Below, piece by piece: positions 1 to 64,000 of a DNA stretch of 64,000 bases (position 1 is the stretch's first letter; every line of letters starts with the position of its first letter). Where the stretch lies: contig CM059429.1 of NCBI GenBank assembly GCA_030390025.1, positions 27,838,001 through 27,902,000 on the forward strand, in the 5' to 3' direction. The notes under the pieces are model-generated. The model saw only the letters and a list, made by a program, of their open reading frames with translations. It searched no databases and had not been told where the DNA came from. The translations under genes and the position numbers were made by a program. The stretch is from Squalus acanthias. Taxonomy: Eukaryota.

Positions 1-284
1 TACCGAATAATAAATCCAATATTGTACAACCTAAAAATTGCAATTGTTTTATGGCTGGTAACTAAGCTGAGCATAAATACCACAGCTATACATCACAGAA
101 GGCTGACTAAATTTCACAGGTGGATTGTACAGAAACAACATTAGCAGCTAGGCTTCCTCCCTGTGTATAACGAGAAAAACGTGAGTTTTTTTAACCACAC
201 AGAAGTTATACTTGGCATACTAACGTGGGACAGGAAGGTATGGATGTGCAAAATTTCAGGAGCTCCTGTGTGCATACACCCTGC

Positions 285-385
285 CCCGTGCTGCACTGGT
301 CTAGAGTATGTGCTCAAATCCTGGAGTGGGGATTGAACCACAACTTTGTGATTCATAGGCAGGAGTGCTACCACTGAAGCAAGAT
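285..385 (-). mobile_element. tRNA-derived head fragment of Deu-domain (SacSINE1-like) SINE
   Basis: Minus strand CAGTGGTAGCACTCCTGCC..GGTTCAATCCCCACTCCAGGATTTGAGCAC (A/B-box-like), similar to the head of the SINE at 17405. Confidence 0.6.
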
Positions 386-429
386 GGCATTCTTACTCAG
401 TAATCTATCATTCTCTGAGCTTATAACTC

Positions 430-1650
430 CGTGTTCACTCAATTCCAAAACCAAAATCTTCAAACCTGCCAACAAAGGGGGCACTGTTGTCATATAGCAG
501 AAGAACCTCTACCCTGCAGAAGCTGAACGCCTACATTCTGATAACTCCTCTGATTTCCCACAGGACCATGACTCCATTATTGCACTTCAAAATATAACTT
601 CAAAGACTGTCACTGGTCTCGCCTTTTCCTGAGACCTTCCCCATGGCCTCCAACTTCGTTGTTCCCCATCTAGCACAGCTCATTTACATGTTCCCCAAAG
701 ACTATCCCAGTAGATCGACTGTTTCAGGCTGCTCACTGTGTCACTGGACAAATTTCCTCTTGCGTTTACTTTTTCTCTTGGTCAGACTCTCCCCATTTAC
801 ATCCATGATTCTTCTTATTTGCTCTGCCACCTTGATGACCTCAAGTTCCCCAGCACTAATTGTCTCCGTTTCACCAAGGTTCTTCTACACCTCCATCCCT
901 CATCAGGATGATTTCTGGGCCTTCTACTTCTTCCTTGAACAACGGCCCAACCAGTCTCCATTCACTACTACCCTCACCACCTGGCTGAACTTGTTCTTAT
1001 CTTTGAACAATTTCTCTTTTAACTACAAAAGCAAAATACTGCAGATGCTGGAAATCTGAAATAAAAACAGAAAATGCTGGAAATACTCAGCAGGTCAGGC
1101 AACATCTGTGGAGAGAGAAACAAAGTTAATGTTTCAAGTCGATGACCTTTCAGCAGAACTGGAAAAAGTTAGAGTCTCTTTTAACTACACTCCCTCCAGA
1201 TAAAAGGTGTCACTAAAGGAACCCAGTTATGTCTGCTCTTTTGAGAAAGTTCCAATTTCTTCCTGACATCCTGTTACATTGATGACTATGTTAATGCTGC
1301 TTCCTGCTCTCACTTTGAAGATGAGAATTCACCAATTATGCTTCCAATTTCTACCCATCCCTCACCATTGCATGTTGACTCTTCCCTTTCTGGACTTCAC
1401 TCTTTCCATTTCTCCCAATGGGCTTTCCATGGATATCTATTACAAGCCCACCTTCTGCCCTACTAGCCTCCACCGGTTGACATTACAGGTCCAGAAATTT
1501 CATCAGAACACAGTTCTGGCAAGGGGGTTCTATGTCCAAGGTGTTCATGTGTTTCTTCTCTTTTTCGGACTGGCACCCCTACTGCATGCTTGCAGAATTT
1601 TTCTGTTTTCATTTCAAACATTCTGCATCTGCAGGTTCTTGCCTTTTTAA
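430..1650 (+). mobile_element. Old degenerate Penelope-like retroelement (RT remnants plus 3' tail)
   Basis: FKPANKGGTVV-like motif at ~460, LYTSIPH at ~885, YIDD at ~1275, DIYYKPT at ~1432; decayed PLE tail at 1580-1650; many frameshifts. Confidence 0.75.
1028..1174 (-). mobile_element. Short PLE 3'-end insertion (family B) with mutated hammerhead
   Basis: Reverse complement of the tail at 45115-45262; 15-bp TSD TCTCTTTTAACTACA (1013-1027, 1175-1189); core reads CTGCTGA..GAAACATT. Confidence 0.85.
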
Positions 1651-1951
1651 TTGTGGGGGCCTTTCCTATATTTTTTTATATTAGCTAAACAGAGGGATCT
1701 GTGGATGGCATACTAGAGGTGACTATGTGGAGTCACCTCTGGTATCAATTGATTTCAGATGAATTCAAAACTATTGAAGTTGAAATTTGTATATTTTTCT
1801 GTAAGTTTTTAAATAGAAATATGTGCTTGTCTGTATAGACAGATCCCTTAATACAGACATTTAAACCACATACTTTATTAAAGAGGGACAGAAAACTGAA
1901 ATCGTGAGCACAAAATAAGACAGTTTCTCAAAGTCTCTCTGCTATTAACAT

Positions 1952-2126
1952 GATGCGGAGATGCCGGCGTTGGACTGGGGTGGACAAAAATGAGAAGTCG
2001 CACAACACCAGGTTATAGTCCAACAGATTTATTTAAAATTACAAGCTTTCGGAGCTATCCGAAAGCTTGTAATTTTAAATAAATCTGTTGGACTATAACC
2101 TGGTGTTGTGCGACTTCTCATTTTTG
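1952..2126 (-). mobile_element. Fold-back PLE mini-insertion (family A)
   Basis: Perfect 69-bp arms 1985-2053/2058-2126 around loop GCTA; unpaired tail 1952-1984 matches the 3' end of the PLE at 13770-13810; TSD TGCTATTAACAT (1940-1951, 2125-2136). Confidence 0.9.
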
Positions 2127-2489
2127 CTATTAACATAGATAGGTAGAGCTCTAACTAAAATAACCAGTTTTAATTCATAAACCATACTAACAAAGGGAGA
2201 CAGCACTGAGGATAATAACTCTCTTTACCGTATGCAAGGTTGTCTGATAATTCAGCAGACTATGATGCCATCTTATACTCCACTGTAGGCAAGAATAATA
2301 ATAAATCTGCAAGGTATCATAATAACAATACCAATACCAAAGCTGTATACTTCATAACTCAGCTTGAGTACCTTCACTTTCTCAACATGGTGCATAGGAA
2401 AGAGCAGAGGAGTGGGACTAATTGGATACCTCAGAGTTGGAACAGGCATGATGGGCCGAATGGCCTCCTCCACAATGTGATCTCTGTGG

Positions 2490-3293
2490 TGAGAAGTTTG
2501 CCTTTTTCGACGTTCAATTGATTTCAGCACTCTGTAATGGGAATTCCGAGTGCAATGCTGCTGTGACGTCATCAAGCTGTCTAAGCAGCCAATCACATTG
2601 CAGAATTCTCACAGACAGGAAACGAGGAAATGCTTTTATCCAGACTTTTAAAAAATGTTACAGACAGCAAAATAAAGATTGGGACTCTCACATGGGAATA
2701 AGGTAGAAGCTGAAATATCACGAACAAACTTTAAAAAAAAGTTTTTTAAAAATTGTAATTTTTATCAAAATGGAGAAATTTGACACTCCACAAATATAAA
2801 AATTAGTTTTTCAGGGCAAGAATATTTGTTTACCAGTTAATACGCTGTTAAAATCCCAGTTACACCTATTCTAACAAGGCTTAACATTTAATGGTTAATG
2901 ACCTTTCGTCAGAACATGAAATGTTAACTCTCTTTCTCCACAGATGCTGCCTGACCTGCTGAGTATTTCCAGCATTTTCTGTTTTTATTTCAGATTTCCA
3001 GCATCCGCAGTATTTTGCTTTTGTATTAACGTTTAATGGGGTATTTAACAGCGATATTAGCGCAGAAAAGCCCAGGTTTTCATCAGTTCCACTGATTTCA
3101 TTGATTGCCAGCTGTGGGGGGAGGGTGGTTCACAGCATAGCCAGTGCCGGAGTAGTGAATGACTGACCGCAACTTCAGGATTTCCGCGTTTAGATGCGCA
3201 TATGCAAAATCCTGAAGTTGCGGTCAGTTTCAGTGGGGTAATGATGGCGAATGCTGTGAGTTCGCCGTCATTACCCACTGCAAATTCCGGGCC
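2490..3293. mobile_element. Harbinger-type MITE (right end intact, left end unclear)
   Basis: Terminus ACTGCAAATTCCGGGCC and subterminal hairpins resemble the reverse complement of the left end of 39358-40279. Confidence 0.65.
2895..3025 (+). mobile_element. Short PLE 3'-end insertion (family B) with an inverted ribozyme fragment at its 5' end
   Basis: Tail matches 45156-45262; TSD TTAAC(A/G)TTTAATGG (2881-2894, 3026-3039); TGACCTTTCGTCAGAAC is the inverted hammerhead core. Confidence 0.85.
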
Positions 3294-3299
3294 AAAAAA

Positions 3300-3575
3300 C
3301 CATGGCTCTGCCTGCTATTTCAGGTAGGCATAAAAGATCCCAAGTCACTATTCAAAGAAGAGCAGTGAGCTCTCCCAATGGTTTGACCAGGATTCCTTCC
3401 TCAACCAACACCTGCAAAAAACAGATTCATCTAATTTTCTGTTCGTGGAACATTGCTGTACACAATTGGTCTACAAAACAACATTGATTGCACTTCAAAA
3501 GCAATTAGTTGGTTGTGAAGCACTCTGGGGTATACTGAGGATGTGATAAAGTGCTATATAAATGCAAGCTCGCTC
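3300..3575 (+). mobile_element. Deu-domain SINE body and L2-like tail
   Basis: Aligns by eye to 18180-18470; ends GCTATATAAATGCAAG. Confidence 0.7.
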
Positions 3576-3819
3576 TTTCCAGTGCAAAAGCTGCATGTGG
3601 CTTTAATACATTCTTAGGTATAACCCTACATGGTTGATACAATTATTTAAGAAACAATTTTCAGATGTGACAGTTCTGCAACACTAAGGCATGGGGAGAG
3701 CAAACTCAACTCTGTGATTGGCTAACAAAGCTTTAACAAACCACTGATCTGCTCACAGGTAACAATGCATTGAGATTGTTTATCAGTGCTTCTCTATTTA
3801 AATGTTCCACCTAATGGGG

Positions 3820-5058
3820 TGACTAATCTAATTGAATTTTTGATGAAGTAACAAAGAGGATTGATGAAGGGAATGCAATGGATGTTGTCTACATGGATTT
3901 TCGGAAGGCGTTTGACAAAGTACCACATAGAAGGCTAGTTAACAAAATTGAGGCTCATGGAATAGGTGGGTCAATAGCAGCTTGGATAAGGAATTGGCTT
4001 AAGGACAGAAAACAGCGAGTTGTGGAAAATGGCTGTTTTTCAGACTGGAGGATGGTAGACAGTGGTGTTCCCCAAGGGTCAGTGCTGGGGCCACCAATGA
4101 CCTGGATATTGGAATACAGAGTAGAATTTCTAAATTTGCCGATGACACCAAACTTGGGGGTGTGGCAAACAGTGATGATGATATCAATCGACTGCAACAG
4201 GACATAGAAAGGCTAGCAGAATGGGCAGACAAGTGGCAGATGGAATTTAATACAGAGAAGTGTGAGGTGATGCATTTTGGCAGAAGGAACAGGGAGAGGC
4301 AATATACACTTAATGGCACAGTTTTAAAGAGTGTGCAGGGACAGAGGGACCTGGGAGTTAATGTACATAGGTCCCTGAAGGTGGCAGGACATATTGAGAG
4401 AGTGGTTAACAAAGCATATGGGATCTTGGGCTTCATAAATAGAGGTATTGAGTTCAAAAGTAGAGAAGCTATGCTAAACCTTTATAAAGTGCTGGTTAGG
4501 CCACAACTGGAGTATTGCATCCAGTTCTGGTCACGACACTTTAGGAAGGATGTGAAGGCCCTTGAGAGGGTGCAGAGGAGATTTATCAGAATGGTTCCAG
4601 GGATGGGGGCTCTTAGCTACAAGGACAGGTTGGAGAAGCTAGATTTGTTTTCATTAGAGCAAAGGAGGTTGAGGGATGATTTGATAGAGGTGTACAAGAT
4701 TATGACGGGTTTGCATAGGCTAGACGGGGAAAGGCTGTTCCCACTAGTTGATGGTACAAGAACTAGGGGACACAGATTTAAGGTTGTGGGCAAGAGATAC
4801 AGGGGGGATGTGAGGGAAAACTTTTTTATGCATCGAGTGGTGAGGACCTGGAACTCGCTGCCGACAGAAGTGGTGGAAGCGGAGACAGTCGATGTTTTCA
4901 AGGGGAGACTGGATAGACACTTGAGGGAAATAAACTTGCAGGGCTACGGGGATAGAGCGGGGGAATGGGACTGACTGGATTGCTCTACAGAGAGCCGGCA
5001 CAGACTCGATGGGCCGAATGGCCTCCTTCTGTGCCGTTATGACTCTGACTCTATGACT
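3820..5058 (+). mobile_element. CR1 LINE, 5'-truncated, RT C-terminal half
   Basis: ORFs 3878-4207 and 4162-4974 with DFRKAFDKVPH, GVPQGSVLGP, KFADD, LEYCIQFW; (ATGACTCT)-like microsatellite tail. Confidence 0.95.
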
Positions 5059-8000
5059 AATGCTGCTCCAAATAATAGGCACTCCAGTAAGTATATCAGT
5101 TTGAATGTATTTGTTTTGTTAAATAACACCTATCAAATAACAAAATCAACTTTGTGATTGCTTAACACAGCTACATAAAATGACTAATGTGCTCACAGAC
5201 AAACACCTTCTCAATACTGGCTAACAGAGACACACACTCCATTATGGTAGAAGAACTGTCTTTCGATATCTATGAATTTCAAAAATATTATTTTTGTATC
5301 AGATTAAATGATTGAAAAATATACAAATTCAATTTTTGCTGGATACTGTCTTTTTAAAATCTCTTTCTGAAAACATTATGCCTGAAGCCCTGAAGATTGA
5401 TACAAAGCTGAAGCTCACTACAGAACTAATTAGACCAATCTGGCTAGTGTTTATTACCTCATATGCAGCTTTTCAGATGAGATTGTAAATCAATAGATTG
5501 GTTTCACTTCACTTCTCTATTCATTTCTATAACCTTGTTAAAAAAGTGGAACGGGTTAGCTCATTAGAAGAATTAATGCCCTTGCCATGGATAGTACTGG
5601 AGCTACAATATGTCACATTGGAGAGCAGCATTAACCACTATGACAGTTTTCCTTTTTACCTTTGCATTGAGATAATATTTAATGGCTGAACATTGCTTGT
5701 GTGAGATGGACAAGAAGTTTTATAAAAGAAATAAAGTCATCCATGATGGCCAAAATTAGGCTCATACATTTGTTAGAGGTAAAGAGGATATGTAATTAGG
5801 GGCAGGGGAGTGGAAGTGGGTTAAATGTTAACAACTTGGATAGTCCCAAGCTATACCTAAGCTGGTCCTGCTGTAGATGCAATTTGTACTTGCCTGCTCT
5901 CTGTCTCTGTTGATTCTCTAGAACTTTTATCATATATGTCATCTCTATATTACCATATTCTTCCAGGTACCCAAAGCAAATTATCTATTTTTAAACTCAG
6001 TTGCTACCATTATAATGGCATCACACTAATAGCTACTACTTTTCAAACCACTGTTAATCAACTATTTTATGTAGGACTAAGTCTTTACTTATTAATACAA
6101 GCTGATCACCTGTAGGTTTGCTTATGGTGAGTTGGAGGTTATGCTGCCGCAAGGGAGAACTGGGTGCTTGGGTGTGAGAGTGGTGCACACGGCTGCTGAA
6201 AGGATTTAGAAAAAAGTTTGTGGAAGATGTGCTCTGAGACAGTGAAGTATGTGTTTTTTTGAAAGAGCCAATCAGGATTTTTTGTTTGTTGGACATTTTG
6301 AATGTGTAATGAACACATACTGCATGCAAGACTTTTAGATGTATAAATAGATCTCCCATGATATTGATCATGGATACAAATTTAAAAAATAAATTGAATA
6401 CATAAATAGATGTACTCCTCACCCTCTGCAGGACTTGCTTAGAACTCGGGAGAGAGAGGAGCAGCAGCCTGAACTTTTACAAGGTCCTGGACTTTGAGGA
6501 CACTTAGCTTTGGATCACTTTGATTCTCACTAATTGAAACTTGACACAGATAGGAGATCAACAGTTTCCTCTTTTGGTTTCCAATTGGGACAGTCTGGAG
6601 CTTGGGTTCCACAGCTATTAGCCAACACTTCTGCAGAATGGAATTGCCTCAGTCATTTCCTGTGATGCAGTGTTCTGTGGCAGGATATTGCTTCATCAAG
6701 TACCCCAGTAAAGAACTTGCACACTCCAGACAGTCAGAGCAGATAAACATGTTAGAATTGTACTTTACAGGCCCCTTTACCTTATAGCCTGAGCAGTTTG
6801 GGTGTTGGGAGAATGACACCAAAACAATTTCCTTGTGTCATTCTCCAATTTTCATATTTTGAATGTCTGTTGGTTGCCACTCAGGAACAAGGAGACCAGC
6901 TCTTCTGCGCATGCTGAGGTGCCCCTGTATGCTTCAAAGAACCATTATTTTCCATTTTTGAAGATTTTCTCCTAAATTCATTTGTATTTTTGCATCTTGG
7001 TACACTGTCTATATTGACAGCATAAATATTCTGTTTTCACATGGATCACATTTTAAAGGGCTAGCCCCATGCAACATATGGATGGTGATGCACTGAACTG
7101 ACTTGGTGTGTTTAAGTCAGTCATGGGTGAGGTCATGCTTCTAGTAGCAGAATGCAAGACCCACAAAAAACAAGTCTCTGCTGCTGTTTGACCAGTCAGT
7201 TTATACACGTCAGCGGTTAGTACGCGAGACCTGTGAATCGACAACACTGGATAAGGTAAAAGCATCTAAACTCATCATTAGCCTCTGCATTGCAAGTCTA
7301 ATGTTGTACAGCTATGACAATTTTATCCAATTTATTTTATATTCTTCCTAACAAACAAAGGTAAATAAAATTATTACACGTTTTCTCATGCCCATATACC
7401 ATTTTCAAAACAAGGACATTTAAAATAAATCTGTGTTCAGGAGATGATGATAAATTATTATACCAGCAGATTTATAATAGGCTTCACTGTGGATTGGGCT
7501 TCAGAGGCCAACAGCAGAAGGAACTGTAGGTTTAAACACTGATCCTGATTATATACTAAGATAAATTAGATAAAATAATGGATAAGTACAGCTGGACAGA
7601 GAACACATTTCCAAGTGGATTAAAATAATAAATACCAGGAATTTTAAGGTTGGCAAAATACAATGAAGGTTTCCTTTATCCTAGAACCATCAAGAAAAAG
7701 CATTCAGACAGGAAAACCGGGAGAATGGAGTGAATTCTTGCTCCAACTGAAAATTTTATTGACGTGGAGACTAATGTTTCTAATTTGTGTTAATGAAGGG
7801 GGTGTTATACCGATCATGAATTTCTGAGTTGCATGTTTGTTCCCTGGAAGATTTATTAATCACCCACCTTGCAGATGACAGCTTGGCGTGGACTATTCAT
7901 TTCTTAGGAGGCTGAAGATGAACTGATTTATAATTCAAGCTGGAAATAATGAACAATTTTCTAACTTTTGATATAAGCTTGTCAAACATATAAGGCATTG

Positions 8001-8527
8001 TCCATATCCCATCTGGAGTACGGTGTGCAGTTGTCAAATAATCACAGGAAGGGGATATCATTATCTTTGGGATGGTACAAATGTATTAAAAAAATTATAT
8101 CGACTGGGATAGTAACAGTGTAAAGGGCAAAGAGGGGGAGGAATTCCTGAAATGTATACAAGAGAACTATCTTGATAATGTGTTTCCAGACCAACGAGGA
8201 AGGAAGCAGAGCTCGATGTAGCTCTGGGGAATGAAGTGGGGGAGCATTTGGGGTACAGTGATCATATCATCAGGTTTAGAATAGTTATAGAAAAGGGCAA
8301 AGAACAATCATGTGTAAAAATACTTAACTGGAGGAGGACTAACTTCAGTGAGTTGATAAGGGGATCTGGCCCAGGTGGATTGGAATCAAAGTTTGGTAGG
8401 CAAAACAATAATTGAACAATGGGAGGCCTTCAAGGAGGAGCTGGTTTGGGTACAGAACAGACACAGTCCCACGAAGGGGAAAGGAAGGGCATCCAAAACT
8501 AAAGCTCCCTGGATGACTAAAGATATA

Positions 8528-9344
8528 GGGGGGGAAATTCGGTATCGCCCCGTTTGGGGCGCAATTATCGGCCAGGTGCAAAGTTTAGCGCCTGGAGCTA
8601 ATTGTCGCCTCCGACTGCAAACTTGGCTTCTATCGCCCCTGGAGGTGATTGGAGCGCTAAATCAGGCGCTACACACCTCTCAAGGCGCTAATGTCGAGGA
8701 GCGAGGCGCTACCTCAGCGCGCTGGCGAAGCTCATGTGATGTCAGTTAGCAATGGAACACAGACACACTGGCGCCGGTCAATTCTTAAAGGGGAGGGTCG
8801 ATCTTGCTCTTCATCCACACCCTGCTCATTGCAGCCTTGAATCTCGGCCTGGAGAGACCTGTGCATCAATTCTGCTGGTAAGAACAATGGAGAGGCCCAG
8901 GGAAAGAGCTGAGAGTGCAGCTACCATAGTTTCTCCCAAATCGATGCAAGGAAGGTCAAATCAAAATGAACCTGCAAAGTGCTGCTCAGTACCCAAAACT
9001 CCTTCTCACAGTGTTGAATCTCTCCAGATGTCTGTCTCTCTCTCAGAATGCGTGGTGCAAAAATGTCGCCGACAAAAAAAGGCAGGAAGCGGCCGCCTTT
9101 AAATAGCGCTCCCCCCAGTCCCTTCCTGACTGCAAAACATTCCCCTCTACCTGTTGTTGCTAGTGGCAGACGGAAAGGCAGGGGGCGCCACTCAATATCT
9201 GGTCCGGGGCGTTGCACACTCGACTGATGTCACGATCTGCGGGCGCAGGAGATCGTGGCAGTAGCGTTTAGCGCCGCTGCAAAATGTCTAGTCAATTTCG
9301 CGAGCGGCGCAAACATCGCTGCGCCCGGGCCCATTAGCGCCCTC
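8528..9344 (+). mobile_element. Harbinger-type MITE family A, copy 1
   Basis: Highly similar to 42095-42972; starts GGGGGGGAAATTCGGT; ATA TSD; right TIR largely deleted. Confidence 0.85.
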
Positions 9345-10345
9345 ATAGAGATTAAAATGAGGGAGAAAAAGGAGGAGGCTTATGACAAATAAGGTTCATA
9401 ATACAGTAGAGGACCAAGTTGAATACATAAAGTACAGGGAATATCTAAAAAAGGGAATGAGGAGAAAAAAGAGAGTATCAGAACAGATTAGTGGCCAACA
9501 TAAAAGGGAACCCAAAAGTCTTTTAGAAACATATAATGTAAAAGCGTAGTGAAAGGAAGGGTGGTGCCGATTAGGGACCAAAGAGGAGATATTCTTGTGG
9601 AGGCATAGCTGAGGTATTAAATAAATACTTTGCATCTGTCTTTACTAGAGAAGAGGATGTTGCCAATGTCACAGTAAAGTAGGAGGTAGTAGCGATTTTG
9701 AATAGGATAAAAATAGATTTAAAAGATGTACTTAAAAGGTTCGGAGTCCTCCACGTAGAAAGATCACCTGGTCTGGATGGGATGCATCCTAGGTTACTGA
9801 GGGAAGGGAGGAAATTGTGGAGGCTCTGGCCACAATCTTCCAATCCTCCTCAGATAAGGTGATAGTTCCAGAGGACTGGAGGATTGCAAATGTTACACCC
9901 CTGTTTAAAAAAGGGGAGAGGGATAAACCCGGCAACTACAGGCCAGTCAGCCTAACGTCGGTGGTGAAGAAACTTTGAGAGACAATAATCCGGGACAAAA
10001 TTAATTGGCACTTGGAAAAGTATGGGCTAATAAATGAAAGTCAGCATAGAGTTGTTAAAGGCAAATCATGTTTGACTAACTAGATTGAGATCTTTGATGA
10101 AGTAACGGAGAGAGTTGATGAGGGTAGCGCGGTTGATGTCGTGTGTATGGACTTTCAAAAGCCGTTTGACAAATTACCACATAATAGATATGTTAGCAAA
10201 ATTAAAGCCCATGAGATTAAAGGGACAGTGGCAGCATGGAAATGAAATTGGCTAAGGGACAGAAAGCAGAGATTAGTGGTGAACAGTTGTTTTTAAGGCT
10301 GGAAGGAAGTATATAGTGATGTTCTCCAGGGATCAGTATTAGGAC

Positions 10346-10573
10346 AACAACAGAAAACGCTGGAAAAACTCAGCAGGCCAGGCAACATCCGTGGAGAGAG
10401 AAACAGAGTTAACGTTTCAGGTTGAAACCCTTCATCAGAACTCTGACGAAGGGTTTCGATCTGAAACGTTAACTCTGTTTCTCTCTCCACGGATGTTGCC
10501 TGGCCTGCTGAGTTTTTCCAGCGTTTTCTGTTGTTGTTTCAATTTTCCAGCATCCGCAGTATTTTGCTATCGT
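10346..10573 (+). mobile_element. Fold-back PLE mini-insertion (family B) with back-to-back hammerhead cores
   Basis: ~93-bp inverted arms centred near 10440, unpaired ~37-nt tail, 14-bp TSD ATCAGTATTAGGAC (10332-10345, 10574-10587). Confidence 0.92.
10404..10445 (-). ncRNA. Minimal type I hammerhead ribozyme motif
   Basis: Minus strand CAGAGTT-CTGATGA-AGGGTTTCAACCT-GAAA-CGTT-AACTCTG: 7-bp stem I, conserved core, palindromic ACGT stem III. Confidence 0.8.
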
Positions 10574-11001
10574 ATCAGTATTAGGACCACTGCTATTTTT
10601 GATATATATTAATGACCTGGACTTGGCATACAAGGCATAATTTCAAAGTTTCCAGAAGACATGAAACTCGGAAATGTAGTAAATAGTTAGGAGGATAGTA
10701 ACAGACTTGAGGAGGACATAGACAGACTGGTGAAATGGGCAGACACATGGCAGATGAAATTTAATGCAGAGAAGTGTGAAGTGATACATTTTGGTAGGAA
10801 GAATGAGGAGAAGCAATATAAACAAAATGATATAATTTTAAAAGGGGTGCAGGAACAGAGAAACCTAGGGGTTTATGTACACAAATCCTTGAGGATAGAA
10901 GGACAAGTTGAGAAGGCTGTTAAAAAGCACATGGGATCCTTGGCTTTTTTAATCGAGAAGTCGCACAACACCAGGTTATAGTCCAACAGTTTTATTTGAA
11001 A

Positions 11002-11043
11002 TCACAAGCTTTCGGAGCTATCGATCGCCCCTTCCTCAGGTGA
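11002..11043 (-). ncRNA. Minimal hammerhead ribozyme motif (inverted pLTR copy)
   Basis: Minus strand TCAC-CTGAGGA-AGGGGCGATCGATAGCTCC-GAAA-GCTT-GTGA. Confidence 0.8.
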
Positions 11044-11894
11044 AGTAAAGAGATACAGAATCGCCAAAGCATATATAGATAGAGAACAATGCATGTGTTA
11101 CTTACAAAAGCAGACGACTACATTTAAATCACCCTGACTGTTTATCTGCCGAGGTGTGACAAAAGGCAATCAGGTCACATCAAAGACATAGCAAGATACA
11201 ACTGAGACAATGAGGTGGAGCCACAGGGGGTCCAATGTGTCAAAAGCCGCAGTATGGGAAACGATAAACTTTAAAATTTTTACTTTTTTACTGGGAATCA
11301 CATCTGTTAACAAGCCAACGACGACTCGAGTCTGGATCACGTCATGTATCGTGACATAAACCCAAGATCCCGGTTGAGGCCGTCCTCATGAGTGCGGAAC
11401 TTGGCTATCAGTTTCTGCTCGATGATTTTGCGTTGTCGTGTGTTTCTAAGTCCGCCTTGGAGAACGCTTACCCGCAGATCCGAGGCTGAATGTCCTTGAT
11501 TGCTGAAGTGTTCCCCGACTGGGAGGGAACACTCCTGCCTGGTGATTGTTGCGCGGTGTCCGTTCATACGTTGTCTCAGTGTCTGCATGGTCTCGCCGAT
11601 GTACCATGCCGCGGTGCATTCTTTCCTGCAACGTATGAGGTAGACAACGTTGGCCGAGTCACATGAGTATGTACCATGTACCTGGTGGGTAGTGTCCTCA
11701 CGTGTGATGATGGTATCTGTGTTGATGATCTGGCATGTCTTGCAGAGGTTGCCGTGGCAGGGTTGTGTGGTGTCGTGGTCGCTGTTATCCTGAAAGCTGG
11801 GTAATTTGCTGCGAACGATGGTACTTCTGAGGTTAGGCGGCTGTTTGAAGGCAAGTAGTGGAGGCGTGGGGATGGCCTTAGCGAGGTGTTCGTC

Positions 11895-13384
11895 GTCGAG
11901 GGCATCCTGAAACCCATCGTACAGGGAACCCCCAGCTTCTGCCGTGACACCACAGACTTCTTACAGAAACTCAGCACCCACGGACCAGTTGAACCAGGAA
12001 CACTCCTCGCCACGATGGACGTATCGGCACTCTACACCAGTATCCCCCACGATGACGGCATCACTGCGACAGCCTCAGTACTCAACACCAACAACAGCCA
12101 ATCTCCAGACGCCATCCTACAACTCATCCGCTTCATCCTTGACCACAATGTCTTCACCTTCGACAACATTTTTTTACCCAAACACACGGAACAGCCATGG
12201 GGACCAAATTCGCACCCCAATACGCCAACATCTTCATGCACAAGTTCGAGCAAGACTTCTTCGCTGCACAGGACCTCCAGCCAACGCTGTACACCAGATA
12301 CATCGACGACATTTTCTTCCTTTGGACCCATGGTGAAGGATCACTGAAAAGACTACACGATAACATAAACAAGTTCCATCCCACCATCAAACTCACCATG
12401 GACTACTCCTCAGAATCGGTTTCATTCCTGGACACACGAATCTCCATCAAAGACGGACACCTCAGCACTTCACTCTACCGCAAGCCCACGGACAATCTCA
12501 CGATGCTCCACTTCTCCAGCTTCCACCCTAACCACGTTAAAAAAGCCATCCCCTATGGACAAGCCCTGCGAATACACAGGATCTGCTCAGACAAGGAGGA
12601 ACGCGATGGACACATACGGACGCTGAAAAACGCCCTCGTAAGAACGGGATATGACGCTCGACTCATCGATCGACAGTTCCGACGGGCCACAGCGAAAAAT
12701 CGCATAGACCTCCTCAGAAGGCAAACACGGGACACAACCAACAGGGTACCCTACGTCGTCCAGTACTTCCCCGGAGCGGAGAAACTACGCCATGTTCTTC
12801 GCAGCCTCCAACATGTCATCGATGACGACGAACACCTCGCTAAGGCCATCCCCACGCCTCCACTACTTGCCTTCAAACAGCCGCCTAACCTCAGAAGTAC
12901 CATCGTTCGCAGCAAATTACCCAGCTGTCAGGAGAACAGCGACCACGACACCACACAACCCTGCCACGGCAACCTCTGCAAGACATGCCAGATCATCAAC
13001 ACAGATACCATCATCACACGTGAGGACACTACCCACCAGGTACATGGTACATACTCATGTGACTCGGCCAACATTGTCTACCTCATACGTTGCAGGAAAG
13101 AATGCACCGCGGCATGGTACATCGGCGAGACCATGCAGACACTGAGACAACGTATGAACGGACACCGCGCAACAATCACCAGGCAGGAGTGTTCCCTCCC
13201 AGTCGGGGAACACTTCAGCAGTCAAGGACATTCAGCCTCGGATCTGCGGGTAAGCGTTCTCCAAGGCGGACTTAGAAACACACGACAACGCAAAATCATC
13301 GAGCAGAAACTGATAGCCAAGTTCCGCACTCATGAGGACGGCCTCAACCGGGATCTTGGGTTTATGTCACGATACATGACGTGA
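11895..13384 (+). pseudogene. PLE reverse transcriptase plus GIY-YIG endonuclease (N-truncated, one frameshift near 12170)
   Basis: TMDVSALYTSIPH, AMGTKFAPQYAN, YTRYIDD, Cys linker PCHGNLCKTC, GIY-YIG NIVYLIRC...WYIGET; ORF 12197-13384 open for 395 aa. Confidence 0.93.
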
Positions 13385-13677
13385 TCCAGACTCGAGTCGT
13401 CGTTGGCTTGTTAACAGATGTGATTCCCAGTAAAAAAGTAAAAATTTTAAAGTTTATCGTTTCCCATACTGCGGCTTTTGACACATTGGACCCCCTGTGG
13501 CTCCACCTCATTGTCTCAGTTGTATCTTGCTATGTCTTTGATGTGACCTGATTGCCTTTTGTCACACCTCGGCAGATAAACAGTCAGGGTGATTTAAATG
13601 TAGTCGTCTGCTTTTGTAAGTAACACATGCATTGTTCTCTATCTATATATGCTTTGGCGATTCTGTATCTCTTTACT

Positions 13678-13719
13678 TCACCTGAGGAAGGGGTGATCGA
13701 TAGCTCCGAAAGCTTGTGA
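13678..13719 (+). ncRNA. Minimal hammerhead ribozyme motif in PLE 3' pLTR
   Basis: TCAC-CTGAGGA-AGGGGTGATCGATAGCTCC-GAAA-GCTT-GTGA; stem I TCAC/GTGA, palindromic AGCT stem III. Confidence 0.82.
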
Positions 13720-14779
13720 TTTCAAATAAAACTGTTGGACTATAACCTGGTGTTGTGCGACTTCTCATTTTTGTCCACCCCAGTCCAACACCGGCATCTC
13801 CGCATCATGACCTTTATTAATCGAGGCACAGAATACAAAAGCAAGGAAGATATGCTAAACCTTTATTAAATACTGGTTAGGCCTCAGCTGGAGTATCGTG
13901 TCCAATTCTGGGCACCACACTTTAGGAAGGATGTCAAGGCCTTAGAGAGGGTGCAGAAGAGATTTACTAGAATGGTACCAGGGATGAGGGACTTCAGTTA
14001 TGTAGAGAGATTGGAGAAGCTGGGATTGTTCTCCTTAAAGCAGAGAAGGTTAAGAGGAGATTTGATAGAGGTGTTCAAAATCATGAACAGTTATGATAAG
14101 AGTAAATAAGGAGAAACTGTTTCCAGTGACAGAAGGGTTGGTAACCAGAGGAAACAGATTTAAGGTGATTGGCAAAAGTACATGAGGAAGCATTTTTTTT
14201 TATGCAGCGAGTTGTTGTGATCTGGAATGTGCTGCCTGAGAGGGTGGTGGAAGCAGATTCAATAGTAACTTTCAAAAGGGAATTGGATAAATACTTGAAG
14301 GAAAAAAAAATACTGGGCTATGGGGAAATAGCAGGGGAGTGGGACTAATGGGATAGCTCTACCAAACAGCCGGCACAGGCACAATGGGCCAAAGATTCTA
14401 TGATTCCAGTTATCAGAATTTAAGTCATGCAGAAATGTCAAGGAAATTGGACTTTTTTTTGGAAAAAATAATTTAAAGTAATCTAATTAGAGTTTTCAAG
14501 ATTATGAAGGGAATTAACAAAATTGATCCAAGCAAATTGTTCAGGGTTCAATTGCCAGGGATACAAGAATGAAATGGGATGTCCGGCAGAAGGGTTGAAC
14601 TGTAGAACAAGTTAACAGGGAATACTATTGATGTGGACAGCATTAATGGTTTCAAAAAACAATTTTTGAAAACAAAAGGAATTTAGGGACGGGGTGAGAA
14701 GGCAGGTAAACAGAGTTGATCACTGAAAAGGCCTAATGGTCTTTTCATGTTCCTAGAAATCACCTTTTCTTTCTCTAAG

Positions 14780-15188
14780 CATTTTTCTCCCCTCCCTTCC
14801 CCTTCTCTTCTGAAGGTATCTGACCTCCTTGGAATATAGTAATATATGCTTTTGGGCACTCTTGGCACTTTGTCCAAGTTTCCATTGTTTATATGTGAGC
14901 CTTGGAAGCAGGCTATTGGAGTGGAGGATACATCACAGCCAAATCTGATCTTGCCCTCACTCGATATCCATGTGCTTGCACTTCCAACAGGGCATACACA
15001 GCATAGCAATCAGGAGTGGGAATCCTGGCTACAATTCCCATCCTCATCCAGGGTGATGAAGCCCAATTGCAGTACTGCAACCGCCACCCTGGCAGAGGCC
15101 AGGTAACTCAGCACAGACCCAGTCTTTGAACTTGGGATCTTCCTGGTTTGCATGTTTCAACTACTCACTCTGAGCCATCAAAGGAGTA
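14780..15188 (-). mobile_element. Old tRNA-headed SINE (third family)
   Basis: Colinear by eye with 63200-63583 and 22620-23190. Confidence 0.65.
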
Positions 15189-15329
15189 ATTCTTATATAA
15201 TGCATACTTTCCTGACATCTGTACTTGTGTGCATTCAACACTGGGAGTTGTAGGTTCTAAAGAACTGAGCTATGCATGATAAATGGTGTTCATCTTGTTA
15301 CTCCAGCCCACTTTCCAACATCTCTCTCT

Positions 15330-15700
15330 CCCCGTTACTATATATCCTTTCAACCCCTTTTCCTTCATCCAACTATCCAATCTAATCTTGAATGCTGACA
15401 TAGTTTCTGCCTCCACCACTAACCCTGGAAGTGAATTCCACAGCCTTGCAATGCTGTGTGAAGACGTTTCTGCTGCCCTCTGTTCTAAATCTCTTACATT
15501 TAACCTCGTATCTATGGCCTCTTGTTATGACCCCTCAATTACTGAAAACAGTCTGCTTCTATCCTATTTCATTCTTACATAATGCTTATATCTACCCTTT
15601 TTCATACTTTCACAATTTTCAACACTTCCATTATATAGTCCCTACTTGTACTGGCTCTCCAGTCTGTGTTTTCTGGTCTACTCTCCAATATTGCTGTTTC
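15330..15700 (-). mobile_element. Degenerate CR1 3' fragment
   Basis: Similar to the reverse complement of CR1 3' ends (GAATTCCACAGCC, TCTGCCTCCACCAC). Confidence 0.65.
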
Positions 15701-17404
15701 TGCTGCCTGTACTCTCTCTATCTTCATACTCTGGAATAATTTGCGGACACGTGCAGTTAGTGTAGATTTGCTGCAAGCATTCAAAAGGGAGCTGGAAAAA
15801 TTCCTAAAAGTGATTAACGTATCTACAAATAGAAGATAAGTGGATCATTGGGGGAAGGGTGGGGGGGGGGGGGTGGAGGCGGGGTTGAGTCACCCAGTCA
15901 ACACAATCTCTTGTTGGAGCTTACTTGATTGACTTCAGGGTTTAGAGAGAAATTTCCTGCGTTTTTTCTAAATTTAGGTAAGGATTTTTCTTTTTTTGTT
16001 GACTCTCCTAGGAGATTACGTGGCTCTGGGAGTGGGATAGAGGGGAATGGGGCTGATGGTATGTGGAAGTTGCACTGTTCTAGTCTTTTCCTGTCCTTGT
16101 TCATATCGTCTGTCCTGATTTAGTTAATCAGGTAGTGAGGGAGCTACATATGACCTCGGGGGTCCTGGCCTAAGGGGAGGTGGAAGTTGCAGGATTCCCA
16201 TTCTGATCATAGTTAGTAACTCCTGTTAGAAAGCACGAGTAAACAGACATCTGATTGGGCATGCCTATGATGGCCCCACAGTTAGGTTGGCTACAGATAT
16301 TCACTATCTGGGATCACACATGAATGGTGAATTGGTCAAGATGCCAAAGGGTTAACAATTATCCCAGTATGAATCGGTACCTTCGGTGGAGCACAGGAGC
16401 GAAGAGGACAAGTTGGATATTCTTGTTTTAAAGGACCTCAAGCTCAAAAGAAAGGAAATTATATTCTCTCACACCTGCCTCATGCCTGATAGAAATTAAG
16501 TTCTACATAAACAATTAGGTGTTGATGAGGAGGTCAGAAAATAATTGAAAGAAAATAGATAAGAGGAAATATATTTGAATAAATACATAGATTCATTAAA
16601 AAGGAAGTTCAACAAAAAAAGAATATAAGGGAAGAAGGTGAAGGAAAAAAATATAATATTTGAAACATATGCTAACAAGTTCAAGCTTGCAACAGCTGAG
16701 TGACTAAAAGACAATGCCAAGTACTATAATTAATGTTAGTTCAGAAAAAGTGTTAACCTTGTCATACTTTTTAAAATAATTTATATTCTGGGCACAGAAA
16801 GGTTGCTTAAAACATAAGACTTAAAACATTTTTTTAAAGAAAAGGCAATATTTAGTCAAATACAACATTTTGAAGGGTTGTGGAGCCTCCACTGGGATAC
16901 AAAGCAGTAGCCTCATTTCATGACAGAACAAGGCTTGTTTTGAAAGGTTTGACAGGTTGAGAGGCAGTTAGGCTGGACTGGATTTTCAGCCTGACTGCTT
17001 CTCTTCCTGTGAAGGTTCTCCAGGGCTTTCAACTTCTTTCACAGTGCAGTGATTGGTAACTAATGAAGTAGGCACAAATCATGTTGCCTCTCCTATTGCT
17101 TACTTTCTCTCTCTTTGTAGTTCCCCTCCTTCAACTTTCATCTATCTATTCAACATTATTAAAACTGCGGCTGAAACCTGGAAGATCATAAAATGGTACA
17201 TTTTAAAAGGATTCACATTTTGAGGTTTTTTACATAGTTGAACATATTCCAAATACCCCAAGACATTTGTGTGAAGAACTCTGATTTCAGACTAAATTTT
17301 CCTTTTACTAATTCGAACATGGGCACCCATGTTCTACTCCCACAATTTAATTTAAAGTAATATTCCAGATCTACCTTTTCCATTTCCTTGACTATCTTTG
17401 TCAG

Positions 17405-18470
17405 CCTTTGCTCAGTTATAGCACTCTTGTCTGAGTCCAAAGGTCATGGGGGAAAAATTCGGTTGCTTTGCGCCGCCAGTTAGCGCCCTGAGGGGGGGCT
17501 AATGGGGCACAAAGCAAGTAGCGCCCGGGCGCAGCGCCACGAACGCCTCCCACAAACTTTAGCGGGAGGTTAGCGGCGGCAGTAGCCGGTAGCACCCCAC
17601 TTGCGCCCCGGCTGCAAACACGGCTTGCGTCCCCAGACCTACCGCCGGACGCTATGTCCGACAGCGTCTGGGTGGCGTTTTTGCGGCCGGGGCGGCGATA
17701 ATTAAAGGGCAGGTGCCGAGCGGCCTTTTTTCTTTTGGGCCGCCTGCCAGCACCTGCCCACTCTGGTCTCCTCCTGCGGGGTGCCGGCCGTGATCTGTCA
17801 GACCGGCAATCCTCTTGAGAGGGGAGGGAGGCCTGCAGTACCGCGGCGCTACGGCTGGCGTGCGTGGCGCTGCTGCACTTAGCACCGCGATATTCAATGG
17901 GCGTGCCCCAAGAGGGAGGGGGAGCACTTCCAGTAGTGCCCCGCCTCCTGCTTGGGGCGCTACCATTGAATCTCGGGCGCGGGGGCGCTAACTGTTTCAG
18001 GCACTAAAAGTAACGCCCCGGCGAAGTTATCGCCCCAAAGGGGGCGCAAGCCAATTTCCCCCCCCCCCGCCATGAGTTTAAACCCAACTTCAAAGACTTG
18101 AGCATATATTCTAGGCTGACACTTTTCAGTGCAGTACTGAGGGAGCGCTGCACTGTCATCATTGTGGATGAGTCATTAAACCGATGCCCCATCTGTCCTC
18201 TCAGATGAGCGTAGAAAACCTCATGGCACTATTCGAAGAATAGCAGGGTAGTTCTCCCAGTGACCTGGCCAACATTTATTCCTCAACCAACATCACATAA
18301 ATAAAAAAAAACCAGATTATCTGGTCATTTATCTGATTGCTCTTTGTCGACCTTGCTGTTGCAAACAGGCTGCCACATTTCCCTACATTTGCAAGAGTGA
18401 GTACACTTCATTGGCCGTGAAGCACTTTGAGATGTCTTGAGGGTGTGAAAGGAGCTATAGAAATGGAAGT
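17405..18470 (+). mobile_element. Deu-domain (SacSINE1-like) SINE interrupted by a MITE
   Basis: tRNA-like head, CAGTGCAGTACTGAGGGAGCGCTGCACTGTC, GACCTTGCTGT..GGCTGCCACATTTCC, L2-type tail. Confidence 0.8.
17447..18070 (-). mobile_element. GC-rich Harbinger-type MITE related to family A at its termini
   Basis: GGGGGAAAAATTCGGT...AATTTCCCCC termini, CAT/ATG TSD, many AGCGCC/GGCGCT motifs; interior differs from family A. Confidence 0.8.
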
Positions 18471-18479
18471 TTGTAAAAT

Positions 18480-21300
18480 TTATTATATACCTCTTTACAA
18501 TCAATTCTTAGATGCCTCCTTTCCAAGCTGAAAACTCAGAACCATGACACTAGGGATCAGCCCTGCGGCTCTTCTTTGCACTGCTTCTAAGGCCTGAATT
18601 ATTTCTCAATGAGCAGAACTGAGCACAGTATTCATAGTATAGTCTGACCAGAAGACTCTGCAGTTTTATCATGACATCCTTTGATTTGCATTCTACTGTT
18701 TTGGCTACGTAGTTCAACATTCTATTGGCGTTGTTTATTGCTGCTCTGCACTGGTTGGACATGTTGATCATTGTGTCTGCTAAGACTCCAAGGTTGTTCT
18801 TTAACTTCATCCTTAGCTACTTCATAACCATTCATGGAGTGTGTTGCCTGGTTTTTCCTTTTATGTGCAGTAATTTATACTTGTCTGCTTTGCATTTCAT
18901 CTACAATTGTTCTGCTCACTTACAATGTTTGCACAGCTGACTCTGTAATTTCTGAGCTACCTCGTCTGATTTTCATTGACCCTCCCTGTTTGGTATTATC
19001 TGTGAATTTGACTAATGCGCACTGAATTTCGGAATCCGGTCATTCAAGTAAATTAGAAACAGTCGGGGTCCCAACAATGGGCACAGTACTAATTATTTCC
19101 CCCCATCCCAACATAACTCCTCCAAAAAGGAGCTGCTATTTTTTTCACCCAGCATCTAATTCTTCTATTAATTTCCAAAATTTACCCTGAATCCTCACAG
19201 TTGAGTTTAACTAACAGTTTTTGAGTGGAACTTTGTCAAAATCCTTTTTGATGTCTAGACACAACATATCGTATGGTTTTCCACAGTCCACTTGGCTTGT
19301 CATTTCCTCAAAGGAGTTAAGGAGGTTGTTCAGGCAGTATATACCCCTTCTGAATCCATGTTGAGTTCTGTTTGTTTGGTTATTACTGTATAGATAATCC
19401 TCAAGCATATTCCTAATAATTGATTCCAGCAGTTTATATGGAACGGAAGTAAGATTAATGGGTCCGTAGTTACCCGTGTCTCTTCCATCACCCTTTTTGA
19501 ATATGGTCACCACATTAACTGCTTTCCAATCTACTGATACCTCCCCAAGATCTGGTGACTCCCTCATAATGATTGTCAGTGTCTCACAAATCTCCTCCCT
19601 AGTCTTTCTCAGCACTCGGATAAGTACTATTTATCTCGAGAGATTTATTTGTTTTGAGCCCTTTTAGTCTATCTAGGACTTTCATCCCATTTATATCAAA
19701 ATCATTGATTTTTCACAGCTTATCTCATGTTGCTCTTGTCTTCCCTTGTGAAAATTTGAAGTAATAATTCAGAATATTTACAAAATTTGTGGTCAAGCTT
19801 ATTTGTATCTTTTAATGTTCTCACCTCTTCTCTGACTGCCCTCTTACTACTGTAATACAGAAATAATTTTTTACTGTTACATTTTTCCTGTGCAATTATT
19901 TTTTTTCTAAGGTTCTCTTTGCTCCTCCATTCCTTTTAACATATTTCTGCATGTTTCTATAATCATCCCAATGAACCCATTTCTATTTCTCCCCTTAGGA
20001 TTTGTCGAAGTCATTCTACCTTTTCATTTCACTTTTAAATTGTTAATCCATTTAGGTTCATGCTTGTTTAGTCTCAGCTTGTTAACTCCAACTTACTTTT
20101 TTGGTGGGGTTTTGCACTAGGTACTTTTACTACAGCAAGTTATCCTTCCCAACTGAAAATACCCATTGTCTTTTTTTTTATAAATAGTCTCATCTTTTTA
20201 TTTCATCTTCCTTTCCTCCGGGCTAGATTTTGCTGGAGCAGGGCATCTCATGTCGTGCACCATTAGTTAGACTTGTTTGTGTGCCGTTTAGGTTTCTAAA
20301 TTTTTTGCCTACAAAGTACGAGCTGATAATGGGCAACAGGACATCTGGGACCTTGGTGAACAACAGGGCAAACAGTGTATCTCCTTAACCAATGAGATTT
20401 AAGGATTGAGAAATTAAGAGGAAGGACTGAGAAGGAGATGTAAATTAGAGTGGGTGAATTTGTTGTCAAATCAGGTACAGAAAGAGAAATAAAGAGAGAG
20501 AAAGAAAAATTAGGTTGAGAGAGAAAAAGAGACAAAAAGGAAAAGTAAGAACATTTTTTTAAAATGTGACATTTTTAATATCTCCTAAAACAATTCACAA
20601 CCTGAAGGAATGAGACTCAACACTTAGTTCACTTTTGGGGCAAGAGAGGTTGTTTGTCATTAACAATTATAACAGTTAAAAAGGTACTTACACTGTTAAT
20701 TACTAGATTTAACTTTCTGTGGGTTGAGTGGGCAGTTAATGTGCAAATGCAGCAACTTCATGAAAATCGCAGGGAGGTTAAGCACAAAATGCTGTTTTCG
20801 CAAAGTTAGCAGTGGAGCAGTGCAAATCGGCCAGCAACTTGTGGCGATTCGCAATTCACAGGGTCTCTCTTCCTCGCTACAAGTTGCTGGCCTTTCTGCA
20901 CTGCTCAGACGCAGTTATTTTTTCAGCAAAATCTGTCCCTCAGCCTTTTTACTTTTCCTTTTGAAAGCACATTTCTTTTTAAAATTTAATTTTACTTTTA
21001 CTTTCATAGCTTCATGCCCTCAAGTTTCATCTTGATGCTTATTTGTTTTACCTTTTTCTTCACCCTCGTGTTCTTGTTTTTGAACTTTATTGCCCTCTTC
21101 TTTTTCATTTACAAAATTAATTTAATGACTTTCTTTTTTACTACTGAATATTTATCTAAACTAGTCATTGGGCCATTCTCACAATAGGACCTCATAAATA
21201 AATAAAATGACCAATGAATTCATAACCAAAGAGGTTTGGTTATAGTCCTGCATTTAGTTGCAAGCTCTGGGCTTTGGCACCCTATACAAATTCATCACCT
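18480..21300 (-). mobile_element. Old CR1 LINE
   Basis: Minus ORFs with IFKKGD..GNYGPINLTS, QHGFRRG, DFDKVP, EYCAQF. Confidence 0.85.
20220..20939. mobile_element. Harbinger-type MITE inside CR1
   Basis: TIRs GGGCTAGATTTTGCTG / CAGCAAAATCTGTCCC; flanks TCC/TCA. Confidence 0.75.
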
Positions 21301-22157
21301 CGTTCTTTGCTCGTACCAAGCCCCTAGGGTCAACCCACAAGTTATCTGTCCTTGTTACTGTAGTTCCTGGTTGCATTGTGTTGTTGCACTATCCAAAATA
21401 TACCCATATAAAAATGGGGCTAATGTGCTTAAACCATCTAATCTACTTTCAACAAATTAGATTACTCACTGGAAGGTAGATAAAAGTTTGTTGTTTTCTC
21501 TAGGTTGAAAAGATACTGCAAATTACTTAAAATGTCACCACTATTGATAAGTTCTCCTGTACAATGCCAGGCAGTGACCCACAATATAAGGCAGCAGCCA
21601 CCGTGACTTTGTATTTCAATCCTGATGACAACCAGTGGCCCGTGAGCAAGTCACTGCTTGGGATTTCGGCCCTAGACAATGGAAGAAGCCCCAAACATGC
21701 AGACAAACACATCTTGATACACTTGATGGGAGGGACAATAGCTTTATCAGTGCATCACTGATGTGAGGTTTGAAAAGTCAGAACATCTGCATCAGTTGTG
21801 CTAGTAATTAAATACTGCTGCAATTGATGAAGGCCCAGAATACTGAAGCAAACAATCTGAAATATTTACACTTCAAGCACACTCTGAAGATAAAAAAAAA
21901 ACCTGGAACATGAATATACATATATTTTAGTGTGGCTCTGAAATGTTATTGCAGTTCTTGAAGGATTAATGCTTTTTTTTATATCTCCTATCAACTTCAG
22001 TCTGATAGTTTGATTCTACAGAATATCAAACATATTCACTGCAAACCTGACTCCCACAGGATTAAACCAGTTTGTATTCTGAGAGAAACCCACTGCACCA
22101 CAGCAAGAACAGCTCCTTTGAATCCATCCAATTAACGACAACCCTGTAGGCATCTCC

Positions 22158-22214
22158 TGTTGCTATAGCAACATCACTGTCTAATCAATACTAGATGCTG
22201 GTTTCCATGGGGAT
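22158..22214. promoter_or_regulatory. RFX X-box palindrome plus a second X-box-like site
   Basis: TGTTGCTATAGCAACA (22158-22173) and GTTTCCATGGGGAT (22201-22214). Confidence 0.55.
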
Positions 22215-22879
22215 TGTACCAGAGATTCAGGAATAATCTGGCAAAAATAACTGTATGAGAAAAATATTATTGCTGTATATAAGAAAACATTGACATTTCA
22301 AGGGAGTAAAATATTTAATACAAAGCAGAATTCGAGTATGAGTACTGAATTGCTTCCTGTCATTGTGGCAAAACTAACAGGTTTCCTATCACCAATGAAT
22401 GATAACATTGCTTTTACTGTAGTTTTGTATGTGTTGCAAATACTATAAATGCATTTTAGCAATCAGTGTTTTTCAGGATTTTTAGCAAAATCCTCTTTTT
22501 TTAATTGTTTTTTCATGTCATTTTAGAGGAAAGGAAAAATCATTATCTTCTGGCATAAAGTGGCAGTTTCTGCTGCATTCAGAAAACAAGAGAAATTCAT
22601 TTATTTAGAAGGGGAGTAACATTTTCTTTTACTCCTGCTTTCTCCTGAAGGCTTGATTGTTGGTACAGTTCTTTGGGTGCCAGCACCCTCCCAGTATTTC
22701 ACTCAAGCAGCCATTCTTCATGGGTGAGCCTTGGGAGCAAGTGTTGTAACACCATTCAACCATTGAGACCAAGTCCAATCCTGTCTTCACCTGACATCAA
22801 GATATGTACACTTTTCAGCAGGGGTCACTGAATAATCATGGAACCCTGTCTGATATTTCCCCTCCCCTCCCCATTTCTA

Positions 22880-23086
22880 TGACGTGGAGATGCCGGTGTT
22901 GGACTGGGGTGGATAAATGTGAGAAGTCGCACAACACCAGGTTATAGTCCAACAGTTTTATTTGAAATCACAAGCTTTCAGAACGCTGCTCCTTCGTCAG
23001 GTGACGAAGGAGCAGCGCTCCGAAAGCTTGTGATTTCAAATAAAACTGTTGGACTATAACCTGGTGTTGTGTGACTTCTCACATTT
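22880..23086 (-). mobile_element. Fold-back PLE mini-insertion (family A variant)
   Basis: Arms ~22916-22999/23002-23086, ~35-nt unpaired tail, 12-bp TSD TCCCCATTTCTA (22868-22879, 23086-23097). Confidence 0.9.
22968..23004 (-). ncRNA. Minimal hammerhead ribozyme motif
   Basis: Minus strand TCAC-CTGACGA-AGGAGCAGCGTTCT-GAAA-GCTT-GTGA; stem II weakened by C>T changes. Confidence 0.7.
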
Positions 23087-24449
23087 CCCCATTTCTAGCC
23101 AAGGGGCACTGAAACCAATTGTAGTACCCATGATGTCACCCTGGTTGAAGTTAGCCAAGTCAGCTGAGACGTAGGATCAGATCTGGAACCTTACTATTCT
23201 ACATAGGAACAGGTGTAGGCCACTCAGCCCCTCGAGCCTGTTCCACCATTCAATTAGATCACGGTGATCTGTATCTTAACTTCAGTTACCCGCTTTGGTT
23301 CTTAATTCTTGTTGGGTCAACATCGCAGCAGGTGGTGTATTCACTCAATAAACAACCAGGGGGATCAGAGTATATTTTCTGCAGCAGATTAGCAGTATTA
23401 AAACGGCAAAATACATGCTTTGTAGTCGATAGGGCTATACATGCTGAAAAAAAGAATTTGCTGATGATTTTGAGATTTTACTTTAAATACATGCTTCTTA
23501 GGTAAGTAGTGGTCAGTAGGCATTAGTGCTGATGCTCTTTGGATTCAATGGCTGCTAAGGAATGTGGCTACAACCTCTCTCCCACCCACACCCAACTTGT
23601 ATTATATATGTAACATAAACTTATCAAATAGGAGCTCTTAGCCACTTGTACAGGAGACATACACCATTGTTTTGGCAGATAAGGGGCATCTAACCTAAAG
23701 TCAAATGCAGGGATACACCCATGATGTGTTGGTGACCAGAAAAACATCGCTTGCACCAGTAGGTGCAGGTTTGTGCATCTAACATTTATGTGAAGGTACA
23801 GTATGTGTGCCAGATTTTAAGATATAATTTGATGAGATATTAAACAAATAAAAGCCGTCTCCTCCATCACTGACACAGTGTGCCCTGCTCTAAAATATCA
23901 GCTCTCATGCCAGGATTGCTGTGGAAAATAATTTACTCAGTTTAAAGCGTACTATAAACTATATGTCCAGGAAATATACATGTGCCATTGAATCAAAGGA
24001 CACTTTTCAAAGCTCAAAATGAAGCAGCATAACACAACATGTAGCATAGAACAGTGTAGGGAACATGGACATCAACATTTATTTCTAAATCACTGCCAAC
24101 TTTTTTCTGTACCTAAGGGACCTGGAACCATTGCAAAACTATAAATATAATTATGAATTATATGTCTTGAAGGATAAAAGTGCAGTTTTTTTTCTGTACT
24201 GCAATTTGGAAAATTACAAATTAAAAAAATGTAGTACAGATGCAATACTACAGACCATTAATGGCACTTCAACCTTTTCAACACCTATATTATCTGCTGA
24301 TCATGATACCTTTCTTCTCAACATTGATCATATTGCCACTTTAAGCCCTGTGGTGAATTCAAATCAATATGTTAAGTATTAGAATTCAGAGTCGAATCAC
24401 GTAAGGAGATACTGCAATCTGATATCGTCAGGATCAGATATGTTTTAAA

Positions 24450-24867
24450 GTTTTTGGAGTTTAGAAGAATGAGAGGTGATCTTATTGAAACATATAAGAT
24501 TCTGAAGGGGCTTGACGGGGTAGATGCAGAGAGGATGTTTCCCCTCGTGGGGAATTTAGAACTAGGGGGCATAGTTTCAGGATAAGGGGGCACCCATTTA
24601 AAATGGAAACGAGGAGGAATTTCTTCTCTGAGGGTGTTGAATCTTTGGAATTCTCTTCCCCAGAGAGATGTGGAGGCTGGGTCATTGAATATATTTAAGG
24701 TGGAGATAGACATATTTTTGAAAAGTAAGGGAGTCGAGGGTTATGGGGAGCGGGCAGGGAAGTGGAGTTGAGGCCAAGATCAGATCAGCCATGATCTTAT
24801 TGAATGGCGGAGCAGGCTCGAGGGGGCCAAATGACCTACTCCTGCTCCTACGTCTTATGTTCTTATG
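24450..24867 (+). mobile_element. CR1 (HER1-like) 3' fragment
   Basis: LEFRRMRGDLIETYKIL frame; tail (CTTATGTT)n. Confidence 0.9.
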
Positions 24868-25334
24868 TAAAATTTCCCTTGTACTTTCTGTGCATCTGCA
24901 CGTCCAAGTATGTATAATGAAATAGTGCAAAGAATCTGGTAACAGTCAAAATAACTATAAAACTTTTTTTAAGTACTTCCATTTCTCTCTGCCTATAATG
25001 GCATATCATGCATGAATCACAGTATAAAGATACCTTTGGATTTACTAACAATCACTAATCTGATTTTTATATATCTCACATCACCACCATTTTGAGTAGC
25101 AACTGTGTACTCTGAAGTGTCGGTAGTTCTTCGCTTTTCAGATGTGCAAAATGCTATCTCGTAGCAACAATCAGTCAAATCTGTATAAGTCACTCTCAAA
25201 TTGCAGTTACAATTTTGATGAACCTCTTTAAGTCAGACTCATGTATCAGTCACATAAAAATATGAAAAGACAAGTGAAACTGTGACTAGATTGTAAGTTT
25301 AGAGTCCTTGATAGATGAATTATAGATTTCCTAA

Positions 25335-25595
25335 TAGCTCCATGGAAAAATGCACCATGTGGTATGATAATGAGTTATAAAGGCCAGGAAGGTTCCCATG
25401 TTCAATCCCTTGCCTGTGCTAGGAGCCATTCTGAGTCAGGGTGGTATTCGAAGCAGTACAATTGGCCTCAGTGTTTCTTCTGATTGTTTTCCAGGGTGCT
25501 CTTCTGGAAGTGTGTATGTGTAGTTTTGACTAGGGACGTGAACTGTACGCCTGCATGAGTCCCCACTTTCAAGAAGTATAAGGGGAGAAAATAAA
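25335..25595 (+). mobile_element. Old tRNA-headed SINE (third family)
   Basis: CCAGGAAGGTTCCCATGTTCAATCCCTTGCCTGTGCT B-box region. Confidence 0.55.
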
Positions 25596-25606
25596 GGAAA
25601 ATTATA

Positions 25607-25715
25607 ATCATAGAATCTTACAGCAATGGAGGCCATTCAGCCCATTGTACCTGTGCCAGCTCTTTGAAAGAGCTATCCAATTAGTCACACTCCACTGCTC
25701 ATAGCCCTGCAAATT
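25607..25715 (-). mobile_element. CR1 3' tail fragment
   Basis: ATCATAGAATC..GAGGCCATTCAGCCC reverse tail. Confidence 0.75.
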
Positions 25716-25754
25716 GTGTCTTAAATTAGAGAACAAAAAAAGTAACTACAACTT

Positions 25755-25993
25755 GGTGATTGGCAAAAAACTTTTTTATGCAGCGAGTGGTTAAGATCTG
25801 GAATGCACTAACTGAAAGGGTGGTGGAGGCAGACTCAATCTTATCTTTCAAAAGGGAGTTGGATAAGTATCTGAAGGAAAAAAATTTGCTGGGCTATGGG
25901 GAAAGGGCGGGGGAGTGGGACTAGCTGAGAGTCGGCACGGGCTCGACGGGCCGAATGGCCTTCTTCCATGCTGTAACCATTCTATTCTATGAT
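25755..25993 (+). mobile_element. CR1 3' fragment
   Basis: GGGCCGAATGGCC hairpin and ATTCTATGATT tail. Confidence 0.85.
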
Positions 25994-26494
25994 TGGTGAA
26001 TGGTACTATTATCAGGTCTCAAAATGCTGGACCTCAGTTAGTTCTTGCTCTGCACAGGCATAAGTTCGATCGATGAACTCATTCTCTATTTTTTGACAGG
26101 GATGTGTATGAATGTTAAAATGAATTAGCAGACATTTTGTTGCTGGTAAATGTTAACTATTATATCAGGTAGCAGCTGGGAGATCAGACCCATTTCTCTC
26201 ATAATTAAAAGCAATGCAAAGATAAATTTTGAACACCTATCACATGTACTGGATTAGTGAAAGAATTAATTAAAAATGATTATTCATTAGGAATGTTATA
26301 CATGACAACAACTGCGTGTAGAAGGTGTTGGAGAAATAGTTCAAAGGCAAACATGATCAAGCATCAGTAAAAAAATTATGTATTTTAACTTACTTAACAT
26401 TAAAGACAATTTATTCTAGTAATTGTGCATATAATAATCGGATTGATGCAATGGAAAAATAGCAGGTTTCTAAGTAAAACTGCAAAGAGGCTGT

Positions 26495-26508
26495 GTTGCT
26501 ATGGTGAC
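26495..26508. promoter_or_regulatory. RFX X-box-like site
   Basis: GTTGCTATGGTGAC in unique sequence. Confidence 0.4.
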
Positions 26509-27550
26509 ACATCTTGCAAGACCTTACCATGTTTATTGCACATTGAGCATTCGTGTTGCCCATCATGTCTGGTGTCACAAAATTAATTCAGATCAAAATT
26601 AGAATAAAAATATGAAAACTGCTTTGAAAATGTTCACTCTGCAACAGATAATAGTATATTGTTCGTGATTTTACCACAATATTCCATGTCATGGGTCCAG
26701 AACAGAGTTTCTGAAACAGGCTTTTCCAGGAACTGTGAATGGCCAAAGCTATATAGAACATAACTCTTTAATTAAAGGTCCATGCACTGCTAAGCAGTGG
26801 TAACATTGTGATTATGGTGTTAAAACAAATTAAGATGTACAAAAATTGGAAAATGGCCCGATTCCTCTCATCCCCATTAGTATGGACAGACCATAACTGG
26901 GAAAATGTGTTATCTGGAATCTCCAAAAACTTCATTTTTTCCCCTCAAAATCCCCCCCCCCCCCCGCCCCCTCAAAAAAACCTTAATTGGCCCCTTCCCT
27001 TCTGAAGATTTTGGCTACCTGCTAGGCCATGATTCCAAGCGTACCAGTCACCCTCCAATACTTTCATGTGTAAAGATAGGCTACGAATTTAAGCTATTCA
27101 ACTGAGCTCGACATCCACAATGTGCACTTTCCAGCAGGGGTTACTGGAAAGCAACCCAGAGCAGGAATCTCAGCTGATTTATTTTCTCCTCCTTAACCCA
27201 AGAGTAATGAGGCCAATTCTAGCACCTGCCTTACACCCTGAGCCATCAAGGTAGCTACAAAACTTCTGGTAGCTTGAGAATTATGCTAAATTAGCTGTAC
27301 TAATTCGGAATTTAGGACAGATGTGATCAAAGATGGCTTTTTTTCAATCTGTTTGCTTTGCAACTTTCTCCATTGTGTTTGTTTCAAGTATCTGCTCCTA
27401 ATCACTTAGGCTATTTGAAATGTTTTTTTTTAAATTAATCTGCCGCTGTAGATATCTATATTACCAATTGGTGGGGGTAACAAGGATCTTGGAGATTGAA
27501 CTATTTAAGATCTCCAAATTTTTTGATATCACATTATAAAATGCCGACTT

Positions 27551-28304
27551 GGGCCAGAAATTCGGCTCTCCGGCTTCCCGCGGGTGCAAGCATCGCGCGC
27601 GTACTTACCTAGCGCGCCTGCCGTTGTGCTTCGGGCCCGCGTGGAATTCGGCTCCTGGGCCTCCTGCAGCTGCCGGCGCGCAGTGCCTGCGTATCCCAGG
27701 GGCGCAGTTAGTTCGAAGCGTCCCCTGGGATCACGTGGGCCATGGAGAGCCAATCGGAGCAGGAAATCTCCATTCATAGATTTTGACAGGAAGACCTGTC
27801 AAAATCTATGAATAGAGATCGGCCCCAAAACCTCACTAAAACTTCAAATAAATTAAAAAAAAAAATCACATTTTTAAAATAACTATAAATTACATAAATT
27901 AACTACTTTAAACAAAAATTTAAATTTTTGAAAAAATTAATTACACTTTTTAACGGTGCTAAAAATAAACTTACCTTTCGTTAAAGTATGTAAAAAAGAT
28001 AAACCTGTTGAAAAAATGTTTAAATTGTACTTAATTCACCACTTACCTTGTTAAAAGCAGGCCTTGCGCCTCCTTTTCTCCTGCGCAGCTTCTCCGTACT
28101 TACCCTCACGGAGAAACCTGAAAAAAACCCGAAGTTCGCTGCGTGTGCGCTGCCTCTCCGGCGCACGCGTTCGACCTCTGAACCCCTTCCTTCAGGGGAA
28201 CGGAAGTTCCGGTTTCCAGCGCATGCGCGAAACCGGCACTTTCGTTGGGTCTACGGGTGAGTACACAGCGCGTACTCACCCGCGGAGACCCGAATTTCTG
28301 GCCC
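27551..28304. mobile_element. Harbinger-type MITE family B, copy 1
   Basis: TIR GGGCCAGAAATTCGG / CCGAATTTCTGGCCC; GC-rich arms, AT-rich core; related to 38558-39275; no matching TSD visible. Confidence 0.85.
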
Positions 28305-28309
28305 AATAT

Positions 28310-30765
28310 ATTCAATGTCCATCACCAAGAGTGGCTCGGTAGCACCACTACTGACTGAGCTGGCCGAGTCCTGAAGGACATAGCTGCCAATCTGGGCCTG
28401 CGACAGGTGGTGAGAGAACCAACACGAGGGAAAAACCTACTTGACCTTGTCCTCACCAATCTACCTGTCGCAGATGCATCTGTCCATGACAGTATTGGTA
28501 GCAGTGACCACCACACAGTCATTGTGGAGACGAAGTCCCGTCTTCACATTGAGGACACCCTCCATCGTGTTGTGTGGCACTACCACCGTGCTAAATGGGA
28601 TAGATTCAGAACAGATCTAGCAGCTCAAAACTGGGCATCCATGAGGCACTGTGGGCCATCTGGAGCAGCAGAATTGTATTCCACCACTATCAGTAACCTC
28701 ATGATCCGGCATATCCCTCACTCTACCATTATCATCAAGCCAGGGGACCAGCCCTGGTTCAATAAGGAGTGTAGAAGAGCATGCCAGGAGCAGCACCAGG
28801 TGTACCTAAAAATGAGGTGCCAACCTGGGGAAGCTGCAACACAGGACTACATGCATGCTAAAAAGCGGAAGCAGCATGCTATAGACAGGGCTAAGCGATC
28901 CCACAATCAATGGATCAGATCAAAGCTCTGCAGTCCTACCACATCCAGTCGTGAATGGTGGTGGACCATTAAACAACTAACGGGAGGCGGAGGCTCCATG
29001 AATATCCCCATCCTCAATGATGGTGGAGTCCAGCACGTGAGTGCAAAAGACAAGGCTGAAGCATTTGCAACCATCTTCAGCCAGAAGTGCTGAGTGGATG
29101 ATCCATATTGGCCTCCTCCTGAGGTCCCCACCATCACAGAAACCAGTCTTCAGCCAATTCGATTCCCTCCACGTGATATCAAGAAACGGTTGAGCGCACT
29201 GGATACAGCAAAGGCTATGGGCCCTGACAACATCCCGGCTATCGTGCTGAAGACTTGTGCAACCAGAACTAGCCGCGCCTCTAGCCAAGCTGTTCCAGTA
29301 CAGCTACAACACTGGCATCTATCTGATAATGTGGAAAACTGCCCAGGTATGTCCTGTCCACAAAAAGCAGGACAAATCCAACCCAGCCAATTACCACCCC
29401 ATCAGTCTACTCTCAATCATCAGCAAAGTGATGGAAGGTATCATTGACAGTGCTATCAAGCGGCACTTACTCACCAATAGCCTGCTCACTGATGCCCAGT
29501 TTGGGTTCCGCCAAGACCACTCGGCTCCCGACCTCATTACAGCCTTGGTCCAAACATGGACAAAGGAGCTGAATTCCAGAGGAGAGGTGAGAGTGACTGC
29601 CCTTGACATCAAGGCAGCATTTGACCGAGTGTGGCATCAAGGAACCCTAATAAAACTGTAGTCAATGGGAATCGGGGGGCGGCGGGTGGGGGAAACTCTC
29701 CACTGGCTGGAGTCATACCTAGCACAAAGGAAGATGGTTGTGGTGATTGAAGGTTAATCATCACAGCCCCAGGACATCGCTGCAGGTGTTCCTCAGGGCA
29801 GTGTCCTGGGCCTAACCATCTTCAGCTGCTTCATCAATGACCTTCCCTCCAACATAAGGTAAGAAATGGGGATGTTCGCTGATGACTGCACAGTGTTTAG
29901 TGCCATTCACAACTCCTCAGATAATGAAGCAGTCCATGCCCGCATGCAACAAGACCTGGACGACGTTCAGGCTTGGGCTGATAAGTGGCAGGTAACATTC
30001 GCGCCACAGAAATGCCAGGCAATGACTATCTCCAACAAGCGAGAGTCTAATCACCGCCCCTTGACATTCAATGGCATTACCATCGCCGAATCCCCCACCA
30101 TCAACATCCTGGGGGTCACCATTGACCAGAAACTTAACTGGACCAGCCACATAAATACTGTGGCAACAAGAGCAGGTCAGAGGCTAGGTATTCCGAGGCC
30201 AGTGTCTCACCTCCTGACTCCCCAAAGCCTTTCTATCATCTACAAGGCACAAGTAAGGAGTGTGATGGAATACTCTCCACTTGCCTGGATGAGTGCAGCT
30301 CCAACAACACTCAAGAAGCTCGACACCATCCAGGACAAAGCAGCCCACTTGATTGGCACCCCCTCTACCACCTTAAACATTCACTCCCTCCACCACCGGC
30401 GTACCGTGGCTGCAGTGTGTACCATCTACAAGATGCACTGCAGCAACTCGCCAAGGCTTCTTCGGCAGCACCTCCCAAACCCACGACCTCTTCCATCTAG
30501 AAGGACAAGGGCAGCAGACACATGGGAACACCACCACCAAGTCACACATCATCCTGACTTAGAAGTATATCGCCATTTCTTCATCGTCGCTGGGTCAAAA
30601 TCCTGGAACTCCCTACCTAACAGCACTATGGGAGTACCTTCACCACACGGACTGCAGCGGTTCAAGAAGGCGGCTCACCACCACCTTCTCAAGGGCAACT
30701 AGGGATGGGCAATAAATGCTGGCCTTGCCAGCGACGCCCACATCCCATAAAAACAAATTAAAAAA
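28310..30765 (+). mobile_element. CR1/L2-group non-LTR retrotransposon (distinct from CR1 proper), 5'-truncated, EN-RT pseudogene
   Basis: EPTRGKNLLDLVLTN, SDHHTV, KAMGPDNIP, NYHPISLLS, DIKAAFDRVWH, MFADD; AATAAA and A-rich tail; several stops. Confidence 0.92.
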
Positions 30766-32679
30766 ATATCCAGAAGACTCAACTCAATACAGCTTGCTTA
30801 AAAGATAGTCAAAGGTAAGAAAAGTAATCATTCACTTCTGCATTGATATTCTGGTGAAAAATAGTTTTTGATTCCTCCAGTAACATTCTAGTGATTCTAT
30901 CTGCCATGAAACACCCTACTATTTAAAATTACGTGTTGACATTTTTCAAAGTAGTGCTAATGTTTCTTTACTAAGTTGAGTTCTCTTTAAACCAGTTTTG
31001 GCTGCTTTTGTTTAAAAAGCACGGCTTTCCAAAATTATTTTGTCTTATCTTCCACTTTCTTCGGGCTCTTTACTGATCGCGTATAATGACCTTCCATGGA
31101 AATTTTGTTGAGTCATTTAACGCACAGGTTTACTGCAATATTTTTTTATCCATAAGCATATTTTATAATCCCATTACTCATTTACCATCTGTTAATCTTT
31201 TTATATAAGATCCTCTATGGTTATTGTCCCATGTCACACACATGCAACTGTGATGTTCCTGTCCTGCACACTCGACACATCTTAATAAAACCATAACAAC
31301 ACTCAGTATCTTCCCCTCGTGTATATATAATGCTCTATTACCCTCCCACAGACACATAATGAAACCATGCTGTCACCTCCATACATACACCCAGCACAAA
31401 TAAAATTGACATTATTTCATGCTTTTCTCTCGCATACACCACACAATTAATGAAACCATGTCATCACTCAATATCTTCCCCCTCCACATCAGGACGCACA
31501 CAATAGTTATTCCACCACAACCCATATGCTCACACACATAATAAAAGTGCACCATTATTCACTGTGCCCTTTCCAGTCTAGAATTGTGCTATTATCTTCG
31601 GTCGGTATTTGCAATCAGTGTTGGCCATTTTGGGTGTGAAATAGTTAATCAAACTGTGCCATTATTATATGTCCTTCCACACACACAATTTATAAATGAG
31701 ATATTATAATTAAAACACAATAAATCTATAAAGTGGGGTTAACTTACTACATTTATTTTTACATTCAATGTTCTGGTTATTTCAGTGTGTTAAAATGCTG
31801 CAACCCTCTGGCTAAAACAATAAACTAAAGGAGAGAATTTCATTAGTTCCCATCTGGTTCCCTCCATTTCTGATTTAACACTTTGAGGACTGAAGGAATG
31901 TGCCATTATTACCAGAGTTTTGGATTGGAATTGCACTGTATAATATTACAATAACAAATCCAATAATCCATTATTTTTAAATTCCTTTCTCTATTATTTT
32001 AATAAAAGCAGAGGAATTTCACATGGATGCATTTATAACTAATACCACACAGAACAATTTGAATTCTTTTGTTTAAATCCCTGTGTTTACTTCTTTTGTC
32101 TCTTTCTACTCGGAGGGTGGAATAATCTGAGCTCTGCTCTCCCCCATGAGATAAACCGAGAAGGGTTTGTCTAGGCAGAAATGACTACTCAATTTCTACA
32201 GGAGTCTGTTTTGCACTTTATGTTGCTCACGCTATTCAAATATAATACTGAGAGGATACTTCTGGAACCATTATAAAATTTACTGAAGACACAGTTATGT
32301 GGCCAGGTAATGTAAGGGAGATTGACAGTGATCAAAGTGATCTGGACAAATTATGTAAGATGTCTGGTAGAAGTTAACTGATTCAATTAATATGCATTGC
32401 AACATAATATGTGAAGGGCTGGATTTTCCTCTAACTTACTGCCCATCTTGCGGTGGTTTGGGATGGGCAGGAGCAAAAAATATGTTGGAGGATTGCTCCA
32501 CTGGCTACGCTGCAGCAAGTTTCCTCCCCCTGCCTGAAGGAGGAGATCAGGTGACCTCGGAAACACTGCTTGGAGCCTGCCACCAACATTCAAGTTAGTC
32601 TGAACACAGAAGATCTGCTGGAGCCAGTAGGCGACACACCAGTTAGTGGAAGTCTCACCCTGGTAGACCTCCATTAGGA

Positions 32680-32805
32680 TAAAAGCAAAATACTGCGGAT
32701 GCTGGAAATCTGAAATTTAAAAAAGAAAATGCTGGAAATACTCAGCAGGTCAGGCAGCATGCTGCTTGACCTGTTCAGTATTTCCAGCATTTTCTGTTTT
32801 TATTA
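32680..32805 (-). mobile_element. Fold-back PLE mini-insertion (family B) lacking the ribozyme
   Basis: Inverted arms centred on GCAGCATGCTGC (~32760); TSD ACCTC(C/T)ATTAGGA (32667-32679, 32806-32818). Confidence 0.85.
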
Positions 32806-32889
32806 ACCTCTATTAGGAACCTTCCATGGAGAAATGTCTGGGTTGGAATGTCTGTACAATGAATGGATGTTCATTAGCAAAAGGTGAAC

Positions 32890-33665
32890 TGAGGGGGCTC
32901 GACAAGGTAGATGCAGAGAAGATGTTTCCCCTCATGGGGGAATCTAGAACTGGGGGGGCATAGTTTCAGAATAAGGGGTCGCCCATTTAAAACGGAGATG
33001 AGGAGGAATTTCTTCTCTGAGGGTCGTAAATCTGTGGAATTCTCTGCCCCAGAGAGCTGTGGAGGCTGGGTCATTGAATATATTGAAGGTGGAGATAGAC
33101 ACGGTGGCATAGTGGTTAGCACTGGTGCCTCACAGCGCCAGAGACCCGGGTTCGAATCTGACCTCGGGTGACTGTCTGTGTGGAGTTTGCACATTCTCCC
33201 CGTGTCTGCGTGGGTTTCCTCCGGGTGCTCCGGTTTCCTCCCACAGTCCAAAAATGTGTGGGTTAGGTTGATTTGGCTATGATAAATTGACCCTTAGTGT
33301 TAGGGGGGATTAAATATGTGGGGTTATGGGGATAGGATGGGATATGTTAGGGGGAATTAAATACGTGGGGTTACGGGGGTAGGGTGGGATATGTGTACTG
33401 TGGGGATTAAAGCAGGGACAGGGTACTGGATTTGGATGATCAGCCATGATCGTATTGAATGGCGGAGCAGGCTCGACGGGCCGAATGGCCTACTCCTGCT
33501 CCTAGATTCTATGTTTCTATGACAGATTTTTGAACAATAAGGGAGTGATGGGTTTTGGGGAGCGGGCAGGGAAATGGATTAGATCAGCCATGATCTCATT
33601 AAATGGCGGAGCAGTCTCGAGGGGCCAAATGGCCGCCTCCTGCTCCTATTTCTTATGTTCTTATG
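32890..33665 (+). mobile_element. CR1 (HER1-like) 3' fragment interrupted by an HE1 SINE
   Basis: Similar to 24500-24867 on both sides of the SINE. Confidence 0.88.
33100..33520 (+). mobile_element. HE1-type V-SINE, full length
   Basis: tRNA head GGTGGCATAGTGGTTAGC/GGTTCGAATC, V-domain TGTGTGGAGTTTGCACATTCTCCCCGTGTCTGCGTGGGTTTCCTCCGGGTG, CR1-derived tail. Confidence 0.93.
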
Positions 33666-35940
33666 TGATAAAAGACATGGGTGTGATATTAACCATACAC
33701 TAAATATGGTGCTTTTATCACTGGAATAATCAATACTAAGGTGCTTATCAAGGGTACTTGAGTATCAAGACGATACAAGTTCTTCTAGCCCTGTTCAACT
33801 CACTGCCGAGAACAGATTTGGATAAATATTTGCCTTTAGTGCTCCTGAAGTGGGGGTGGGTGCTGAAGATGTAAATTTACCCCATTAAGAATGCTGCGTG
33901 CAGTTTTTGGTACACTATCTTCAAAAGGCAATTGAAACATTAGAAAAGGTTCAAGAGATATAGGGATGATTCTGGATCTGGAATCTCAGTTATGAAAAGA
34001 TAATCACAAACCAAATTTGATTTAATTGGTTTTGATGTTTTGAATGGTCTTTCTGTTCCATACTTTATGTTTTTATTACTGCTATCTACGTGTCTCTGCC
34101 ACTGTTTGATGGACGGTGAAATTGCCATAAGATGAGCCAACATCATTTTGTTGCCCGTGTCCATCAAATGGACAGTTCCATAGTGATACATTACTGCACA
34201 TAACAGCCAGGTCAAGAACTGCCAAAATTCACTCTTGGCATCGGCACGAAAGCTTGACTCAGAGAACTTGGTCATCAGAAAATTTGGCTAGGAAGATCCA
34301 CAGATACTATGACTGAGAAATTTTGGCTGCTAAGAAACAAACTCATTGTCCATCATATATTTCTCAAAATATAACTTATGCTGAACTTTTAGTAGAATAC
34401 TGATCTTATACATTTAACTCGCAATCAGAAGGTCACTGGAGCTTAATTTTTGCTTTCGTCAGTTTTTATCTCGGCTTCTAGGAAACGGCACACAGAAGTG
34501 AAGCAGTAACCTTGAAGGGAAGAAATAATGTTATTGCCTGTCTTTTAAATTAGGCTTTCTGCCAGACATTGGCATAATGGACTGATAAATGACAGCGAGA
34601 TACCTGCAGCCCAGACCATCATACCTTTATTTGTCATCATCTTCAATGTATTCAAAGCCTCCAAAGGTCTGGCACTATGCACTTCTAGACAAGTTACTAT
34701 AATATGGTCTCCCATTTAAATTATATTCATGACAATCCAGGTTCCCCTCAAAACCATGCTCTCTGTGCTGGCTTACGGAGGGGAAAATCAGCCAGGATTT
34801 TAGCTCCAGATCGATATCCAGCAAGCCTTGCTGGAAGTATATGTGCGTGCGCATCATTTTGGACACCCACAGTTCAATAGCCTGCTAGCACTCACACATG
34901 AATAATTGCATCTTGGATGAGGTTCTGTAGATTTATAGCTAAGTGAAGAGTCTTCAGCAGATGGGGGAAGGATGAAAATTGGTGAGGAATTTTTTTTTTT
35001 AAAAATCCAATATTTTCTGTTTGATAAATTTTAGCTCGGTCATTTGCCTTACTAATTATCTGTTAATTATGCCAGTTTGTGTGCAATTTTCTTAACGTGC
35101 TGTTCCATATTTTTGTTTTGATAGTCTATTTTATAGTCTTATTTATGGGCTGGTAGTCATTAATTTTCTTGCACATAAAAATAGCCAGAATTGCAAAATA
35201 ACTGGGTGTGGTTTTCACACCTTGCGACTTTATTGGAGGACTTTTTCTGGTCATTTTGAAAAAGGCAGTAGATTCTATAAAAACCTAGGAACCATTTTTC
35301 TTTACTCTGCATCAAGCAAACAATTGAATGACAAGCAGTGGTCAGAATAATTTCCTGCAAGATACAGCGTGAAAGGTGCAATGTCATAATGGTTTCTAAT
35401 TGACAGAAAATAAACTCTTCATTGGGAACAAGGGACCAATCTCTCTATTTGGGTCCTTCTCAAGTTCAGTGGCATCAATCACTCCCGTATGTGGTCTGAG
35501 TGCCTTACTTTTATGAAGTTGACTGTCACTGTCCTATATCTATACTTGTACAGTAGCAGGCCCTGGAGTGTAACAATGAAATTTCCTCATGTATGGACCG
35601 TCCATGTCTTACGCATGTGCACTTCAAACTCTCTGAAGGCGGACCAAGCTAACACTGAGGCAAAGTATGGTTCAAATCATAAGCTGGTTTATTCCACAAT
35701 AAGGTGAAATATACAGAACAATAGGTAAGATCAGTGTCACTTAGTTCAATCACGTAATGATACAAAACAAGGAACACGCAATGTTATCCCACACTGTTAT
35801 TCCATTATGTGGACTGTCTTATTGATACAGAATAATTTCTCTGCATCCTGTCTACTGTCCTGGGGCAGAACCACTCTCCCACCATAGTCTTTTTTTGTTG
35901 CTTGACTGCTTGTGCAAACTGGTTTCCAAAAATCAGACTG

Positions 35941-36296
35941 TCGGGTGACTGTCTGTGTGGAGTTTGCACATTCTCCCCGTGTCTGCGTGGGTTTCCTCCG
36001 GGTGCTCCGGTTTCCTCCCACAGTCCAAAAATGTGCGGGTTAGGTTGATTTGGCTATGATAAATTGACCCTTAGTGTTAGGGGGGGATTAAATATGTGGG
36101 GTTATGGGGATAGGATGGGATGTGTTAGGGGGAATTAAATACGTGGGGTTACGGGGGTAGGGTGGGATATGTGTACTGTGGGGATTAAAGCAGGGACAGG
36201 GTACTGGATTTGAATGATCAGCCATGATCATATTGAATGGTGGAGCAGGCTCGACGGGCCGAATGGCCTACTCCTGCTCCTAGATTCTATGTTTCC
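35941..36296 (+). mobile_element. HE1-type V-SINE, 5'-truncated
   Basis: Near-identical to 33164-33517. Confidence 0.93.
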
Positions 36297-38557
36297 TTGG
36301 TGTCTGTGGTCTCAAAGACCAACAGAGATCAAAGGCTTTTCCAACACTATGGTATGAGGTGTCTTGTGAATACCCAGACAAGTTAATAAATTGCCTATAG
36401 TTGGGTCTCTAGGAGAAACAACTTCCAATTTAGCATATTAACCACCTTTTCTCTGGGTGCCTCTTTTTTTAATTCATGAGAATATATGTTACTTTTGAAA
36501 CCCCCCACCCCAGATTAAAAAGAACTTTATTCCCAAATTCTCTCTGTGGGGAAAAGTCAAAAATCCAGAAATGTGACAATGTGGAACAATGATAGTGACA
36601 TATGGTGAGCCTGCCTATATCTACTTATACAGTAGCAGGCCCTTAGATTTCAAGAGCTTCAGCAGTCCCATATTCAGACATCAGTTGCAAACAGAATTGC
36701 GCTCCTTTTTTATTTATGGTCAGGCTGTTTGTTTTCTATAATTCTGATTCAAGTGTACTTTAAAGTCATCAACAAATGAAAATTTGCTTGTCTGTCAATC
36801 CTACTGCAGTTCCTCCTCTTGGGATGATATCAGGTAGTATCACTATGGCAGTACTAAAACACATTTGGGCTACTGCATGTGGTATTACAATGGCCATGTG
36901 CAGTGAATGAGTAAATCATAGGTTTCAAATGAAATTCATACCATTAATAATCATATCATCATATCCCAGCTGTCATATTTGGTAGCCTCCATTACTGTTA
37001 AGACTGCTATAATATAATAACAGTACAGAAAGCGGTAAATTATGTATTCAGTTCTAATAGCTTTAGGAGGTCTGTTTCATAAGAATGCAAGACTTTGCAA
37101 TTGGAAGGGTGCTGACTGCTTTGTGTAGCTGTGTTTTATTGGCTAACTGCATATGGGCTTTTGAAAGGTATACCAGCAAACAGTGTTCTCTGTCAACTCA
37201 CTTTTACTGTCATGTGGTGCATGTCCCAGCAAAATGAACAGTGAAACTTTTCTGCAATTTCTTTCAGTTCAGGGCCTTTCCTTCTGTGGCCAGTGTCTGT
37301 CGCTCCATATTATTTATCAATTAATTGAATCTACTTTGTTGTAGACACCAATTTGTCATGCCTTCAGTAAGGATGAGCGCCAAACTAAATTGAGAACCCA
37401 AACTAAATGAGTTTGTGTTGGTTCAGTGAATATTTGAACTTGGACAGATTCCTACTCCGCAAAAATATTCAGTTTGCTTCAGAGACAAAAACTAATGGTT
37501 TTGCAAGTGTGGAAACCAAACTTATTCATATCCAGTCATTGTACCGTGCATGTGCGGAGGGAAATAAGTAAGTTTATTTATGTGTATAACATCAGTTTCC
37601 TGCCAAGCATTCCTATTCCATTGTACTTAGTGTTTGTAGTTAGGGTTCTTTTTTAAATTACTTTCCCATTGATGGTGGGGGAATAAGTCCATATTTCTTA
37701 CGGTTTTTGGGATGCTTGCACAATGGCTTGAGTTACTCAAATCTTAAGGCCTTAAAAACATGAATAATCACCCCCACTTACTAGCATAACTTTGTAGCAT
37801 CTATTTAACTGAATATGAAGGCAATACTTGCAGCCATTTTCACTGGTCATTGTATGAGTGTCTGTCTATGCTGTTTATCGTCTAATGTTTCTTTTCTCAT
37901 TATTAATTGATCTCCATTGGCATTGCTCATTGACAAAAATAAAAGCGTCTTTCTCTTCCTGTAACTGTTTCTGCTGGGCTCCTAATCTCTATTTCTTTTT
38001 CGGTTTGCCTCTCTCTTCCTTTTTCTCTCTCTCTGTAGCAGTCTCGAACACTTTCTCTCGTCATCATTTCTAAATTTATCAGTTTGTCTGTGACTCTTTT
38101 TCTTAGCCATTCTATAAAAAAACAGATGTTTCTCTTTAAAATAAATTGCCTTGCTGTGATCCAGGTAGAGTTGCTATAGTGATCACTGTGAGCGTGACTA
38201 CATTTTCCCAGCAAATATGCACAAATTGTATGTTGCTTGATCTCATACCCTAAAAGTAAAATTGGAAAACTTGTATTTCTTTTTGCTTTTCAGTGGGCAG
38301 AATCTATGCTGAAGCATGGATTAGTGGTCTGTGCTCACTCATTTTGCAGACTGAGACAAACTCTGTACCCATGCCATCTTCCTCATCACTGGTCACTTGT
38401 TTAGGTTCTACTCGCTCTCTGGAGGCTAACATTTCTTTTCTGGTTGCATTTTTGCTGTTTTATATCACTACCTTTCTCCTACTCTCCACAAACTCACTCT
38501 CAGTTTCATACTGTAACAGGGATATCTGGATTTAACAAGATTGTCATTGAAGTTATA

Positions 38558-39275
38558 GGCCCGTATTTTCCGATCGGAGGCTTCCTGCGTGAGGAGGCCT
38601 CCGATCTGGAAAAAATCTACAGACTTACCTGAGGGCTCCCGAGGTGCGTATACTTCTGTTCCTGGGCCTCTCCAACTCGAAATGTGCAGGGCCCACATAT
38701 CCCAGAGGCGCATGCAGTTCGCAAGCGTCCCTGGGATCATGTGGGCCATGGGGAGCCAATAGGAGAAGATAGACCTGTCAAATATATGAATGGAGATCAT
38801 CCCAAAAACACTGTAAAACATTAAATAAATTTTTTTTTAAATCACATTTTTTAAATGAGTTGAAATTACAATAAATTAAATATTTTAAACAAAAATTTAA
38901 TTTTTTGAAAAAAGTAATTAGTTTTTTTACAGGGCTAAAAATAAACGTACTTTTTTTTAAAAAGTATTTTTAAATGATAAATGAGTGAAAATGTTTTTTT
39001 TTTACTTTTTTCCTCTCTTATGCTGGTAAAAGCAGGTACCAGGTGTAAGATTTCTAAGGGTTTTCTGCGGGCGGAGGTTCTCCAGAAAGCGGAACTATCC
39101 GCCCGCAGAGGACCTACTCCAGGGCAGGCGTCCGATCTGTCAAGAGCATTCTTGACAGATCGGAAATGCCGGTTTTCAGCGCGTGCACTTGACATGCCTG
39201 AAACTGGCATTTCCGATGTCCCTACGGGTGTGTACACAGCGCGTACACACCCGTAGGGATCGGAATATACGGCCC
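38558..39275. mobile_element. Harbinger-type MITE family B, copy 2
   Basis: TIR GGCCCGTATTTTCCGATC / GATCGGAATATACGGCCC, ATA TSD. Confidence 0.85.
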
Positions 39276-39357
39276 ATAATGTTTAAATACAATTCTCATC
39301 AATTTTTGCGGTCGGCTTTGAGCCATATGCTGGTTATAAAATTCTTTGGATGATCTT

Positions 39358-40279
39358 GGGCCAGAATTTGCGGTGGGTATGACGGTGTACTCTCAGAGTA
39401 CGCCGTCATAACCTTTGAAATGGACAGCAAGTTCAGGATTTCCGCAAGTGCTAAATCCCAAATTTGCAATCTGACAAGTTACGATTTGACAGATGATCCG
39501 CACCGATGGGGAAATCCTCATTGCTGGTGCAGAGTTGGGCTAATTGCCCACCAACTGCCCAGCAATTATGAAAATTTTAAGGCTGATGCAAACAGGCACA
39601 GGACCTGTTTGCATCAGCGTAAGGGGATACCTCAAAAGATCCAAAGGATCGTTCGGCATGTTTTAACATCATTTTTATCTCAGATCGTTTGGTTATCTAG
39701 GAGGGAAATAGTGCTATTGTGTTTTTATCCTCCATTGCATTCCATAAAATGTCCGAGATTTTGCATGGAAGTCTGTGGCTAATGCAAAGGGACCATTATT
39801 AAATAAGAGGCGGTCAGGGCCATATGCGAATATATTCTCAGCAGTCGGACTGTTTAATTTTCTGCAATCGTGTACCGTTTGAGGTGTTCAAATTGATCCA
39901 TATATCGCCATCCCCATTCATAACTCAACATCGTTAATTAAACAGACACAAAGTACATATTTTACAAAAATGTATTGTATAGATGTTTATGCACATTTAA
40001 ATCCCGAAAGGTTCTAGTAGAGGGTTTAAATGAATGTATGGTTAAGTAACAAAATTGAGTTATGAATGGGGATTGCGATGTATGATGATTGGAGTACCAG
40101 GCCCGCGTGATCCCAGGTACGCTTCCACACACGCTGCGCCCCTGGGATCCGTGGGCCATTACGCTGCCCTCCAGTAAGCAGCATCAAACAGCAAGTTCGT
40201 GAAGGAGGGTCCCCATTAGGTAAGTTCGTATTCTATTCGGATACTGGTGACGTACGCCGCCGACCGCAAAATCTGCCCC
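39358..40279. mobile_element. Harbinger-type MITE family C
   Basis: TIR GGGCCAGAATTTGCGGT / ACCGCAAAATCTGCCCC, CTT TSD, subterminal hairpins. Confidence 0.85.
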
Positions 40280-41542
40280 CTTATCTGCTTTTGAGAGTGC
40301 CTATGTTGGCTCCTGCTACTGAATTGAAAGGTATCATAGGAAGCAATCTTTAGAAGACTCAAAATGGAGTGTAAGCTTTTTCAATAAACCTCCTGAGTTG
40401 ATCAAAATAGAATGAAAAGGTTGCATTAATGTGAATTTTGTGCATTACACAGATGTTTGTAGAGTAATAAACTCCAAGCCATAGGCCCAGGAACAAAATG
40501 ACACAGAAATGCTGGAGACAGAAAGAGAATTACAGTATGACGCATGTTATAGAGGAAGTATGAGAAACACTTCCTCTATTAAAGAGGGGAAATGTTAAAA
40601 TAAAGGGTTACTATATTTCCTATAAACTATTTATGCAAAAGGTGCTTTTCAAAGAGAAACTGATTTTTTTTTTGACCTCTACTGCACGTAAACTTCAACC
40701 AGACATTCCAGTTTCAATCATCATGAAGAATGACCAGCACACTTATGAGTGTTAACGCCTACGCTTCTTTCCCTCTCCTGATACTCCTACTTTTACTTAC
40801 CAATGAAATAACTTTAACACCCACACAGTAATGACAGGCTCATTGAACTGCTCTAGAGGTGCTGGAATATCAACAATGATAACACTGTCACTACAGTATT
40901 TAAGCAGTTTTCAAACTCTTAAAAGAGATTAATATGCCTTTTGTCCACCCACACAAACTGTATTTCCAAATTACTTGCAGCTTTTAAATATGCAAAAAGA
41001 TGATCCATTTGCACAGCCCAGTAGTTCACAGCCAACGCTGCAGGCTGTATTTTCATTAGTACCTATTGACAACATAAGCAGTCACATGTACCATCTTGCT
41101 AAATTGAAGACTGCTGCATGATTGAAGGGCAAGTCTGAAGGTCGAATAAGTCTGTCTTGCAGCCTACCCTCAGTTTGGCATGGCAATATGCTTGGTGCTA
41201 AATTTTCACCTGAATTGGCAGTAACACTGTTTCAAGTGCAAATGCCTTTGTACTTTTGCCCTAAGCACTATATATTATTTTAAATTTGATGTAAATTAAA
41301 ATGGTGGAACCGAAGGTGAATTTCCACTTTATTTGACTGCTATGCGTGGCATGCATGAAAGATAGGACTGTACACAAACATAGATGGCAGACAAGTGCCC
41401 ATACTCAGTAAAAATGGGAAGCCAACTTGATAAAGTGTGGGGGGGAAAAAGGGTCCTAGATTTTATAAATAAAGATATGGTACAAAACCAGAGAGATAAT
41501 GCTAAATGTATACATGTCATTCATTAGGCTAGTTAGAACATT

Positions 41543-41730
41543 AGGAGTGATTCCGTGGTCATAAACGGAACAACACTTGCACAGATTGCTGGCTGGGAAA
41601 TCGCAGGCATGCAGTATCTGATTTTCCATCCATTTAAATTAATAGGCTGAAAATAAAGCATTGTGGACCTGCGATTTCGCAGCCAGCACTTCCTGTGAGT
41701 AACAATGTGCCCAACTATGGAACTAGTCCT
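41543..41730. mobile_element. Small hairpin MITE
   Basis: Imperfect TIR AGGAGTGATTCC/GGAACTAGTCCT, internal IR GCTGGCTGGGAAATCGCAGG..CCTGCGATTTCGCAGCCAGC; interrupts CR1. Confidence 0.65.
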
Positions 41731-42094
41731 ATCGTGAACAGCTTTGGGTACCAGGGATGAGTGGCTTCAGGTATGAGGAGAAACTAAAGAAAATGGGACT
41801 CTTCATTAAAGCAAAAAAGGTTAAGAGGAAATCTGATCGAGGTGTTCAAAATGATGAGGGATTTGGATAAGGAAAATTGGGAAAAGATATTTTCACTGAA
41901 CAGTGAGCTGGTAACCAGATGGCATGAAGTTGAGATCAATGCCAAAAGAATGAAGGGAGAGATTAAGGGATTTTTATTTTTGTACAGAGTATTGTTACGG
42001 CATAGAATGCCCGACCAGAAACAGTGTTGGAAGCATAATTCATAATAGCTTTTAAAAGGGAAGTGGGTAGAAATTTGAAAAAGAAAAATTTAAA

Positions 42095-42972
42095 GGGGGA
42101 AAAATTCAGTATCGCCCCGTTTGGGGAGCAATTATCGGCCGGGCGCAAAGATTGGCGCCTGGCGCTAATTATCGCCTCCAAATGCAAACTTGACTTTTAT
42201 CGCCCCTGGAGGTGATTGGAGCGCTAAATCGGGCGCTACACATCTGTCTTAAGGCGCAAAGGCCGAGGAGCGAGGCGCTAACTCAGAGTGCTGGCGAAGC
42301 TCATGTGATGTCAGTCAGCAATGGAACACAGACACAATGGCCCCGACCAGTTCTTAAAGGGGAGGGTTGATCTTGCTTTCCATCCACATCCTGTTCATTG
42401 CAGCCTTGAATCTCGGCCTGGAGAGACCTGTACATCAAATCTGCTGGAAAGAACAATGGAGAGGCCCAGGGAAAGAGCTCAGAGTGCAGCTCCCACAGTC
42501 TCTTCTAAATCGATACAAGGAAGGGCAAATCAAAATGAACCTGCAAAGTGCTGCTCAGTACCCAAAACTCCTTCACACAGCGTTGAATCTCTCCAGAAGT
42601 CTCTCTCTCTCTCAGAATGCGTGGTTCAAAAATGTCGCCAACAAAAAAAGGCAGGAAGCAGTCGCCTTTAAATAGCACTTCCCCGGTCCCTTCCTGACTG
42701 CAAAACGCTCCCCTCAACCTGTCGTTGCCAGCGGCAGGCGGTAAGGCAGGGGGCGCCACTCAATATCCGCTCCGGGGCGTTGCGCACTCGACTGACGTCA
42801 TGATCTGCCAGCGCAGGAGATCGTGGCGGTACTGTTTAGCGCCGCCACAAAATGTCTAGTTAATTTCGCAAGCGGTGCAAACATCGCCGCGCCCGGGCGC
42901 TAGTTGCTTTGCGCCCCATTAGCGCCCTCTTAAGGTGCTAACGGGAGGCGCAACCAACTGAATTTTTCCCCC
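42095..42972 (+). mobile_element. Harbinger-type MITE family A, copy 2 (complete)
   Basis: Perfect TIR GGGGGAAAAATTCAGT / ACTGAATTTTTCCCCC, AAA TSD. Confidence 0.9.
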
Positions 42973-44521
42973 AAAGGGTACAGGGAAGGGACAGCTGAAT
43001 GAGACTAAGTGGACAACTCTTTCAGAGAGCTGGCACAGGAACAATGGGTTCCTTCTATACTGTAAAATTCTATAATCCTGGTTGGAGCATTTCTGTTTTG
43101 TTTCTATTGTCAAAATTTATTTTCAAAATTTTCTTTTGCTAAACTTTTGTGTATTCTGGAGAAATGTTCATCTAGTATGTTTTTTTCCTGCACTGCTTCA
43201 TAATAATACCAACCATATGCAGATACTAAATTGCATAAGAAGCATAAAGGTCAAGTTATTTTGTAGGACATTCTCGTGTGGCGTGTCCCCTCATCTAAAT
43301 ATCATACTTGCTAATACCAAAGTAAGCAGTGAGGCAAAAATATCTACCAGTAAAAGCTAATGTAATCCCCTTGTTTGCACCACTGAGTTAAATCGTAACA
43401 GCTGATCTTCCTCTCTTGGCACTGTCCAAGAGAACTTAGTGCTGAGCTCACTGGAAGTGCACTATTGGGGTCCAAGAGCTGAGTGCCTGAATTTCCTCTA
43501 GGGCCTCATTTGAATTCCAATTACATGCATCAGACACATGTGGGAACACAATATTGGTTGCAGCCATGAAGAGGAAGTATGGGCGCTCTTTGAGCCAGTA
43601 GAAATCTTAAAAGGCAGACACAGTGGAAGCCCCAGGAAAGAGATATCAAGGTATGTGAATATTCTAGTGCACAGAATAGAAAATATTAAAAATGCCAGCT
43701 GCAGATGAGTTTTGGAAAGTGGTAAAATTAATTACAGCTGGACAAAAGTTGTCTTTCAGTTGTGTAGGCTTCTCCTTTAGTGAAATGTGACATATCCTGA
43801 CAACATGTGTATGCTGTTGTGCCGTGGAAGAGTTGGCAGCAATAACCCCAACAAGAGTCTGGGCTCTCTAGCAGTCTATCTGAGAAGGTTTTGGAAAAAG
43901 GAGTACTGTAGTGAAAATCAGCACGCGCACACACACACACACTTTAAATAAAGAACTGTAGTGTTCATTGTCACTTCAGAATATAGAAGAAGAGGGTTCG
44001 GAAAACATTGGTGTTGAGATAGAATAAGGGTGATGGTTTTACTGTAAAGGAGCTTTTTTATTGAAGGCAGGATTTGTTTAGCTTAAACCCGCAACAGTCT
44101 GACCCAGAGGCAAGAATACTACCAAATAAGCCAAGCTAGCTCATGTCTTTGAGTTCCTTTCTTTGTTACTTGCCTTCTTTTTCTTTCTGTTCTCTCTTTC
44201 TTTGTTTTTTTCTCCCCATCAATGTCTCTACTCACCCCCAACCAAAATGGAATGCAGATACAATACAGAATTCGCCCATGAGTGCTTGCTGGTAGATCAA
44301 GCTGACAAATCAAGGAACAACAATAATAATCGCCTTGTTCTGAAAGCTTGTTATATTTTTTATCTTAACCGTCAGACTTAAAATTGGATTGCGTAGAAAT
44401 CAAAATGAACACAGAAAAGTTACACAAAGGCTTTTGATTTACTGGACACTGTCAGGTTTTCCACTTTCTAATATGGATAGGTTACTGCTCTTGCATTGTA
44501 AATGTGATAGTAAAGAAATTT

Positions 44522-45265
44522 CCAGGTGAAACAGCGATTTACTTGTACTTCTTGCAATTTAGTATACTGTATTCGCTGCTCACGATGCGGTCTCCTCTAC
44601 AGTGGGGAGACCAAACGCAGATTGGGTGACCGCTTTGCGGAACACCTCCGTTCAGTCCGTAAGGGTGTCCTCGAGCTTCCGGTCGCCTGTCACTTTAATT
44701 CTCCACTCCACTCCCACTCAGACCTCACTGTCCTTGGCCTTACACTGTTCCAATGAAGCTCAACGTAAGCTCGAGGAACAGCACCTCATCTTTCGATTAG
44801 GCATTTTACAGCCTTCTGGACTCAACATCGAGTTCAACAATTTCAGACTATAACCTCTGCCCCTCTCTTTTTTTTCCATTTTTTTCTCTCTCTCTCACAT
44901 GGCAGCTGTCTTTCATTCTGCTGTTGCCATTTACACTTCATCTAGAGCCATCTTTTGTTTCTTAACTTGTCCCATTACCATCTCCTTTTGCCTTGCACCA
45001 TCATCCCTTTTGTCTCTTAATCTCTCCTGCCTTCCATCCTATCAGACCTTCCCTTTTGTTCTTTCCTCCCGTCCCCTCTTTCCCTGCCCCTACACTTGCT
45101 TAAAAACCTGTTCTATCTCCAGCTTTTTCCAGTTCTGATGAAGGGTCATTGACCTGAAACGTTAATTCTGTTTCTCTCTCCACAGATGCTGCCTGACCTG
45201 CTGAGTATTTCCAGCATTTTCTGTTTTTATTTCAGATATCCAGCATCCAGTATTTTGCTTTTGTG
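44522..45265 (+). mobile_element. PLE family B 3' fragment with GIY-YIG remnant
   Basis: NLVYCIRCSRCGLLYSGETKRRLGDRFAEH; 12-bp TSD GTAAAGAAATTT (44510-44521, 45266-45277). Confidence 0.92.
45131..45167 (+). ncRNA. Minimal hammerhead ribozyme motif
   Basis: AGTT-CTGATGA-AGGGTCATTGACCT-GAAA-CGTT-AATT. Confidence 0.75.
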
Positions 45266-47275
45266 GTAAAGAAATTTGTTGTTTTTATTTTTTCTAAGGC
45301 ACATTTTGCACACATCCTATCTACAAAGCCTTATTTCCTCTTGTCACAATTCATGTCAAATTTTTCCCATGCTGCTATGTGCAAAGAGAAAAAATGTTTC
45401 CAACAATGTCCAATATTGTCACCCATTAAAGATAAAAATATAATTCCAGTATAATTGTAGCAGTCTAGATGTGTTGCTGCTTGCTGCTCTAAGCTTAAAT
45501 TTAGAGAGAAATTCAATAGAGTAACCCCAGACTAAAGTGAGGCCTGTATGCTTCTGTCTTTTACAGAATAAAACTTAAAAATTGAGTTCCAAAATCTACC
45601 ATTTATAAAAACAAAATTAGTTGCAATGTATTATGGATCATTTCTGTAACCTCTTGTTTTTTAAATAAATATGCTTAAATGGCAAGCACAGGGCCATTGA
45701 AAAAATGGCTGGGACTGGTAAGGGTGAAATAAAATAAGATTAAAATGTTAGATTGGTATCCTGAAGTTTTGGTGATTGTATCGTGAGTTGGGGAGAAACT
45801 TCATGTTTACTTGCTTTATAGGTTTTACCTGTTTTTTATAAACCTTCAGGAGACTGAATAGGTTGAGGAGAATCAATGACAACACAAATTGTACATAGTC
45901 TGTTGGAAGAAACAGGCTTAATGAACCAAGTGGCCTTTTCTCATTCGATCCTTTCTTATGTTTTTATTGAGGAATTACTGAGCCTGACGATGTGAGGGTT
46001 GAATTACTAAGGGCAAAGAGATAACTGTTAGCCCAGGCTGCGTCAGCAGCCAAACCATCTTAATTATGTACATTAATTCAGCTTTTGTGCATTGTCCGAC
46101 TATGGTTGCACCCCACAATACTATTTAAACAAAAAATATCTCCAAAAAAGGAAAAGAAACAGACAAAAAATGGTTAACGTTAATCCTAAATTTAAATGTT
46201 TTTAATTTTCTGCTTTACGTCTTCTCTCAAAGATACTGAATTACATCGAGTCTACAACACAGAAACAGGCCATTCGTCCCAACTTGTCCATGCTGGCGTT
46301 TGTGCTCCACATGAGCCTCCTCCTATCCCTCTTCATCTAACCCCATCAACATATCCTTCTATTCCTTTCTCCCTCATGAGCTTATCTAGCTTCCCCTTAA
46401 ATGCATCTATGTTATTTGCCTCAACTATTCCTTGTGGTAGCGAGTTCCACATTCTCATCACTCTTTAGGTAAAGAAGTTTCTCCTGAATTCCCTATTGGG
46501 TTTATTAGTGGCTATTTTATATTTATGGCCCCTAGCTTTGTTCTCTCTCCCCCCACCCCCCCAGGTGGACACATTTTTCTCCACAAACCCTTTCACTACT
46601 TTAAAGACCTCTATCAGGTCAGCCTTCTCTTTTCTAGAGAAAAGAACCCCAGCCTGTTCAGTATTTCCTGATTGTAATGACCTCTCGAGTCTGGTATCTT
46701 TTTTGCACCTTCGCCAATGCCTTTTATATTATGGAGAACAGAACTCTGCATAGTACTCCAAGTGTGGTTTAACCAAAGGTTCTTTACAAGTTTAACATGA
46801 CTTTCTGCTTTTCAATTCTCTCAGTCTAGAGATTAACCCCAATGCTTGGTTAGCCTTTTTTTTTAAATGGCATTAACCTGCGTCGCTACTTTTAGTTTGT
46901 GTATCTCTACTCCTAGATCCCTTTGCTGCTATACCCCATTTAGACTTATTATCCAAGCAGTATGTGGCCTCCTTATTCTTCCTACCAAAATGTACCACCT
47001 CACACTTAACCTTGGTGTCATATTTGACCGAGATGAGCTTCCGACCATCTGTGCCATCACAAAGACTGCCTATTTCCACCTCTGTAACATTGCCCGACTC
47101 CGCCCCGCCTCAGCTCATCTGCCGCCTTCTTGAACCACTGCAGTCCGTGTGGCGAAGGTACTCCCATAATGCTGTTAGATAGGGAGTTCCAGGATTTTAA
47201 CCCAGCGATGATGAAGGAACGGCGATATATGTTCAAGTCAGGATGGCGTGTAACTTGGAGGTGGTGGTGTTCCCA

Positions 47276-48632
47276 ACAACAACTTGTATTTATATAGCTC
47301 TTTTAATGGAATAGAATCATAGAAGTTTACGGCACAGAAGGAAGCCATTCGGCCCATCGTGTCAGCGCCGGTCGAAAAAGAGCTATCCAGCCTAATCCCA
47401 CTTTCAAGCTCTTGGTCCGTAGCCTTGCAAGTTATGCATATCCAAGCACTTTTTAAATGCGATGAGGGTTTCTGCCTCTACCACCATTTCAGGCACTGCG
47501 TTCCAGACCCCCACCGCCCTCTGGGTGAAAACATTTCTCCTCAACTCCCCTCTAATCCTTTTACCAATTATTTTAAATCTATGCCCCCTGGTTATTGACC
47601 TCTCTGCTAAGGGAAATAGGTACTTCCTATCCACTCTATCTAGGCCCTTCATAATTTTATTCCCCTCAGCCTCCTCTGTTCCAAAGAAACAACCCCAGCC
47701 TATCCAATCTTTCCTCAAAGCTAAATTTCTCCAGTCCCGGCAACATCCCCGTAAATCTAATGTAGTAAAATGTCCCAAGGCACTTCACAAGAGCGTTAAA
47801 AAACAAAATTTAATACCGAGTCACATAAGGGGATATTAGGGCAGATGACCAAACGCTCAGTCAAAGAGGTAGGGTTTAAGGAGCGTCTAAAAGGAGGAAA
47901 GAGAGGCAGAGAAACTAAGTGAGGGAATTCCAGAGCTTAGGGCCTTGGCAGCTGACGGCACCGTCGCCAATAGTGGAGCGATTAAAATCGCTGATGCTTA
48001 AGAGGCCAGAATTGGAGGAGCGCAGATATCTTGGAGCGTTGTAGGGCTGGAGGAGATTACAGAGACAGGGAGGGGCGAGGCCATGGAGGGATTTGAAAAC
48101 AAGGATGAGAATTTTAAAATCAAGGCATTACTTAACCGGGAGCCAATGTAAATCAGCGAGCACAGGAGTAATGGGTGAGCGGGACTTGGTGCGAGTTAGG
48201 ACACGGGCAGCAGAATCTTGGATAACCTCAAGTTTACGGAGGGTAGAAAGTGGGAGGTCGACCAGTAGTGCGTTGCAATAGTCAAGTCTAGAGGTAACAA
48301 AGGATGTTTCAGCAGCTGATGAGCTGAGGCAGGGGCGGAGTCAGGCAATATTACGGAGGTGGAAATAGGCAGTCTTAGTGATGGCACATATGATCGGAAG
48401 CTCATCTCAGGGTCAAATATGACACCAAGGTTGCGAACAGTCTGGTTCTGCCTCAGACAGTTGCCAGGGAGAGGGATGGAGTCGGTGGCTAGGGAACGGA
48501 GTCTGTGGCATGGACCGAAGACAATGGCTTCGGTCTTCCCAATATTTAGTTGAAGGAAATTTTTGCTCATCCAGTACTGGATGTCGGACAAGCAGTGTGA
48601 CAATTTAGAGACAGTGGAGGGGTTGAGAGAGG
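47276..48632 (-). mobile_element. L2 LINE 3' part (tail 47276-47310, body 47757-48632)
   Basis: WMSKNFLQLNIGKTEAIVF, VRNLGVIFD; tail matches 56660-56717. Confidence 0.85.
47311..47756 (-). mobile_element. CR1 3' fragment inserted in the L2 tail
   Basis: TRGHRFKII..RNVFTQRAVGVWN; ATAGAATCATAGAA tail; TAATG duplicated at the flanks. Confidence 0.85.
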
Positions 48633-51384
48633 TGGATACTCCTGCTGGCCTTGTCCTTCTAGGTGGTAGAGGCCGCGGTTTTAGGAGATGCTGTCAAAGA
48701 AGCCTTGGTGAATTCCTTGTAGATGGTACACACAGTGCGCCGGTGGTGGAGGAAGTAAATGTTTAAGGTGGTGGAGGATGGGGTGCCGATCAAGCGGACT
48801 GCTTTATCCTGGAAGGTGTCGAGCTTCTTGAGTGTTTTCGAGCTGCACCCATCCATGCAAGTGGAGAGTATTGCATCACACACCTGACTTGTGCCTTGAA
48901 GATGGTGGAAAGGCTTTGGAGAGTCAGGAGGATGTGTCACTCACCGCAGAATACTCAGCCTCTGACCTGCTCTTGTAGCCACAGTATTTATGTGGCTGGT
49001 CCAGTTAAGTTTCTGGTCAATGGTGACCCCTGGGATGTTGATGGTGGAAGATTCGACGATGGTAATACCATTGAATGTCAAGGGGAGGTGGTTAGGCTCT
49101 TTCTTGTTGGAGATAGTCACTTTTGTTGGCACTTGTGTGGCGCGAATGTTACTTGCCATTTATCAGCCCAAGCCTGGGGGTTGGCCAGGTCTTGCTGCAT
49201 GCGGGCATGGACTGCTTCATTATCTGAGGAATTGTGAATGGAACTGAACACTGTGCAGTCATCAGCGAACATCCCCACTTATGACAGAGAGGTCATTGAT
49301 GAAGCAGCTGAAGATGGTTGGGCATCGGACACTGGCCTGAGTAACTCCTGCAGTGATGTCCTGGGGCTGAGCTGATTTGCCTCCAACAACCACAACCATC
49401 TTGAAATTAATTTGCCAATTAAATGCCCATTCTGCAAGTTTATTAATATCATCTTGTATTTTGTCACATTCTTCCTTTTGTATTAACTACACCCCCCAAT
49501 TTGGTGTCATCCGCAAATTTAGAAATTGTACTTCTGATTACTAAGTCCAAATTGTTAATGAAAATGATGAACAGCAGTGGTCCCAGCACCAATCCCTGTG
49601 GAACAGCACTTCCTATCTTTTACCAGTCTGAGTAGCTTCCCATAACCCCTACTGTTTTCTGCTTTGTAGCCAGGTTGCTGTCCATTCTACAACCTGTCCC
49701 CTGACTCCATATGCTCTGACCTTAGTCATGAGTCTACTATTTGTTACCTTATCAAAGGCCTTTTGAAAATCTAAATATATTACATCTACTACATTACCCT
49801 GTCTACTCTTTGTTACCTCTTCAAAAAATTTAGTAAGGTTGGTCAAGCATGCTGACATACTGTTTCTCTGGTCATTCCTAACCTGTGAGCCCCAGTCATT
49901 ATAAATGAAGACAAGACTGATGACTAACACACAGAAGCATAAATCCAGCAAATGGCACTGAACAACGATCAGAAAGAAGGTAACTGGACAATTTCCTCTT
50001 TCCCACAGCCCAGGGACACGAAGATCAATTGTAGCAATTCCATCACCACCCGAGGTGATATTGGCTAACTCAACATAGACCAGGGATTGAACCAGAGATC
50101 TTCCTGGTCAGCATGGCTTGGTGCGACTCTACTGAGCAATAAGGAAAACAACTTTAATGTTTGAAAAGGATGTTTTCAGACCGTGGTCGAATGCACTCAC
50201 TATATGTGGAGTGTGTGAATTTTAAGTTTGCCCCAGGTGGCAATTAGTTTATTTCAATGTACTGTGCTTTGTTTTTAAAATGACTGGCACTAAAATGCCC
50301 ACCTATTTAATTGCAAGTTAATTTCTGTGAATGACTGACACTTTACTAGTTTTCATCTTTGTAGATATCATAGCAATGATGGAATTCTGGTACAAACACA
50401 CAGACAGGCACAAACGGGCAGGGTACTAAAAATGAGTCCAAGACTTCACTTAAAGTAAATTGCAAAAAGTTATTCACTAGACAGGGATTAAGTACATCTG
50501 TATGCAATGATGAAAGGGTAGGAAAGATTAATTTCATTATGCTGCCTACATATCTCCCACATGCTCTGTAGTCTGATTAATGGGATGAATAGAGTCCTTG
50601 CACTGTGACCTAACAATAAATAAATATTCAGTGCACAGGCAGCCAAGTGGAGATAAGAATTCTGTCACCCACGCAGTTGCTGTAGGTCAAACACCTGCTT
50701 AATGAATTGTAGTTTAGTACCAGTTCCAAAATGACAAAATATTCCTCTAGATTTCAGTTTTTTGTATCACAGGCATTGTATTGTTTTGGCAATCAATTGA
50801 GCTGAATCATCTGCTTCCCGCACTTTAAATTCACTATTTGTGATAACAGTTGTGAAAATATCTATCTATTGGCAATACAAAAGGCTTCAGAACACAGTAC
50901 AGCAAAGTCATTCTTGGTCAAAAATCCTAAGGATTAGCAACCCAAATCTACGCCATATGTAGATGAGGATTGTATTGCCTTTCAGTTATTTTCCAGCCTA
51001 GTTTCAGACATTCTGGGAAGGTTGCAATTTGATTTCCCTGAATTGAATTCTTACCAACACAGTTTCTGTGCTATTCTTTCCCGATATCAGCTGAAATCAC
51101 AATGTATGTTGAAATGAAAGAGGAACTCTACTGTGGTCAAGTTTTCGGGATAAAACAGGCCTGTTCTCAATGCTTAACATTCAAACAAGCCTCACAAAAC
51201 ATGAAACCTCCACTCCATTAACTGAGAACAGAAAAGTTCTTTCCTGGAAATGACATTGTAATTGTACCCTATATACACACATCACTATATGTAAATGAAA
51301 GCTTTAAGAATGTCCATCACACTCCAGGATCACTCTTGAAAGGGTTAAAAGTATATATTAAAAAAAAGAATGGCATGCTTTTTT

Positions 51385-52140
51385 TTCTGATCCCAGATGA
51401 GCCGTAATTTCCTCCAGTTAAACATTGGAAGACCAAAGCCATTGTCTTCAGCCTCACCACAAACTCTGTACCCTCGCCACCGATTCTATTTCGCACCCAG
51501 CCACTATCTCAGGTTGAACCAGACTGTTTACAGCCTATTTGACCCTGAGCTTAGCTTCTGACCCCATGTCCTTTCCATTATAAAGACTGCATACTTATAC
51601 CTCTGTAACATCACCCAACTGTGCCCTTGCCTCAGCCCATCTGCTGCAGAAACCCTCATCCATGCCTTTGTCACCCCATGATTCGACTATTGCAATGCTC
51701 TCTTGCCGTGTCTCCCATCCTTCAGTTTCCATGAACTTTAGCTCATGCAAAGCTCTGCAACCCCTATTCTATCCAGCACCAAGTCCCATTCACCAGTCAC
51801 TCCAGTGCTCATTGACCTACATTGGCTCCTGCTCCCCCAATGCCTCAAATTTAAAATTCTCACTCTCATGTTTAAATCCCTTCATGGCTTCATCCCTCCT
51901 TATCTTTGTAATGTTCTCCAGCCCTGAGAACTCTCCGTTCCTTTAACTCTGGTCTCTTGTGCAACCCCCCTCTCTTTGCCTTCAGCAATCAAGGCCCTAT
52001 GCTCTGTCCCTACACCTCTCTGTCTTTCCACCTTCCTCTCTTCCTTTAAGACCACTTCTAAAAACCCACCTCTTTGACCATCTTTTAGTTACCTCTCCTA
52101 ATATCTCCTTCTTTGGCTTGGTTGCAATTTGTGTCTAACA
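51385..52140 (+). mobile_element. Degenerate L2 LINE 3' part
   Basis: HSPVTPVLIDLHWL..KFKILTLMFKSLHG. Confidence 0.85.
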
Positions 52141-52306
52141 ATTAAACTATGATAGACCTCAGAACTTATTTGGGTCAGTTCCCTGTAGGAAATACTTAAG
52201 TAGTGGCCTTAAGGGGACAGGCTATATTAGCAGCTAAACATCATAACCATCTCTAGATCCAAGACTATTTAATGAGCAGCACTACAAGCTAAAAAACCTA
52301 AATATT

Positions 52307-52310
<4 letters not shown>

Positions 52311-52347
<37 letters not shown>
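52311..52347. repeat. (AT)n microsatellite
   Basis: About 18 AT units. Confidence 0.95.
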
Positions 52348-52357
<10 letters not shown>

Positions 52358-53399
52358 TGGTATAATCAGCAAAGAAACAGTCACTTAATTGGGATTTAGT
52401 TGATTTAAGTGACATACAGCTTTTATGAAGCCCATTAAAGAAAGACACAGAAAAGGGCACTGTGTTACTTAGTCCATGCCATCACCAAAACCATCCAAAC
52501 CTTAAGCAATTGTCTGATACGGTGCTTTCTGTAAAAATATATTAATTAGGGAAAATTATAATGAACTTACCTATTTTCAATGAAAAGGCCACACAAAAGC
52601 CTGATAAAATTGATTCCTTAGAGTAAAGAAAGATATATTGCATATTTCCTGAATAAATGTAACTTTACTTAGATGCTATATGATAAAAGATTACTTATAT
52701 AGTAATTACAGTTAACAAATTCAAGGGCTATCTCATTAAAATGATTTGGTCCCACTCACAATTAAAGGCTTATGAGTCAAACTGATACTCACTGCTGATA
52801 TTGAAGAAAGATACTTTTAGTCACATCAGAATTCTGTTAATTTTAACAACATGATAATTAACATTAACAGAAAAAGCTGTTAAAATCACTGAGGACTGAA
52901 TGTCTTTGCAGCTAACATCTCACTTAGCATTATTCCCTTTAACTTGTAGCTATATTTTGAAGAGAATCCCACATAAAAAGAGGGCAGTTGGCTATGTAGG
53001 TTTTTGCATGAGTGGGTAAGCACTCTTGCAGTCCCACTTGGGATTTAAAGATCATACACACAAGCAACAAGATTCTTTCCACTGATAATGCCCATGGAGG
53101 TTTGCATTAAAAAGGGGTGAAAAACTGGGAAAACAGTTCTAGCATTGTCAGCTGGCAGTTTTAGCACTATTCCAAGTTTTCACTATTTTAGTGCTGACTG
53201 TTTAGTAATGAGAATTAAGATCCTGTCAACAGCTCTTAACACTATAAGTTACTGTCTCCTGTTCAGTCCAATAAATTATCCACTGACGCCCATTGCTCTC
53301 TACCCGAGTTGGAACTATTGACCTTCAGGGATATGTAAGCATACTGTACGCTGACCATACGTCCCCGGGCAAACAACGTCCCTGGAAGAGACCCCAGTT

Positions 53400-53700
53400 C
53401 AGAAAACTTGTCCCTATGTGGAGTCTTCGTTTTTTTTAAAACGCGAATGTGCTGAAACCCCGGGGGCAGATTCTCAGCCCGTTCCCGCCCGGTTTGAGCT
53501 CAGGAACAGATTCCAGGAGCCGGTTTCCCACAATGCAGCGTGGCGGAGAAAAGGCCCCATTGATTGCTCGGGCCGCACTGCACTCTGGGGGATTGAGTCA
53601 CCTGACCCCGTGTTTTGGCCAATAGTGACTGGCCAGAGGGCAGAACCTTTAAAATGCGTGGGAGAAGCCGAGGGCGCGTTGAGAGCTGGTGGGCGAGTGG
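53400..53700 (+). promoter_or_regulatory. Candidate Pol II promoter, CpG-enriched island
   Basis: TTCCCGCCC 53482, ZNF143/Staf-like TTCCCACAATGCAGCG 53525-53540 and an inverted site 53575-53589, TGAGTCA 53594, CCAAT 53619, TTTAAAA 53648. Confidence 0.6.
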
Positions 53701-55398
53701 ATTTACTTTACCTCAGAGATCAGCATGGTGCATCATGTTATTTTTACTGAATAAGGCAAGCTCTAAATTCTCCCACCAGAAAGAGGTTTCTGAAACCTTC
53801 TGAGAAAGAGGGTGTTTCACACCTTAAATGGAAAATCTCAGTCTGTTTGGAACCGATTTAAAATTGAGAAATTAAAAGTTAGGCTTTTCGGGGACGAGTA
53901 TAGGTGGTACAGCACTATTACCAGAACACACGCAAGATTCGAGATTTGATATAAAGTGAAAATGCCATTGTCTCTACGCATATTCCACTAGCAGAAGCAA
54001 CAAAGTCGTCATGCCGGTTTTCTTGAAACGCGTCCTGGCTACTTTGCTGTGCTCCCACCCTGTGTGTTCCCGGATTCGGTTTAGAAAATATGGTCACCCT
54101 AGCATACTGGTGAGTATTACTGTTGCAACATGTGCTCTCTTGCATCACCACAATAGACAGGGCACAACAGGCACAAAGTCCCTATAGAACACCTGTGGCC
54201 ACTTGCAAAACTACCTCTGAGGCTGTGTGAACAGGCCAAGAACCAGATACCTACTATTAATGAAGAAGCAATGCAGGCAAAGGCAGAGGCTATTCAGGCA
54301 GATGTTTACCAACTTGCACCATCTCCTGAACCTTCAGCTATGTTGATGTGACATCTTTAAGATCATATAAACAGAATCATAAAATAGATCCAAGCATGTT
54401 AAATAAAAAAAAATGTCTAGAGAGGAATTTGGCCTGAGCTTTAAGTACAGTGTCACTCATTTTAGTAATCAGCTTTATCTCATACCAAGGATGTGGTAAA
54501 GCTGGAGTATAACTTCAAGTTGGCAGGTGATGATGCGGAAGTGAATCAAAAATGAATTAAATGACTGACTCTGAAGGAGTCAGTCTTACACTGCTTGGAT
54601 TTCACACTATGTGGCATATAACTCTACTGAAATATCAAACCTGGTTTAAAAAATGGTCAGCAGTGCATTTTAAATTTATCCAAAGTTGACATAGTAACAC
54701 AAATGTTTAGAGACTGCAGATGTTCCCATTCACTCTCAAAATATTTAAATGTTAACAACTTGTAGGGCATGCATGCAGAGAACTCTCCTGTGTGGGAGAA
54801 TTCCAGTCAAGAGCCAGGCAGTACATAAACAAGACGTAATGCACCCTAAAACTGGTGTGCAGAAGCCTTATACATTTATGATCAATTTTTCCTAATTATT
54901 GCAGCTGAATTCATGCAACTTTCTCCCCAGCCCACAATTCTTTGAATTCTTCTATATAGCCATGACCTTTACCAACATCTTTTAAGTAGTTCACTATAAG
55001 GAAAATGGCTGCCTCAGATAGTGCAAGATCAGGAGAAACAAGAACTATACAGGAATATTCCTATGAGAATGGCAGACCAGATTTTAGCTATAGCTCAACT
55101 GCTCAAACTTTAAGTGCTGACCTTTGACGAATTTTTACTTTTGTAGTGCTAATGCAAGATATGAATCATAGACCTGTCAAATCTCATTCCCCCCCACCCC
55201 ATCTTGTCACTTGTGAATCTCACAGCAAACTACTGACAGATAAAAAAAACACTCAGCATTGTAGGAAATGGCAGCTATAGTCTGCCCTCTTCCTTTGTCA
55301 GCAAGATTACTATTTAAAATCTCCTCCACCCATCAGCAAGATTAGTGGGATAACTGTATGAATATCCACCATCCCCAGCCTCCAAGCTAACTCTCAAA

Positions 55399-56012
55399 TA
55401 GAGTCATAACAGCACAGAAGGAGGCCATTTGGCCCATCGAGTCCGTGCTGGCTCTCTGTAGAGCAATCCAGTCAGTCCCATTCCCCCGCTCTATCCCCGT
55501 AGCCCTGCAAGTTTATTTCCCTCAAGTGCCTATCCAGTCTCCCCTTGAAAACATTGAGTGTCTCCGCTTCCACCACTTCCGTTGGCAGTGAATTCCAGGT
55601 CCTCACCACTCGCTGCTTAAAAAAGGTTTTCCTCACATTCCCCCTGTATCTCTTGCCCAAAACCTTAAATCTGTGTCCCCTAGACCTTGTACCATCAACT
55701 AGTGGGAACAGCCTTTTCCCGTCTAGCCTATCCAAACCCGTCATAATCTTGTACAGCTCTATCAAATCACCTCTCAACCTCCTTTGCTCTAATGAAAACA
55801 AATCCAGCTTCTCCAACCTGTCCTTGTAGCTAAGATCCCCCATCCCCGGAACCATTCTGGTAAATCTCCTCTGCACCCTCTCAAGTGCCTTCACATCCTT
55901 CCGAAAGTGTGGTGACCAGAACTGGACGCAATACTCCAGTTATGGCCTAACCAGCGCCTTATAAAGGTTCAGCATAACTTCTCTACTTTTGTACTCAATA
56001 CCTCTATTTATG
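55399..56012 (-). mobile_element. Young CR1 3' fragment, same subfamily as 3820-5058
   Basis: ORF 55472-55894 nearly identical to the C-terminus of 4162-4974. Confidence 0.95.
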
Positions 56013-56473
56013 ACGAGGTTGAAAGTCTAAAATTAACACTTTAACTTTTATGTTCAAAGACAAACTCTGTAACAATTCCATTAATACTACAGGAGAATTA
56101 CAGGGGGAAGAAAAATGTGATCACAGTGGCGAAAAAAATGTTGACAACTTCAGCCTACCAGTCTCCTACTCTGCCACTTTTGTCCTGGCTAACCTTCAAT
56201 CTGTTTAACAGGACTTAACTTCACAATCTGGATCCAATTGCATTGTTCTAAAAAGCTGACAGAAGTATGAAATGAAAAATGTTCAGTGTGCTTACACACT
56301 TGTGTAATTTTTCCTTCCAGTCTTCAGTTTCCTATTGGAGCTTGTGAAAAGTAGCTACATAGCCTGGAAATTACAGTCAATGTAAGCACTTATGGCACTG
56401 GGAACTGTGCATGTGTTTGGGGGGTGGGGTGGGAGCAGAAAATTGTGATCCCTGATTATAATCACTCAGCAAT

Positions 56474-56717
56474 TGGTGGCCGTGCCTTCTGTTGCCTGGG
56501 CCCCAAGCTCCGGAATTCCCTGCCTAAACCTCTCCGCCTCTCTTTCCTCTTTTAAGACGCTCCTTAAAACCTACCTCTTTGACTAAGCTTTTGGTCACCT
56601 GCCCTAATTTCTGCTTATGTGGCTCGGTGTCAAATTTTTTGTCTTATAATACTCCTGTGAAGCGCCTTGGGACGTTTTACTACGTTAAAGGCGCTATATA
56701 AATACAAGTTGTTGTTT
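56474..56717 (+). mobile_element. L2 3' end
   Basis: GTGAAGCGCCTTGGGACGTTTTACTACGTTAAAGGCGCTATATAAATACAAGTTGTTGTT. Confidence 0.88.
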
Positions 56718-58079
56718 TAATGCAAGAATAGCAAAAAGGATACCAGGACTGTCTGCCCGCACCTACTAATATGTTAAAATTATCTATAGGTCCAGGCAAA
56801 GCCACTATCTCCACAGCTCAAGTTCAGTATGCAGGTAGTTGCAAAGGTGTGCTATCTGCTTCAAAGAAACCTCCATCAAACCTTCACCATAGGGACAGCA
56901 CTGCTAGTGGCAGTCAAAGCCCCTGACTTTTATAGTTCTTCCATACTAGTAGAGGAGCTATCTTCAGTATCAATTTGCTGTCCACAAATGTATCAAGCAG
57001 GTGGCTGATGCTTCATTTAACAGGTCGCACACCTTCATCTCCTTTTCCTTTGAACAGCATAACAGCATAAATTCTATCATGATTGTGTTCCATCAATGTG
57101 CAGCTAGTCAGTGACCACCAACACCACATCATGCAGGTTAGTGTCCGCTTCCCAGGCAGCAGCCAGAAAGCTGTAATTTTAAGGCAATCAACTAAAAATG
57201 GCTTCTCACTTTCTCACACATCTACTGCCACTTGCACAGAAAGATTGGATGGGCATTGTCCTGAGAGACAGCAGGCTCCTTAATATCTGCTCCACGCAGG
57301 GTTGATAACCCTTCCTGCACAACTACACAGATGCAGCAAATGGTCCCCTCCACACTCCTAGGGTATTTTGAATGGACTCAAGTGGCTCCTATAGATTGAT
57401 CTACTCAGGCAACAATCTCTTTATCTGTAGACTGTGAGGTTTGAAGTGGTTTGCTAGAGGATGCCCTTCAGTAACAAAGAGAATTGTTCTTTTCACTCAC
57501 TTCCTGTAGCTCGAGCATCAGTGCAGCTGAGGAAGGAAATGAGTTGAACTTTTATGTTTCTGCTCCTCCAAAGCCACCACAACTTGCTCTTCCTCACCCT
57601 TGACACTGCAACGTACCAAATGGTAGCACCTAAGCTCACTATCTAAGTTCTCCAAGGTGTTTGTAGCTGTGCTGGTGCTTGTAAAAGCTGGTGAGAATGA
57701 AGGAAAGTATGGTGAGACGCTCGCTTGCTTGGGCGACTGGAAGTGAAAGCAAGTTTTCTTTAAGACCTACAAAAATAGGAGAGGACCACGGGTTATAATT
57801 CCTTGACATAGTTCCTTGCAGCTGTCAACATAAGGATATTCATTCTGTCAGTCTAAGCAATATTCAAACCCAGGGCCTACAAAGAATTCCATGAGCTCTA
57901 TGTACCTTTTAAAGGGTGAAGGAGGTAGGGAGAGGTTTTAAGGTCGTTGTTGGTAGTAGGGAAAAGCCTGGGGTTACCTTTGCTCTCCAGGATGATCCGA
58001 GTAGTGGGCGTTTGGCAGAGGAGAGTGAGTCCTGGTAGTGGGCATTTCTGGACAGCACAAATCCCCAGCACAGACCTGC

Positions 58080-58800
58080 CCATAATTTAATACGAATTGG
58101 CACTAGAGGACAATCTAACTCAAGGATCACTAAAAAGATAGTTTGTGTGAGAAATAAAAATATCACACTGATACAATAGAAGTTGGCATGAAGGCATGTG
58201 ATCATATAATCCACAAATCAGTTGGGTGGTTAACCCACTAGATGAATATATGGAAATCTGTCAACAGCATACAAGTACTACCATGATGCTGCCCCATGGT
58301 GTGGTAGCATATTGGTTTATTGTGCTTGTGCATGTCACATGGATAGTTCCAAATTAAAATTATGTTACTGTAAAGACAAAATGACTTCCCTAGGGTGGAA
58401 GAATAGGATCAAGGCATATTGTTTGGTCAACCCAGAGAGAGCTCCAAGCCACAAGAAGCTTTCACAATGGGTTGTCCCATGGAAATTACTCCTTTGTTTT
58501 TTGGAGGGGGAAGTAAACAAGAAGCCACAGAGGAATGTCAGCCAGTTGAGGATGCACCAGAAGCAGACTGCGTACGTCCAGTATTTACAGGGAAAAGCAC
58601 ACTATCCTGGATTTGTCAGAGGGTCTGTCTGCAGATGCTCTGAATCACCAGGGATGGCAGTGACAGAATGTACCATCTGCTGCAAGTATAGCTGCAGAGG
58701 GTTCCACAGAATGGCATACAGGGACAACCTCCTTGCTATCACCTCATGCAGCAGCTTTATTTCACCAGTAATTAAACAGGGGGTTCACTTGTTGCGCTGC
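58080..58800 (+). mobile_element. Possible very old L1/Tx1-clade ORF2 C-terminal remnant
   Basis: Fragmentary W-VVPW..YSFV and LNHQ..MAVTEC motifs across frames; weak. Confidence 0.3.
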
Positions 58801-59115
58801 TCCATCCCTTGACCAAAAACTTACTTTTCCAGTCTTCACATTAATTGTGTCAGTTCCTTGGTTTTGTTATGCATAGAAAAAACACAGAAACAGGCCATTC
58901 GGCCCATTCAGTCCATGTGGGCATCTACCCTCCACACAAACAAATAGTCCTGATCATATTTACTCACTCTATTCACATATTCCTTCATTTCCTTTATCTA
59001 CTTATCCAATCTAATCTTGAATGTTGACATAGTTTCTGCCTCAACAATTACCCCTAGAAATGAATTCCACAGCATTCCACTCAAATCACTAATTTCAGTC
59101 ACAATGAATGAATAA

Positions 59116-59268
59116 CTGCTCGAGTATGATAGGGAGATGGAGCGGAGGCAGCGAAGAAGAGGACAAGATGCTCGCAGATGGAGGAGGAGGAGTGGCAGGA
59201 GGGCTCTCAGCAGTCGGCTTTACCCACCTAGGGTCTTCCGAGAACACTTCTCCTACCTGCACTTAAAC
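59116..59268 (+). pseudogene. Fragment resembling the N-terminus of a Harbinger (HARBI1-like) transposase
   Basis: Open frame MERRQRRRGQDARRWRRRSGRRALSSRLYPPRVFREHFSYLHL; GC-rich patch in AT-rich DNA. Confidence 0.55.
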
Positions 59269-59690
59269 TTGCCTGCTGAGAGCAAGTATTTGTAACAGCC
59301 TTCATCAAGCTTTATATTATGGTCAATCACACACTTATCATACTCATTAAAAAACAACTAAAACATTATTTCCACAGTACCGTTTTAATATAGTACTCTC
59401 TCACTGCAATATTCTCTGAAGTACCAGGCCCTACAAATGGTTCCTTCTCTAACAAAAATTATATAACAACCCTCTCTATATCGCATTTTTGCAACATGAT
59501 TCTTGTATATTTTTAAACACAGACTTTGAGAGTGAGTCAGGTGCAGTATGTGCATGTTACAACTATGTTTTCATTTTCAGTAACATAAGAGTTAAGTAGA
59601 TCTGGCACATGCAAATGGTTAAATGGCAGCGATAACAAACAATTTCTGCTTAAATTTAAGTCACATCAATCTAATTTGAGCTCCCTTACC

Positions 59691-59764
59691 TTGTAAACAA
59701 GACTGAAAGTTACCAATTAAGATGGTTTAGAGTTGCTATAGCAACAAGAGGTTGCCATAGCAAT
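59691..59764. promoter_or_regulatory. Tandem RFX X-boxes with an adjacent forkhead motif
   Basis: TGTAAACAA ~59692, GTTGCTATAGCAAC 59732-59745, GTTGCCATAGCAAT 59751-59764. Confidence 0.6.
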
Positions 59765-61029
59765 AGTAGTGAATCTGCAAGAAGAAAATGTTCACACTTC
59801 TGTTGAAGTGTAAGGCAACAGGTTTAAATTTACAGCTGTTTCATATTGAAATGTAGCCAAATGGATTAGCATAAAGCTCAGTCAACATTGGTATGCAGAG
59901 TGAAACTGCTACAATGTTAAATAGTGAGGGTATCATACAGTACTCCTAACATTAAGTGTAGGTGTACAAAATGGATAAATAAAAGTAAGATTTCCTACTG
60001 ATGAGTGAGTGGGGCTGAAGGAGGTCAAGCACAGCTAATGTCACCATGCAGCTATGTGGATTTCTTGACAATCTTAGTGGATGACAGGACATAAATTTAA
60101 CCAACTTATCCAATGGCTTCCCGGCTTGGTGCATCATTGAGTCATATAGACCCGACAGTCCCAAGATCAATCTCTGATCTACAAAGTTATCTAAACTGAA
60201 TCAGGGTGTTGGTAGAGCCAATACACTGGCCTCAGACAGATGGAAAATAACAGCCAAAGCTGCCATTCCCATACATGCACACCAAGAAAAGCTGACATTT
60301 CCCCAAAGAAGTGGACAACTTCAAAATAACCTTCAATATAAAAACAACTAATTACACTGCAGGTGTAGTGGAATGCAGGCTTGTAACTTAATTTGTAGGT
60401 ATACCCAACATCCTTTCACTTGTATTGTCGGAAATAAACCAGAAATGTATGAAAATCCAAAAGGTGTTCAAGGTTTCATTTTCTAAGCAGTCTGGGAACA
60501 TGCTCCAGCCCCAGATAATATGAATCTTTGATACTACATTTTGGTGTCTACAATTAATATGGATAATGATCTTATTAAATCTATTTATTGAAAACCACAC
60601 TCTTTTTACCATTTCGGAATTAGTTATTTTTCTTTATATTTTAAAATGTCTTTCAGTTGCAGCAGATAATCTATTACTGGGAAAAAAGTTTGCATTAAAA
60701 AAAAAAATTGGCTAATAGCAAATGGGGGAATCAGTCTAGTCAGCGGGTAGGCTGTTTAGGCACATAATTAGAATTGTACACAGTCCTTCTGAATGCTGCA
60801 CCCTCCTGCCCCACAACAATGGGCAGTACATTTCTGGGGTAGGGGGATTCGGGGCATGTCCCCTCAGAATATTTGGGATGTTTACATTGCGCACTGTGAG
60901 TAATTCTAAACACTATTATTTCACAATTGATAGACTTTTAATTTTAAAAAATAGGCAAAGTAAGACGAATTTAGGTTTTCAATCAACCAGATCAATGCTT
61001 CCATAACAGCAACCACCCTCCTTCACAGA

Positions 61030-61440
61030 GCCATTTGCCCTCCAACCTTTGTGTGAAGAATTTCCTGATATCAGTCCTCCACTTACATTATACTAGTTTG
61101 AACCTGTGTGTTTGTTTTATTTCCACAGCTTAAGTTAAAATAATATTCTGGGTTTCCTTTTTCTATAACCTTAACAATCTTATATACCTTTATAAGATCA
61201 CCTCTCAGACACCTTCTTTCTAAGCTGAATAGCCCAAGCTTATTCAGTCTTTCCTCATAACTTAAATCCCTGACACTAGGGGGGTGAAATCCGTCTTGGG
61301 CAGTAGTGCAAATGGGCAATGGAAAAGAAAATTAGGTGGGGTGTAAAACAGGCTGCCAATGCGCCATCGCCCGCTTGGTGCTACAGCCCGAGACAAATTT
61401 CATCCCCTAGGAATCAGCCTCATGGTTCTTCATTGCACTA
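61030..61440 (-). mobile_element. Degenerate CR1 fragment
   Basis: RDLSYEERLNKLGLFSLERRCLRGDLIKVYKI. Confidence 0.8.
61279..61407. mobile_element. ~128-bp Harbinger-type mini-MITE
   Basis: GGGGGTGAAAT / ATTTCATCCCC termini, CTA/TAG duplication, interrupts CR1. Confidence 0.75.
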
Positions 61441-61479
61441 CTTGAATGATGAATTAAACCACAATATTACATTTGAAAT

Positions 61480-62100
61480 TGACACACACTCTAGAACCAG
61501 GGGACACGAGCTCAAGTTTAGAAGAGTGACGGTGCACAGGCAGCATAGACTACTTTACACGGAGGATGGAGAATGTGGGGAATGGACTGCCCAGGGAGGC
61601 TGTGGAAGCAAATACAGGAAACTCTCTTTTAACCGGCACCCAAATAACCGGAAATCTCTCTTAACCGGCAAAATTCTTGAGTAGGTAACCGAGGTTTTCC
61701 TTCATCTCTCCTTTAAAAATAACTTAAAAAAAACCCCCGAGGCATTTGCCTTGTATCGGAGCGTGTAGATTGGGAGGGGAATGTGCAGCCCGGGTAGGCA
61801 GCGTACACGACAGATGGTCAGCTGGCGGTCCCCGGGGAGACGGAGCTCCGAATGCAGGCGCATGTCAGTCTGTACGGGGCTCTTGTACGTTGGGAGATAT
61901 AACTCTCCGTTATCCGGACTTTTTGATTAACCGGCACCACGCCGGTCCCGTCGGTGCCGGTTAATAAAGAGTTTCCTGTAGTGTGAAAACTTTAAGGAAG
62001 AATTTAGTAGATATTTAAGTGAGTGGGCGTTTGAGAGGTAGTAGTTTTTGGGACTGGCCAGATGGATTAGAGCTTTTTTCTAATCCTGTATTTTCTTCTG
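61480..62100 (+). mobile_element. Degenerate CR1 3' fragment
   Basis: SRTRGHELK frame and decayed tail. Confidence 0.65.
61615..61978. mobile_element. Tc1/mariner-pogo (Tigger-like) MITE
   Basis: TA TSD; TIR CAGGAAACTCTCTTTTAACCGGCACC / GGTGCCGGTTAATAAAGAGTTTCCTG; internal TTAACCGG repeats. Confidence 0.88.
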
Positions 62101-63199
62101 TTCCTGTTTCTTGCCTCCAAGAAATAGTCACTTACTTTAAGCAACTGTGGATGTCACCCACCCAAGACATAAAATTGCAGTGAATTTAAATACAAGAGGG
62201 CAAAAAGTTTAGATTATTTTCTTTATCATCATAATGCTAATGCTGGTTGCTGTGCTCACAACCATACAATGATAAACCATTCATCAATCAAAAGTCATAA
62301 CGTTCAAAGAAAATCACCCGTGCTAAATCCACTGAAATGTCTAAGAGCTAAAATGTGTTTTCAGCCAGGTCTATTGATATTGTACCTTTCCTTGACTTCA
62401 AACATTTACTCATACCTTCAGAACCAATGGAACATGTTCTACACCTACCCATCCTGCTTTGCTCTTTTGAAGTAGGTATAAAGCCAAAGCATTTACGTCA
62501 TATTTCACTTTTCAAAAAGAGAAGCTTCACTTTGTAATGAAGAATTCATAAAGTCTGCGGGTGATAAAAGAGCTGCAGCTCTCTCAAATGTTTGAGCTCT
62601 GGAAGGGAAGGGCGAACTAGTTTCTAGCAATGTGCCAATCAAAGCTCCTACTGATATGCAAGACATTGAAGGAAGAAAATGTGCTAAGGAACTGTGGAAG
62701 TAATTTGTTCTATTTCATGAAATTAAATTGAATGTTTCCTTTGTACTTACTTTCTAAATGAATAAAACAAAACAAATATTAATAGAGGTATACCAGCTTA
62801 GATACAGCTACAGTATACCTGTCTGTCACTGCTAAGATCTGAGTCTATGTTGTTCTAGTTTGCCTTTACATTTCTTAATGGTAAATTTTTCTTCTGATCA
62901 AGGTGAAGGATGGTAGTGCTGGAACGGAATATTTTTCCAGTCAGAACAGCATGCAATACAGGTTTGTTGCAGTTTAGAGTTTGCTCTTGATCATGCCAGC
63001 TATGTGCCATAATTTTAATCATAGAAAGGCAGAGTGACAGTTCTATGTCCTACATCAGCCATCTGAGTAAGTTTACTCAAATAGTGCCAAATCATACCAA
63101 CTCAAATATACCCAACTATTGCATGCAACTCTTATTGTTCCAAAAGATTACTGAACTGAATTTTTAAAAGACCCAAAGGAGAGATGTGTCTAAATTTAT

Positions 63200-63583
63200 A
63201 AAACTTCCCCTCTCCCAATTTTCTCCCTTCCTCTCTTAAAGGAGCTGACTTTGTGGTACTGCCATACGACTTCATGGGCATCAACAGCCTTCTGGTTCCT
63301 TACACAGGTGACCATTATTCAAGTAGGAGTCCAGAAACATCTGAACCAGATCCTGTCGTCAGTTGATATCCAAAGACATACACTTTCCAGCTGGAGACAC
63401 CAAATCAAAATCAGGAGCACGAACCTTGGCTGAATTTTCCCTTCCTAACTCGAGAGCCATGACGATTCAATTGTAAAGCTCCCCACTGCTGGCCCAGCTA
63501 AAACCAATTAACTCAGCACAGGCCAGGGATTGAACCTGGGATCTTTCTGCTTAGAACCACACCCACTAAGCCATCAAGGGAGT
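63200..63583 (-). mobile_element. Old tRNA-headed SINE (third family), best-preserved head
   Basis: Minus strand A-box TGGCTTAGTGG and B-box GGTTCAATCCC. Confidence 0.7.
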
Positions 63584-63589
63584 CAAGTC

Positions 63590-64000
63590 TGGAAAGATAG
63601 AGGGAAGGAAAAAAAGGAGGGATAGCAGATTTTATTAAGGAAAATATTACAATGCTAGAAAGAGAGAATGTCCTTGAGAGATCAAAGACAGAATCTATTT
63701 GGTTGGAGTTGAGAAACAATAAAGGAGCTATTATGCTACTTGGTGTATTTTATAGGCCACCAAATAGTGGGATGGAGACAGAGGAGCAGATTTGCAAAGA
63801 AATTACAGAGAGGTGCAAGAACTATAGAGTAGTGATAATGGGAGACTTTAACTACCTCAATATTGAATGGGGCAGTGATTGTGTTAAGGGCAGAGAAGGG
63901 GAGGAATTTCTGAACTGTCTTCAGGGAAATTTTCTTCATCAGTATGTTTCCTGCCCAACAAGGAAGGAGGCATTGCTGGATCTAGTCCTGGAGAATTAAG
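63590..64000 (+). mobile_element. CR1 ORF2 APE endonuclease region, runs off the window
   Basis: ESIWLEL..GVFYRPPN..VVIMGDFN..PTRKEALLDLVL. Confidence 0.92.

What the first reader, a model, noticed from the sequence alone, without database searches (positions are those of the whole stretch)
1028..45265. Series of tiny fold-back Penelope insertions that often turn around at the hammerhead ribozyme
Seen: seven PLE insertions from two families (1028, 1952, 2895, 10346, 10958, 22880, 32680) plus 44522, all with 12-15 bp TSDs. Five are palindromes with a 33-44 nt unpaired 3' tail. In 1952, 2895, 10346 and 22880 the inversion point lies inside or within a few nt of the hammerhead motif, and 1028 ends ~15 nt upstream of it. 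Established: PLEs carry minimal hammerheads and form inverted pLTRs with a tail. Inference: the uncleaved ribozyme fold is a preferred RT stop or strand-switch site, producing a class of MITE-like, ribozyme-bearing retro-hairpins in sharks.
Basis: partly seen in the sequence, partly recalled or inferred. Interest (0 to 1): 0.75.

Follow-up and report, generated by a model that had tools for sequence, protein, structure and literature searches.

The report
Penelope fold-backs at predicted transcript start
These short mirror-image insertions are leftovers of a known class of jumping gene (Penelope-like elements), and three of the eight stop at the front edge of the element's hammerhead-ribozyme motif, likely because the element's RNA begins there and the copying enzyme ran off its end.

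Summary
The eight insertions, two families, 12-15 bp TSDs and one-sided tails are real. The layout (inverted copy, tail, TSD, hammerhead) is published for Penelope-like elements. Corrections: 2895 is a twin-priming-type inversion, not a palindrome, and only 2 of 5 small inverted inserts keep a whole hammerhead. Turns anywhere inside the hammerhead (4 of 8) are not clearly beyond smooth truncation (P 0.03-0.19). The sharper signal is that 3 of 8 insertions end within 0-3 nt of one point at the ribozyme's 5' edge (P about 0.001, window chosen after the fact). In both families that point is an initiator match with a TATA-like box 31-32 nt upstream (perfect in family A, weak in B). These cDNAs crossed the whole ribozyme before stopping, which fits run-off at the transcript start better than a stop at the fold. 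Two of four fold-back junctions shown from public contigs end there too; the other two end in loop II. No junction repeats in the window, so a self-propagating MITE-like class is unsupported. No genome or RNA test was possible. The scan noted the run-off idea before on other shark DNA.

The parts
1028..1174 (-). Family B, 147-nt 5'-truncated copy with tail, not inverted; 5' end 14 nt upstream of the predicted start; hammerhead core changed; TSD 1013-1027/1175-1189
1952..2124 (-). Family A head-to-head insert; tailed arm ends in loop II (+24), untailed arm at +30; 2-nt junction microhomology; only the 3' half of the hammerhead; TSD 1940-1951/2125-2136
2895..3025 (+). Family B twin-priming-type inversion: tailed direct piece starts at +24; inverted 21-nt piece (2895-2915) covers +1 to +21; the two bases between them match the last two bases of the left TSD; TSD 2881-2894/3026-3039
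10346..10573 (+). Family B head-to-head insert; arms end at +3 (tailed) and 0 (untailed); complete hammerhead on the minus strand only; TSD 10332-10345/10574-10587
10958..13811 (+). Family A long insert: 943-nt inverted arm (to 11897), then a 5'-truncated RT/GIY-YIG ORF (about 11895-13384, frameshifted near 12165-12170), 3' UTR, hammerhead and tail; TSD 10944-10957/13812-13825
13644..13651 (+). Family A perfect TATA-box match, 31 nt upstream of the initiator A (mirror copy gives the site at 11046 on the minus strand)
   Evidence: consensus recalled; function inferred
13673..13679 (+). Family A initiator match; predicted +1 = 13675, 3 nt upstream of helix I
   Evidence: predicted
13678..13719 (+). 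Family A minimal type I hammerhead motif; predicted cleavage 13715/13716; AATAAA at 13725
22880..23085 (-). Family A (other stem II subfamily) head-to-head insert; tailed arm ends at +3, untailed at +8; 3-nt microhomology; complete hammerhead on the minus strand; TSD about 22868-22879/23086-23097
32680..32805 (-). Family B head-to-head insert turning at +55, 22 nt downstream of the cleavage site; no hammerhead; TSD 32667-32679/32806-32818
44522..45265 (+). Family B 744-nt 5'-truncated copy (end of the GIY-YIG domain, 3' UTR, hammerhead, tail), not inverted; TSD 44510-44521/45266-45277
45099..45106 (+). Family B weak TATA-like box (2 mismatches), 32 nt upstream of the initiator A
   Evidence: inferred
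45129..45167 (+). Family B initiator match (predicted +1 = 45131, first base of helix I; also reads as a 3' splice acceptor) and minimal hammerhead 45131-45167; predicted cleavage 45163/45164

Best explanation
These are dead, one-off insertions of two endonuclease-bearing Penelope-like retrotransposon families, and the short ones turn at the hammerhead likely because the element's transcript is predicted to start 0-3 nt upstream of helix I, so that reverse transcription primed 95-135 nt downstream would run off the RNA's 5' end there. Steps: (1) shown: staggered target cuts 12-15 nt apart (TSDs). (2) Inferred from the fixed untailed end and from in vitro work on the Anolis element: each cut end primes cDNA at one of two start sites that flank the tail. 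(3) Shown by the sequence: most cDNAs cross the cleavage site, so the template was uncleaved. (4) Inferred: cDNAs primed near the 5' end of a transcript, or on short transcripts from truncated copies that keep the TATA box, stop at +0 to +3; others stop earlier (stem II may be a weaker stop) or run far on a downstream copy. (5) Inferred: the two cDNA ends join through 1-4 nt of microhomology, giving head-to-head arms with one tail. (6) Predicted: the short products lack the TATA box and bury the ribozyme, so they do not spread.
For: 3 of 8 insertions (4 of 14 arm ends) stop at +0 to +3; smooth nulls give P 0.0003-0.0013 for a 7-nt window. Family A has one perfect TATA plus initiator pair in 1914 nt, at this point; the window has 4 such pairs in 128,000 nt, two being this element's copies. 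Family B has one pair (TATA with 2 mismatches) among 17 initiator matches in 744 nt, again at this point; background 0.014 per 7-nt slot. Public contigs: an opposite-strand joint at 45132 (+1) in 3 of 4 runs, and a family A fold-back in another species' run whose long arm I read as ending at +1 to +4 (1 contig). Untailed 3' ends pile at 45231/45232 in all 4 runs (547 and 690 contigs in X1), matching two initiation sites flanking the tail and extension of both strands in PMC11167929. 2895 shows a second priming from the left TSD end. In 10346 the untailed arm reaches 3 nt further than the tailed arm, which snap-back on one cDNA does not give. The Drosophila promoter lies in the 3' pLTR and can drive downstream transcription (PMC2377424).
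Against: No RNA evidence for the start. Family B's TATA is weak, and the same point reads as a splice acceptor. Drosophila Penelope has a TATA-less internal promoter and starts about 120 nt upstream of its hammerhead. 1028 ends at -14, and 10958 and 44522 run far past the start, so they need a longer template. Two of the three opposite-strand joints shown end in loop II (+18, +20), not at the start; only 15 of 771 joints and 24 of 4183 loose ends and 12 of 119 loose ends were shown. 26 contigs with mixed flanks begin at 45161 and one joint partner lies at 45167, both within 3 nt of the cleavage site, so cleaved templates may contribute. Arms share private changes (1952: 0 of 67 differences between arms, 3 each from the reference), which fits snap-back or later conversion as well as two primings on RNA from one source.
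Confidence: 0.55

Rival explanations
1. One reading: the folded, uncleaved hammerhead (mainly stem II) stalls reverse transcriptase or promotes strand switching.
For: 1952 and the tailed arm of 2895 both end at +24, in loop II or at the 3' base of stem II. Joints 45149/45185 and 45151/45184 recur in 9, 2, 9 and 5 contigs of the four runs. Uncleaved RNA is the main template in vitro (PMC11167929).
Against: Structure stops should lie on the 3' side of a helix, yet 3 of 8 insertions pass the whole fold and stop at its 5' edge. The isolated motifs do not fold as hammerheads in the lowest-energy prediction. 4 of 8 inside the motif is P 0.03-0.19 under smooth nulls.
Confidence: 0.2
2. No hot spot: ordinary heavy 5' truncation, with the hammerhead hit often because it lies only 50-135 nt from the 3' ends.
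For: A best-case exponential puts 23-30% of ends in the motif. Breakpoints range from +55 to -1777. Unchecked scan notes list palindromes of 166 to about 1100 bp in this genome. The depth step at 13703 is a subfamily boundary, not truncation.
Against: It does not explain three insertions from two families ending within 4 nt of each other on a promoter-like site (P about 0.001 before correction), nor two contig junctions at the same point.
Confidence: 0.15
3. The boundary is an exon start, not a transcript start: spliced RNA departs from the genomic pLTR at a 3' splice site at helix I.
For: Family B has a pyrimidine tract and CAG ending at 45132 (sequence). In D. virilis the intron ends at the 5' end of helix I (PMC4209133).
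Against: Family A has no AG at that point but has a perfect TATA and initiator. No upstream-exon sequence appears at the junctions (0-1 extra bases).
Confidence: 0.06
4. The hairpins are a self-propagating, MITE-like non-autonomous class.
For: A few junctions recur in several contigs and in three organisms. Tandem retrozymes derive from PLE pLTRs (bioRxiv 10.64898/2026.07.22.740005).
Against: 0 of 6 same-family pairs share a junction; each insert has one tail and its own TSD; no TATA box is kept; the hairpin would bury the ribozyme. The best-supported joints have summed depth of at most about 575 against millions at the same place (depth is not copy number, and symmetric small-loop junctions are poorly seen in contigs).
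Confidence: 0.04

Closest known systems
Insertion units of EN+ Penelope-like elements: inverted 5'-truncated copy, one-sided 30-40 bp tail, TSD (Arkhipova et al. 2013, PMC3846280; Craig et al. 2021, PMC8557442; passages read)
   Same: Head-to-head arms, one tail, TSD, palindromic junction. Adineta Pen2a also has a putative TATA box and initiator-like sequence in its pLTR.
   Different: Most units here are only 125-230 nt, and several end on one point at the hammerhead's 5' edge; the passages I read do not report such a cluster. Arkhipova 2013 explains head-to-head junctions by self-priming on an antisense template.
[quoted passage not shown]
   Same: Short helix I, palindromic stem III, extra base before stem II; the paper already notes pairs of motifs 100-700 bp apart on opposite strands.
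   Different: It does not map junctions or starts against the motif in the parts read.
Poseidon from Anolis carolinensis, PAc (Frangieh et al. 2024, PMC11167929; parts 1-2 of 4 read; supplements 2 and 3 gave no usable text, the sequence file could not be read)
   Same: Two internal RT start sites flanking the tail, both strands cut and extended, uncleaved RNA used, product length set by the template's 5' end.
   Different: Family A has a Cys-rich RT-EN linker (Neptune/Nematis type). The parts read do not treat inverted products or the in vivo transcript start.
Twin priming of L1 5' inversions (Kojima 2010, PMC2912911; passages read)
   Same: 2895 has an inverted, non-overlapping 5' piece with microhomology to the TSD end.
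   Different: The five palindromes duplicate the same 3' segment, which one continuous template region cannot give by L1-type twin priming.
Non-LTR retrozymes (bioRxiv 10.64898/2026.07.22.740005; part 1 of 5 and passages read)
   Same: Short, non-coding, hammerhead-bearing derivatives of PLE pLTRs.
   Different: Retrozymes are head-to-tail tandems with two or more motifs; these are single head-to-head inserts, most without a whole motif.

Membership tests
EN+ Penelope-like element | [quoted passage not shown] | tested here: met
   Family A ORF matches full-length RT-EN proteins at 40-64% over 97-98% of its length; Pfam RVT_1 hit is weak and below cut-off; family B's 5' end matches the EN domain at 34-43%
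EN+ Penelope-like element | Inverted 5'-truncated copy with one-sided 30-40 bp tail, and TSD | tested here: met
   5 of 8 insertions have arms plus tail; 8 of 8 have TSDs
EN+ Penelope-like element | Minimal type I hammerhead in the pLTR | tested here: met
   Core and 4 of 4 helix I pairs in both families; no Rfam hit
EN+ Penelope-like element | Self-cleavage activity of the motif | not testable with these tools
   needs an RNA assay
Neptune/Nematis-type PLE | Zn-finger-like Cys motif between RT and EN | tested here: met
   Cys motif at residue 274 of the family A ORF; feature as stated in PMC8557442. Family B copy lacks this region
Neptune/Nematis-type PLE | Placement in an RT tree with named clade members | not tested
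   no named reference sequences were at hand
MITE (definition recalled) | Terminal inverted repeats at both ends with a short DNA-transposon TSD | tested here: not met
   One end carries an unpaired 33-45 nt tail; TSDs are 12-15 bp; both arms are retroelement 3' ends
MITE (definition recalled) | Many near-identical copies of the same unit | tested here: inconclusive
   0 of 6 same-family pairs share a junction in the window; a few junctions recur in contigs at low depth; no genome available
Non-LTR retrozyme | Head-to-tail tandem with a hammerhead in two or more consecutive units | tested here: not met
   No insert has two motifs on one strand with full helix I
Twin-primed inversion (2895 only) | Inverted non-overlapping 5' piece with microhomology to the TSD end | tested here: met

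The most novel reading that the evidence does not exclude
These Penelope-like elements replicate by a retrovirus-like strong-stop and jump: the pLTR works as U3 (TATA) / R (start to hammerhead cleavage site or poly(A) signal) / U5 (to the RT start sites). Target-primed cDNA starts near the RNA's 5' end, runs off at the cap and normally jumps to the matching 3' end that the downstream hammerhead or poly(A) site creates. The tiny head-to-head inserts are two strong-stop cDNAs that joined each other instead of jumping. This would explain why PLE copies end inside the ORF start, and give the hammerhead a job.
Probability: 0.15. Interest if true: 0.8.

Novelty: new variant of a known kind. Interest (0 to 1): 0.42.

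Why it matters
How Penelope-like elements make their inverted copies and pLTRs, and what their hammerhead does, is still open (PMC2377424, PMC3846280 and PMC11167929 all say so in the passages read). If short copies pile up at a transcript start that coincides with helix I, then the very abundant dead inserts in these genomes record the RNA's 5' end and the priming pattern at single-base resolution, and one genome-wide count can separate run-off, structure stop, cleavage and snap-back. The inserts themselves are ordinary by-products, not a new mobile class. Searches of the held library listed no paper that maps PLE fold-back points to the hammerhead or the start site; most subscription papers and Repbase/Dfam notes are not covered.

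Tried and rejected
No genome is held for this window, so the genome-wide plot could not be made. Pattern scans for more copies found 0 in viral contigs, 0 in genome contigs and 1 in metagenome contigs, a chance match in GC-rich bacterial-type coding DNA; dropped. Run search: no RNA holder listed on record, which is no evidence on expression; both read-laying runs went to DNA-type contig sets. Summed contig depth rises about 7-fold across the family B hammerhead, but I do not use it: the tool says it is no copy number, and in family A the same kind of step is a subfamily boundary (organism B has almost no cover upstream of 13701) with erratic depth upstream. One search gave no joints at all. 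Rfam: 0 hits. A hammerhead-like pattern at 906 (minus strand) and five other pattern hits lie outside the eight inserts and were not pursued. The 27766-27819 palindrome has no match to either family. The Anolis pLTR could not be checked for a TATA box: the sequence file of PMC11167929 is unreadable here and the figure supplement gave no text; it may bear on how general the arrangement is. A sequence look-up in earlier scan findings returned nothing. An extra C at the junction (copied cap) was considered: the next base is C in 10346, 22880 and the X6 contig but not in 2895, and in each case it can belong to the other arm; left as a test.
Full report
Observation. All eight insertions exist, with TSDs of 12-15 bp; the same search scored as high at 1 of 300 random pairs. 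Family A (1952, 10958, 22880) and family B (1028, 2895, 10346, 32680, 44522) are told apart by BLAST and alignment. Five have inverted duplicated arms and a one-sided tail of about 33-45 nt. 10958 is large (943-nt arms, 926-nt spacer). 2895 is an inversion without duplication. 1028 and 44522 are plain truncations.

Identity. The 10958 ORF is a 5'-truncated, frameshifted RT plus GIY-YIG protein: 222 relatives at E <= 1e-30 among 1679 candidates, the best at 40-64% identity; Pfam alone gave one weak RT hit for 1 of 3 queries. A Cys motif between RT and EN points to the Neptune/Nematis type as defined in PMC8557442 (passages); I built no tree. Both families carry a minimal type I hammerhead motif: 13678-13719 (A) and 45131-45167 (B). 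Rfam does not detect it. Among the five small inverted inserts, 10346 and 22880 keep a whole motif on one strand; forcing it to fold costs 43 and 53 kcal/mol against the hairpin.

Where the arms end. I mapped 14 arm 5' ends (positions entered by hand into). Counting from the point defined below as 0: 1028 -14; 1952 +24/+30; 2895 +24/+1; 10346 +3/0; 10958 -1777/-851; 22880 +3/+8; 32680 +55/+55; 44522 -609. The cleavage site lies at +41 (A) or +33 (B). None of the 14 ends is within 8 nt of it and 12 lie upstream, so these templates were uncleaved. Taking the furthest end per insertion, 4 of 8 fall in the motif, which smooth truncation can give because the motif is close to the 3' end (P 0.026-0.19). 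But 3 of 8 fall at 0 to +3 (P 0.0003-0.0013 for a 7-nt window; chosen after the fact, so perhaps 0.01-0.03 corrected). Reverse transcriptase travels 3' to 5' on the RNA (established knowledge), so these cDNAs had passed the whole fold.

What is at that point. With recalled consensus motifs, family A has one perfect TATA box plus initiator in 1914 nt (spacing 31, +1 = 13675); the whole window has 4 such pairs in 128,000 nt, two being this element's two copies. Family B has one pair among 17 initiator matches in 744 nt, with a 2-mismatch TATA (spacing 32, +1 = 45131, the first base of helix I); background 0.014 per 7-nt slot. I infer a transcription start there. No RNA data test it. In family B the point also reads as a splice acceptor, and in D. 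virilis an intron ends at helix I (PMC4209133) with a TATA-less start further upstream (PMC2377424, passages).

Outside evidence. No genome was held and collection scans gave no true copies. I laid contigs of 4 of the 24 listed runs on family B and 2 on family A. Untailed 3' ends pile at 45231/45232 in all four runs. Of 771 joints 15 were shown; 3 are opposite-strand: 45132/45167 (1, 2, 1, 0 contigs), 45149/45185 (6, 1, 4, 2) and 45151/45184 (3, 1, 5, 3). I read them as head-to-head joints with inner ends at +1, +18 and +20; the orientation is my inference. One search showed no joints and 12 of 119 loose ends; one, a single contig of organism B, is a fold-back whose long arm ends at +1 to +4. 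So 2 of 4 displayed fold-backs end at the predicted start and 2 in loop II. Against a clean story: 26 contigs with mixed flanks begin at 45161 and one joint partner is 45167, both within 3 nt of the cleavage site. Depth steps were rejected as evidence because one search shows that such a step can be a subfamily boundary.

Mechanism. In vitro, the Anolis element cuts and extends both strands, starts at two internal sites flanking the tail, uses uncleaved RNA and gives products whose length follows the template's 5' end (PMC11167929, parts 1-2 of 4). I therefore favour two primings, one from each cut end, with the cDNA ends joined by short microhomology (1952: 2 nt; 22880: 3 nt; 10346: 1-2 nt; 32680: 2 nt; 10958: at least 3 nt, inferred from the conserved protein motif). 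2895 shows the second priming directly: the two bases missing between its pieces match the end of the left TSD, as in L1 twin priming (PMC2912911, passages). In 10346 the untailed arm is 3 nt longer than the tailed arm. Snap-back remains possible (about one in three): in 1952, 10958 and 22880 the tailed arm is the longer one, and arms share private changes. Short arms would come from the start sites 95-135 nt below the transcript start, either in the 5' pLTR of a full transcript or in short RNAs from truncated copies that keep the TATA box, such as 44522 and 10958; the Drosophila 3' pLTR can drive downstream transcription. 1028, 10958 and 44522 run past the start and need a downstream copy or read-through RNA.

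Self-propagation. No junction repeats among 6 same-family pairs; the short inserts lack the TATA-like box. The recurring contig joints have small summed depth (at most about 575 per run for the two loop II joints) and may be old shared loci or repeated use of the same microhomology. A MITE-like class is not supported, but contigs see symmetric junctions poorly.

Comparison and novelty. Inverted copy, tail, TSD and junction palindromes are described (PMC3846280, PMC8557442; passages), as are opposite-strand hammerhead pairs (PMC4209133). Eight library searches listed nothing that maps turn points to the hammerhead or to a start site. Unchecked scan notes on other shark DNA reached the same layout verdict; one proposed run-off from the RNA start and one placed the motif at the mRNA's ends. 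I saw the first before running the promoter test, so the reading is partly reused; the TATA/initiator match and the position statistics are my own tests.

Verdict. Observation confirmed with small corrections; interpretation partly supported. Known kind of insertion; the cluster at a predicted transcript start is a new, testable variant (confidence 0.55). Interest 0.42.

Noticed in passing
window:381-1650: 1028 seems to sit in an old, decayed PLE-like remnant on the plus strand: weak RT-region matches at 381-590 (E 0.003-0.008) and a 77% family B 3'-end fragment at 1599-1646.
   Followed up: partly
window:10090-14400: 10346 and 10958 are both inserted, about 380 nt apart, into one LINE-like copy that is homologous to the repeat at 3836-4974.
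   Followed up: no
window:13725-13730: Family A has AATAAA 9 nt below the predicted cleavage site and upstream of both 3' ends; family B has none on the sense strand. If used, the 3' pLTR RNA would lack the RT start sites.
   Followed up: partly
window:13807-13809: The family A tail ends at an ATG that may be the ORF start codon.
   Followed up: no
window:10344-10537: All 3 differences between the arms of 10346 lie within 20 nt of the centre; the outer 77 nt are identical although 11-12 differences separate each arm from the 44522 copy. Possible arm homogenisation.
   Followed up: partly
window:27766-27819: 25-bp inverted repeat with a 4-nt loop, unrelated to either PLE family; other short imperfect inverted repeats at 20815, 39899, 41587 and 61613.
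   Followed up: no
window:33164-33517 and 35941-36295: About 350-bp direct repeat at 98-99% identity, 2778 nt apart.
   Followed up: no
L001:801-822: The only metagenome match to the family B pattern lies in GC-rich bacterial-type coding DNA; a chance match.
   Followed up: yes
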